Shown here: positions 1 to 64,000 of the stretch, piece by piece
How the letters are laid out: every line of letters begins with the position of its first letter
Position numbering within the stretch: position 1 is the first letter of the stretch
Source of the DNA: Fistulifera solaris
Lineage: Eukaryota
Assembly: GCA_030295235.1 (NCBI GenBank)
Contig: AP026125.1
Span: 496,001 to 560,000, forward strand
DNA: 64,000 nucleotides
Reading direction: 5' to 3'
Program-made: the position numbers and the translations under genes
The notes under the pieces: model-generated
Database searches by the model: none
Told to the model about the DNA's origin: nothing
What the model saw: the letters and a program-made list of their open reading frames with translations, nothing else

Positions 1-1273
1 TTGGACTTGCAAGTTTTCTGCTGTAACGGATGTACTTTCAGCGTTAACTTTTAGCGACTCAGCATGACTTTGGAGCTGAGAAAGTTCCTTCGCTGCGTCT
101 GATTTGACTTGTTCTAACTGTTCCTCATGCCTCTTCTGTGCCTGCTCCATGACTTGTTTCCACTTCGTCTCCATCTCATTTCTTATCGCTTCTTCTACCG
201 ATTGCCGTGTTTTTTCAATTTCCGACGCCAATAACGCATTTGATTCGTTTCTGATAGCTTCTAATTGTTCGGCATGATGTTTCTGTAGCTCATCAATAGT
301 GGCCGATTCGGATGCCTCCTTGTTCTGATGCTTCTCTGTTTGTATCGCAAGTTCCGCCTTTAAAGCCTCCATTTCTGTCTGGTGCTCTTTCTGCTTTTGC
401 TCAAGCTCGTTTTTCGCTGCTTCCGCCATTTCCCCTCGAAGCTTCTCCAATTCGGCTGTTCTGGCAACTTGTACCTTATTTTTGAAAGCCAACAACTGGG
501 CTTTCGCCGCCTGCTTTACTTTTTCTACTTCGTCTGCAGTACTCGACGATTGCCCCTGGGCTTCACTCCGTTTCTCCATCTCCGCCTTATGAGACTGTGT
601 CAAAGATTCTTTCAATGCCAGCATTTCTTTCTCGTGTGTTTCTAGCAGCTCCTTCTTTTCCGCCTCCCACGACGAATCCCCTTGTTGACTCTGCTGGCGA
701 AAGTTTTGAAACTCATTTTGCAAGTGCTGCAAGTTCAACGCGTTCTGTTCATCCACCTGTCGCCATGCGGCTTGAAGTTGTAACACCTCATCTTGATCTT
801 CTTTCACGTCTACCATTCCATTCAGAATTTCATCCGTCACCAACGACTTCAGTCGGGCCTTGTCCGTTTCGAGACTTTCGACCTTGGTCGTCAATTGCTG
901 ACGAATCACCGTCAGTGCTTTCACTTTTTATTCATTTTCTGCAAGATCTCCAACAATTCGCTTTTGTCTACGGATTCCGCTTTCGAGGGTGTGGGTACAT
1001 CGACATCGACGACTTCTTTACTTTTGGCCCGTTCCGCCAATTCATTTACTTGGGCAGCCGCTTTCGCCTGTAATTCTTGTGCGGATTGACGCAAGGACGC
1101 ACCGATCGAACTAAAGTTATTGAATCGACCCGCTAAGCCTCCGGAAGGCGTCGGAGATTGCTGCTGTCGACCGTAGATCGGATAATTTGTGTGTGAGAAA
1201 AAGGACCGTCGCGAGATGAATCATCACCGAGGACGATTTTACAACTAAAAAAATACTTTACCTTATCCGACAT
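1..1273 (-). CDS. Long coiled-coil (golgin-like) protein, 5' part; continues beyond the window start
   Basis: ATG at 1273; micro-exon MSDK (1262-1273) followed by a GTAAAG donor. Exon 2 starts at ~1165 and reads QSPTPSGGLAGRFNNFSSIGASLRQSAQELQAKAAAQVNELAERAK..., an E/K/Q-rich heptad pattern running to position 1. Confidence 0.7.
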
Positions 1274-2050
1274 CTCGCGTTGCTCCTTGCTTCTTCTATC
1301 AACTAGATGATGGGAAGACCGAGTAGTAGAGATTGAAAATACAACACTTCAAAAGCCAAACGCCGCTAATGGCTTTGCCAAGCGATGCGATGTCGTCGTG
1401 TTGTGTGCGCGCAAATAAAACGGTCACATTTGCGTTGGCTCATCCTATTGTCGCACAGCTATAGAAATCTCTTGATGTCTCATGGTACCGGGACTGAATA
1501 CTAACGGAGCGAAATCCGAAAAAGTGAAACGTTTCGTTTTGGTGTACCGGCTCGATGATGAAGGGGGGGGTTTGGGGGGTGAGGTTTTTGAAGTCATCAT
1601 TATTTTTCAGGCTATTTTTAGGCTATTTACTATAGTTCAGAAGGTACTAAAAAAAATCGGGCAAGGTTTTTCGACTACTTAGAAAAAGTATAGTCAATTG
1701 CGGTCATTTTTAAGAAGATTACTATTTTGTATTAAAATAGACAGCTAAATTATTTGAAAGAACAAGAAACAGCCTATCTAGTATCGTCTTAATTTGATCA
1801 TGACAGCGTAGAAACATGTAGTGTCTGATGAAAAGTAGCCTATAGCTTCTAACTTTATATGCCGTATTGTAAAGGAGATGTTAGCAATGACTATTTGTAT
1901 TTAATAAATACAATATAAATTTAGCCTATTTCCTACTGAGTTTTGTTTCTTTCTTCTTTGCGGCTTCCGTGATCCGTGATCCATGCGATCTTCACATTCA
2001 TTTCGATGTTCTCTGGTTTTTGTTTTTCGCCGCAACCGTCGTGTATCGTG

Positions 2051-2146
2051 TTCATGCCGTAACATCATTGCATGTGATCCGGAATCGTGCGTTCGCTTTC
2101 ATCTATTCATGCCGTAACATCATTGCATGTGATCCGGAATCGTGCG
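2051..2146. repeat. 41-bp direct repeat, 2 copies (2051-2091, 2106-2146)
   Basis: TTCATGCCGTAACATCATTGCATGTGATCCGGAATCGTGCG occurs twice, period 55. Confidence 0.9.
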
Positions 2147-2199
2147 ATAACTTCGATTTCAACGTTTTTGGATTTAGACCGCGAGTATTATGATCAGCT

Positions 2200-3035
2200 C
2201 TACCAAGAAAAATAGAATCCGAGAAGCGGTGAAGACGAAGCGCGCGAAGTCTCTGTTTGTAGATATGGATGGTGCGTCTGTGGTTGCTAAAAGAAAGCGT
2301 GCTGCATTTGCAACACGCAACTAGATCATCGAAATGCAGCTACGATATCTTTGAAGGCCTTATCAGAAAGGAATTGGTTTACGCCTGATTCTTCGTTAGA
2401 TGTACCAGTTCCATTTTTCAAGAGAGAGTATCAGGTTCCTGCAGATATTACGTCAAGACTATCTACGGAAGAAAGAAGGTTACTATCTAAAGTTATTATA
2501 TCCCCGCGAACGTGCTTTGAAAGGAAAAATCAATCTTTAAATCTATCAATATGTAATTCATGTCATAAGTCAAAAGAAAAGCCACAAAAATCAATTGTCA
2601 ATATTCCCATCGGAAGAGAGCCCGAGAAGTAAAGCCACAAAAATCAATTGTCAATATTCCCATCGGAAGAGAGCCCGAGATTTTAGCTTCGTTAAATGAT
2701 GTTGAGCTTGCTTTAATCACCATGGGAAGAGTTTCACGACATATCTTTACGATTTATGGTGGTGCTCATAAGTCGATGAAGACGTGGCATAAGATGTATG
2801 TCAATGATGTTAGTCATACAATTGCGGCGCTGAATACGTTAGAAGTTGCTATCGCAAGACCTACTATTTTCTGTGTCCTGTCGGGCCCGTTTACTCCTCA
2901 ACAAAAAGCGAAAGCTTTGAGGATCGTCGCGATTCATTCACGATCAACAATCATTCACGGATTCACTTTTACGCCTCATACTAGGCGCAAGCCCACAATC
3001 GGATCGTTTATCATCTCCGGCATCTTTTAGACTAG
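2200..3035 (+). mobile_element. Decayed Helitron-like coding remnant (CxxC...CxxC followed by a DUF6570-like segment)
   Basis: Joined frames read ACCICNTQLD...ICNSCHKSKEKPQKSIVNIPIGREPEILASLNDVELALITMGRV...GGAHKSMKTWHKMYVNDV...CVLSGPFTPQQK. This matches the C..C...P..S..N..G..P..L..L...E..LI pattern found N-terminal to Rep/helicase in Helitron-like proteins. It is interrupted by a 50-bp duplication and truncated; no Rep or helicase domain is visible. Confidence 0.55.
2578..2680. repeat. 50-bp tandem duplication (2578-2627, 2631-2680)
   Basis: AAAGCCACAAAAATCAATTGTCAATATTCCCATCGGAAGAGAGCCCGAGA occurs twice; the 53-bp period disrupts the Helitron-like frame. Confidence 0.9.
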
Positions 3036-3161
3036 GACGACCCTTTTACAAATTTGCCACATAAATATCTGATCATTAACTAAATTCTAATAGTAGTAAA
3101 AATATTCACCGAAGAACATGAGAGCGGCAGAAAAGATACCAGGTAAGCATATTCACGCTTC

Positions 3162-4551
3162 CTATTTCTTCTTTTTCGTCCTTAACGATCGGAAACTCGG
3201 CTTCTTCTTGCTCTTTACCGCGGTTGCTACAGTTGGTATCAACGGCATAACTGCAGTGTCATGGTTCTCCTCCTCTTCAAAGGGCGGATCATCTATAGTG
3301 ATTTCTGGCTCTACAAAAGGCTCCGCTGGTGTCGGAGCAGCCAGGCGTTGCTCTTTTAGAGCATCCTCCTCCAGTACTTCTTCCTCGTCTTTGGCGCGGG
3401 GATCGTAGGGAGGATTCAACAAAAGAGTATTAGATTCATTTTCATCCGATTCCGGTGGGTCTTTGGTATTTTGATCAACCGTCACCAATGGTTCATAGAT
3501 TCGTTTCTTTTCTTCTTCCGTGAGTTGGAAAACAGACAAATCTGAAACACAAGAACGATATAAAACAGAGTGAGTCTTTCCCTGTTCGTTGCCCTCTGTA
3601 AAAAACATATTGACGTACCCAGATCCGCGCGCGTCGAAGGATCCAGTGCCTTTTCAATCAGCCGCGGATTCCGAATCAACTCGGCTTGATACTTTCGTTT
3701 CAACTGTTTCCGCGTTCTCTTTTCTTGAAAGAATGCTTCCATCGTACCAAAATCGGTCCCGACTTGTCGGAGCGCTTGATAAAAAGTCGAGTCTGATCGG
3801 CCGTCCATCGCTGCGACTTGTTGCGATTCGTAAACGAATGCGCCGTGGCACCGACGACGGCCAGCTGGGCTTCTTCTTCCACCACCGACGCATCTTCGTC
3901 CGCCCGGTTGGCCCGATTGATGACGACACTACTTTCTTGCAACACAATTTCTCCATTCACAATTTGGACGACGGGACCCGCCGTCTCGTCCCGGACTTCG
4001 CGGTGTTCTCGATGCGGGGCGGGTGTTTCTTTCGCTGCAGTACCTTTTTTGCGTTTCACTTTAAATTGACTGCAAAATGTTGTCAAGCGGGGACGATCGC
4101 CGGGATCTTTGGCCAATATGGCCTCGTCCATTTCATCCATGGCCTTGGTGTCTTCGACAGTAAAGACTCGTGTGGTCGCTGGTGTCGGAAGCGGCTCCTC
4201 GATGGCGGTCTCGGATGCTTCGACAGTTGTTGTTGTGTGAGGCCGTAAAGGTCCGACGGAAACGGCAATCTTCTTGGATTTTTTGGGACGAATGCGTGGC
4301 CGTACTGCTTTGGGTGGAGGAGCCAAAGGCAGCATTTCCGGTTCGTCTTCCGGATTCAAGTCCTCAGGAAATTCTTCTTCTTCTGCAATGGGTTGTTGTT
4401 GCTCTTCCAAAGCGTGGCTCACGTCGGAATTCGTGCGCTGTTTGTGGACCGCCTTGACATTCGTCAAACTGGTGGGTCGAAAATTGCGTTTTCGTTTTTT
4501 ACCCGTTTGGATCACGTGATGTAGCGGCGTGAGGGCAGCTTCGTCGGACAT
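3162..4551 (-). CDS. BDP1: TFIIIB B'' subunit-like protein (SANT/Myb domain)
   Basis: NGEIVLQESSVVINR...RWTADQTRLF/YQALRQVGTDFGTMEAFF...RTRKQLKRKYQAE..RNPRLIEKAL is the Bdp1 SANT signature. There is a frameshift at the A run 3781-3785 and an intron at ~3543-3618. Confidence 0.8.
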
Positions 4552-4976
4552 TATGGATTCTTTAACAAGTTTATATGGTAATGATCATCGAAGAAAGCAA
4601 AAAAGAGTCTCCTTTGTTGATTATTGTTGAGACTTTAGGAATGAAGAGTGCTGTTTTTATAATGTGCTGTGTGCTGTGCGTTGTGCGCTACAAACTACAA
4701 AACCGAAACGAAAGGAGCAAAAAATTGTCGTATGTCCGTCCGGTATACACGAAATAGTCCGAGAACGTTTTAGATCGTACTTATGAGAACCGCTAAGACT
4801 AGTAAGACGTCAGCGACACGCTTTCTTTTCTCGTTTTCTCTCCCCAACATTTTTCCAACGCTTTCGTTTTTTCTTGTAGTGAAATCATCGTTTTGCAATA
4901 TAGAACAAAAACAAATAGAGATTATAAATATTCGTTTGATCCGGTTGACTGCTCAACACAAAAGAATGTTTTGAAA

Positions 4977-6032
4977 ATGGGCAGAATAGGGAACACGTGT
5001 GCAATACTTCTCTTCTCCTCTTTCCTACAAAGAGCGAAAGGATGGCAAGGAGGGTCACTCCATTTTCGCCTGGCAATGCCAAATGTTCGGTCACTCCGAC
5101 GACTTTCGTCCAGTGACTTGGAGCACACGGAACGAATCGATCCTCTTACATTTAATCCCGAACTAGGAAGCACTCGATCGGGTCGAAACCGAAAATGTGC
5201 GATTGCAACAGACGTTAGACAATCGGATCATCTTAGAAGTTTTTGAAGGAGAATCGAGAATGAAACGCGATTTGGCGAATTCGGGAGATTCCGTAACATT
5301 GACGGCCGAAAACATGCTGGGGGAAGAGACCTATTTGCAGGACGAGGAGTGTTTGTTGGAGGATCCCGATAGTTGTCCCATTGAGCCGCAGATACCGTTT
5401 GGTGAAGCACTCCGTGATCGAGCGTTTTGGTTGGTGGGTCTTTTGGCGATGCAGTCCTGTAGTGGCTTCATTCTCGCGAACAATGAGGCGCTACTCGGAA
5501 ATCATCCGATCAGTAAGTACTTACGGATCGTGTTGTGTTTGTATATAATATTCTACGTCCTTTCCATTGACATGCGATTAAAGTTGTCTATTTCTTGACC
5601 ATGTTGGTGGGAGCGGGCGGCAACGCCGGCAACCAAGCGAGTGTACGAGTCATACGAGGATTGGCATTAGGGACTTTGAACAAAGACACACAACGCCAGT
5701 TTTTGGTGCGCGAATTCAAAATGGCGTGTGCCTTATCGATGATTCTTTCACTGACAGGATTCATTCGCGCCGCTGTCTTTCGAACACCGTTTCCGGAAAC
5801 GATTGCTGTTACGACTGCCCTGGCGTTGATTGTCTTTAGCAGCATTTGTCTTGGTGCTGTGTTGCCGCTCTTTCTCAAAGCTTTAGGTGTTGATCCGGCG
5901 CACAGTAGTACAACCATCCAGGTTGTCATGGATATTCTAGGGGTTCTGCTTTGTGTGTTCGTCTCGAGCATTGTCCTCGACAGTCCGCTGGGTGCCCTGC
6001 TTGTTTCACGGCTGTCCTTTGGTGCCGCATGA
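4977..6032 (+). CDS. MgtE/SLC41-type Mg2+ transporter (integral membrane domain)
   Basis: DRAFWLVGLLAMQS, MLVGAGGNAGNQASVRVIRGLA and GVDPAHSSTTIQVVMDILG motifs. Intron 5513-5583; frameshift near 5160-5190. Confidence 0.85.
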
Positions 6033-6378
6033 TACAGGTTGAGATCATAATATATTACTGACTAGATTGACTCAATAGAATCCTCGGGTATGCTTGAATT
6101 ATAATAGAGGAGTGTGTAACTAAACTGACGCCGGTTATTCGGGTTTTTGTAGTTCACAATAGGGCAAAAGGTTTCCTACTAGTGTTTCGGCTCATAATAA
6201 TTACAAACACAAGTGGTTAGTCCGTCAACCGATTACAAACCCAAACCACGAAAAATTTGAAAGAAAAATGTTGGAATGAATACGACGCTGAATAGACCGC
6301 GATGATACCTTATTCTCAATGTTCGACTAAATAGCAGATTTTAAAAGCGTATTAAGCATCGTTGACTCAACTCTATAA

Positions 6379-7740
6379 ATGTGGCGCGGAGAAGATTTTA
6401 ATGAGAACGGCGAAGCGGTTCGACTCTACCAGCCGATTCTGTACGGCAAGAAACCGGTCCAAGAGGATCTGACTTGTTCGTTCATCGGAGGACAGTCGTC
6501 TACACCCCTTCCATGCAGCTCTTGTCAAGATTCTATGTATCTTCTCGTGCAGCTCTACATACCATCGCAGTCTTCGCCTTTTACGAAGAACAGAACGCTG
6601 CAAATTTATTGCTGCAATCGAGCGTCCTGCACAGAGGCACTATTTCTTCCCAAAGAAAAGGGAAAGCTCGTAGATGGAGGTGGCGTTGTTGTCTGTAAAC
6701 GCATCGTGACAGAAGCAAGTTTGGCCCCACCAAAAGAGGTCAAAGGCGATGATTGGGATGCACCCGATACCAATGATTGGACGGTAGAATCTGTCGACGA
6801 AGAAGGAGAAATGCAGTCCCTCGAGGCCAAGCTGGCCGCCATGGAGACAATGCCGACAAAATCAAAAGCTGTTGTACAAAAGAATAAGCCCGTTGAATCC
6901 GGCAATGCCTTTCCGAGTTTCTTGATTCATTCACAACAGGAACCTCCGGCTCTGAGACCTGTCGAAGATGAAGACGACGTCGGCATGACGGGTTCCGATG
7001 ATAAGATACAAAAAATGCTGGAAAAATATATGATGGAAGAAGAGGACGAAGAAATTTTGACAGCACTTCGTGGCGTAGGATCATCGAGTGGTGGTAGTCG
7101 CGGTGGAGAAAAGGATGAACGTCTTTCAGCAGCCGATCGAGCCATACTGACGTTTTCTGATCGTCTCAAACGTTCGCCCCGTCAAGTCGTACGCTACGCC
7201 TACAATGGGGTGCCGCTGTGGTCCATGTAAGTGTGTTTTTGTTGTGAACGTTTGTGGTTGTTATCGGGTGCTCATCGCATCGTTCTCTCTAGTCCTATCG
7301 AGAGCCCTATTGAAGAAAACAAACACATTCCGCAACGAGCCAAGGCCAAAAAAGCCGCTGCCGCACGCAATAGGGAGCCGGTGATACCCGCGTGTCGATG
7401 TGGTTCCCCCCGAGTCTTTGAACTGCAAATTCTCCCTTCACTGTTGCATGTTTTGGAAGTCGACAAAGCTGCCACCGGGACTGATCTGGGATCACTGTAC
7501 AATTGTGGAATGAATTGGGGCAATTTATGCGTCTATTCGTGTCCTCGTTCGTGCTCAGAGTCGGATTCGGAATTTGTGGTGGTACAAGAATCCGTAGATG
7601 AGAAGCCGGCGGAAGCTCGACGCGCTCTGCAGGACGTTGTTATTCAGGAAGATTCTCAATTCGCAGACGAAGATGAAGACGAGGACGAGGATGAAGGTGG
7701 CGACGAAAGTGACGAGGAAATGGACGATGATGAATGCTAG
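6379..7740 (+). CDS. PDCD2/PDCD2L (Tsr4-like) family protein
   Basis: CSSC..MYLLVQLY.P...RTLQIYCC, PRQVVRYAYNGVPLW and CRCGSPRVFELQILP...MNWGNLCVYSC motifs. Intron 7227-7292. Confidence 0.85.
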
Positions 7741-8229
7741 TTTATTTCTTAGCTCTTTCAAAATGTTATCTTCATTAGACGTAGGCAATATTGATGATGA
7801 AGGAAGCATCCAATGACTCTCTAATAATTAATAGACGCTTGTCTTGCGTGCATGTTCGAAAAAAATTAGTAGTAATTGGGTGCAATAAGGCAAACCGTGA
7901 ACACAACCACTGTGACATAATTTTTACAAATTTTGCATTTCTCTTGCGCGCCTGTCAGCCCAGCCCCGTACGGAATTTCCCTCCACGAAAAAAGGAGGGA
8001 AAACGACGCTGCAGGCGTTTGGGGGAAACGCATCATCGCGAGGCGTGAAAGGAAGTAGAAAAGCGACCTTCCACCATTCATTCCTTCGTGATGCTTTGAA
8101 AGCGGGTTATTATTTACGAAAGAAAGGACGCGGGGAATCGACAGCGCATTGCGGTACTTATTTCACAGAGCGACACTTTGCGCACAGAGCAAGAACATCC
8201 AAGGATCGTCAACAAAAAACAATTCGACC

Positions 8230-11200
8230 ATGGACAGCTCGCACTGGAATGCGACACGCGCCAAGCAAGAGCCACTGCACCAACCCAATTACAGTTTCGC
8301 TTGCGTACCAAAAGCCCGGCCAGACTTGCAAGGATCGTCCTTGCAACGCATCGATGATCGTCAGCATTTATTGAAAAGCATGGCGGAAATGTTGCTCCTC
8401 TGCAAGGAAGCGACCCGACGCCGGCCCACGGGCAAAGGCTCCGGAAGTAAGCCCTTGTCGCTCGAGTACATGGCGGACCGCTTGGACATCGATGATCCCC
8501 TCTTCGGTTACGTCATTCGTACGAACGAAAATTTGGAGCAGCACGAAAGTTGGAAGAAGGGCATGTTGCAGGGCTTTATTACGGTGACGACGTTTACCAA
8601 CTGGCAACGAACGTTTCGTTGGGATTCTTCGTTAGAAGCGGCGTTTGATCCGGATACGTTGGAGGAGCGTGTTTGGGATAGTACGAACCAACTGGCGAGG
8701 GAGCTTCAGTCCACCGTTCGATTCGGTAATATTTGGGAAGAAGGTGTGGTGTGGCCTCGCATTGCCGAAATTTCGCTATTAGGTGCACTGGGATGCGGCA
8801 GGGTAAGTTAACTGAGAATGTTGTATTTACTGCTTGTGGTATTTTGCTATATTTTTGACTCACGAATGTCCTGAATTGAATGCTGGACAGGCTTTGGTAG
8901 CTTTAGTGATTGAGGAACTGGAGCGTATGAAAGCGTCCGGAAAAGCCAATTATGATTACGTCGTCTTGCAAGCAACAGATAATTCCATTCCTTTTTATGA
9001 ATCGATGGGCTTTGTCCGTGTGGGTGCCGTTACATCCGTCGACGAAGCGGAGCAAAACAAACGATTCTATGAAGATGCGCACGAGTCGTCAAACGAAGTA
9101 ACCGCGGAGGTGTTACCCGATCGTTCCCCAGAAAAGCCTTCGGCACTGGCTATTCCGAACCATTTTGTCAAGTCGGAGCTTACCACATACAAAACAGCCA
9201 AGGCAGGAACTACTCTAGCCGACGTTGCCAAGCGATGCCGAGCGGATGTGTGGGATATTATTTTTCTAAACAAGAACACGTACGGTGATTTGACACCGAG
9301 TAGTCGACTATTGGCAGATACGATACTCTATGTTCCCGCGAAATTCGATTCTTCCAGTTCGCCTCGTAAAGAACGTTTCACGAGACAGTCCGAAACCGAG
9401 ACTCCACAATATTACACAGCAAAGGAGAATGATACGCCACGCCTAATCGCAAAAATGTTTGGTGTAAACTGCCTCGATCTGGTGGAAGCGAATAAGGTCC
9501 GACTACCAGGGTTAATATCCAATTCGAGACTTAAGAATGGCACCAAAGTTAAAGTCTCGCATCTCGATCAACCGGAGGTCGCTTACAAACCTTATGCTCA
9601 TTGGTCATTCCCCGACGATAGCTTCGAGGAAGGCGAGCCCAGTTATATGATGGCTCGCAAGCTGGAACGACGCCGAGGAAATGACGCACGAGAGCGCCCG
9701 TTTGCCGCATCTCTGGCGGTCAGCGTGTCCAACTACGAACCAACCGACCTTTTGCTTCCTCCATCACCCTCACCTGTCAAAATCAGAGAAAGACATTCCA
9801 GTGTCCACAAGAATCGACGTAAATCTCTTCCGAATGAGCCGGTGCGACCCAAGAAGCCGATGGGATCGTACTTTTTCTTTGCAACGGAACAAAGGCAAAT
9901 TTATAAAGATCAGTTTGAAGGCAAAACTACCGGTGAGGTTTCGAAGATCTTAGCCGACGAATGGAAGGTTTTACTGGAAGACGAAAAGCAGAAATACGTT
10001 GAAATGGCCGCGAATGCTAAAGCGGAGTATGATGAAGCGAAGATAGTGTACGAAAAGGAGCTGGCGGCTTATCGCGCTGCCAATACATCTCAAGTTGATT
10101 CCGAATCCTCTGAAGCTGCAAAAGAAGACTACGCGACCCAAAAGAAGATTGATTTATTCAATAAAGTTGTCAAGCTAAAGCCTCAAGCTATCACTGAAGG
10201 TTCTGAATACCAATACTGGTAAGTTGGCTTTGACATGTCTGATGTGGTGCGAAGTGTTTATCATTTTCTCCCTAACAATAGTTCGCAGGTATGTACTCAC
10301 TTACATTCCTGATTTGAAATGGTGCCACTTGGCGCCCATGGTTCAGGTTGGCGTATTTAGTTCCGATAAAACAAAGGCCGCAGGTCGTCCAAAGTATATG
10401 TTGGTTGACGAAAGCTTGGGCAAAGAAGTCGACATCGCTGCTAGTTTTTGCATTCCCGTAAAGGCTCGTTTCATGAAACGTACACTTGATGCGGATAAAG
10501 AAGAATGGGATGTTATGGATGACATGACGGATTGCGTCTCGTCGAAACGTCGCTGCTCGATCGGTGCAGGTTCTTCTACTGCTAGTAAGAAAAGTGTTTC
10601 TTCTCAGGTCCTTGTCGCAAAGTATCCAGGTAGTTCCGCACTGGTTACGGTACGTTTGGTATGCGTAGATGATGAAAGCCAAACGTCTCCGCAGCGAAAA
10701 CGAGGCAGACCGATGGGATCGAAAAATCGCTCAACTCCGCCGCCGCGCCGAATCAGTGAAAGTGAGACATCCCCTGCAAGTCTTTCATCGGAATCGTCGC
10801 TTTCGACATTGAATCTTGACTTCTTTATCTCAAACACGAAGAAAAAAGCTTCTTCTGGGCCCATTGCCAAGCAGCCCAAGAAAAGAAGCACAACTGCTAC
10901 GACATCTAAAACAAAGGCCTCAAAGAAGGCCACGTCGTCAAAGCAGAAGAGCAAGTCCAACGTTTTGCCACCGTTAACCCCAGAGTCGAGTAGAAAGAGG
11001 CTTTTAGCTTCCTCATCAGCCGAACCATCTTCAAAACGAGCTAGACGAAGCGCTGCTCCTCGGTTTCTTGGAGAAACAGTTATTGAATTTGACGATAAGT
11101 CAGACAAGATCCCCTACAACCCACCGAAAAAGGCGGGTCAACGTGCAACAGACAAGTCCACCACTCCTGATATTCCATTAGTTTCGGGCTTCAAAACTAA

Positions 11201-11492
11201 CACAACCCGCTTGAAGAGGAAGTCGGAGGACATTTCGACTAAAGATCCTAGCAAGACCGTCCAAAAGTCGGTTGCTACGACAAGCAAACGCTGGCATCCG
11301 TTTCGAGAGACGAGAAACGGAAAACTCACACCTAGAACTAGGAGATCCGAAAATCAACCTTCCCCAGCTGTCCTTCGAGTGTCTCCTCGCATTCTCAACT
11401 CAAAGGACAATGTGATCGATGAAAAACCGAAAGCCAAGCCGACTCTTTATGAAGTCATCAGCAGAAAACGATCTGTCGGGAATCATGGTTAA
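8230..11492 (+). CDS. GNAT-like acetyltransferase with 2 LysM-like repeats, an HMG box and an AT-hook-like motif
   Basis: GNAT motifs (EISLLGALGCGRALV...VVLQATDNSIPFYESMGF). LysM-like repeats (TTLADVAKRCRADVWDIIFLN; YTAKENDTPRLIAKMFGVNCLDLVEAN). HMG box (PKKPMGSYFFFATEQR...LADEWK...EKQKY). RKRGRP motif. Introns 8803-8890 and 10219-10288. Confidence 0.8.
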
Positions 11493-11544
11493 ACTTCCGG
11501 AGCAGAAAGAGACAACTATCTTTAATTTAGCAATTTAGTTAGAC

Positions 11545-12696
11545 TTACTTCTCTCTATTCGAGTGTTTCTCAGATGGAACCAATGCCGCTAGTTCTCTTT
11601 GAAGTTCTAGAAGACCACCGCAAGGTTTTCCATCTTGACTCGTTGTAACAACCGCACGAGCACTGACGAGCATGACGGGTAGTCTACCGGCTTCGCGCCG
11701 CAAAGTATCCGAAAGCTGTTCGCGCACCAGTCGCACCCGTCGAGCAAGGTCAGCTTGATGCACCAAATCGCATTTTGTAAGCACCACTTGAATGGGCGGC
11801 AGTGTCTTCTTCTTATTGTTAGCGGAATCTTTATAGACAAGTTCGTCTTCCAACAAGGTCAGAAAATCGATGTCCGCTTTCTTCATCCCATGTCGGGCAT
11901 CAATCAGTAACAAAATACGTTTCAAATGCCCCTGTCGCTGTTTCAGAAACGAAAAGATAAGTTCGTCGACGGTTTTCTTGGTTTCTTCGGAAGCATACGC
12001 AAACCCGTAACCGGGCAAATCCACCAAACAGAGGCGACATGTGCTATCTTCTCCACTCGACAAGTGATAAAAGGTAACGTGTTTCGTTTCCCCCGGTTTA
12101 TTGGACGTAACGGCTTTGATCCCTCTCGGTAATTCGATCGTTTGAATGCGGGATCGTCTCCCCGCTCTTCCTCCCTCCTGTTGTCGATTCTCGTTTCGAT
12201 TTGCGTACAGCAACGTGTTCAAAAGAGTGGATTTGCCCACATTGGATCGTCCAATCAAAGCAATTTCTGGACGCTCTTTGTGAACAGGAGGAAAGCCCAT
12301 GTTTTCATCGAGTGTATTGACAGCGCTGACCGATGCAATCACACGAACAGGAGAAGCATTGGGACCGAACGGCAAGGGAACCTTCCAGGACGTCGGATTG
12401 TTGGCATTCGAAACTTCGTCCGGAGTATTATCATTTCGTCGATTTTTTCTTCGTCTAGGAGGAATTCCCACTCCAACGGAAGTGATGTATTTCAGTATAG
12501 AAGGATCCACGGGGGTATCTCGAAATTGCTGTTTTTGACTCTTTCCGACGGCCGTGTCGGTAGTAAACGAAAGCAGATGCGGACGGGAGGAGAACAGCGT
12601 CCGTCGTAGCATCGGCGCGCCACGAAGCACAAAGCCTCGCAGATGCGACTTCATTGTTGTTTTGTTCCGTTTGAAGCCGCTCAACGATGGCCGCAA
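11545..12696 (-). CDS. engB: EngB/YsxC/YihA ribosome-biogenesis GTPase, organelle-targeted
   Basis: PEIALIGRSNVGKSTLLN (G1), KPGET (G2), LVDLPGYGFA (G3) and LTKCD (G4). Arg-rich N-terminal presequence. Confidence 0.9.
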   Translation of the reverse strand: MRPSLSGFKRNKTTMKSHLRGFVLRGAPMLRRTLFSSRPHLLSFTTDTAVGKSQKQQFRDTPVDPSILKYITSVGVGIPPRRRKNRRNDNTPDEVSNANNPTSWKVPLPFGPNASPVRVIASVSAVNTLDENMGFPPVHKERPEIALIGRSNVGKSTLLNTLLYANRNENRQQEGGRAGRRSRIQTIELPRGIKAVTSNKPGETKHVTFYHLSSGEDSTCRLCLVDLPGYGFAYASEETKKTVDELIFSFLKQRQGHLKRILLLIDARHGMKKADIDFLTLLEDELVYKDSANNKKKTLPPIQVVLTKCDLVHQADLARRVRLVREQLSDTLRREAGRLPVMLVSARAVVTTSQDGKPCGGLLELQRELAALVPSEKHSNREK

Positions 12697-13004
12697 TGCA
12701 CCTTTGATTTTGTTTGTTTTGACGCGTGCAACATGGCAGTAACTTTTTTCACAAAAATAAAACGCAACCGGACAGCCTCATGACTGAAAGCAGTCTTGGC
12801 GAGGGATTTTACATAACCTACAGTTTATGGCTATAGTCAAATTTAAATCGCACGGTCTGATAGGGATTTTGGGTGTCAATGATCCAGGGCTGAATTGCCG
12901 ACGCTAGGAGAAACAATGTCATCTTCATTCTGAAATGGTTTTTCAATGAAAGGGCGACCCTTGGTTGACTCTTCGTTGGGCCCGGACGTTCTTTTGCTCA
13001 TAGT

Positions 13005-13295
13005 TTCCAGAATTTCTGACGCTAAATGATGAGAAACACCGTGTCCAGATTTTCTGGAACCATATTTAGGATTATTATATAGTTTTTAAAAAAAACACAG
13101 AATTCTCCATGATCCATGCAACAAGGTCCAAAGTTTTGCAAAGCATTTCTGTGAGATGAAAACAATCGGTTCTGAATTTTTGGAACATTCACAGAATTTC
13201 AATATGAAAAGTTCGCGGTTTCCAGAATTTCTGGAATTAACACAGAAACGCTGTTTGTATGAAAACACCGTTTCCAAATTTTCTGGATAACGCGT
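13005..13295. repeat. Degenerate copies of satellite family B (left flank of array A)
   Basis: Contains TCCAGAATTTCTG(GA), GAGATGAAAACA and AAACGCTGTTTG blocks, colinear with the 19.1-20.2 kb array. Confidence 0.85.
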
Positions 13296-15564
13296 ATAAT
13301 CAAATGCCATGGAAATATTACAACTTCATTCAAAACGCAACTATTTGCGTCGAAAAGCATCCGTATCGTCGAGTGCCATTTTCACTATGATGGTAAAGTG
13401 TTGGTTGTACGCGACCGCGACTAAATTTCAGTCACATCAACATAAGGAAACGATGTTGAAACGCCACCAAAGTTGTCCACAAACAAAAGCGCGAAGTGTA
13501 TAATCAAATGCCGTGGAAATACAAATATATGAACTAACTATCATCTTCATTCGAAACGCAACTATTTGCGTCGAAAAGCATCCGTATCGTCGAGTGCCAT
13601 TTTCACTATCATGGTAAAGTGTTGGTTGTACGCGGTCGCAACTAATTTTCAGTCACGATCAACATAAGGAAACGATGTTGAAACGCCACCAAAGTTGTCC
13701 ACAAACAAAAGCGCGAAGTGTATAGTCAAATGCCATGGACAATACCAATATATGAACTAACTATCATCTTCATTCAAAACGCAACTATTTGCGTCGAAAA
13801 GCGTCCGTATCGTCGAGTGCCATTTTCACTATGATGGTAAAGTGTTGGTTGTACGCGACCGCGACTAATTTTCAGTCACGATCAACATAAGGAAACGATG
13901 TTGAAACGCCACCAAAGTTGTCCAAAAACAAAAGCGCGAAGTGTATAGTCAAATGCCATGGAACTACCAATGTATGAACTAACTATCATCTTCATTCGAA
14001 ACGCAACTATTTGCGTCGAAAAGCATCCGTATCGTCGAGTGCCATTTTCACTATCATGGTAAAGTGTTGGTTGTACGCGACCGCAACTAATTTTCAGTCA
14101 CGATCAACATAAGGAAACGATGTTGAAACGCCACCAAAGTTGTCCACAAACAAAAGCGCGAAGTGTATAATCAAATGCCATGGACAATACCAATATATGA
14201 ACTAACTATCATCTTCATTCAAAACGCGACTATTTGCGTCGAAAAGCGTCCGTATCGTCGAGTGCCATTTTCACTATGATGGTAAAGTGTTGGTTGTACG
14301 CGGTCGCAACTAATTTTCAGTCACGATCAACATAAGGAAACGATGTTGAAACGCCACCAAAGTTGTCCACAAACAAAAGCGCGAAGTGTATAGTCAAATG
14401 CCATTGAACTACCAATATATGAACTAACTATCAACTTCATTCGAAACGCAACTATTTGCGTCGAAAAGCGTCCGTATCGTCGAGTGCCATTTTCACTATG
14501 ATGGTAAAGTGTTGGTTGTACGCGACCGCAACTAATTTTCAGTCACGATCAACATAAGGAAACGATGTTGAAAACGCCACCAAAGTTGTCCACAAACAAA
14601 AGCGCGAAGTGTATAATCAAATGCCATGGACAATACCAATATATGAACTAACTATCATCTTCATTCAAAACGCGACTATTTGCGTCGAAAAGCGTCCGTA
14701 TCGTCGAGTGCCATTTTCACTATGATGGTAAAGTGTTGGTTGTACGCGACCGCGACTAAATTTCAGTCACATCAACATAAGGAAACGATGTTGAAACGCC
14801 ACCAAAGTTGTCCACAAACAAAAGCGCGAAGTGTATAATCAAATGCCGTGGAAATACAAATATATGAACTAACTATCATCTTCATTCGAAACGCGACTAT
14901 TTGCGTCGAAAAGCATCCGTATCGTCGAGTGCCATTTTCACTATGATGGTAAAGTGTTGGTTGTACGCGACCGCAACTAATTTTCAGTCACGATCAACAT
15001 AAGGAAACGATGTTGAAACGCCACCAAAGCTGTCCACAAACAGAAGCGCGAAGTGTATAATCAAATGCCATGGACAATACCAATATATGAACTAACTATC
15101 ATCTTCATTCGAAACGCAACTATTTGCGTCGAAAAGCGTCCGTATCGTCGAGTGCCATTTTCACTATGATGGTAAAGTGTTGGTTGTACGCGACCGCGAC
15201 TAATTTTCAGTCACATCAACATAAGGAAACGATGTTGAAACGCCACCAAAGTTGTCCACAAACAAAAGCGCGAAGTGTATAATCAAATGCCGTGGAAATA
15301 CAAATATATGAACTAACTATCATCTTCATTCGAAACGCAACTATTTGCGTCGAAAAGCATCCGTATCGTCGAGTTCCATTTTCACTATGAGGGTAAAGTG
15401 TTGGTTGTACGCGGTCGCGACTAATTTTCAGTCACGATCAACATAAGGAAACGATGTTGAAACGCCACCAAAGTTGTCCACAAACAAAAGCGCGAAGTGT
15501 ATAATCAAATGCCATAAAAATACCAATATATGAACTAACTATCATCTTCATTCGAAACGCAACT
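13296..15564. repeat. Satellite array A: 10 near-identical units of 221-224 bp
   Basis: Anchor GTGTTGGTTGTACGCG at 13398, 13619, 13842, 14064, 14287, 14509, 14733, 14954, 15177 and 15398. Confidence 0.97.
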
Positions 15565-15762
15565 ACGATCCATAACAACGAGGTCCAAAGTTTCTTGTAG
15601 TTGATGCACATAATTTCTATGAGATGAAAACACCCAGTCCAGAATTTCTGGAACATTCACAGAATTTCTGGAACATCCACTGAATTTCTGTAGGACGAGA
15701 TCGCGACTTTCAAAATTCCTGGAAACGTACACAGCAACGCTGTTCGTTGAGAAACGCACCGT
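15565..15762. repeat. Satellite family B unit (right flank of array A)
   Basis: GATCCATAACAACGAGGTCC...GAGATGAAAACAC..GTCCAGAATTTCTGGAACATTCACAGAATTTCTG matches the family B unit. Confidence 0.85.
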
Positions 15763-15894
15763 TGACCATTGATTTATTGAGGATATAATAAAGCGGAAGG
15801 CAATGAGATATTAATTAATTGTGCTTCTGCGTTTACCTTAACTAGCAATACATCACTTTCTTCCTTTCATCGACAATTAAAGAGCACAAGAAAG

Positions 15895-16308
15895 ATGGGT
15901 ACCGATAATCCAGGCAACATAATGGCTTCTGCCGTGGACGCAGAAGTCACTAAATTCAAAGTGCTGCAGCAAGAAATCACCAAATTTCGATCTGATCTTC
16001 AATTCGTTTTAGGTCAGAGGACAGAAAATGAAATGGTACAACAAGAATTGGATTTAATTGGGAACGATGGAATTGTGTATAAACGAATTGGCCCGGTACT
16101 TCTTCAACAGGAGGTAGACGAGGCTCGACAAACGGTGCAAAAGCGATTGGAATTCATTCAATCGGAAATTGACAAAATGGAATCAAAGATTGCCGCAAAA
16201 GAAAAAGAAGGAACCGAGATTGCTGTCAAAGTACAGCAAATGCAATCACAACTACAGCAGGTGACGGCGGAGGCAGTACGCGCCATTGCCGAACAACACG
16301 GAAAATAA
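15895..16308 (+). CDS. PFDN6: Prefoldin subunit 6
   Basis: QRTENEMVQQELD...VYKRIGPVLLQQEVDEARQTVQKRLEFI. Confidence 0.92.
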   Translation: MGTDNPGNIMASAVDAEVTKFKVLQQEITKFRSDLQFVLGQRTENEMVQQELDLIGNDGIVYKRIGPVLLQQEVDEARQTVQKRLEFIQSEIDKMESKIAAKEKEGTEIAVKVQQMQSQLQQVTAEAVRAIAEQHGK

Positions 16309-16352
16309 AATTATACAGAGTTTACAAGCTGTGGATGTAATCATTCTTATAA

Positions 16353-18784
16353 TTAATCTGAATCATCATCGGACCAATCCACTCCTTCTTGAACAGCATC
16401 ATCCTCTTCCAAGGCTTTCTCGTCAATTGGTGCTTGCGGCGTCTTCGTCTTTTTCGACTTTTGCTTCTTTTTCGTCTTCGGCTTTTGCGTCGGAGCATCG
16501 CCTTGATCGTCATCTTCATCGCTTTCTTCTGCCTTCGTGGGTCGTTTCTTTTCTTCGGCTACCCGATTTTCTTTCATTCGCTCGTCGAGTAATTTCTGCT
16601 CCCTCTGAACCGACTCGTCATGACGGTCTCTCATTGTCTTCATCGATGTTGGACGAAGACATTCTAGTTGCTGAATGTCCTTGGGTGATTCTTGTAGTTT
16701 TTGCCGGGCTTGTACAGCAAACGCCGAATACTTTTCACATGTTTCGATACAGCCCTTGGCCATGGCACGCCATCTCGGTTGACGCGACGATTCCTTGGAA
16801 AAGGTACGAAGACGCTGGATAATGCGACTCGAGTATTCGGGAAAACCGGCTGAGAAACGGTACAGTTCAATGTCGCGATTCAGCAAGACAAAGAAGGCAT
16901 TCATACTGGCCTGCATTTGCTCGTGAGTCCGTAACGCATCTTCTTTGGATCCAAGCTTCAATATCAATTCCATTTGAGGCGGATTTTCAGCCTTCTTCGT
17001 TTTCTTCGGATGCAAATACCACTCTTTCAAGTCGAGCGACTCTAACAGAAGGGCACTTGTCGGAATGAAGGTCTGTGAAAATGCGGCTAATTGCTGAAGA
17101 AGCCGAATGCAATGAAACCGATACGGTAAGTTTCGTGTGGGAGAAGGAGTGAAGCGAAGGGTGCCCATAATAACTTCGGTCAAGGGATAAATCAAGGAGC
17201 GCATCAATGAATCTTCTTCAATTGTAGAGTCGCATAAGACAGCAACCCAGAGCTTCAGGCAGTGAAGATATTGCCAATGATAAACTTGTTGCATGGCTTC
17301 CTTCGTCTTCTTGTGCATCGCCGTACGAAGAAGCAAAGCCAATTGACGAATGTACACAAATGCATGCTGATACGATGAGTGGTGATCCAAGCTGTACAAT
17401 TCACAAAGGCAGTTGCCCATAAAGGTCAGAGTAGGAAGGACGGAAGAAACAGAGGCTCCTGTCCCAAATTTGGCTCGCTTGGCATAGGCAAGGTACGTCT
17501 TTTTCAATATATCTTCGATAAACGGAAATGGCTGAGTCAAAGCTAATTGCCGAATGCGGAGAAATGCATTCAATCGCACAACTTGGTACTTTTCAGAAGT
17601 ATCCAGTGGTGCTGACCAGAGTGCAGTCAAGCTCTTGAGCATGGCCGACGCTAATCGGGGAAAGGGCGTTAAGTAGCGATTCAACTTCGCCAATGCTTTC
17701 AACACAAACACTAGTAAATCCGGTTCCTTCGCTTCTGACATGACGTGAAGTGTTGATTTGAAAAACGACTGGATTATAAGGCGGAGTTGAGGCCACCTTT
17801 CGGCTTTTTCAAGAAGTTTGGGGTTTAAAGGCTTATCGTCTTCGACGGTCGCTTCTTTGTCATCTTTTGCAGGAATTATGTCGTTCGTTTCCTCCTTTTG
17901 TTCGGAGCGCAGCAAATGATAATGAAATTCTTCGTGAATTCTATTCAAACACAAGAGCATCAGTTCATCAAATATCTTCGACGAGTCGATAATGTAAGGG
18001 CTACTCCCTTTGTCCTCGTCGGCTGCATCGGAAAGATGACAAGCAGCCTTGTACGCCACCACCAGCTTCTTGAGACTTTTCAATCCGTGGGACTTAAATG
18101 TTCCTTTTCCAAGGACGCAAGGACACTAGCAGTGAGATGAACTTTGTCATTTCCTCCCTCGTCGTCGCCATCATCATCTTTCATGTCGTCGTCGTCATCG
18201 TCGTCATCGCCAAACTCCAACAGCGACTCCTCATTTTCCTTCAAAAATTCATGAAACTCAGGATCTGCCTCTTTCATTTTAGCCATTTCAATTTTCATTC
18301 GCTCTTCAGCCGCATCAAGGTCTTCGTCGTCGCTATCGTCACTTTCTGACGAGTCACTCTGCTGATTCTTTGACTGCTTCAACCCTTTCTTTCCGGATTT
18401 ATCTTCCGCCATAAAATCGTCCTCACTCTCCGAATCGCTTGCGGAGTCCTCATTTTCCGAGTCATCGGCAGCGTTTGACTTCTTCTTGTCCAACTTGTGT
18501 AGAGCATCACCGGCAACATCGCCCGGCAGGGTGTCAGTAAGCTTTTCGAAAAAGCTATCAATATCCAAGTCCCCCAAATTATTGTCACCAAGAAAATCAT
18601 TGGGTCTAGACTGATTTCCCAAGGGCTGCTGTTCCGACGCTGTCGACTTTTCCGTACGGCCCGCCGTGCTCTTTTTCTGGCGTTTTCGTGGTTTGCCTTT
18701 CGTGGCCATACCGCCTCGTTCCAGTCGACGCTTTACCCCTCCGGACGCCTGAAACTTGCGTTCTCGCTTAGTTGGTTTCCCCAT
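16353..18784 (-). CDS. NOC2L: Nucleolar complex protein 2 homolog
   Basis: MGKPTKRERKF start, KEADPEFHEFLKENEESLLEF, YQHAFVYIRQLALLLR, VYHWQY..CLKLW and LIYPL motifs. Frameshift in the T run at ~18105-18108. Confidence 0.9.
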
Positions 18785-19119
18785 GATTTCGCAAATTAAT
18801 TGTCACTAAACCTTTTGCCGACTGGGAAAATAGATTTTTTTGGTTGGCTTTGAAAGAAAAACTCCACCCGTGTACCGACGGACACCAGACGATCACTTTA
18901 CTCTACATCTAAAGTGTAAGATTACTTTTCCACGACTGAGTACCAGTCATGAATCATGGTACTGTCAACTAATCGCTAGCTTTGCAACCTCTGTTAAAGG
19001 ACGCGAATCAGCACTAAGCATTATCAATTCACGCCTCGTATTTGCACCGATAAGCCGTGGGGAATGTTGTGCATACACACTCCCTCGGCCCACAACTTAA
19101 TGAGAGCGTCAATGACTGT

Positions 19120-20172
19120 GAATTATTTCTGGAACATCAACAGAATTTCTGTATGATGAGATCGCGATTTCCAGATTATCTGGAATTCGCACTGAAACGC
19201 TGTTTGTTGACAAACACCGAGTCCAAACTTTCTGGAAATAACATGGAACTTGTATGATCCATACCTAGTAGCAAGGATGTCGAACGTTTCTTGAACGTCC
19301 ACATAATTTCTGTGATATGAAAACACTTGGTCCAGAATTTCTGGACCATCCGCAGAATTTCTGTATGATGAGATCGCGGTTTCCAGAATTTCTGGAATTT
19401 ACTGTGAAACGCTGTTTGTTGAAAAATAGCGTGTTTTGTATGATCCATTACAACGAGGTCGAACGTTCCCATAATTTCTGTGCGATGAAATCACCTGGTC
19501 CAGAATTTCTGTATGATGAGATCGCGTTTTCCAGAATTTCTGGAATTTACTGTGAAATGCTGTTTGTTGAAAATACCGTGTCCAGACTTTCTGGAACTTG
19601 CACGGAATCCTTGAATGATCTTAACAACGAGGTCCAACGTTCCTTGAACGTGCACATATTTTCTGTGAAATGAAAACACTTGGTCCAGAATTTCTGGACC
19701 ATTCACAGAATTTCTGTATGATGAGATCGCGGTTTCCAGAATTTCTGGAATACTGTGAAACGCTGTTTGTTGAAAATACCGTGTCCAGACTTTCTATAAT
19801 TTGCACGGAATCCTTGTATGGCCCATTATAGCAAGGTCCGACGTTTCACGAACGTCCACATAATTTCTGTGAGATGAAAACACGTGGTCCAGAATTTCTG
19901 GACCATTCTCAGAACTTCTGTATGATGATGAGATGGCGGTTTCCAGAATTTCTGGAATTGAGACAGAAACGCTGTTTATTGAAATATCCCGTATCCAGAC
20001 TTTCGGGAATTTGCACGGAATCCTTGTATGGCCCATTATACTGTAACGAGGTCCGACGTTTCTTTAACTTCCTCATAATTTCTGTGAGATGAAAACACGT
20101 GGTCCAGAATTTCTGGACCTTCCACAGAATTTCTCTATGATGAGATCGCGTTTTCCAGAATTTCTGGAATTT
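19120..20172. repeat. Satellite array B: ~5 diverged units of ~205-210 bp (one internally deleted), rich in the palindrome TCCAGAATTTCTGGA
   Basis: Anchor AAA(C/T)GCTGTTT at 19195, 19407, 19555, 19758 and 19967. Several TCCAGAATTTCTGGA copies or variants per unit. Confidence 0.92.
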
Positions 20173-20356
20173 TTACTCAGTTCACACTCAACTAACTCTT
20201 TCTTCATCATGCTCCTAATTTGAACATATTTATTGCTTATTATTATCAATTAGGCACACACACACAGCCCCTTCACTGAAAGAAGCTTTTTTCGCTATTT
20301 CACCGGAAGATTTGTTTGCCCAATTCGTCGCGAGTGAGTGAAGAAAAGCACATAAA

Positions 20357-21502
20357 ATGAGACATCGATGTCGGAAGCTTGCCGCTTTTCTTATTCTACC
20401 TACCGGCGTGGTATCATCATTCGCTGTGCCGGTGTATTTTGATTCAACCAATCATTTCCATCGCGACTTACAGTACCATCCCGAGCAACCAGAACGCATT
20501 GCGGCGTGTCTTCGGGAATTGGAAAAACATCATCAGAGGAATCCTGGAACCGTTGACCTAATTGATGTTGCAGAAGCACCTTCTGGTTCATTTTCGAATA
20601 CTTCGCACACACACGATGGGTTTTCGGCGGCGGAATTATCTCACGTGGAAGCGATGCTGCTCAAAGTTCACACCGAAGACACTGTTGTGCAGTTGAAACA
20701 GCGATGCCACCGATCCAAGCAGAAACGACTGGACGAAGGAAAACCCGCATTGGGTCATATCGGCTATTTGGATTCAGATACTTACGTGACTACAGAAACA
20801 TACGACGTTTGCTTGCGAGCGACGGCGGCATGGTTTCGTGCGGCAGATTTTGTTTGGAAGAATGGCGGTGGTGCCATGGCCCTGACCCGACCACCGGGAC
20901 ACCACGCTACCCAGAGCGAATCAAATGGATTCTGTCTTTTCAATTTTGCCGCTGCTTCCGTTGCTCACATATTAGAAAGAAATCCGAGCGCCAAAGTGAG
21001 TGTGCTGGATTGGGATGTCCATTACGGTCAAGGGGTAGCCAATATTTTGATGGACGAACCACGGGCACGGTATGTCTCAATCCATCAGCATGGCGCGTTT
21101 CCTTTCATGGGACAAGTCCTCAAGACCCATGGAGAGCATAACAATGTGCTAACTATACCCATATCGCCCGATACAACATGGAACAGTGGATACAAAGATC
21201 GCTTCGAAATGGCCCTCGATTTTATTTGCAAACAAAATGAGTGGATACCGGACATTGTCATCATCTGCGGTGGTTATGATGCTCTCAAAAGCGACGAATT
21301 AGCCAGCGTGGATCTAAACTCTGAAGACTATGGAACAATGACGGAATTGCTGATTCGACATTTAAAGGCAAGTGCAGGGAGGGAGGTTCCAAAGATTATG
21401 GTAGGACTAGAAGGAGGGTATCAACTGAGTCCTACAGCCGCTGGTGGGAATTTACAGGACGCAATCATTGAAACAGTTAAAGCAATTTCTAGTATCAAGT
21501 AG
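20357..21502 (+). CDS. Zn-dependent histone deacetylase family protein, likely plastid-targeted
   Basis: HPEQPERI, RPPGHHA, GFCLFN, LDWDVHYGQG and LEGGY motifs. The N-terminal signal peptide ends VSS-FAV. Confidence 0.9.
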   Translation: MRHRCRKLAAFLILPTGVVSSFAVPVYFDSTNHFHRDLQYHPEQPERIAACLRELEKHHQRNPGTVDLIDVAEAPSGSFSNTSHTHDGFSAAELSHVEAMLLKVHTEDTVVQLKQRCHRSKQKRLDEGKPALGHIGYLDSDTYVTTETYDVCLRATAAWFRAADFVWKNGGGAMALTRPPGHHATQSESNGFCLFNFAAASVAHILERNPSAKVSVLDWDVHYGQGVANILMDEPRARYVSIHQHGAFPFMGQVLKTHGEHNNVLTIPISPDTTWNSGYKDRFEMALDFICKQNEWIPDIVIICGGYDALKSDELASVDLNSEDYGTMTELLIRHLKASAGREVPKIMVGLEGGYQLSPTAAGGNLQDAIIETVKAISSIK

Positions 21503-21721
21503 CTTGCGGTCACACATTTTGCAACTGAGGTTTGAGTGTTTTTTTCCTTTGAAATGCGGCTCCCTTAGTAGGTACAGTACCGGTGCGAACGCGGTTGATT
21601 TTTAGGGCGACACGCGATGCGAGATGCGATGCAGGCGACAAACTTCCTTCAATTGCGATCAATAATAATATCTTTTGCGATTTCTGTCAGCTGTAAAAAG
21701 TCTTTATCCATCGTAACAAAA

Positions 21722-23334
21722 ATGGATTCTAGCGATTCGTCTTTGTCGACCGACAAAAGAAGCGACGGAAGTCATCAAAGAGTCGAAAGCGGGAGGAGCG
21801 CAAGCCGTGGAAGAGGCGACGATCAGATTACGACGATGATTCTACTTCTTCCAGTGACGATGACAGTTCCTATCGAAGATACCGAAAGAGAGAGAGAAAA
21901 GAGCGAAAGAAACACAAGAAGGACAAAAAGAAAGTGAAGAAAGAAAAGAAGAGGGCTAGTAGAGACGAAGACGACTCCAGCTGTGGGGAGTCCGACCCTT
22001 TACACAGAAATTATGAGCTAGCGGATGCTCTTTTGAACATGCTGGAAGGCCACCCTGCGCTAGTTGAAGACTTTCCTATTATGTTGATTCGATTAGCAAG
22101 CGGAACTACATTTGATCTGAGCCAAATGTCGGACCAAGATGCCGCCCATTGCCTTGCACAAGTCTTCACCAAGTTACAACCATTCGGCGTGACGAAAGAT
22201 CATGCCGGTGCCTGGTGTTGGGAAGGAGGCAGTCGCTCATCGAATCCTACTCACAACGAGCAAATCGTTCTGGTGAAGCTGGTACGCGCCATGTTGGATC
22301 AAATAGGTTTCACTATGCAGGCAATTGAGCGTCACGATAATCCGGATATTCCTTCCGCCGCCGAAAGGGTTCAGACCAACAACACAACGGAAGAGATAAC
22401 TTACATGACAGCAGGTACATTACGAGAATTTAAGCCAGAACTGGCGCAGGAGCTAGCGGGCCTGTGTCGAATGATATTAGACGGGGAAAGTATTGCTCTG
22501 GATGGTCTCGAGGATGATCGTCTTCGCAACGCTCTTGAGTATATTTTCAAGGAATGCGGACTAGAGAAATTAGAGATGGAAAATGACGACAAAGAAGACG
22601 ACGACAGTGTTGCATTTGGTTATGGTCTCCCACAGGCTGCTAACGAAGAGTCAAAAGCGAGAATACGTTGTGTGATGCAAACCTGCGAGGAAACAGCGCA
22701 AAAACCTATTGTTAAAGGCCCTTTGAAGCCACCGAGTTCCTACACAAACCAGGTGGATGCCCTCTATGATAATTCCGGGTCTTCCGACGAAGAAGGTCCT
22801 GCCATGGTAGGATCCGCACGACAAAACAAGGGTCTATCAAAAGACCTCGTGGCCGCCCAAGCCGCTTTACGCAGTCGCCAGCTCGCGAATGCAAAACAAG
22901 GCATTGATGTCTCCACCGCGGAAGCAATGGAGGGACAATCACGAGAAGAATGGATGGTCGTACCGGGTAAACAATTCGATTTTTTAAGCGCCGTCAAGGC
23001 GGGCAAACCTATGACAAGTCGAAAATTCGGCGCCCAAAGCAAAGTAGATTTAGCAAAGCAAGGCGAATCGATTCATCCGTCGATACAAGCCGAGATCCAG
23101 GCCATCAAAGAAGCCCACGAAGAGTCGCGTGGTCCTTCACTGATGGAGCAGCATCGGGAGAGAAAGTTACAAGAACAGGCAGAAGCAGCCGCTTCTGGAA
23201 AGAGCGAGTCTTGGAAATGGAATCGCGAAAAAGATCTCGATTCGGGAAGACGTGTCGACAAAGACGCCTTGGGTATGATTCTGGGTAGTGCTGGCACTGA
23301 ATTGAAGTCCAAATTTCACGGCGGCTTTGGTTGA
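21722..23334 (+). CDS. DUF3752/GPALPP1-like protein
   Basis: C-terminal REEWMVVP, GPSLMEQH, WNREKDL and LKSKF motifs. The K/R/D-rich N-terminus joins the main ORF if one A is added at ~21754-21758. Confidence 0.7.
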
Positions 23335-23367
23335 TGCGGCATCACATGTTAAGAAAAATCATTCCAT

Positions 23368-24132
23368 TTAAATTGTCACAACTCTTCGTTTCGCCCGTCT
23401 TTTTCTCTCAATAGGTTTCTCAGCTTTCTCTTGCAAATCTTTGAAGTATTCGCTCAGCATCTTATCTACTTCATCGTCCCGCCCCTTACGATACCCCGCT
23501 AAAAATTCAGCGACGCAATCTGACGCGAGGCGCATCATATCCCTCGCGAACTCTTTCAAATCTTCCGTGGATCGTATTCCGGTTCGATCTTCGACTTGTT
23601 TTCGCAATGTATCCGCTTCCTCCCTAAGAAATGTAACATTCCGTTTCACGTTTTTCTGTATTTTCTTTCCCGTCTTTTCAATTTCTGTCTCTTCTAGTTC
23701 GTCTGATTTAACTACTTCATCGACTTTTGTTGCGGTCTTTTCCGGTTTGTCTTCGACCAGAAATCCACTGGAAGTAAAAAATCCTTTCCATGTACTTTTG
23801 TATTCCACCCACGCCATGGAAAATGTTTTGTGAAAGGAGGCAAAGCTGTCAAAGCCTCGACTGGTGCGGGCGTAAGGATTCGGTTCGTCTTTGTACGGAT
23901 TCGGAAACAAGATATCGGCTACCGTCCGGGTATCCACTGCGTCATCTTGATTGTCGTAGAAAGCAGTTGTCTTGGAAAGCTTGTTCTGTCGCCGGAATTG
24001 CTGGAGTTCACGTCGACGTCGGGCTCTACCGGAAGTGTAACTAAAGAACGACGGTGACGATGAAAAGCAGCGGTAACCGCGAGAAATCAACGATTTTGGA
24101 ACAGCGTAAGTGGAAGCAAAGAGGGGCATCAT
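23368..24132 (-). CDS. Hypothetical protein, probable mitochondrial presequence
   Basis: 254-aa intact ORF with an R/S-rich N-terminus; ends EFLAGYRKGRDDEV. Confidence 0.7.
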   Translation of the reverse strand: MMPLFASTYAVPKSLISRGYRCFSSSPSFFSYTSGRARRRRELQQFRRQNKLSKTTAFYDNQDDAVDTRTVADILFPNPYKDEPNPYARTSRGFDSFASFHKTFSMAWVEYKSTWKGFFTSSGFLVEDKPEKTATKVDEVVKSDELEETEIEKTGKKIQKNVKRNVTFLREEADTLRKQVEDRTGIRSTEDLKEFARDMMRLASDCVAEFLAGYRKGRDDEVDKMLSEYFKDLQEKAEKPIERKRRAKRRVVTI

Positions 24133-24553
24133 TTTAGACTCAAAACATTGATCAGTAAATATCGAAAGCTGAAAGTAAATAAATTATAGTCTTCTGAAAT
24201 AGGGCTGCGCGATCAATGCGATGTGCGATGAAACGCATAAACGTGCGAAATGATGGTTCTACATCACATTTTTTATTAAAGATGAGGTTATGTGTATGGC
24301 GTATGGAGTCAATATGAAAGTGACGTCATGATTGTTCGCTGTAGCTGTAGCTGTAGCAACAGCTTCTGTCTGATCGATACTCTCAAAGCTTTTCCGCAAA
24401 AAGATCCAAACCGTTCTTTTTCATTTTCCATCAAGCTCGTTCGATCGAATGCTCACAAAAAGCATCGCAAACACCTACCTCAGAACTGAAGAAAAAGGCC
24501 GCCCGAATACTCATAATATCATCAACTGAAGCCAGTATCTACATCCAGGAATA

Positions 24554-25847
24554 ATGAAACCGCTCATCACCGACCGAATCAAAGGATCACTGCTGGGCTG
24601 GGTCGTCGGAGATGCCTTGGCCGTCCCTGTGCACTGGTATTACAGCCCCGCTAAAATGCGAGCCGATTATGGCCACTTGAATGCGATCGTAGCACCGCTC
24701 CCCACACACCCAGAAAGCATGGTGCAGGGTATGTCCTACACGGGGACGATTGATATTATGCATGATAAGGCTAAATATTATGAAGGAAATGCCATCAGTG
24801 ATGCCTCCAAAGAAAAAGAGGAGTCTCTTCGCGACGATCATGGTAACTTCGTGGGAGTTGCTCAAGAAGAGCGAGTGCACTATCATAAATCTTTGTCGAA
24901 AGGTCAGAATACAGCAAATCTTTGTCTAGGTCGACTTGCCGCGAGATATCTGGCAAATGTCAACAAGGGTGGAGCCGATGGCTACGACCCAGATGAGTTT
25001 TTAGGCGAGGTTTACAAATACATGACCACGCCTCCTCCTTCCACACCGGATCCAGCGCAATTGATTGCTCACAACGATACGTATTTGGATGTCTACTTGC
25101 GCGGTATGTTCGCCAAGGCATCGCAAAAGGACGACCATTCACTTCATGATTGTGCCCTTTCCCAACGGGAGACGTGGAGTATTGGTTCTTTGGATGGGGT
25201 TGTCATGACGTTGCCCATCGTGGCCGCTTATTGCCGTGAACCCGAATCCTACGTGATCGGAAGAGCCATCGAACATCACATGCTGACCCACCGGTCCGTC
25301 ACACTCACCGCGGTCGTTTCGGTGCTAGTGCCGTTACTCTTGGACCTGTTTCGTGGTGCGGATCTGCGTTCCGCCTTGGATGAAGCCATGTTGAAGATGC
25401 GTCCTCCTAAAATGTCTGGCCGGGAGCAGAGCGACTCGTATGTTCAACATAAAGGCCCGGGAAACATTCCCAAGCTCGAAAAGTGGAAGCAACACATGGT
25501 ACTAGCCGACGAAACAACGAAAGATTTGGTTCACCGGATGCTCGGTTGTGACGATGAGGATGTAGCGGGTTGGGGTGATCGTGACCACTCGAGACTTTCC
25601 ACCGCATGCTATTGTGAACAGGCCTTTACGGTAGTTCTTTATCTGGCGTATAAGTATGCTGACAATCCCAAGAAAGCACTACTACAAAACACAAAGCTGG
25701 GGAGGACATTCGACGGCCCGAGGCGCTATTTTAGGTGCTATATTGGGAGCAGCACATGGTTCGGAAGCGGTCCCATTCGTGCAAGATCTGGCAGCTCCGA
25801 ATGTAGTAGAACAAGAGATTGATGCTTTGATTGGCACATTTTCGTGA
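24554..25847 (+). CDS. ADP-ribosylglycohydrolase family protein
   Basis: DRIKGSLLGWVVGDALAVPVHWYY, HMLTH and C-terminal GGHSTARGAILGAILGA, the last reached after a frameshift at the G run ~25699-25702. Confidence 0.85.
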
Positions 25848-26179
25848 AGCTTAAAGGAAGATCGAACAAAATTGTAACATGTGTAAAGGGTGTTAACTAG
25901 ATTAGAAAAGAGCTGTGAGACAATCTTTTGTTTTCGACGGAAATTTGCCAAGACTCCTGAGTCCCGAGTACGTGAAACGTATGAGATTGACGTCATCCTC
26001 TCTTCACGGCACATTATGCGTCGCGCTATTTGTAAAAAGCGCCACCGCTCGTCAAACGAACACATCACACTCTCGTAACATTCGACATCAATGGCGGCGA
26101 TAGCTTGTTCATCATTATTGTATCGATCGAAGCTTACAACTCTTACCGTTTCTGCTAGCAAAGCTTGCTTATAACAACC

Positions 26180-27436
26180 ATGGGCTTGTACAGCGTGTTC
26201 TCGCTACTGATTGCTCTTCACCCCTTCCTTTACCATGGCGTCAATGCATTTGTACAGCGATCGGATTTAATATCCACTCGTTTGTCGACGACAGCATTCA
26301 CCCGATCATCGCTGCAGATGCAAGCCAACAGTCCTCCTCCTTATCCGGTCCGTATCGCCGTTATGGGCGGCGGCAATTTTGGATTAGCGCTGAGCTCGAT
26401 CAGTGCACGCAAAGGCTTTCCCACTACCATTTTAGTGCGCGAGCAGGAAATTGCCGATAGCATCAATACGAATCACACGCATCCACGGTACATGCGAGAC
26501 GTGAAATTTCCGCCGACACTGCGCGCTACGACCAATCCACAAGACTGTTTGCCGGATGCCACGTATATTGTGCACGCGGTGCCGGTGCAGTACAGTCGCA
26601 AGTTTCTGAACAGTGTCAAAGAATATATTCCTCCGGGTACGCCAGTTTTGAGTGGTTCGAAAGGAATTGAAACATCCAGCTTGGGATTCATGGCGGATAT
26701 TTTGAAAGAAACATTGGGGGAAGAGAGACCGTACGCCTTTTTATCCGGACCGTCCTTTGCTCGTGAGATATGCGACGGAGTTGCCACTGCTGTCGTCATT
26801 GCGTCAGAGGACTTGCTCCTGGCCAGAGACTTGGCTACGTTGCTCAGTGACGGAAACTTCCGCGTGTTTACGTCGAGAGATGTCATTGGCGTGGAAATTG
26901 GCGGAGCAGTCAAGAACGTGATTGCCTTGGCCGCTGGTATGTGTGAAGGCCTGGGTTTAGGGACGAATGCCATGAGTGGCCTAGTGACACGGGGCTGTGG
27001 TGAAATGCGAAGGTTAGGACTGACTTTGGGTGCTCGACCTAGCACAATCGCTGGATTATCTGGTAAGGAAGTAGATCGATTACGACTTTGTCATGAGACA
27101 TTATCTTACAGTGCTTGATTGTTTGCAGGTGTCGGCGACACATTTGGGACTTGCTTTGGTCCCTTGTCTCGCAATCGGCAGTTCGGCTATCGGTTAGGGA
27201 AAGGTGAAACGATGGAAGAAATCTTGGCTTCGTCATCCGAAGTTGCAGAGGGTGTAGACACGTCCATTGCGCTTGTTAATTTTATCAAACAAAATTGCAA
27301 GGGATACCGACTGGATTTGAAATACCCGATTTTATTTGGCGTTGCGGATATTCTCCAAGGCAAGCTAACACCACTCGATGGGTTGAAAGGTATTATGAAT
27401 ATGCCTTTCTTAATGGAGAATTTTGACGAAAGATAG
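26180..27436 (+). CDS. gpsA: NAD(P)-dependent glycerol-3-phosphate dehydrogenase, plastid-targeted
   Basis: GGGNFG, SKGIE, LSGPSFARE, GGAVKNVIA, GLSGVGD and SRN motifs. VNA-F bipartite signal. Intron 27063-27128. Confidence 0.93.
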
Positions 27437-27524
27437 TGATGCAATCGGAAAGACTGCTTACAAACACACTTCTTTCAGTAGATTTAAATTATCCAAGGCT
27501 AGCATTTCTTATGTGTAGTGAGTA

Positions 27525-28093
27525 TCAATAGCTACTATACGTGAAAGGGACAGGTGGCCATTTCGGCGGATCGTAACCCTTCCCTCCAATAGGAGAACAC
27601 CGCAATAACCTCCAAGCAATCAGTATAACTCCTTTCTCTGGCCCAAATCGTTCAATGGCCTGCACGCCGTATTGCGAGCAAGTAGGAACGAAACGACAAG
27701 CGGGTGGAAGGAGCGGTGAAATGAAACTTTTGTAAACGCCCAAAACGGATATCATGGCAGTGGAGGTCATATTCTTTTGGCGTTTGTCGCTCTCTCCTTT
27801 CGATGCATCATCTTCTGGTACGGACTCGTCGGATTCCGTGTAAAATCTATTCCTCGCCACATGGGGGCATTGTGATGCAGCACGAGCCATCACAGCACCC
27901 AAAGTAGCCACAGTAACCAAAGTGTTTTTTTGCAAAATCCTTTTGTAATGGTTAAACCAAGCAAAGCGTGCTTTCCCCGAGAAACATCGTGTCGAAAAAG
28001 CACCGGCCACGGAGTGCACACCTGACAGCCTTCCGCAAGCCACAGCAGTGCATTGCAGAGCATTACGAAGATTGTTAAGCGCATAGCTCCCAT
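27525..28093 (-). CDS. yidD: YidD-type membrane protein insertion efficiency factor, organelle-targeted
   Basis: YKSFISPLLPPACRFVPTCSQYGVQAIERFG..KG..LIAWRLLRCSP.GGKGYDPP. The signal-peptide exon starting at 28093 joins through a frameshift near 27925-27945. Confidence 0.85.
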
Positions 28094-28677
28094 GCTATTC
28101 TTGCTAAGAGATAGTTCGGCAAAGAAAAGAAGCGTTCATAAGTAGCGTATGATGCTCACAACATAATCGCATCGATTATAATTGCAACAAAAACGAAATA
28201 CTGAGTAATACGGAGTAAAAATAAAAAGTTGCAATGTCTCGTGACTGAAATCGGCAGTCATGAAAACGGACAATACTTATTTATTCGGTACTATAGTATA
28301 CTTTAACCTTGAGCTAAACGATCCGAGAGATTAAGCCTTTGACGAACCCAAAATATCCTACAAAAGAGCCCAACAATGCCATCCATAAACGATAGAGAAA
28401 ACAGAAGTTTTACAAAAATACGGACTTGAGACGCACAAGGGACAATAGAAAGTGGGGCCTTGAGTTAGTTTACGCGTGACTGAGTTGGAATTCAGTCGTG
28501 ATAAAAAAAGTAGGCTACATTTTGGATCACAGTGCATTTCGTACGCGGCAAAAAAATGGCGGGAAATAAAAGAAGGCGGATCGAATCGAATGAATGTCAA
28601 CGACGAGTGTTATAATAAAAATATCATTTATAAATACAATTGGGGATATCGTTACGAAGAAAACTGTTATCAGTTCA

Positions 28678-29431
28678 ATGTTTTCTGCTGCTTTCAATCA
28701 CCAGACGGTGATTTCCGGCACCAGGCTTTGTTGTCGCAACCTGTCGACCAAGCCCCTCCGAGCGTATCCGGTGTACACTGTCTACGGTGCTGATTGCTAC
28801 TTCAACCTCAAAGTAATTTTACCCAAGTTTCGGACACGCAACAATGTGCTCTCAACGGATGGCTTTTCGCAATATGGCAGTCTACTTTTGAATGGGTCCT
28901 CGCGGAAGCGACGGTAAGTTCGGCTTACTGTCGATCCGCTTTTCGAATCAATGCTTCGGCTAGATCTCACTTTTAAATTGTCTCACTGAATATATATATA
29001 TGTACAGGAAAAGGCATTCCCGATAAAAGTCTACGTTTCGCTCTTGCTCCCCAAGAGGCTGGATTGCTGATCGATCAGCAACGGAATGAAACGGTCGAAT
29101 TTTCGCGGACCGGCTTTCCCCCGAATGTCGTCGACAAAGTCTTTCGGGTCAGTCCACACGAAGCCGGGGCCTTCCAATTTTTGATCGATTATGAAAATGA
29201 AGGCCGTGGTGGTCAGAGTCCCTCGGATCGTCCCGACTTGGAAGGTATAGCTCCGCTCGGAATCGTGCTTCAGCGCGGCGAGTACGTGGTTCTCCGCGAG
29301 CTGATGCGGAATTCAATTCCCACGATAGCCAACTGGGACTATATGCTGAAAATGCAAGTCGAATCTGCAATCACTGAAGCTTCCAAAAGTCCTTTCCAGA
29401 CGATAGCTCGCCGTATGAAGTGCCTTTTTAG
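28678..29431 (+). CDS. Whirly-like single-stranded DNA-binding protein, probably mitochondrial
   Basis: YPVYTVYG...P.F...GSLL(F)EW...LRFALAPQEAG...DKVFRVSP...LQRGEYVVLRELMRNSIPTIANW parallels the plant Whirly pattern. Intron 28914-29007; frameshifts at ~28886 and probably ~29392. Confidence 0.6.
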
Positions 29432-29717
29432 TTGGGTGACAAAAATAATGAAATACTTCAATGTCGCGTTTTACTCGCAATGCTTCTTTTCAATATTTTC
29501 AGATCTATCATTACCATCTGTTTGTTGCGCGATTTGTAAAATATATCAGAATTTTCATAAAAAGCTAATAGTATGGAGTAGTTCCTTTTATTCAATTCTT
29601 CTTCTCGTTCTAGTTTCTAGAAATCGTCGAAACCCGATGCGATACTGAGCGGAGATACTAAAATAGTAGAGACGACAAAGATTCAAGATATTCAACACGG
29701 GGGGAAGGAAGTTAAAA

Positions 29718-31363
29718 TTGTGCCTCTCAGTACAAGTTTCTACGTGGAGCCTACGGCGAGGCAGAATTTTAACGTCGTCTCCGGGATTCTTCACGGTCAT
29801 CACAATACCTGGTAGGACGTGTGCTCGCGTGCCTCTTCGTTGCCTCAATAAAATGCCATCATCGTTTTATTACAACGCACGAACTTTTACAAAAAGCGTT
29901 CGTTGATTGCAAAGCAACATGCGAGAGAGATCTCAGCTGGGAATACCACAACAACAAGATGTGGAAAAGGGAGTCGCGTTCAAGTAATGAAGAAGGACAT
30001 CTTCTTTTGGCGGGCCAAATCATTTCACGGCTAGCTCGATTTTCCGAAATTTTCTCGCGTCGCAACGAAATTTTGGAAACTCTTGTAAATACAATTGAAA
30101 TGGGTGACTTGCTTGTACTTGTAGCGCTCGGGTGGCTTACTATTCCGGTTGTACGAGTCATTTATACATTTTATTACGCGCAGTACGACCAAGCAACGAA
30201 AGTGGTGTCTTTGAAGAAGCCTATCAACGTTCAACCCATCAAAACGGAAGATCAGCACGACGCTCCATCGTCACAAAACCCACAACAAGAGGCCACGGAC
30301 GTCTTTTTTCTCATCCACGCCATTTTACATCGCTAACTTGGCTACAGAAGTATTCCAGCGAGCTTGCCTTGTCTATTTAATCGATTGTCTGGTGATCGTT
30401 GCGGACATTGTCGACCCCCGGCTGGATATTGCGCATCACGAGCTGAGTCTCAAGTTTGCCAAAATAATATACTCTGTATGGGCTGCTACTCGACTGATGG
30501 CTTTCAAGAGATACTTACTTTGTTTGGCGGCCAAGCGTCCGGAGACAAAATTGGGCAAGGTTGGCCTCTACGATCGCATATTGGACATTTTGATTCTGTT
30601 CTGCCTCATTCTTGCGATATTGGACATAATTCACGTAGAAGTAGGCCCGGGATTGGCTTCTCTTTTTGCTTTTGGAGGCGTGGGAACGCTGGTTTTGACA
30701 CTGGCTTCGAAGGATCTGGCGCATCAACTTGTCTGTGGAGTGGTGGTGTCGACTTCGGAAAATTTTTATGTAGGCGACCATATTCGACTGGGTAATGATA
30801 CACGAGGAGCAATCGATTACATCGGATGGTTGTATACGGATGTTCGTGGTAAGTCAGTGGCAAGCGTTTGCAAATAACACGCTCCCTCATTTGGAGCAGC
30901 TTCTCATTCGCCATTCTGTCGTCTTGTCTATCAAGGATACGATGAAGTTACCACCCGCATACCAAATGAGCAGTTTGCAAATCGAAGAATATGTAATATT
31001 TCACGGCATAACCGTTGTCAAGTGAAGCAGTTGCTTCGTGTGAAACATTCCGATTACAAGAAGATACCTGCTTTTTGCACCGACGTTTTGCAAGAAATTA
31101 AGCTTCAATGCCCGGAAGTGATAGCCGATGGATCCCGTCCTTTTCGAGCTTTCCTTAAGGATATCAAGAGTGACCATTTGTCTGTTGTAGTCGACGCTCG
31201 GTTCTACCTCCCCGCCATCGGGAAACGGTACGATAACAATCGAAACAAAGTATTGTTGATCATTTGCCAAGTTCTTGAAAAGCATGAAATTTCTTTGGCA
31301 ATACCGTCTTTTGCAGCTGGAAGCTTGGACGATGGGCAGCCAACGACCCTTCTAGACGATTGA
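29718..31363 (+). CDS. MscS-family mechanosensitive channel (start uncertain)
   Basis: LFAFGGVGTLVLTLASKDLA...FYVGDHIRLG...IGWLYTDVRGYDE...IPN motifs. Intron 30849-30935; frameshift in the T run at ~30304. Confidence 0.85.
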
Positions 31364-31613
31364 CGATTGAACAGCTTGTACACACTGTGTCATAAATACA
31401 ATCAATGTTTCGATTTAGGCTTCCTGCCTTTTGCTGTAAACAACTGCTAGTATTTGATGAACAAGTCAGCAATGAGCAACAACGGTACCGAAGGAGTTTT
31501 AGTTTGAGATGTGAATATTCGAATAGACAGGTGCCGTGATTGAACTAAATTCAATGCATGTACTTGTAAGCGTTTCGTCGTCTCTCGTCTCTCTAGAAAA
31601 AACCAAAAAGTAG

Positions 31614-31703
31614 CACCGAATGTGGGGCTTGAACCCACGACCACACGATTTCACTAGGGATAAGTCTAAGAGTCGTGCGCTCTACCGACTGAGCAAATTC
31701 GGC
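31614..31703 (-). tRNA. trnK-CTT: tRNA-Lys(CTT) with a 17-nt intron
   Basis: GCCGAATTTGCTCAGTCGGTAGAGCGCACGACT-CTT-A[GACTTATCCCTAGTGAA]ATCGTGTGGTCGTGGGTTCAAGCCCCACATTCGGTG. It forms a full cloverleaf with the intron at the canonical 37/38 position. Confidence 0.93.
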
Positions 31704-31835
31704 TAATAATTTCGCACAACGAATTTATGCTACACAAACAAATAGATAATGAAAAGTGCAGAGCTAAAAAACACTTTGCTTGCTCAATGCGGCTACGTTG
31801 TGTTTACATCAGATAACACAAGTTTTCTTAGCTCA

Positions 31836-33366
31836 TTAAAGTTCAGTGTGGAGCTCTTGTGTTACCGAGGGAACGTTTTCTTGAACCATCTCCACTTCCG
31901 CGGGGTGTGACTCATCGTATCTGGGCCTCACTTTTTGATTCGCGGAAGTACTGGTTCAATCATTTCCCAAGGTGTTTGCTTCTCTGGCGGGACGAAACCT
32001 AGCGATACAAACCAATCGAGTGGAGAATAATGGGGTACATTGTAGTTGGCAAGTAGCTCTTGTCCCACCTTGAGTGCTTTCCTTCTTCCGTGTCGAAAGC
32101 TCCGGACGACAAATGTTCCGCTATCATCTTCGGTTGCATCAATAAAGTGACCATTTTCTATCCGCTCTCTTCCTGTCAATTCAATGAATCCAGCCGCACT
32201 TTCATCATGATTGATTTGATCAACCATGGGAATAAGACGAAGCGTTCCATGTTTCTCCGATCCCGCCGTCGCCCGCGATGCGACTTGACAGAGGGCCCAG
32301 GCAATGTTGTCGGCTACGGATTTGTCCGAAGGTGTTTGAATGTAGGGTCCGTAATCTTTCGTTAACGCTTCCACGATCGTTTCCGCATAGGCCGTAGCTC
32401 GCGACAACTCTTCCGACCATCCTTCCGTCGGAACACCGAGTTCTTCGCGCAAGACGGCGAGCGCGTCGAGCATATAGGGTCGTAGATTTCTCGAATAGCC
32501 ACAAGACGGTTCCGGAGGCAATGATGCTATGTACGGCATCCATCGCGAATATCGACCCACTCCGCGTTCATGAGCCAAAAGAGAACCAAAATGATGGCAT
32601 CGTCCAACTCCGACATGCCGGCTTTGACTTGCACCTCTGCAGGAATGAGTGGCAATAGCACTTCCAGCGCTTTTGTTCGAGTCATTTGATAATTCAGAGG
32701 CACGCGTATGAGAATCTCTTCCTGTTTGAACTTGGGCTCCGTCGGTAAAGGATACGTTACGTTGTTCTCCTTGTAAAGCCAACGTTCGTTTTTCACACGT
32801 TCTTTCTCTTCCGCACGCCCCGGCAGACACCCCTTTTGACACTCGTGCCATCCATTCCGGACCATACCGATCCCACGTGCCGCCCCACAGGGTGCAGGAA
32901 CCAAAAATCCCAAATCGGGATGGACAAATCCGCCGGGTTCTCGGACAATCGCTTCCCGCAATACGGCAAACACGCGCGGATGCGCCGGATTCGATGCATA
33001 GAGTTCCACTTCCATATCACGTTGCATACGAGCCACCCAATATCCTATTCGGTATTGTACTTCTTCCCAGGCATCCGTTTCGAAGGAAAGAAGACGAAAC
33101 GAAGTGGTCGACCGCAGACGATTCGCGAGTTCTTGTCGCCACGGTTTGACTTCGGAAGAAAATTCCAGCCACCCCGTCCCGATCAAAAATCCAAATAAAA
33201 GTCCTGTCAATATGCATCCACCAACCCAGAGATAAGCTCGACGATCTTGGGCCAACCATTGTCGTAATGTAATAGTCGGTGCGCGGTGTTCGTCGTCGGT
33301 TGTGGGTGATAGCGACGACTTGGTGGGTGATTCGTTGCTGCTTTTTGGCTTTTTATTCTTTCCCAT
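31836..33366 (-). CDS. SET-domain (Rubisco LSMT/SETD3-like) protein with an N-terminal TM helix
   Basis: ARGIG, ILIRVPLNYQMT, SRWMPYIASLP, WALCQVASRA, LIPMVDQINH and GQELLANY motifs. Frameshift at ~32577. As assembled it stops at 31928, but one added A extends it to ...ELHTEL* at 31836. Confidence 0.8.
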
Positions 33367-33740
33367 CTCGTGAGTAAAAAGAATTATACAGCTAGTACTT
33401 ATAATAGTGTGCTAAATCCGTTTTTGTTGATAAGCAAGGGATAATGAAGGCAATGAAGGCATTTGCTTTCCTTGTCATCGTTCTGCTCGATAGTGCTGCC
33501 CGTGCAAAAGCCTGCACGACAATACCCCGAGTAATTATTTTCTCCCTCCACATTCCGATCGACGCACCGGTACTTGTACAGATACGGATCCGGTACCGTA
33601 TCGATAATATAGAGGCCCCGCATACGTAATCTCTGTGTGCTCTGTAACGAAATCGACGGACTCTAGATTAGAGCGATGATGCAGTTCGTCGACTTTAATC
33701 TATGCAAAAACAACCAAAACATCAAAATTTATATACTGTA

Positions 33741-35273
33741 TCACTTAGATCGCTGCCGGACTGCTTCTAAAAATACTTTCGTCATGTGTTCAATGTCCTT
33801 GGCAGTTTCAACTGGATTCCGCTTCCCTGTAATACCTGTAGCCCGTCCCACCCACACGGGTGTCATCAGGCACGTGTCCGAAAACTCATTATGGGAGATA
33901 TCGGGGATACTTTTACATGCTGAAATACCCGAATCGGTACCTAATCGCTTTCTGGCATACATCTCTTCGAGGGCATCGGATCCAGCCCACTTCTTATCGC
34001 GCCATTCTTGAGAAAACAAGATCAACATATCTTTCTCATGAATCGAACCTTCATCACCCGCTGGCACAAAGCCCTCATATCCACCCGTACCTCCGTGCCA
34101 GGAATGGTCGAAATCTTGCAACAACGTCGGCGAAAGCAACGAGTGTCGTGCATCGTCCGGCATCCAATCGACCGCTGGTTCGTGTGCGACAACGGCAGTC
34201 ACTAAATCCGGTCGTCGTTTCCCCGCCGTCAAAGCCGTTGCTCCTCCAAAGGAATGCCCCATAAAGAACGTTTCCGATTTCGATAAACGTCCTCGGAATG
34301 AAATACCGAGACCGGGAATGTCGTGTTGATCCATGTGGTGAATTGCCTCGACGGCCGCAATGAATTCCTGCACGCGATGATCGGTCCGGCGCCTTCGTTC
34401 TTTCACGTAATCGAGGTGCTTCTCTTCTAAAAGCAATTTCGCGAGTTCAAAATCGTAATGCAGTTCCGTGCCGTTGGACAAGGCCACGACGGGCGCACTC
34501 CGATCTTGATGCGTCAACACGAGTACCACATATCCCTGCGAGGCCAGTGCCATGGTCTGATACGAGTAAACATCGGCCGTTCCACCCAGACCGTGGGAAA
34601 ATACCACGATCGGTAAACGTCGGTCCAGTGGAAGCAGCGTCGCGTTCGGTTTGGCTGGAATGGACGCCAACTTCCAGTGGTGCAACATCCAACCGTGCGA
34701 CTGGAGTGGTGGCGGAGCCCCAAATTGCATCATTTTTCGACAATACTCGTCCGCCAGAGAAGGATTTAAATAAGGATACTGTCCCGGAGGATCCAGTGTG
34801 GGAAAGAATAATTTGACGGGCAATTCGGAATGCGATGTGCACGTCGTGTTGTCGTCGGAAAAGTCGACCGGTAAATGAAACTCTCGAATTCCCACCCGGT
34901 ACGGTCCATCGGGTGATGGTATTTGGACAGCTGGTAGGAGTATGCAGAGGACGGCGGCTAATACAACGAACGAAAAACCCAAGAAGCCCAACAATCCTCG
35001 GCTCCAGCCGAAGCGCGAGAAAAGTGGTATCCGCCGCAGCAATTGAATGACAATGAAAGGAATCATTGGCAAACTTATACTCCATCGTCCCGTCGGTCCA
35101 CATGTGAACAATAAAAACCCAAAAGAAAAGAGTAGTACGTAAAGATTCGATGTCGTACGAATGCTGGTGAAGTTCACGTACAGCATGCACAAAAGCGTGT
35201 GCAGATCAATCGCAATGTGCCGAGGGATCGGCTGCAATCCACCAATCATTTTGGAAACCAGAGAAACAATCAT
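33741..35273 (-). CDS. PAF-acetylhydrolase-like alpha/beta hydrolase with N-terminal TM segments
   Basis: PDGPYRVG, PIVVFSHGLGG, LASQGYVV...HQDRSA, GHSFGGATA and HNEFSD motifs. Confidence 0.88.
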   Translation of the reverse strand: MIVSLVSKMIGGLQPIPRHIAIDLHTLLCMLYVNFTSIRTTSNLYVLLFSFGFLLFTCGPTGRWSISLPMIPFIVIQLLRRIPLFSRFGWSRGLLGFLGFSFVVLAAVLCILLPAVQIPSPDGPYRVGIREFHLPVDFSDDNTTCTSHSELPVKLFFPTLDPPGQYPYLNPSLADEYCRKMMQFGAPPPLQSHGWMLHHWKLASIPAKPNATLLPLDRRLPIVVFSHGLGGTADVYSYQTMALASQGYVVLVLTHQDRSAPVVALSNGTELHYDFELAKLLLEEKHLDYVKERRRRTDHRVQEFIAAVEAIHHMDQHDIPGLGISFRGRLSKSETFFMGHSFGGATALTAGKRRPDLVTAVVAHEPAVDWMPDDARHSLLSPTLLQDFDHSWHGGTGGYEGFVPAGDEGSIHEKDMLILFSQEWRDKKWAGSDALEEMYARKRLGTDSGISACKSIPDISHNEFSDTCLMTPVWVGRATGITGKRNPVETAKDIEHMTKVFLEAVRQRSK

Positions 35274-35399
35274 GTTCGTGATCTTATCAGTGAATGTTGT
35301 GAAAACGAATGAATCATAGTTGTGTGAGCAACAAGAAAAGAATTCGTCTTGGTTCCCTTGCTATCATTTTCCATCGTCGTCATCGATCGAGGGCGAAGA

Positions 35400-35792
35400 A
35401 TGAGTTCTCACGTTTCCCGAAAATCTGGGGGTGTGTTGCTTTGACGTGTCCCGAAAATCTGGGTGAGTGCTGTTGTCACGTGTCCCGACAATCTGGGTGA
35501 GGTGTTGTTCTCCGTGTCTCGAAAATCTGGGCGAGTGCTGTTCTCACGTTTCCCGAAAATCTGGGGAAGTGTTGTTTTCTTTGTCCCGAAAATCTGGGCG
35601 AGTGCTGTTCTCACGTTTCCCGAAAATCTGGGGGTGCGTTGTTTTTTTTTTAAAAAAAACCATAATCTGGGCGATTGTTGTTGTCAAGTGTCCCGAAGAT
35701 CTGGGTATCTGTTGTTTTCACATGTCCCAAAAAAATTTTGCGGGTGTGTTGTTTTCACGTGTCCCGAAAATCTGGGCGAGTGTTGTTTTCAT
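35400..35792. repeat. Minisatellite C: ~11 units of ~34 bp around CCCGAAAATCTGGG
   Basis: TCACG(T/G)TCCCGAAAATCTGGG..GTG(C/T)TG is repeated with a ~33-35 bp period immediately before array D. Confidence 0.92.
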
Positions 35793-38765
35793 GGCTCTTG
35801 CGAAACGTTGTGTGCCTTATTATTTTACTACTATGGACCCGTGGACTGCATTTCAGTCATGAATTAATATTCTTTTGCGACGGATGTTACCTACAAGTCG
35901 TTCGATCGCCCAGTTTCTTGAGGTTTATTTGTCACTGTTGCAGTAAAACAGTCTTCAACAGTGTTGGCATTATAAGTCACTAGCCGCCTTCGGCGTCTAT
36001 TCGAGGGCTTTTTTTCGTTCTCGCCCTTCCCGCAAGCGGGGGGCTCGATCCCCGGAGATAGCGTCACACCCGTGATTTGGACACCCGGGAGCGCGTTACG
36101 TTACGTGACACACACACACACGGACACAGCGCGCTATTATAAATAGATAGATAGATTATATTTACGTCGAAAAGCCTTGCGAAACGTTGTGTGCCTTTAT
36201 TTTACTATATGGACCCAAAGTGTTGGTTTACGAAGACCACGACTGCATTTCAGTCACGAGTCATGAATTTAATACTGAGTATAATATTCTTTCGAGCGAC
36301 GGATGTTACCTACAAGTCGTTAAATCGCCCAGTTTCTTGGGCTTTATTTGTCACTGTTGCAGTAAAACAGTCTTCAACAGTGTTGGCATTAAAAGTCATT
36401 ATATTTACGTCGCAGAGCCTTGCGAAACGTTGTGTGCCTTATTTTACTATGGACCCAAAATGTTGGTTTGAATCAATATTCTTTCGAGCGACGGATGTTA
36501 CCTACAAGTCGTTAAATCGCCCAGTTTCCTGAACTTTATTTGTCACTGTTGCAGTAAAACAGTCTTCAACAGGGTTGGCATTATAAGTCATTATATTTAC
36601 GTCGAAGAGCCTTGCGAAACGTTGTGTGCCTTATTTTACTATGGACCCAAAATGTTGGTTTGAATCAATATTCTTTCGAGCGACGGATGTTACCTACAAG
36701 TCGTTAAATCGCCCAGTTTCCTGAACTTTATTTGTCACTGTTGCAGTAAAACAGTCTTCAACAGGGTTGGCATTATAAGTCATTATATTTACGTCGAAGA
36801 GCCTTGCGAAACGTTGTGTGCCTTATTTTACTATGGACCCAAAGTGTTGGTTTACGGAGACAACGACTGCATTTCAGTCATGAGTCATGAATTTTTCAAA
36901 AAATATAATATTCTTTCGAGCGACGGATGTTACATACAAGTCGTTAAATCGCCCAGTTTCTTGGGCTTTATTTGTCACTGTTGCAAAGAAATTTTTTCAA
37001 TTTTACTCATTGGATTTACGTCGCAGAGCCTTGCGAAACGTTGTGTGCCTTATTTTACTATGGACCCAAAGTGTTTGTTTACGGAGACAACGACTGCATT
37101 TCAGTCATGAGTCATGAATCAATATTCTTGCGACGGATGTTACCTACAAGTCGTTCGATCGCCCAGTTTCTTGAGCTTTATTTGTCACTGTTGCAGTAAA
37201 ACAGTCTTCAACAGAGTTGGCATTATAAGTCATCATATTTACGTCGAAGAGCCTTGCGAAACGTTGTGTGCCTTTATTTTACTATGGACCCAAAGTGTTG
37301 GTTTACGGAGACCACGACTGCATTTCTGTCGTGAGTCATGAATTTTTCAAAAAATATAATATTCTTTCGAGCGACGGATGTTACCTACAAGTCGTTAAAT
37401 CGCCCAGTTTCCTGAGCTTTATTTGTCACTGTTGCAGTTAAACAGTCTTCAACAGTGTTGGCATTATAAGTCATTATATTTACGTCGAAAAGCCTTGCGA
37501 AACGTTGAGGGCCTTATTTTACTATGGACCCAAAGTGTTGGTTTACGAAGACCACGACTGCATTTCAGTCATGAGTCATGAATCAATATTCTTTCGAGCG
37601 ACGGATGTTACCTACAAGTCGTTAAATCGCCCAGATTCTTGGGCTTTATTTGTCATTGTTGCAAAGAAATTTTTTCAATTTTACTCATTAGATTTACGTC
37701 CGAAGAGCCTTGCGAAACGTTGTGTGCCTTTATTTTACTATGGACCCAAAGTGTTTGTTTACGGAGACCACGACTGCATTTCAGTCATGAGTCATGAATT
37801 TTTCAAAAATATAATATTCTTTCGAGCGACGGATGTTACCTACAAGTCGTTAAATCGCCCAGTTTCCTGAACTTTATTTGTCACTGTTGCAGTAAAACAG
37901 TCTTCAACAGGGTTGGCATTATAAGTCATTATATTTACGTCGAAGAGCCTTGCGAAACGTTGTGTGCCTTTATTTTACTATGGACCCAAAGTGTTGGTTT
38001 ACGGAGACCACGACTGCATTTCAGTCATGAGTCATGAATCAATATTCTTTCGAGCGACGGATGTTACCTACAAGTCGTTAAATCGCCCAGATTCTTGGGC
38101 TTTATTTGTCATTGTTGCAAAGAAATTTTTTCAATTTTACTCATTAGATTTACGTCGAAGAGCCTTGCGAAACGTTGTGTGCCTTTATTTTACTATGGAC
38201 CCAAAGTGTTTGTTTACGGAGACCACGACTGCATTTCAGTCATGAGTCATGAATTTTTCAAAAAATATAATATTCTTTCGAGCGACGGATGTTACCTACA
38301 AGTCGTTAAATCGCCCAGTTTCCTGAACTTTATTTGTCACTGTTGCAGTAAAACAGTCTTCAACAGGGTTGGCATTATAAGTCATTATATTTACGTCGAA
38401 GAGCCTTGCGAAACGTTGTGTGCCTTTATTTTACTATGGACTTAAAATGTTGGTTTACGGAGACCACGACTGCATTTCAGTCATGAGTCATGAATTTTTT
38501 TATAAAAAATATAATATTCTTTCGAGCGACGGATGTTACCTACAAGTCGTTAAATCGCCCAGTTTCTTGAGCTTTATTTGTCACTGTTGCAGTAAAACAG
38601 TCTTCATCAGCGTTGTCATTATACGTCATTATTTTTACGTCGAAGAGTCTTGCGAAACGTTGTGTGCCCTATTTTTCTATGGACTATGGACCCAAAGTGT
38701 TTGTTTACGGAGACCACGACTACATTTTAGTCATGAATCAATATTCTTTCGAGCGACGGGTTACC
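35793..38765. repeat. Satellite array D: 13 modular units of ~190-245 bp
   Basis: Anchor GCGAAACGTTG at 35800, 36179, 36422, 36614, 36806, 37033, 37256, 37497, 37712, 37952, 38167, 38408 and 38652. Confidence 0.97.
35980..36155 (-). mobile_element. 176-bp non-autonomous mini-Helitron
   Basis: The minus strand begins TCTATCTATCTATTTATAATAG and ends with the CGCCGAAGGCG hairpin, G, then CTAG. It sits between A and T of the array motif ATAAGTCA|TTATATTTACG with no target-site duplication; the empty site is visible in neighbouring units. Confidence 0.88.
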
Positions 38766-38893
38766 AGTAATAAAAGATTTTCGATCCGATCTTTTTTTAT
38801 GAACAAGACACGTTCAACGTAAGAATAACAGGATACTAAGGTAGCAATCATCCGATCGTTTAATAATTAACTCTACAAAGCAGCAATAGAAGA

Positions 38894-40255
38894 ATGACAG
38901 AGAAATGGGAAGGAACCGATAACGGTTGGAGAGATTTCAAGGATATGCCCAATGATCTTCACGTTCTCTTCCTCGAAGGATACTGCCAAGTACCCTGGAT
39001 GCAGAACTCTTATCAGAAATACAAGTCGTTTGATGGGAACAATCGATTTGTTCAACTTCATTCCTTTCGTGTCTGGTGTACGGATCCGTCGTATTTGGAT
39101 CACGAAGATATTCCACCGGACGCGTTTGGCGTCAAACGAGGTCAGCAAGAAATCGAAAGTGGAAAGTATCACGCCATTGTTGTGCTGGACTACTCGAATC
39201 CTGAAATACGAGAACAATTTGAAAAGGATTTCGGCAGATTATTGCAAGCCTTCGCTGCTGCGGGTGGTGTCGTAGCTTTTCCTTCCTCCGAGGGATTGAT
39301 TGTGTCGACACTGGCCAAGCTATTTGATGTCGAATGGAAACTGGCGAGCTATTACCGGACAACTTGGGGGCCGTGTCTGAGTGTCAACGAAAGAAACATT
39401 AACTACTCGTTCGGCAATGGTAACTATGCGAGGCGAATCACCAAGGAATACAGTGCTAAGGGTGTCACGATGAAGTCGGTTCCATATCACGAGCGATGCT
39501 TTGGTCTGACAGATACTTCCAAAACTCAATCCCCTGTCCCTTTTAGGAGTGGAAAAGATATTTCAGCGAAGCAGGAAGATGAGAAATACGAGGCCGTGGT
39601 TGCCATGCATGATTATGGTGAAGGTGTGATTGCCTATTTCGGAGACGTTAATGCGGAAGACCACACCATAGAGCTGGTGGCGGCCTTTGTGGAATCCCGT
39701 TCTCCACGTTTACCAATCGATTGTTTCTCCGAACTGGATCAATCGGTATTCACGGCTATTTCGCGGTTGAAAGAAGAGGGTAACGCTTTTTTCAAGGAGG
39801 GAATGATCGACGAAGCACTTCTTTCGTACAAATTAGCCTTGGAAAAATTCGGCCACAAAATAGGCACTCACGGACCACAGCGTGAGTGCCACATTGCCCT
39901 CTGGTCAAATTTAACACTGATGTATATGAAGAAGGAAGACTTTCATCAAGCCGAATCCTCGGCTTTGAAGGCTTTGGAGCTAGAATGGGATCATTCTATA
40001 TGTTCCTACAACTTGGCAAAAGCGCGATTGAACATTAGTCGAACGACTCGTGGTGGTGATTTGGTTCGTCTTCATGAGGCCAGACGTAATCTGATTAGTG
40101 CTGAACGTGGAAACGCGACGCGGAAGCTACTGTGTAGCATCACGGATGAAATAGAGAGATTGGAAAAGAAAAAACGGGGCCGTTTCGGTGCAGGTATCGC
40201 AGCTGGATTTGCAACCGCCATGTCTGGTAAAAGCACTACTCGGCAAACTTCCTAA
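38894..40255 (+). CDS. Uncharacterised alpha/beta domain (class I GATase/ThuA-like by pattern) plus C-terminal TPR; paralog 1
   Basis: Intact 453-aa ORF with LQAFAAAGGVVAF, YYRTTW, YSAK and GEGVIAYFGDVNAE. TPR segment LKEEGNAFFK...LWSNL...ALKALEL. Confidence 0.8.
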   Translation: MTEKWEGTDNGWRDFKDMPNDLHVLFLEGYCQVPWMQNSYQKYKSFDGNNRFVQLHSFRVWCTDPSYLDHEDIPPDAFGVKRGQQEIESGKYHAIVVLDYSNPEIREQFEKDFGRLLQAFAAAGGVVAFPSSEGLIVSTLAKLFDVEWKLASYYRTTWGPCLSVNERNINYSFGNGNYARRITKEYSAKGVTMKSVPYHERCFGLTDTSKTQSPVPFRSGKDISAKQEDEKYEAVVAMHDYGEGVIAYFGDVNAEDHTIELVAAFVESRSPRLPIDCFSELDQSVFTAISRLKEEGNAFFKEGMIDEALLSYKLALEKFGHKIGTHGPQRECHIALWSNLTLMYMKKEDFHQAESSALKALELEWDHSICSYNLAKARLNISRTTRGGDLVRLHEARRNLISAERGNATRKLLCSITDEIERLEKKKRGRFGAGIAAGFATAMSGKSTTRQTS

Positions 40256-40684
40256 CAGGGAGTTATCTGCATCTCTATGCACTTTGCAAAAGTCTTAACG
40301 AGCATTCTAGGCTTAACGACGCCACCCATTCAGCCATACGTCAATCATCTATCTAGACATATATCAATCCACGCTGTGGTCTTTACGTGCATAATTTTTT
40401 CATTGCGTGAAGCTACCATTGTCGATGCAGACCCAGAGGTTATGAAATGCAGATGCTGTCGACCACTGTTCACTAGTCACTACTGTACGCGTTATTTCGG
40501 CGTGACGACGTCACGACTTAGTTTCAGTCATGAGTAGTCGCGATCATCGTCGCGCCGACGCAAATAAAAGCTGCTGCATCACCCATCATCGCAAATCATC
40601 TCTCATTTATTTCAACCAATTATAGGTCTAGCGCAAAGAAGAAGCATCTATACTTTGTTGTCGAACAACGGTCATAACGAAACT

Positions 40685-42006
40685 ATGAGAGACGAGCCAC
40701 GCAGCACAGCTGAGAATGCTGACGGCCAGAGCGAAAGTCCGGACACCCGCAACGACATTCACGTGCTATTCATTGAAGGCGAAGCCTCTTTCATGCCAAT
40801 CAAGTACCAGACATACAAATCATTCGATGGCAAGAATCGATTCGCGCATCTTCATCCGTTTCGAGTCTGTTGTTGTGATCCGTGCTACTTTGAGGGCGAT
40901 GATGAGTACATTCCACCGGATGCCTTCGGTGCCGAACGATGCTACGAAGAGATTGAAAGTGGACGATATCACGCCATTATTGTAATGGATCTTCCACGTT
41001 GTGAATACGATTTCGAACTGATGTACGGTCACTTGATTAAAGCATTCGTTGATGCTGGGGGAGTTGTCGCTTTTCCCTCTTCGGAGGGAAATATTGTGGA
41101 GACGCTAGGAGAAATGTTTGATATCGATTGGAGACCGGGAAGTTACTATCGATCGAACTGGGGTCCATGCCTCGGCGTCAACGAAACCAACATTCAGAAG
41201 TCCTTCGGAAAGGGCAAGTTTTCGAAACAAGTGATCAAGGATTACAGCGTGAAGGCGACTACGTTGGTGGCGGTGCCTCTTCACGAGCGATGCTTCGGCT
41301 TGACGGATCATTCCAAAAGGTCATGGGGAGAAGACATTTCAGTGGAAGCGGATGATCCAAATTACGAGGCTGTAGTCGCTATGCATGAGCATGGCAAAGG
41401 CGTGATTGCTTATTTTGGGGATGTGAATGCGGAAGACCAGACCATTGAGCTGGTGGCTGCCTTTATTGAGTCTCGCGCCCCTCGTCAACCTATTGATTGC
41501 TTTTCAGGACTAGAACAAATAACATTCGTCGCTATTCTGCAACTTAAAGAAGAAGGAAATGAGCATTTCACTAGTGGACGAATCGATGACGCCATCGTTT
41601 CGTACAAAGCAGCGCTGCAAAATTTGGTCGCAAAGCCGGCGCTCAAGGATCCGAAAGGGAATGCCAAATTGCTCTCCTGTCAAATCTGACATTGATGTAC
41701 ATGAAGAAGGAACAATTCTACCTAGCCGAAGCTTCTGCGTTGCAGGCTTTGCAACTGCAAGGGAATCATAGCAAATGTTCTTATCATTTAGCAAAAGCAC
41801 GCTTCAACATAAGCCGAAAGACCCGAGGCGGTGATTTGGCACGTCTTCGTGAAGCCAGCCTTACTTTACTGAATGCTGAACCTGGAAATGCAACGAATAA
41901 TTTGATGCGAAACGTCAAAGAAGAGATAGAAAAACTGGAAAAGAAAGCGAAAGGCCGTACTGGTTCCGGTGTTAAAACTAAATTTGCATCGGCCACGTCT
42001 GGCTAA
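40685..42006 (+). CDS. Paralog 2 of the same domain plus TPR
   Basis: Colinear with paralog 1. A frameshift at ~41617-41625 (CAAAATTTGG) joins ORFs 40655-41689 and 41692-42006. Confidence 0.8.
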
Positions 42007-42147
42007 CAATGCTCATTTTTATGCGCTATACAATCAATCCGGTATAATCAGCAGATTCCATTTCGGTAGGCATATACAGAAGTGTTTTTTACATTCGACA
42101 AAATTCTTTCGATCGTTTACGACACGTCATGAATACTGAATGTTGTA

Positions 42148-42936
42148 CTACAAGCAATTGATTGGATGACTGGGAGCACGCGACTCCACAAAAGCGGCAA
42201 CCAGCTCGATGGTATGGTCTTCGGCATTGACATCACCGAAATATGCGATCACGCCTTTACCATAATCATGCATGGCGACTACAGACTCGTAATTTGCATC
42301 GTTCGGTTGCGGCGGGGCGCGCTCTTCCTCTTCGTCATCACTGTCGTCATCATAGTCCATACAACGGTCCGTTACCCCGAAACAGCGCTCGTGATGCGGG
42401 ACGGATCTCATCGATACAGCTTTGGCACTATATTCTTTGATGAATTCCTTAGAGTGTTTGCCTTTACCAAACGAGTCGAGAATGTTGGCTTCGTTGACGT
42501 CAAGGGAAGGCGCCCAAGTAACTCGGGAGTAGCTTGCCATTTTCCATTCGACGTCAAATAACCTGGCCAATGTTGATACAATCAGTCCCTCCGAGGTTGG
42601 AAAAGCCACGACTCCACCAGCTGCAGCGAATTTTTGAAGCAAACTACCGAAATCCGCTTCGAATCTATGAACCTCATCAGGGTCCGAATAATCGAGAACA
42701 ATTACAGCGTGATACTTTCCACTGTCGATTTCTTGCTGAGCTCTTTCTACACCAAACGCATCTGGCGGAAGACCTTCATCATTTAGGTACTCAGGATCCG
42801 AGCACCAGACACGAAAGGGGTGAAGATGCTCGAATCGAGGTTCACCGTCCAGAGATTTGTACGTTTGATACTTGTTTTGCATCCACGACACTTGGCAGTA
42901 TCCTTCGATGAAAAGAACGTGCAGATCTTCAGTCAT
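42148..42936 (-). CDS. Paralog 3, domain only (no TPR), inverted orientation
   Basis: 262-aa ORF sharing HVLFIEGYCQV.WMQN and YFGDVNAEDHTIELVAAFVESR; it ends at PINCL where the paralogs continue into the TPR. Confidence 0.82.
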   Translation of the reverse strand: MTEDLHVLFIEGYCQVSWMQNKYQTYKSLDGEPRFEHLHPFRVWCSDPEYLNDEGLPPDAFGVERAQQEIDSGKYHAVIVLDYSDPDEVHRFEADFGSLLQKFAAAGGVVAFPTSEGLIVSTLARLFDVEWKMASYSRVTWAPSLDVNEANILDSFGKGKHSKEFIKEYSAKAVSMRSVPHHERCFGVTDRCMDYDDDSDDEEEERAPPQPNDANYESVVAMHDYGKGVIAYFGDVNAEDHTIELVAAFVESRAPSHPINCL

Positions 42937-43314
42937 GATTCTCTTTCCTTTTTCTCCTTCGTATATTTGTCTACTTTGCTTTTACTGGTTGGTTTTCTCC
43001 ATTGAATCTCAACGAATGTCTTTTGTTGCAATCTTACTCCGGGGTAATATGTTGCGATAAAAATTTCGCGTGACCTAACAAAATCCAATGTAAATCCATC
43101 GTACCGGTACCAAGTTTAATTTGCAAACCAAGTTAGGCGTTTCAAGCTTATAACAAGTGTACCGGTCCGTCTGACGTCACACCTCCGCGCCATCTTCGCT
43201 TTATTCACACCACGTTTCCTTCTTCACGAATGAATGGGGATGTTTGCATTTAATGTGAATTAACTTTACTTCTTTCGTGTTGTCAACTTTTACATCCTTG
43301 CAATAACGACAGAA

Positions 43315-43602
43315 ATGTCCCAATTCATTCAAAGACTTGTAAATCATCTAGCGAATGAAGTACTCATCAAAGGACTCGCGAATTCGAAAACATTTCAACG
43401 TTTCGCCGTGCGGACCGACAGTGCTCTGAAAGACCTACACAAGGACGGAGCGCAGAAATTCGATACTGTGATTCGTACGGTTGTTACGGAAGCGACAAAG
43501 CCTACCACCTCGTCAGGTCCGCCGCAACCGCCGCTGCGGGGATTTTCTGGATTTGTGTCTGCATTCTTCAAAGAAATACGACGAGATTTGGGGATGAAAT
43601 AA
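43315..43602 (+). CDS. Small conserved hypothetical protein (NCBP2-AS2-like N-terminus)
   Basis: MSQFIQRLVNHLANEVLIKGLANSKTFQRFAVRT; 95-aa ORF between divergent and convergent genes. Confidence 0.65.
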   Translation: MSQFIQRLVNHLANEVLIKGLANSKTFQRFAVRTDSALKDLHKDGAQKFDTVIRTVVTEATKPTTSSGPPQPPLRGFSGFVSAFFKEIRRDLGMK

Positions 43603-43821
43603 TCGAGGGAAATGCATCGCAGTTGTACGATCTCGATCAATATTAAGGCTGGATGTGCGGTATCGCAATCCACTGCTTTACATCATATCCTCTTGAATAG
43701 TATATTAAATAGTAAAATAATTAGCTACCCTTGTTGCCATTATATCGTCGTTTCAGCACCTGATTTCATGCCTTTCATCCGAATCGAAATAGCTAGACCT
43801 GGGCCTTTGTCGTTAATAGCT

Positions 43822-46800
43822 TTACCGTAGGTACCATTTCCCTTCACTTAGTCTCGCAACCGACTTGAGCAGCCTGCGTAGTATAGCGACATCGCAATCG
43901 GATACATCATCAAACTTTTCCAAAATTTGATCCGTCGATGGGTTCCGTTGACGTACGAAATTCTTTATTCTGAGCAGTAAATCGGCATATTTCTCACTGT
44001 GTTCTGGATCTAGGCTTGGTCCAGCGGTTTCGGCGGCCTCTTTCTTTTGACGGATAGATGCAAGGATATCGCGGGACGAAGAGTTTGGACCTACACATTG
44101 TCCTATCACACCTGCTGTTTGTTTCTTTAATCCGCCGAATCGCACAGGTGCGGTTTCATCTGTTCCTGTCCACGTCGGAGTAAATGGATCATGATTACCA
44201 AGACTCTTTTCCAACGCTCGCACTGCCTCCTTCGCAACCCGCTTCGCGTGATCCTCCATCTCCCTTACAGTTACTGACTTGCGCGATGGATCTCCCTCTA
44301 GATAATGATGATCAAATACCCCCGCTAACCCTTTCGATTTCATCACCTTCTTCAAGGTTTCTTCGTTATCGGCATTATCCGCGGGTCTCGCAGCTGCATC
44401 ATGGCGCACATCTTGGTCCAAATCGACTACCCCAATGCCTTTCGTAACCTTTCCCGTATCGGTGATTCCGGCACCACCGCTGCGTACGCTGGACGAATCG
44501 GCTGACAAGGAAAACAAATCATGAATTTCCCGTTGCGAGAAAAGGCGTCTTTGTTTAGGGTCCTGTAGAATCTTATTCGATAAGGCCGTTTTGAAGATCT
44601 GGCGCTGGTAAATTTTTTCTTCAATGGTCCCGGCGCAGATAAGCCGATAAATCGTAACTTCTTTCTCCTGCCCAAATCGCCATGCCCGCTCTCGAGCTAT
44701 TCGTCACGATGTAGCTGTTGTGAGAGATGGAATCCGTATACTTCGTGCCCGATGACTTTCGAGACTACTTACCTTGAGCATCTGTAGACGGGTTAAAGTC
44801 TTTGGTTGAAAGTGCAAGAAATGGTTAAGTGAAGACTCGTCATTAGACGCAGATGAACACAACAAATGGCTCACCTGGGTCGTATAAGATTATTCTGTTT
44901 GCACCTGTGAGGTTAAGTCCAACTCCCCCTGTTCTAGTCGTGCAAAGAAGCGCAAAGTATGACTCGTCTGAATTGAATTCGTCGACGAGGCGTTGACGAG
45001 CTCCTATGTTGGTGTTCCCGTCAAGTCGGCCGAATTTCCATCCTTTCAGCAGCATAAAACGCTGAATTATGTTAAGCATCATCTTCCACTGACAGAAAAT
45101 GAGCACGCGATGGCCTTGTTTGTTCCACAGAGGTAGGATTTTGGACAGTACCTCCAGTTTGCCAGACCTTTCCATTAGCGTTACTTTCGTCTTTGACGTC
45201 TTTGACGTCATCAAAATCGGACAAGGCATCTTCGCTGTCACTTTCGCGCCCCGGCTTGTTTGAATTTCCATTGTTCAAAAAAACTTGAAAAGACTCGTCA
45301 GGATCGCAAACCAGATCCGGATGATTGCAAATTTTTCTTAACATTGTGATGGCGGCCAGTAAACGGTTCGAGCGCCCTCGTAAAAGTCCAGTAACATTAT
45401 CAGATCGGATATAAGCTTCATACATCTCTCTCTGACGTTGAGTTATGCGACAAAATAGTACATGCTCGGTTTTGCTAGGCATTCTGCTAACCTCTTTCAC
45501 TTCCTTCTTCTGACGTCTGAGAAGGTACGGATTGATAAGATCGCGAAGAGTCAGAGCGCAGCGGTAGGCGAGTTGTACCTGCATAGGCGATGCATTCGAG
45601 TAACCTCCTCGCTTTATGGGATCACCGAACTCAGTTTCAAAAGCGGGCAGCGTTCCTAGTCGACCGGGATACACAAAGTCGAAAAGCGACCACAACTCTC
45701 TGAGGTCGTTTTGAATTGGAGTACCGCTCATGGCAAGACGGTGGGGAGTACGAATCTTCTTGCAAGCCAAGGTAATCTCTGCGTCAGGATTACGGATCTT
45801 TTGCGCCTCATCAAGAACGACATAACTCCAATTATGATTTGCGTAAATATCAGCGTTTCTGCGAACGTTCTCATACGTGGTCACAATGGCGTACCCCGTA
45901 CCACAAAAAGAATGAGGTTCCATACTATCTCGGTCCTCGGCGTCGATCGCCTCGTTAACACGGTCTACTCTGACTCTCTTCAACCACTGATCCAACTTTC
46001 GCAAAAATCCTGACGATATGTTCCGCGACTCTCCGTCCAATTCTCCAGAACTATGAATCACAATTCGTCGGATACCTGGTGCCCACGTCGCTAGCTCATT
46101 CAACCAGTGCTGAAGCATCGTCGCCGGGGACACAACTAGAATTGACCGCAGTTTCCGAGAAGCAGCCATCACCCCTAGGAAGGAGCTCACCTGCACTGTT
46201 TTCCCCTATATATGAGAGAAAACGAAAGTTAGTTCGAACTTCCTCTACAATCATTGAGCATGCCATCGTGATGACGCTTACCAGTCCCATTTCATCGCCA
46301 ATGATTCCACCAACTTGCTGTTGATGCAGTTCCCACATCCACTCCAGGCTTTCGCGTTGGTAACCGAATAAGCGGTTATTGATCCATGCTGGAATATAAA
46401 GCCCGCCTTGGAGCTTTTGCTCACCAGGCTGAGTATCCAGTATGTCACGCTCTTTCATTTCCTTCATCATCGACAAACCGGATTCAATCCAATCGTCAAC
46501 ACGATCTGTGTAGGAATCTTCTTCGTAATCATCTATACTTCGTGCGGACACAGGGACAGCTACATTCACTCTTGGTCGTTTTCGAGAAATTGTTGTGGCC
46601 GGTCGCCGTTGCGGCCGGGAATCAGTACCCGGGGGTTGATGTCGTGATGATCGCCGCACACGTTGACAACTATCCATGTGAAGAGCGAGCTGTGTATCTC
46701 TGTCATCGCAGTCAGTAAGCCACAACTCTTGTGAACAAACAGGGCATTTCACAGATTGAGTTTTTAAATCGGCATTCGCATCCAAAGGAGTAGCAATGCT

Positions 46801-47531
46801 GTCTGCGCCACTTTTTGCTTCTTCGTTCCGTTGTCTGACATGTCGAACTCGGCTTCATCTGAATCTGAAGATACTTCTTCGACATAATGTACTGGTTCCG
46901 CAAGTAATTTTCGCTCGCCTAAAATCTCTTTCCTTCTATTTTGACGTTGCTCGCGAAGTCGACGTAGTTCTTGCTTGTCTTTCACAATGTCCTCTACTTC
47001 TTCGTCAACTGTAGTAGATTGCTGTTCTTTCCTCTTCATCAGGGGAACACGCCGTCGATGTTTCACAGCAACATCCACTCCACCCGAGCTTCCTAGTTGT
47101 TGACGTTGCTGATACGCGGAAGAAACGTGCTCCCTTTTGGAATACCATTCCGACCTTTTCCTTTCCCATTCCGCTTCATCACGCCGAACAGGCACATCCG
47201 TCACCCGGTCAGAAAGCAGCGCTAGTATCATTTGCTCCTGCAAATGAAGTAGTTCGTTTCCCTCTTCTTTCTTTTGCTGCCTCCTTACGTTGGATAGCAC
47301 TCTGTATAATACTTCGATTGGAGGATTGGAAGGTGCCAGACTGTTCAGACTGGGAAATCCCTTCGGAGAACTATCGTCGCTCGACGAAGTCAGAGATGGG
47401 ACCAATGCATGTGCAGCTTCTCTTAGGACCATGTCTTCATAGACTTCCTGGTCCTGTAGCGTCGCAGCGACAGAAGCTAGTACATTCGCTTCGTCGGAGC
47501 TCGCAGGCCCTCCGGCTCCGCCATTCGACAT
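43822..47531 (-). CDS. ERCC6: ERCC6/CSB/Rad26 SNF2-family ATPase (multi-exon)
   Basis: [75 protein letters not shown] and [16 protein letters not shown] motifs; N-terminal CPVC...HMDSC finger. Several introns and frameshifts. Confidence 0.92.
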
Positions 47532-48350
47532 GTTCGAAAGTTGGTAAAAATACGATTAATACGACTATAATTGCAGCCAATGGTCTCCAGGTTTGGCGTT
47601 AGCAGTTACGATGTAAGCCTCTACTCGTTATTTCGTGTTTTTAGAGGTCCCTTTCTCGGCGGATTGCCATTTTTGTGATTGCTTGTTTCATTTCGATCAA
47701 TTGCTCTCGTCCTCTTTCATTGTCGTCCTTTTTTGCCGCCGAGTGGGTTTGAATAAGTCAGTCAATAAGTACTGTTTTGGTACCGGTAAGATAGAGGAAT
47801 ACGCTGGTCGGTCACGAGCTTTTAGCAAGTGTCAGGAGTCGCGAACAAGTTATATGTCAAGATTCAGAACTCTCCTCAGCCTATTTTATCTTAATGGTCA
47901 TCATTTTCAGCATTAGAAATATCTTGTCGTTACCTATGTTCATGTACTTACTCCCGGAACAATTTTGAGCTAGAAATGCCTGGATTCAATGGGGAAACAC
48001 GGAAAAAGGCCAATTTAATTAATTGTATCATTGACCTTGGCTATTTCGGATTCATTCAGCCCTCATTGGCGATAATCTCTATCTGCTTTTAGCTCGTTTT
48101 GTCGGCCTCGATTCTTCGCATCGATGAAAAATTGTTTCCGACGATGCAGCTCCAAGTGGACTATAATAAAAAGTGTAGATTACTTTTTCCATGAATGGAA
48201 TTCAGTCATGAGTCGTTTGCCACTTACCAGGTATTTTTATCGCAGCAAGAAAGACGCATTTCGTTCATGCTTTCATTTTGAAAGGTCGTCAGCTATTGTT
48301 TCGTCTAACAAAGGAAACTATTTAGTCTCGACATCGCTCAAATCGTTGCA

Positions 48351-49340
48351 ATGAGCAAACCGTCAGAAGAAAAGGAAACCCCATCGGACGAGACGGCCGA
48401 GAACAAAGAGATTCCGTCCAGAACTTCCAGTGAATCGGCCAGTGAGCTAAAAATTTCCTCGACAAACAACAATGATTTACTTCCGGCTACTTTGTTCAGG
48501 ATGACGAAAGGATTGCCACGAAGAGAGTTGAATTTGATGGTCGTAGAAGCAACTGAGTGCGAAGAGCAGCTGCAGAGTGACATTGCCCTTTTAGAGAAAG
48601 CTTTAGAATCCGGCGAAACGGACGAGGCCACCAATGAGCTTTTGCAGAACGTTTTGACACCGCTGGATAAATACTGGACAGCTTCTTCTCTTCTGGGGCG
48701 ACTACGAGATGACTGGACACTCCCGAGTATACTTGTGGCAACGGAAGCGAATGAGAGCAATGAAAATCTCAACATGTTAGAAAATCAATTACGCTCCCCC
48801 TCTTCGGATCGAGGTGCCGAAAAGCTAATCGAAACTCTGTCAAATCCAATTTACACCAAAGAGCAACCAAACACGCCGATACTACTGGGGCTGTGGAAGA
48901 AGATCTACAATCACAAAGCGTCATTTGTTTTCAAGAAGCCCGTTCGACCCGAAGAAGCCCCTGGATACATAGAGCGAATTGTCTTCCCAATGGATCTTTC
49001 GATGATACGAAAACTGATCGTCGCGCGCACTATCAAATCTTACGCGGAACTTCATCAATACATCGGTCTCATTTCGCACAATTGCGTCAAGTACAATGGG
49101 AGAGAATCGGAATACGGACGTGTTGCTCGAGAGTTCGAAGCAGCAGCCGATGAGTTGATTCGACAAGCAGTGGAAAATCATGGCACAGAGAAAAACACAA
49201 TAGAACCTACCATTACGAATACAGACAATACTCTAACAGCTGATGCGGATCCTACACAACGTGCCCCTAACCCACCCGCTTCTGCCACTACCCAGCCGAG
49301 CGAACAAGAAGCTCCAACGACAGAAATAACTGCAAGCTAA
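48351..49340 (+). CDS. Bromodomain protein (BRD8-like)
   Basis: FVFKKPVRPEEAPGYIERIVFPMDLSMI...ISHNCVKYN. Confidence 0.88.
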   Translation: MSKPSEEKETPSDETAENKEIPSRTSSESASELKISSTNNNDLLPATLFRMTKGLPRRELNLMVVEATECEEQLQSDIALLEKALESGETDEATNELLQNVLTPLDKYWTASSLLGRLRDDWTLPSILVATEANESNENLNMLENQLRSPSSDRGAEKLIETLSNPIYTKEQPNTPILLGLWKKIYNHKASFVFKKPVRPEEAPGYIERIVFPMDLSMIRKLIVARTIKSYAELHQYIGLISHNCVKYNGRESEYGRVAREFEAAADELIRQAVENHGTEKNTIEPTITNTDNTLTADADPTQRAPNPPASATTQPSEQEAPTTEITAS

Positions 49341-49415
49341 ACGCCTTAACGAATTGGCTCAAAAATTTCAAGAAGAAACTGTTTTCCTAAATGTAAAACT
49401 TAAGTAACAACGCCT

Positions 49416-52400
49416 CTAAGAATCCTCCATGTTTGTCGACGAGGAGTCCGATTGATTTCTCTGGCTTAAACGCTCTTGTTGGTCACGCAGGTAAACTGCT
49501 TCACGATGCGCTTCTTCTAAAGAATGTTGTTGTTGAGCCTGAATCGATGCCGCAAAGCGTTGTCGAAGCCTCTCATCGTTGCTCAAAGTGACTTGCAAGC
49601 GATGTAAAGTACCTGCTGCGCTTTGCTGAAGAACCTGGTCACTTTTGTAATTACTCAAACACCATTCGAGCATTTGATAACAATTTGGCGTCCACAAAAG
49701 AGCACCGTGGTAGCTCTGTGAGAGCGAAATATTATGAAGAACGAGGCACGCTCGATTGAGAATTGCCTCACTTGAACAAAAATTCTTCATGGCCGCCACA
49801 ACCAAACCGACAACGCGGCCGACAACGGCGTCTAACATCTCCTTCTCAGAAACATCGCTGCCTACTTCTTCTTGATCGGCGCTTCGAACTGATGGTATGA
49901 CCAAATTGATTAATGCAAACAGAGCTCGAAACTGATTGTTGTTCAAAAACAAAGACATTAGATATCCAAAGTCGCACACCACAAGCCTAGAAAGCGTGAT
50001 AATTCTTACCTGAACTTCCGCATCGTAAGGGTGTATCATCATTGCATTTGCTGTAGCCTGGATACCTCCCAGTTTGACAAGCATCTGCTTTTGGGCCGGG
50101 GCCAAAGCGATGTTAACTAAAGACCAGCAACTCATGGCCTGTAGCACACCGTCGTACTCAAAGCGCTTAATCGAATCTAGCATAACGGCAATGCCACTTT
50201 TTCCGCCCTGGTCCGTTGGTGTTCCTGAATCAAAAATACTTGATGCATTCACCATCGACGAGTGAAAAAGCATGCCCTCTCGTCCACCTAAAGGTCGAGC
50301 AAGCAGCACGATCGCATGGAATGCTGCCGTGTGCAAAGGAGCGCTATCAGGGAAACGTACCATGGCGCGTAGAACGTTGTTTGTTAAACCGGCTCTCTGT
50401 GCGGCTGATCGCTGATGCTCGTTTTCCATAATCGGAGGAAGGACCTTCAGACACATCGTTTGGATTCCTTCAACGTCAGAAAATGCAGTCATCCAATTTA
50501 CGATCAAATAGAGCGCACACGACCACGGAAGATTGACATTTCCCGGGTCACCAGTCGCAGTCGGCCCCAAAAGGCGTTCAGTAATCATAGAATACCCATA
50601 CTTGGGCTTCTTGGACTGTGACTCCGTAGATTGCATCGGGCGTTTTTTAGACAACTCAGTTCCCTTGGCGGCAACCGGAAGTGTCGGTCCCTCCGTCAAT
50701 TTCTTTGTCTGGTCGTTGTCTTTTGATATCTGTTCCTTCTTTATCTTACGGGCTTTCGACAAAAACTCTCTGAGCCCTTTATCATCTCTGACTGTTCCAC
50801 TTTTGGAATTTGCCGACGTGAAAGAATCAAGAGGAGGCGTCCTGCCGTTGGCGGTATCTTCTTTAATTCTCTGCAAATACCTCATGCACTTGATAAACGA
50901 CGTGTACATGAGTCTGAACTTCCCGAAAGTCCGCTTGAGCTCCACGGTGACATCAATCGGAAACGAATCGGTCGACTCATATCCACTGTCGTCAGAGTCC
51001 TCTTGCACCTGTGCCTTGAAAGGTTCAAGAAGACAAAGAACTCGCCAAAGCTCTGGCTGACGGGTAAAAGAAGTCAGCCAATCTTTTGATAGAGGGGCAA
51101 TGAGAACATCCAATATCTCAGGAGGCTCGAGGAATGTCAGAACGTGAACCATTAAATCGCACCCGAGCGACATGATACCTGTTTTCCTTCCGTCCTGTGA
51201 GCTACGAGCGAGTGATGAAGTTTTCTCTTTCAAAGCGCTTTTCTTCGAAGCTGTGGAAATGTGCTGACTCTGCAATGGGGGCCACTTCATCGTCGATAAT
51301 CCGCTTTGATCATGCACTTGCTTCCTCATTTTCTTTAGATGTCCATCGTCTTGGTCATCAGATGACCCGTCACCGTTCGACGAAGAGGTGATCGACGGCG
51401 AGTCGGATGGCAATGAAGAACTTTCGCGAAACCCATTTGAACAGCTCTCGCCAGCCGAACTAAAATCAGCAATGTCCGAAGATACGGAAAGAGATGACTC
51501 TTGCTTCTGCCTCAGCATCGGTCGCTTGGGATCTCCGGACACAGTTTTCTGACTCTTTGCAAATCTCTGTGCTAGGCGCGAGTCTGAAGAAGAAACAGAA
51601 GGTGATGAAGACGACTCTGGCTGTATACGATCATTCGATGAAGCCGACCCGGCATAACCGCCCTCAGTACCACTGCCCGACGATCCACCAGCGTCATCAT
51701 TACTATCGCCGTCCTCTTTTTCCGCATCTTTCTCTGCTCGTTCTTGAATGTATCGAAATGTACGTTTCCTCGATGTAATAGTGTCCTTGGACTCAGTCTG
51801 GGATGTAGGTCGCTTTGCACTTTGCTTTGTTTTACGATGATGTGTATTGCGAACTGAAGCCTCAGATGCAGACCCGGTCGCCCATTGATTCAAAGTTCTT
51901 TTAATGGTATGATAGCCGGGCTCGTGGTGAGGCTGTACAAGTTTCGCACGACCATCAGAATCTCCTCCGCTTCCGGAAGACTCCGAATAGGGTGGTGGTA
52001 GATGAGCTACAACAGTTGAGTGTTCCGTTGAGCTCTTTGTTGGAACTCTATCGTCTCTCAGCGCAGGAAGGCCGACCACGTCTGACGATTCACCATTTGG
52101 CTTATTTTGGCGGCTAAAATGGTGATGATTATGCGTAGTAGTAGTCAAGCACTCGTGCATGCCTCCCCGTGACTGGTTCTCTCGAACATCATCACTCGAA
52201 GATGAATTGTTGTGTGATGAATTCGATGCACCCGCCCACTGCCTTGTGCTCTGTTTCTTTACATCGTCGCTAGATGATGTTGTGTTGGCGGACGTTACGA
52301 CTGCAGGGTCGCCATCTTTCATGCTTCCACCGGATGATGAATCAACCCCTTCTTCGGAACTACTCACTCCGTCAGCCGCTGATCGCTTTGTGCAGGAAAA

Positions 52401-52562
52401 TAATGAATCGCCGTTGGAAATATCCATGAGCCTCTCCTGTAAATCATATCTCTTATCAATTGTATCTGTGGACTCAGTACCACCCAGCGGCTCGCCTCGA
52501 GCAGTACGTTTCCGTGTTTCGTCCATCTTCGCAATTCCACCTACTTGGACCGCTTTGTTCAT
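49416..52562 (-). CDS. Protein with a disordered N-terminus, F-box-like motif and ARM/HEAT-like C-terminus
   Basis: IMSLGCDLMVHVLTFLEPPEI...LSKDW (F-box-like). ARM-like repeats such as LQAMSCWSLVNIA. An in-frame 78-nt intron at 49932-50009 is likely. Confidence 0.7.
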   Translation of the reverse strand: MNKAVQVGGIAKMDETRKRTARGEPLGGTESTDTIDKRYDLQERLMDISNGDSLFSCTKRSAADGVSSSEEGVDSSSGGSMKDGDPAVVTSANTTSSSDDVKKQSTRQWAGASNSSHNNSSSSDDVRENQSRGGMHECLTTTTHNHHHFSRQNKPNGESSDVVGLPALRDDRVPTKSSTEHSTVVAHLPPPYSESSGSGGDSDGRAKLVQPHHEPGYHTIKRTLNQWATGSASEASVRNTHHRKTKQSAKRPTSQTESKDTITSRKRTFRYIQERAEKDAEKEDGDSNDDAGGSSGSGTEGGYAGSASSNDRIQPESSSSPSVSSSDSRLAQRFAKSQKTVSGDPKRPMLRQKQESSLSVSSDIADFSSAGESCSNGFRESSSLPSDSPSITSSSNGDGSSDDQDDGHLKKMRKQVHDQSGLSTMKWPPLQSQHISTASKKSALKEKTSSLARSSQDGRKTGIMSLGCDLMVHVLTFLEPPEILDVLIAPLSKDWLTSFTRQPELWRVLCLLEPFKAQVQEDSDDSGYESTDSFPIDVTVELKRTFGKFRLMYTSFIKCMRYLQRIKEDTANGRTPPLDSFTSANSKSGTVRDDKGLREFLSKARKIKKEQISKDNDQTKKLTEGPTLPVAAKGTELSKKRPMQSTESQSKKPKYGYSMITERLLGPTATGDPGNVNLPWSCALYLIVNWMTAFSDVEGIQTMCLKVLPPIMENEHQRSAAQRAGLTNNVLRAMVRFPDSAPLHTAAFHAIVLLARPLGGREGMLFHSSMVNASSIFDSGTPTDQGGKSGIAVMLDSIKRFEYDGVLQAMSCWSLVNIALAPAQKQMLVKLGGIQATANAMMIHPYDAEVQVRIITLSRLVVCDFGYLMSLFLNNNQFRALFALINLVIPSVRSADQEEVGSDVSEKEMLDAVVGRVVGLVVAAMKNFCSSEAILNRACLVLHNISLSQSYHGALLWTPNCYQMLEWCLSNYKSDQVLQQSAAGTLHRLQVTLSNDERLRQRFAASIQAQQQHSLEEAHREAVYLRDQQERLSQRNQSDSSSTNMEDS

Positions 52563-53364
52563 AGGGAAAAATAGAATACCCGTTTGTTTGTTGTGTAATT
52601 TGTTTCGAAAAACTTCCTATTAATGCGTGGTTTTTATTTATGAATGATTGAATGAATTAACGATAGACATCAAGGACGATGCGATCAAACCATCTGGCGA
52701 CCTGATGGCTCAAAGAAAGAGCAATCACAATGTCGAAAGACACGAATTTTGGGGCCATTTGGAAGGCGGCTGTTTGCCATCTGTTTTCTCCGGTCCCATT
52801 CATCTACTTTTAGAACCATACAAACCAAAGTCCTTTCTGAGTCTATAGTAGAAACTACCTCCGTCGCCGCACTGGTAATAAAAGTAGTAGCGTTTCTCGC
52901 TTTGTTTCAACTATGAAGTACGGAGTGCGTCAGTATACGACGGCAAGTGAAGTTCACCTCCGAGAATGTGCATCTGTCGAACAGCTGGTGTTCTTCATTT
53001 GTCCGTCTTTCTATCTACTACGAGAACAATAAGTCCCGCTAAAAGGTTTCTGACCGGGATTGAAATATATTATTCCCGAACCAAATTTTCCCGAAAGCTA
53101 AGGTAAGAGAGACTTCTCAGCGACGAATACTCTATTTCACCTGTCTGTAGATACATTTGACAAATTCATCTGCTATATTTTGTCTGATGTGTCGTCGAAA
53201 TAAGATTACTAATCGAGGGTGATATCGTATACCATCAAATTTGCAACAGATAAGAAACATCGGCACAATCAGAACTGAGTAACCAATCTATGTTTATTAT
53301 GTTATCAAGTTATTATTAGTTTAACTATTCAATCTTTGCTACGAAGTATTTGCTTTGGTACCAT

Positions 53365-54509
53365 TCATTTGATTCGCTTGCTACGGGTGGCTCGCCCCGA
53401 ACCAACGCATTGCTCTAACTTCTCTGTGATGTCGCCCTGTAATGCATGCAATCCCGAGTCGACGCGTTTATCAAGATCTTTGAAGAATGGGTCGCATTCT
53501 GTGATTTCTTCGTCGGTGTGGGTTGTGCGACAGTATAAATAAACCGTGTGACCCTCTTTCGAACCGTGCATCGACGTAGGTGCTTGAGCTATTAAGACTA
53601 CATCGAACTCGTATGAATCGATAATATCCTTTGGACCATGGTAACAAACCAAGTATGGAGAATCGCTGCTGTTCCACATTGTAGCAAGATGTATCCACAG
53701 CGAAGGCGGAAAGCTGAAGAAAGAGTAGCTTTTGTTAGGAAATGCAATACCAGGTAAGACAATTGTTGCACATCACGGTTTCTCTTACCCAATGCTAAAC
53801 ATGTACACGTGCGTGAACGGATTAAACGAGTTTACTGAGCGGATATCGCCGCATTCGAAGACACACCGATGAAGAATAGTTTCGTCGTCGTATTCCTCAT
53901 CGACATCTTTCTCCTCCTTCACAGCAGCATCAAGGACACCTTTCAAACAGGTCATGCCGAGAATCCATCGTGATTGCTCGATCTCGATCCCATAGCTTAA
54001 TTTCACACCAGGATCTTGACAGACATGCAAATTCGGTTTGCCGATTCCGCTACCAACATCAATGAATTTGCTGTTACTGTTGAAATTCATGTGCTGTTTC
54101 ATCAGATTTACGACCTTCTGCATCGATGACATGGTCAGCTCTCCGTAGATTGGTCCATGGGATCCATTACCTCCAATTGAACCCGTTAACTTTCGAATGA
54201 TTCCGTAGACTTTGCGAACGTTTGGCTGGATGTTAATTTCGTCGACAAGGCGACCAAAGATTAGCTTTTTCTTTGCTTTGGGCTCACTTCGTTTCGGGGT
54301 AGCACAAGGTCTACTAAGAATGAACCCTCCGTGTCCGCAAACAGATTGCGGTTCACGGTGCAAATCGCGCTTTCACTGATATCACTCACAGCGAGAGACG
54401 GAGTGGGAGTTACGACATGTTTCAGCTCTTCGTCGCCGTCACTTTCGCCCTTGATCTTGCGTCGCTTTAACGGTGTCTCGTCGTTTCCAATAGTCACAGC
54501 TGTCTTCAT
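53365..54509 (-). CDS. DOT1-like class I SAM-dependent methyltransferase
   Basis: IYGEL, FIDVGSGIGKP, SYGIEIE and GDI...THVYMF motifs. Intron 53714-53788; frameshift near 54330. Confidence 0.75.
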
Positions 54510-54989
54510 TTTTTAATTTTTTACGTTGCTATGAATGTCAGAGCAGATGGAGCTTCACTCTTTGTGAAACTATAGATGACTTACGAACGAGCGTGTGTAC
54601 GCGGCTTTGGTGGCAATAAAAGAAGGGGAAAAAGCGATGAAACTCGACAAGCGCGGCTGGCGATTATGATTAAATAGCAACGGACTAAAAACACCATATT
54701 TCGTAGATAAATTATAGGTACGATAAATTTCCGTTGTTAAAGATACATAGATGTACAAAGCTGCTAGTATCAGTAATAGTACCTACATCTTAACCTATAC
54801 TGTGTTTTGGTCCGGATGATGATGCTTCGTGGATCATGAGGAGGAGTTGTCTTTGTCATGAGTTCATTAGACTGTTGAATGAATAATAGTGAATACGATC
54901 GCATTTGAAACTGAAAAGGACGTTGATCTTTAATTTTAAGGCGGGTCAAACATCACACTATTCGTTTCAAGAGGACTGCGCCGTTATCA

Positions 54990-55952
54990 TCATATATTTT
55001 TCACATCGAGCCCCATCTCTCTTCGCTTTGTTACCTCTCCCACCATCTGATCAAGAAAGACGCCTCGTGTTCTTTGTCCCACACGGCCGTTCTTTTTTAG
55101 TATCACACAAAATCCTTCTTTTTCGACATCTACGCCTTGTGCAATCGCAACTTTCGCCTCCTCTGTCAAAAGAGACCGCCATTTTGCTTCACCAACTGGG
55201 AATGCCACACAGGAGGACAGCTTCTCATTTTTATCGGAAAATCGCCCATCAGGGAATAGCACAGGAATCACGATAAGGTCACTCAGTGTCAAAGATTGTT
55301 CAAGGCGTGTCGCCTCTTGAACGACTTGCTCAATTATCGATCGACCGCCAGCAGCAATGACAATCCGCTTTTCAATACCACGTCCCCTACGAAAATCTGA
55401 AAGCGAAGCAGTAAACATCTCTGATGCATCGTTTGCATCGCCCAATATGGCTTTTGATCCTCGAACCATGAGTTTGGCCAATTCGGCACCTCTCGAGGCG
55501 CGCTTCAAACGCGATTCTTGGGCATCCAGATCGCGTTTGAACAAAAAGGCCAAGACAGCAATACCAAGTGCGTCTACGGCTACATTGATGGAGCTCTCCT
55601 GTAACAGCTCGGGATTGATACCGGAAAGAGCAGCGGCAACACGTGCCGCCGATACCACGAGACTTGTTGCAGCACCTCCTCCCAATGTGAAGTAGAGCAA
55701 GAAACGAACTTTTCGGAAAGGCGATTCCGCTTCTTCTCTCATCCTCACCTCTCTAGTAAAATCATTGTTGTTGTTTCCTTCTCGTTCGGAGTATAATAAG
55801 ATTTTTGATACATGATTTTGGCTGAATGCACGTTGCCCGACAGTCACGGCTTTGATAGAGCGATCAAGCGAAAAACTAACGACCGAGGGCAGCGTCAAGA
55901 AGAAAAAGAAAAAGCGAAGAAACTTTTCGTAGGAAGGGCGGGGCTTGGTCAT
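54990..55952 (-). CDS. LPA1-like / DUF3493 photosystem II assembly factor, plastid-targeted
   Basis: MREEAESPFRKVRFLLY followed by two TM helices, and LKKNGRV. The signal peptide ends VVS-FSL. Confidence 0.8.
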   Translation of the reverse strand: MTKPRPSYEKFLRFFFFFLTLPSVVSFSLDRSIKAVTVGQRAFSQNHVSKILLYSEREGNNNNDFTREVRMREEAESPFRKVRFLLYFTLGGGAATSLVVSAARVAAALSGINPELLQESSINVAVDALGIAVLAFLFKRDLDAQESRLKRASRGAELAKLMVRGSKAILGDANDASEMFTASLSDFRRGRGIEKRIVIAAGGRSIIEQVVQEATRLEQSLTLSDLIVIPVLFPDGRFSDKNEKLSSCVAFPVGEAKWRSLLTEEAKVAIAQGVDVEKEGFCVILKKNGRVGQRTRGVFLDQMVGEVTKRREMGLDVKNI

Positions 55953-56874
55953 TATCGGCTACCGTTTATTCCGGCAACCAGCTGTATTTTTTTCGGTTCA
56001 ATGAATTTATGAGGAAAAAGACTCGCGCACTGTTGTGAGCTTTTCTCCGTCGTATGAAAAAGAGTGTTTTCGTTACGTGTGTGCTTCAATCTTGTTTCTG
56101 ACGTCACTTGCTGACGCCATTTATACGAGCCGTTTTTGCGCACGGATGACTGCAGACGCGCTCTAGCTTTTTCCATCCAACCTCCAACTCCAACCTCCAC
56201 CATCCGATCCACTTCATATTTCTTTCGAAGAAATATTATTGTCTATGGATGTAATGATGATCTTGTTCACGGCAACGGTTAGTGGACGAACTAGTGACTG
56301 TCAATCGTTAAAAGCCTTTCATTGAGGTAAGTTATTGTTTCAGACGAAACGTTTATTCGGATGTGTCCGATGGTCTTTCCAGGATGACAATATCACCCCC
56401 ATTTCACGACGGTCTTTTGAGTTGTGCAGGAAGGAAGCTCTTTAAAAATGTGTGATCCTATCCAAAATGGATGAGAGAGTGCATTTCTGAGTTCTTCCTC
56501 TTGTAGTCAACGTGATATAATCGGGTTTTCTGTGTCTGAGAAAAATTGCCTAGAAGGAACGTCTAGTATCATTTGTATGGTCGAACGATTCATCTGACTT
56601 GTTACTCTTCTTTTATCATACAGATATCGTAAAAAGATAAGAGGTAGGTTGACTAGCTTTGGGTCGTAAGCAGCATTGATGTCGAGGACCTATTCCAAGT
56701 GAGGATACAAAACAATTTATCTGACACCTCTTATGCTAGGACACACTTCGCGTGTGTTCGATGATCTATGTTGATTTCTGATGGAACCTGTTATGATAAA
56801 ATTCGTTTGTGCCGTGATTGGTGCTTATCTCACGTAACGCCAAATCTTGCTTTATTCAGAGAAGACATAATGTC

Positions 56875-57534
56875 TTAGTCCTTTTCGGATAATTTCGGTT
56901 CGAGACGACTCGGCCACCGAATCCATAACGTGCCTATCAAGGCGCCAACGGTCCATCCAATGGTACTCCCCGTAATGACGGGAACCGGCCACCGCTGCAC
57001 TTGCCATCCACGATCGTAGAGTCGCAATATTTGAAAGACCACAGCACCCGCCAGGGTGCCTTGACTCGCCGCTCGGGCCACAATGGCTTGTTGTCTCTGT
57101 TTGAGATCTGTATATACGTCGTTTCCTCGGAATCGGTAGCGAAGATGCTCCACGAATGTCGGGGGCGGGGGAACGGTCATTTGAATGGGCGGATCGGCCA
57201 GACACAGTGCGGCACAGTACAACGCCGAAATGGCGGTATGCAGTAGGTTGGTGGTGGGCGAGGCACCGGCAACGATCATGAATGCCAATACCATGGCACT
57301 CGACGGTAGTAAATGATACCACACTCCTCGGAGGCATTGCGTTGTTATTACGAATCCGATGATCAAGGCAACATACACGAATAATCGGCTTAGATCATAG
57401 GGTATTAGTACAATGTCGGTCGGATCAATCTGTTTCATGTGCTGTAATAAAAGTAGCTATATTAGTCCGAGAGAATTGGTGTATATTGAAATCTAAGTTA
57501 TGCAACGCACCATTTCCTCCGCTTCCTTGGCCAT
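56875..57534 (-). CDS. GPI biosynthesis protein PIG-F-like
   Basis: Hydrophobic protein with VAGASP and GTLAGA...YDRGWQVQRWPVPVITGSTIG. Probable micro-exon 57511-57534 and intron 57442-57510. Confidence 0.65.
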
Positions 57535-58055
57535 GGGAGAAAGGAAAATAAAGTAATGGGCTAGATGTAACGTCACTATGTAAACACAAAGCTTGACCAA
57601 TACTATCTCCCCCATCATTTAATTCGGAACTGTTCTATTTTGAATTGAATCAACTATTCATAAATGATATGTTTAAAAAGGTACATGTATTGTTGCAATC
57701 ACAGCCATCGCACTTTTGTGGCAAATCATCCTTCATTCGGTGCGCAAAAGGTTATTCTTCATCGTCGCGAAAGGTGGAGAGAGTTTTGAAGTGTCGGAGC
57801 GGTATTCAAGTTGTTTTTTGCATAGGCCACGTCACGCGAACGGAGGACGCGGAGCGCGGAGGTGCGCCCGGCCCAAAAAAGTCGAGCGGAGAGACCCAAC
57901 ACGACTGTCCGAGACTCTGTACAAACACGGAGCGAAGGGCACGCGACGATGACAAACGCATACAAAACTCGTCCTTATTAGGCACACTTATTGCCGGAAA
58001 GAGCTTGAGCGTACTTGTTGTTCATTTATTCCCCTTCATACCGCGTTGAGCCAAA

Positions 58056-60038
58056 ATGGACTTCTTAAAAGATCTGAGCCTCGATAAGGTTCGAAACTTG
58101 GCCGAAGACGCGTAAGTTATGCTCGAGATTCGATGCGGAGGGTGCTGTACAGTCATTGATGTAACCTCCGCGGCTCGTACTCAATACAAGCCTCTCACTA
58201 TCCACCTTTTACTGCTATTTTCTCATCGCTTTATTTCTCTTCTCCTCCAGTTTCAATCAAGCCAAGCCAAAAACCGAAGTCGAAGCCCGCGTGTACGAAG
58301 TCTTGTCGCACAAAAACTGGGGCTCGTCCAGTACGCTCCTCAACGAAATTGCGCGTGATAGCTTCGATTATGACAAATTCGCCATTATTTCGCAGCTCAT
58401 GTGGGAAGCGCTGGACAATCAACGTCCCGCGGCGTGGCGTGTCATCTTCAAAGGCCTCACCTTGCTCGAGCATCTGATCAAAAATGGTTCCGAACGCTGC
58501 GTCGACGATGCCCGCAATCACGGTCACACGCTCAAAACATTGCTCAAGTTCAACTATTACGAAGGAACGGTCGATCGAGGATTGGGTGTCCGAGAAAAGA
58601 CAAAACAGTTGGTCGAAATGCTGTCCGACGATGAACGCGTCCGCGAAGAACGTACGAAAGCACGTCAAATGCGGGAAAAACTGGGCAAACTGGCCGGCGT
58701 CAGCGGAGGCGGAGGTGCTTATGCGGGTTACGGAAATGACAACTGGAATTCGGGATCCAGTGGCGGCGGTGGCGGTTACGGTGACAGCGGAGGGTACGGC
58801 GACAGTGGAATCGGTTCCAAGTCTTCGACGGGTCGGTATGGTGGTCGATACGATGAGGATACGCGTTCCCCACCTCGCGCCTCCGAACCGACTCCTACCT
58901 TTGCGACGATACCCGATGATCCGCCGACGAAATCTAAAAAGACAAAGAAGAAAAAGCAACCCGAAGTGGCTCCGGTGGCTCCCGAAGTTGATTTGTTTTC
59001 GTTTGATGAGGCACCGGCTCCCGCTCCCGTAGCCGATTCGGATGATTTTGAGTTTGATGCGTTTCAGTCGGCGGCATCGCCGGTGGCTTCGACTCCAGAT
59101 CCCTTTGCCACAGTTCCTCCGCCACAAGCGGCTCAGTTTGATGCATTTGGTGCTGCTCCGGCTCCACCGCCGAATAACTCTTTTGATGCTTTTGGTGTTT
59201 CTGGAATGCAATTTCCTACTACTACGTTGGGAGGAGGTATGATGCAGCCGCCAGCTAACAATACCATGGCATTTCAAAACAACACTAGCTCGACAGCTCC
59301 TGCTGATGATGACGATTTTGGTGATTTCGCTGGAGCGAGCGCACCTGCGCCGGCGCCCGTCCCCTCCTTGGCCCCGCCAAAATCAACGGACCCGTTGAGC
59401 AAACTCATTTCTTTGGACAGTCTCACCAAGAATCCGCAGAAAAAGCCTGTCAATATGGTCAATCAACCGGTGGCCGCGAATGCCGCTGCTTCTCAGTACT
59501 TACAAAACCAAGCGCAAATTCATGCCCAGGTACATCAACAAAGTGTCAATGCGAGCTTCTCCGGTATTGATGGAATTCATTCCAGTGGTGGAATGGGCAT
59601 GATGAATCCCTCCTTTGGTATGCCACAGAATTCTTCGGTCATGGGAAGTGGCGGTGATGCGATTAGCAGTGTGTTTGATCCCAGCGTTATGAAACAGCAA
59701 GCGAGTCAAGCCGGAAATCAACAAATGATGGGAGGAAACGCTTTTGGTATGATGGGAATGAATAACAACATGGGTATGGGATCCAGCATGGTATGAACTC
59801 GATGCAACCAGGCAATGGTGGCATGATGATGTCAGGAAATAACATGGGCGCCATGGGTGCACCTTCAATGCAGCAGGGAGGCAATATGTACGGAAACATG
59901 ACACCGCAACAGCAGCAACAAATGATGCAACAACAGCAGATGATGATGATGCAGCAGCAACAGATGATGAATAATCACCAGGGCATGCCAGGCGGTTTTA
60001 ATATGCAAAGCAACATGAATCAAGGTGGATTTAGATGA
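58056..60038 (+). CDS. Epsin/ENTH-domain clathrin adaptor (epsinR-like)
   Basis: EARVYEVLSHKNWG, WRVIFKGLTLLEHLIKNGSERC, DLFSFD, FDAF/FGDF motifs and an M/Q-rich tail. Intron 58112-58250; frameshift at ~59788. Confidence 0.92.
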
Positions 60039-60092
60039 ATGATAGACCTCAATGACTAAGCATTCTGTATCCGCTCGTTGAAACTCTATTCC

Positions 60093-61231
60093 TTACAAAG
60101 GCTTATTCCTTAGTAATATATCGAGACATTCTTTCGCTGCTCCAACGTTGATCGTCCATCCACTTCCACCGTGACCGTAATTGTGCAGCACCTTCACTGG
60201 GCCATCCGCGTACGTCGGATCCGCTTCACAGCGAACACCAGCACTCCGTTTCGGTCGAAATCCGGTCCATTCACCGTGAGGGGCGCATTGATTGACATCA
60301 ATACCCAAGCGATGAGCATTGGAGAGTAGACGCTTTCGCTCCTCGAGACGAATGGAAGATTCCGTGTCACCAGGTAAGTAGGAACCTCCCACCACAATTT
60401 GATCGCCACGGGGAATCAAATAACTGGGCATAGTGTCACTACCCCACGGTCCTTCATCGATCATGATCAGCGTATCTTTTCTCTGTTTACCACTCCGATC
60501 GACTTGGGATCGACGCACACAGGATGTTCGATCGTATTGAAGTAAAATTCCGCGAGCTCCCGTCAAGTCATCATCGGATGATTGGCATCCCGCTATTTGG
60601 GCTGCACCGAGACCGGTGCAATTAATGACAGCAGTACACCCCAGTATTTTGGCAGTATCGACCATATGTTCTATGGATTCCATGTATTCACCCGTTTCGA
60701 CATCCACATCCGCCGCCGATTGTTGCACCTGTTGCAAAGGTATTCGAGCATGCGAGGGCATTCACAATGAGCGGGTAAAACAACCACGCGTGAGAATAAC
60801 CGGCGCTTTGAAATTCCTCCACGGGGGGAATGACTATATCGGCTTGTTTTGCGATTTCAGATAAAGCTAATATTTGGAACAAAAGTCGAGGGTCTCTCGT
60901 CCACGTTGGAGGTTCGTCTTGAACGGTAGATGTACTCTCATGCAATAGATAGAGAGCCGGCAGTGTTTCCACTAGATCATCGGAAGCGGGAGTTTGTTGT
61001 AACTCATACAGTTCTTGAAAGGTTTCCAGGGCCCATCGATCGACCCGGACATCATCACACCGAAACGGCATCCACAATCCCCCCCGCTCCGACGGAACAG
61101 GTGCGAGGATCTAATGGAGGAAAGGGTGCGCGAACGACCACGCGACAACCGCGCCGGAGTGCTTCCTGCGCGGTGCGCAAGCCAACAGCACCGGCTCCGA
61201 CAATGAGGACTTTGGGTAACGCAGGTATCAT
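60093..61231 (-). CDS. D-amino-acid / D-aspartate oxidase (FAD)
   Basis: VLIVGAGAVGL, SVGAGGLWMP, VINCTGLGA, GFRP and HNYGHGGSGWT motifs. Frameshifts at the C run ~61079 and the A run ~60777. Confidence 0.88.
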
Positions 61232-61288
61232 GGTTTGTAAATGTGTTTGTCAGTTGAGGGCTATTTTCTTTGTCTCGTCCACTTCTAT

Positions 61289-61650
61289 CCGATTTCGCCT
61301 TACAATAATCCCCTTGCAAAAAGTTACGGATTTTACTTAGGTAAAAGACACGAATTGTCAGGGATTACGTTTAACTTTCGAAAACCACTTCATGACTATG
61401 GTTTAACATGTACATGGAAAGCCTTAAACTATCTTTCTTTATGCTCAGCCGATTAAGGTTTTCCCCTTAAAAAGTTGATTAACCTTAATCGATTAATTTT
61501 CGGCAGCATCTCGTTATGGTTTTCTGCCTACACAAAAAGCTATAGTTTGGAAACGGTTCTAATACATTAAATACAATCCATGCCATTTTATGTCGTTTTA
61601 TTAAATAAAATCCGTAACTTTTTGCAAGGGGGATTGTAAGGCAAAATCGG
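61289..61650. mobile_element. ~360-bp imperfect fold-back (MITE-like) element
   Basis: The left arm CCGATTTCGCCTTACAATAATCCCCTTGCAAAAAGTTACGGATTTTA... is the reverse complement of the right end ...TAAAATCCGTAACTTTTTGCAAGGGGGATTGTAAGGCAAAATCGG. The arms align down to a central GATTAAGGTT/AACCTTAATC. No clear target-site duplication. Confidence 0.65.
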
Positions 61651-61810
61651 CCGCGATTTTGTTTTTCGTTTGCAGTGAGCATCAATACGAATGGAGGTCA
61701 CTGAAATGGTGTAATTAAGATCAATTATTCAAGAGTACCTGTTGATCATCTCATCATCTATCGTAATAGAGGGCCAAGGATTGTCGAAATCTGCATCAAT
61801 CACGATTACA

Positions 61811-64000
61811 ATGGCAAACACAGAAGGACTCCTCACCGATGAGGCCTTGCAATGCTTATTGGGGACAGACGAGCCCACGAAAGGATTGTCGGCCCTGCAA
61901 CGCCGGATGGATTTGCCGATGGGAGATAAACCAGCTGCCAAAGTGACACGACCCAGTGGACGATCTATCAGTAATCTTTCCCGGACGAATGAGACGGCAA
62001 TCCGCTCGGAGGACACGCCGCCGCCGCCACTGATCGGAAATATTGTCGAGAAAAGGAGATCCGATCGAACGAAAAATCTACCATCCTCCTCGTCGACTCG
62101 CAAACCGTCGCGGTTTGCCATGCAATCGAAAGGTGGTTTTCCTTCTTTGCAGGCACCGTTAGGAAGTTTAGTACAAAAGAACAACAAGTCGTCTAGCAGT
62201 AATACGACAACGTGGACGAGCTCGCTTTCTAACACAGATGAAACGGCATCCGAAACAGACCGCATCATGTCACAAATGTCACCGGAGGAAATTCAGGAAT
62301 CGATACAAGAACTCCATCAGGTGTTGTCACCCGAAACGATCCAGTTTTTAAAGACTCGGAGGAAACGAAAAGAAACGTGTTCTATACAACCAGTGGCGTC
62401 ACCTAATGAAAACAATTTACAAGCGGAACCAACGATTCCGTCGAACGAGACTCAGAACGAAAAAGAACGCGTAGCAAACTTGCTGGCTTCGGTTCGGAAT
62501 CACGATGACATGGATACGTTGTATCGACAAGAAATGGGCTCAGATTTAGTGATAGAACAAGGAAAGAGCGAGTTTCAGACCGCCTGTGAACTTCTTCGAT
62601 CGTCTGTGCCCCGTCAAAATCTGTGGGCAGTCCGTCATTTGGAGAATGTGTTGCGGGAGGCCACAAGTGTTTACTGTCTTGGAACTGAAAATGCCAACAA
62701 GTGGCCGTATCCGACGTTACTACCCGTATCGCTACGTTGTTTGCTGGATATGTCTCCGTCCACCGTGGTAGGTGCGCCAATACAGATTTATGCACTGGGA
62801 GCGTTGTTCTATCTGACCAGTATCCGCGTACCGGTGGATTATGTTGTGTATGATGTGTCGACTGGAGATCTACGACCAACGGCAGCTCATCTCTATTCCG
62901 AATATTTCTTAGACGATGCGGTGCCGGCGTCGACCTATACATATGCAACGACGAATAGTATGCAGCCTTTATCTGTTTCCGAATCGACAGTCGCGTATGC
63001 CACTTCTTCGTCCACGACGAGTGCACAAGACGATGGGGAAGCCTTTCTTCGAGATCCCCTCTGGACGTTGCTTTCGCGCATGAGAATCATTCCGTGGCTT
63101 GCCAATTATTTGAGATCCGATATTTCGCCCACCAATGTACGCACAGTAATAGGATTGTTGGTTTTGCTGGTGCAACGTTCTCCTGGAGCTGCCACTGCTG
63201 TCGTTCAGCATCCCACCTTATTGACGAATCTGATGACAAAAGACGCCGGTTCCACCATCATCCTTCAGAGTGTGGCAGCACGACAGTCAAGAGATACGGC
63301 TTGTCATCTGGCTATGTCGGACCAAATCATACAAGATCTAGTTTCCTTTACTGAGTCCGAGCCTTCGGCAAGCGATCCCAAGCGCTGTAAATGGACGATG
63401 GTACTGTGGCGAACATTGCTGCGATACGGCTTGGCATTGGACGCTCTGCCAACGGTTCTCAATTTGGCCGCACGGCATGTTACCTTGGGGTCCGGTTTGA
63501 GCTGTTATTTCTTTTCGGCCTTTTCAGTGCTCACGAATTGTATCGTTGCAGCAAACAAGTCACCGAGAAATAATGAACGAATTGTTTCAAACGATAATCG
63601 CGCATTACTTGCGAACGCAGCTGCATGGTTGTCAGCTAGTCGGCGCCAGGCTCTTCGTCACATAGAACGTGCGGAGGATAACTGGCTCAAAAACACTACC
63701 TTCAATGATTTAACATCTTTAGAGAAAGCTAAGTTCTACGCTTCCGTTTTCCGGTTTTTGGCGGCGTGGACAAGAATGTGCGAGAGTCTCGCTTCCGACC
63801 AGAGAGACGGAGAATTTAAGGCCGAAGATCTGACAGAATCGGAAGAAAAGTTGTGGATCAATGCCGTGTCAAAGTGCTTAGAGTACGACAGCTTACGAGA
63901 GCTGACGAGAAGATCTTTAACGGGAATGTTTGACGGCCAGCGTTATTCTTCGGGTTGTACGGTGCACGATCTTTCCATCGAATCAGCAGCGTGTTCGTTC
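61811..64000 (+). CDS. RPAP1: RNA polymerase II-associated protein 1 (RPAP1/Rba50/IYO)-like, 3'-truncated by the window
   Basis: The frame is consistent from ATG 61811 to the window end. It contains RIMSQMSPEEIQESIQELHQVLSPETIQFLKTR (RPAP1_N-like) and ELLRSSVPRQ (RPAP1_C-like). Confidence 0.75.
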   Translation, partial: MANTEGLLTDEALQCLLGTDEPTKGLSALQRRMDLPMGDKPAAKVTRPSGRSISNLSRTNETAIRSEDTPPPPLIGNIVEKRRSDRTKNLPSSSSTRKPSRFAMQSKGGFPSLQAPLGSLVQKNNKSSSSNTTTWTSSLSNTDETASETDRIMSQMSPEEIQESIQELHQVLSPETIQFLKTRRKRKETCSIQPVASPNENNLQAEPTIPSNETQNEKERVANLLASVRNHDDMDTLYRQEMGSDLVIEQGKSEFQTACELLRSSVPRQNLWAVRHLENVLREATSVYCLGTENANKWPYPTLLPVSLRCLLDMSPSTVVGAPIQIYALGALFYLTSIRVPVDYVVYDVSTGDLRPTAAHLYSEYFLDDAVPASTYTYATTNSMQPLSVSESTVAYATSSSTTSAQDDGEAFLRDPLWTLLSRMRIIPWLANYLRSDISPTNVRTVIGLLVLLVQRSPGAATAVVQHPTLLTNLMTKDAGSTIILQSVAARQSRDTACHLAMSDQIIQDLVSFTESEPSASDPKRCKWTMVLWRTLLRYGLALDALPTVLNLAARHVTLGSGLSCYFFSAFSVLTNCIVAANKSPRNNERIVSNDNRALLANAAAWLSASRRQALRHIERAEDNWLKNTTFNDLTSLEKAKFYASVFRFLAAWTRMCESLASDQRDGEFKAEDLTESEEKLWINAVSKCLEYDSLRELTRRSLTGMFDGQRYSSGCTVHDLSIESAACSF

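Follow-up and report, generated by a model that had tools for sequence, protein, structure and literature searches.

A dispersed ~57-bp module, putatively a protein-binding site, recurs in two young satellite arrays of the hybrid diatom Fistulifera solaris

The window, a 64-kb stretch of Fistulifera solaris DNA, contains two satellite arrays, A and D, which are young subfamilies of an old intergenic repeat of ~220 bp, every unit of which bears one ~57-bp module. The genome of this hybrid diatom is allopolyploid, and its two parental subgenomes provide a built-in homoeolog control. The module is older than the split of the parental genomes and persists at dispersed sites, and the arrays amplified mostly in one parent. 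A and D behave as ordinary young euchromatic satellites and the sister subgenome lacks them, so the dispersed module, rather than the arrays, is the object of interest. The module most likely serves as a protein-binding site. We put the chances at about even that the whole is explained by dispensable satellite bursts of a unit with an older, constrained, putative protein-binding module. The arrays and one example core from each are as follows.

13294..15565, plus strand: array A, ten ~222-bp units plus ~67 bp; the homoeologous chromosome lacks it
13786..13881, plus strand: example A core (box I 13828-13832, box II 13839-13845, palindrome 13860-13881)
35797..38765, plus strand: array D, 192-244-bp units; the homoeologous chromosome lacks it
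37932..38030, plus strand: example D core (box I 37977-37981, box II 37988-37994, palindrome 38009-38030)

The ten cores of array A are spaced 221-224 bp apart with 95% matches, and array D has 12 anchored units at intervals of 192-244 bp, preceded by a broken one. An earlier note on this DNA had claimed that the two arrays share a colinear core and differ in the remainder of the unit, and alignment bore this out. The A core (96 bp) and the D core (99 bp) were identical at 74 of 100 columns, with a local score of 64 against 14.3 ± 2.3 for 1,000 dinucleotide shuffles (z 21.8), whereas the remainders did not align beyond shuffles in any of six comparisons covering both orientations (z -1.2 to 1.3). 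Uniform divergence over the whole unit, which the note had set against its own reading, was not seen. Each array was internally homogenised, as had been proposed: core identity was 0.94-0.95 within arrays and 0.86-0.88 between them, and both were monophyletic in unit trees, which overall recovered 11 of the 16 A arrays and 6 of the 7 D arrays as monophyletic. The GC content of the arrays was 38-41%, compared with ~46% in the surroundings. CpG decay, a sign of methylation, was not seen in the arrays, CpG transitions being no commoner than other C/G transitions (0.083 versus 0.122 for A; 0.077 versus 0.118 for D). Array boundaries fell at many phases and lacked common flanks, which gives no support to the suggestion that the core is a rolling-circle origin; many arrays ended directly after the palindrome.

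The constrained part of the core consists of ACTAT (box I), 4-6 nt, AAAGTGT (box II), a spacer of 13-14 nt (spacer 2, between box II and the palindrome), and the palindrome CANGACTG-N5-CAGTCAYGA. A weaker box lies ~40 bp upstream, and the 5' CGTCGAAAAGC block of the core is less conserved and is missing in many single copies. The ~95-bp core described previously is real as a shared sequence, but strong conservation is confined to its 3' ~57 bp. Since both arrays were amplified from the same recurring three-box module, their cores would be alike by descent.

A genome scan for further core-bearing loci found 1,083 exact palindromes (control, 0), present as singles, as dimers, and in arrays with a ~221-bp period, and 472 sites with boxes I and II (control, 6). 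When loci were chosen on boxes I and II alone (26 distinct loci), the palindrome was present in 21, compared with 4 of 364 controls; in 20 of those 21 it lay 13-14 nt downstream, and its arms were 93% identical. The unit period was 203-236 bp (5th-95th percentile, 188 links), and tandem copies were all head to tail. Ninety-nine non-redundant remainders fell into a D-like group (53), an A group (27), and others (19). Modules occur at a density of about one locus per 18-22 kb, are intergenic (none of 37 classified loci lay inside predicted coding DNA), and by extrapolation would number some 2,000 loci. The sharing between A and D is genuine, but the pair is not special: both are genome-wide families, with some 31 loci of A and no fewer than 12 of D among the matches listed, and the window itself holds six further single or paired module copies. 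Exact-pattern searches, over sequences among which near genomes may be missing, found no true copy in other organisms and no match in viral sequences; a single metagenome match was judged to be chance because box I was missing. Literature searches listed no description of the module. The further modules and repeats in the window are listed here.

12775..12879, minus strand: old single module; the homoeologous site keeps the module
12990..13293, unstranded: left piece of a B-family repeat that is split by array A; TTCCAGAA-T-TTCTGGAA palindromes, ~51/204-bp period
15566..15752, unstranded: right piece of the same B-family repeat
18874..18952, plus strand: old module; the homoeologous site keeps the module
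19100..20170, unstranded: B-family array; absent from the homoeolog, where a degenerate second module was seen by eye
28236..28548 (28236-28342 + 28471-28548), minus strand: old module dimer; the homoeologous site keeps the module
35404..35791, plus strand: C-family 34-bp repeat adjoining array D
35980..36156, minus strand: Helitron-like insert of 177 bp within a D unit, an unrelated passenger
40501..40534, plus strand: partial module (palindrome only) within a block absent from the homoeolog
48129..48212, plus strand: old single module; the homoeologous site keeps the module with a different spacer type

The 177-bp insert has a 5' TC and a 3' hairpin followed by CTAG, which we take to be Helitron end features, and sits between A and T.

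Comparison of the subgenomes separated the arrays from the modules. The A and D arrays were absent from the homoeologous chromosome at five of five sites, and old modules were kept at 10 of 14 homoeologous sites and lost or broken at the other four; loss of single units from dimers was also seen. In 11 homoeologous module pairs, picked by hand from sites where both copies survive and possibly affected by conversion, the boxes and arms matched at 283 of 311 positions (0.91), compared with 7,512 of 9,350 (0.80) at four-fold sites, the neutral reference. Neutral simulations with detection bias gave 0.80-0.82 and reached 0.91 in none of 2,000 runs per setting; at the most pessimistic bound on that bias (0.896) the excess in the boxes was not significant (P 0.24). 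Together with the palindrome and box counts, the difference between 0.91 and 0.80 supports the proposal that a module under constraint has been amplified repeatedly. Spacer 2, at 0.70-0.72 identity between homoeologs, was less conserved than neutral DNA and switched between family types, so selection on the boxes alone is insufficient as an explanation.

Among the functions that had been suggested for the core, a protein-binding cassette fits best, and we infer a composite site on double-stranded DNA at which a dimer would occupy the palindrome and a second factor boxes I and II. Purifying selection would act on the module, which would work whatever the orientation of the genes, as a chromatin-organising or enhancer-like intergenic site. 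The ~164 bp between modules would, judging from length alone, fit one nucleosome. The arrays may have spread via unequal exchange or circles followed by microhomology-guided insertion into existing repeats, and would be dispensable. In line with such insertion, array A splits a B repeat with a 7-of-8 microhomology at its left junction and 2 bp of overlap at its right.

The main rival, possible if unlikely, is that the module is instead a break-prone site, or one recognised by a nuclease or recombinase, at which a break falling between box II and the palindrome would be mended by ectopic gene conversion from other copies. Conversion would refresh the boxes, swap spacer types, and sometimes admit satellites or delete the module, so that the boxes could be conserved without any benefit to the host. 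Consistent with this, in 14 of 16 cases spacer 2 resembled a copy at a non-homoeologous site more than the one at its own homoeologous site (6-7 in neutral simulation, P ≤ 0.007), although the test comprises 8 pairs of ~14 nt, one of them probably mis-cut, and a doubled mutation rate raised P to 0.14. An identical multi-base spacer switch of the same polarity was found at two separate loci and in part at a third. Where the window has its B-A-B block the homoeolog carries an intact module, so that a whole module was replaced. At another site a D-type trimer splits a module. Among six arrays found independently of module sites, however, two lay on a homoeologous module (one by eye) compared with about 11% of gaps, which was not significant.

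We consider it rather doubtful that an old non-autonomous transposon of the MITE, Helentron-like, or SINE-like kind, with tandem units inside it, supplied the module as its cis-element, in which case the copies would be relics and the boxes selected just while the element moved. About 15 D-type loci open with a common head sequence and have mostly unrelated flanks, one head plus trimer is present in just one homoeolog, and many arrays stop right after the palindrome. Nevertheless, the copies had neither terminal repeats in common nor a consistent target-site duplication, and no fixed 3' end or coding partner was found; in some copies similarity continues beyond the head on its upstream side, and the boxes stay conserved above the neutral rate after insertion. 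Read by eye, the sequences flanking 26 arrays and about 15 loci with the head gave no terminal inverted repeats or target-site duplication of the MITE kind, apart from one possible 4-bp duplication at one site. Helitron/Helentron-type ends were absent from A and young D arrays; old D-type copies share the head, and a few a hairpin tail, but no common terminus. A tRNA-derived SINE or Pol III type 2 gene gained no support, as the arrays showed an A-box-like start only (by eye) and no tRNA match.

The asymmetric boxes, their fixed spacing, the TATA-like look of box I, the initiator-like TCAGTC, and the head-to-tail copies would also suit a directional promoter of a small transcript of its own (snRNA-, Pol III-type, or rDNA spacer-promoter-like), with tandem copies as spacer promoters, but we judge this very unlikely. 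With crude gene calls, the module had no fixed orientation or distance relative to coding genes: among 34 loci with both flanks called, the downstream gene start was sense in 24 and the upstream one antisense in 23, at scattered distances. Convergent gaps held 2 of the 34 loci compared with 16% of gap bases, an enrichment near gene 5' ends that was not significant (P about 0.08). Box I lies ~42 nt from TCAGTC, which exceeds the usual TATA-to-start spacing. No B-box match was seen by eye, and the DNA downstream of single copies is unrelated from locus to locus.

A replication-origin mark or centromere-protein binding site would accord with the intergenic spacing and low GC of the repeats and with the conserved boxes that mark Meloidogyne centromeric repeats as described in PMC8097292, yet it seems highly improbable. 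There are many module loci per contig, and the account of Phaeodactylum ORC sites in 10.1101/2024.07.07.602421 describes them as having no common motif. The F. solaris centromere/ARS motifs described in 10.1101/2021.11.10.468027, which belong to a genome of the same kind, are likewise dispersed and AT-rich and share a short CGACTGAATTT word with the module, but they lack detectable homology to it and are concentrated on the other set of contigs. In scoring that covered motifs 1 and 3, their copies fell within or at the edge of shuffles: the two genomic copies spanning both motifs scored -10.1 and -0.2 (shuffle maxima, 0.6 and 1.8), compared with 28-59 for true modules. One motif copy sits in the tail of a D-type element.

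We find it scarcely credible that the core acts as a small structured RNA or a ribozyme and was amplified in the manner of retrozyme satellites, which have a comparable unit length and short dispersed arrays. The palindrome does fold as a hairpin, with a slight advantage for the minus strand (median z -1.5), but seven of its eight pairs show Watson-Crick pairing no more often than column make-up predicts, so covariation is lacking, and one of the pairs reads C-A in 61 of the 95 copies. RNAalifold gave no consensus structure on either strand, and single-sequence fold z-scores ranged from -1.5 to +1.1. Rfam at the gathering score returned one tRNA only in the whole window, and scanning array D and 10 loci at relaxed thresholds gave two chance hits (E > 1). 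An RNA-like sequencing run (X7), which passes over an intron-like piece, extends over two genes nearby but over neither the single module nor the first core of array A, and is uninformative on expression; another run (X5) gave two short contigs, neither on the module.

As dispersed euchromatic satellites, A and D consist of head-to-tail non-coding units, at many loci, with homogenisation and rapid lineage-specific turnover. The accounts of Drosophila Rsp-like/1.688 (PMC7403614) and Tribolium Cast1-Cast9 (PMC11610590) describe similar short arrays in gene-rich DNA, lineage-specific bursts, and local homogenisation. Rsp-like is reported there to have inserted in 1.688 at microhomology, and array A is likewise a young satellite within an older unrelated one. 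In contrast to the satellites so described, the diatom unit bears a multi-box module that also occurs as single copies conserved at orthologous sites. The Meloidogyne libraries described in PMC3694981 and PMC8097292 similarly combine divergent monomers of different families with short conserved boxes, for which a part in protein binding or recombination was proposed, and here too the boxes are conserved and the rest of the monomer diverges; the single box of 17-19 bp described there differs from the three diatom boxes, which have fixed spacing over ~57 bp and are dispersed, often single, and at most putatively linked to centromeres. The Caenorhabditis CERP2/CELE2 m1m2 pairs, described as bound by HIM-17 (10.1101/2022.01.21.477252), are thousands of repeat-borne motif sets with defined spacing, part of which are preserved between genes at orthologous positions, and by analogy may be a model for how the module works. 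Conservation of the diatom motifs at orthologous sites was above neutral (11 hand-picked pairs, possibly affected by conversion); compared with the system described, the module lacks MITE terminal repeats, and its binding protein and promoter activity are putative.

Returning to the protein-binding module, we consider it possible, if unlikely, that it is a sequence-defined, genome-wide site at which a complex of diatom proteins opens or cuts DNA, with spacers swapped by ectopic conversion; such a site would seed satellite insertion and amplification, organise intergenic chromatin, and drive repeat turnover differently in each hybrid parent. The lineage can take up episomes, as described in 10.1101/2021.11.10.468027, and with more than 1,000 module copies and the homoeolog control the module is directly testable. 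If the transposon relic were the true explanation, this would be an ordinary repeat family. Few sequence-defined genome-wide DNA elements are, to our knowledge, known in diatoms, and the module would be a case of a constrained site that seeds new satellites in one hybrid parent.

The two tandem-repeat arrays of the window that have a core in common both lie between ordinary genes of the 51.7-Mb, 62-contig genome, array A beside GTPase and prefoldin genes and array D beside PAF-acetylhydrolase-like and TPR genes.

Window 13294-15565, array A: ten cores, spacing 221-224 bp
Window 35797-38765, array D: unit length 192-244 bp

The A and D cores were identical at 74 of 100 aligned columns (local z of 21.8, 1,000 shuffles), whereas the remainders, meaning the rest of each ~221-bp unit, gave z values of -1.2 to 1.3 in the shuffle test. 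These results confirm the earlier note's description of a common core joined to unrelated sequence, and uniform divergence over the whole unit was not found. Three paralogous TPR-containing genes (window 38894-42936; 70-80% identical, one inverted) adjoin array D, and the homoeolog lacks ~6 kb here, with two of the three genes in it. A tRNA gene at window 31614-31703 (-), detected by Rfam but not by ARAGORN, has a short insert beside the anticodon, a probable intron; the homoeolog keeps the gene with a different insert sequence.

Genome searches yielded further core-bearing arrays, as had been anticipated, with at least ~31 A loci and at least 12 D loci among the matches listed. Core identity was 0.94-0.95 within arrays versus 0.86-0.88 between them and remainder identity 0.85-0.89 versus 0.73, a comparison biased toward the core since most loci were retrieved using it; monophyly held for 11/16 A arrays and 6/7 D arrays, in line with the separate homogenisation already proposed. 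The ends of 26 arrays fell at many unit phases with no common flanking sequence. Neighboring modules were separated by a median of 221 bp (5th-95th percentile 203-236 bp, 188 links), and 99 non-redundant remainders comprised a D-like group (53), an A group (27), and others (19), with zero matches to the D-like profile among A remainders. From this pattern we infer that the D-type form is old and widespread and that A is a lineage which carries a different remainder. A dispersed ~440-bp repeat (L076:2363-2800, on another piece of the genome) lies beside a D array and has 14 further copies (73-93% identity).

Judged from sequence, constraint falls on a ~57-bp module and not on the whole unit. 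Of 313 profile hits, 257 were used and reduced to 104 non-redundant copies. In these, most columns of box I (ACTAT), box II (AAAGTGT), and both arms of the palindrome CANGACTG-N5-CAGTCAYGA carried 1.2-1.9 bits, and columns of the spacer before the palindrome (spacer 2) carried 0-0.8. The strict palindrome occurred 1,083 times in the genome (control, 0) and boxes I+II 472 times (control, 6). To avoid circularity, the first 30 box I+II matches were taken and four rows from already counted arrays removed; the palindrome was found at 21 of the remaining 26 loci (control, 4/364), 13-14 nt downstream in 20 of the 21, and at loci so selected the arms were 93% identical. Twelve module loci were present in 264 kb of contiguous DNA and nine in 160 kb of the homoeolog, extrapolating to roughly 2,000 or more genome-wide. 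A literature search, with most subscription papers outside its reach, found no published description of the module.

Because the genome is a hybrid, its two halves serve as an internal control. The sequence contigs include two haplotypes ~10% apart; the window lies on contig C5 (496001-560000), and its homoeolog is on contig C6. Arrays A and D were absent from C6 at all five sites compared; old single or paired modules were present at 10 of 14 homoeologous sites, partial at 1, and absent at 3, a count that leaves out one non-alignable locus. In 11 homoeologous module pairs chosen by hand, boxes and arms matched at 283/311 positions (0.91), four-fold sites matched at 7,512/9,350 (0.80), and identity was 0.82 for aligned non-coding DNA and 0.70-0.72 for spacer 2. 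Neutral simulations with detection thresholds gave 0.80-0.82 for the boxes and arms, although the excess of the observed value was not significant against an extreme bound of 0.896. Odd contigs held 24/26 A loci and all 11 D loci (contigs up to C26, among the matches listed); the equation of parity with subgenome is shown for C5/C6 only. The palindromic repeat families B and C (window 12990-15752, 19100-20170, and 35404-35791) are one-sided too: CCAGAWWWTCTGG occurs at 13 sites along 150 kb of C5 and at none along 147 kb of C6, and both B arrays occupy positions where C6 carries a second module.

The fixed spacing, the dyad symmetry without covariation, and the conservation at orthologous sites fit the protein-binding cassette suggested earlier, with binding itself putative. 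Because of these three features, we give about even chances to the module being a composite site on double-stranded DNA, putatively protein-bound, that would act irrespective of gene direction. No module among 37 loci fell in predicted coding DNA, and by crude gene calls the 34 loci with both flanks called had a downstream sense gene start in 24 cases and an upstream antisense gene start in 23. The closest working model is the m1m2 motif pair to which HIM-17 binds in Caenorhabditis MITEs (10.1101/2022.01.21.477252). No common transposon ends were found, so the module is not assigned to that class; a head sequence is common to ~15 old D-type loci, and one D-type head plus trimer occurs in C5 only, being absent at the homoeologous site.

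A live but rather unlikely rival is ectopic conversion at break-prone sites, which could by itself maintain the boxes, and it draws on spacer 2 family-type switching and on arrays that sit at module positions. Divergence of spacer 2 exceeds the neutral rate, yet each of the two homoeologous versions stays family-like; a copy's spacer was nearer a non-homoeologous copy than its own homoeolog in 14 of 16 cases versus 6-7 in neutral simulation (P ≤ 0.007, from the 8 pairs, out of 11, in which the spacer could be delimited, one of them probably wrongly), but P rose to 0.14 once the mutation rate was doubled. An identical multi-base spacer switch of equal polarity was seen at two loci, a B-A-B block is located exactly at a whole-module position of C6, and a D-type trimer splits another module; however, among six arrays found irrespective of modules, only 2 sit on one. 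The spacer 2 result is evidence against a simple selection story.

Other identities fared worse. Identity with the published centromere/ARS motifs of F. solaris (10.1101/2021.11.10.468027) was rejected by comparison with genomic copies of motifs 1 and 3. The exact motif 3 word has 94 sites in the genome (up to 11 per contig; 73/76 on even contigs, for contigs up to C26), a number that points to F. solaris or a close relative as the source; motifs 1 and 3 sit within a short ~70-bp element, two copies of which (G000:C6:500419-500438 and one on piece L158) are identical; this element resembles an interspersed repeat, young and specific to one subgenome, more than it does a centromere signature. 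The module was also rejected as a core promoter of the adjacent gene, crude gene calls placing starts on either side at ~30 bp to 3 kb, and the small structured RNA once proposed was abandoned, as scans of the window, array D, and 10 loci assigned the module to no Rfam family, the module had no consensus fold, and the palindrome lacked covariation (one pair was C-A in 61/95 copies).

Array A interrupts a B-family repeat. At the left junction the A and B repeats match in 7/8 positions, and at the right, where the B position is the same, they overlap by 2 bp; the arrangement resembles Rsp-like in 1.688 (PMC7403614). Satellite bursts in gene-rich DNA are also reported for Tribolium (PMC11610590), and boxes common to unlike units recall the divergent Meloidogyne satellites (PMC3694981 and PMC8097292). 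The best reading makes arrays A and D ordinary satellite bursts. The module itself is real; it is either under constraint or being actively refreshed, and its function is putative.
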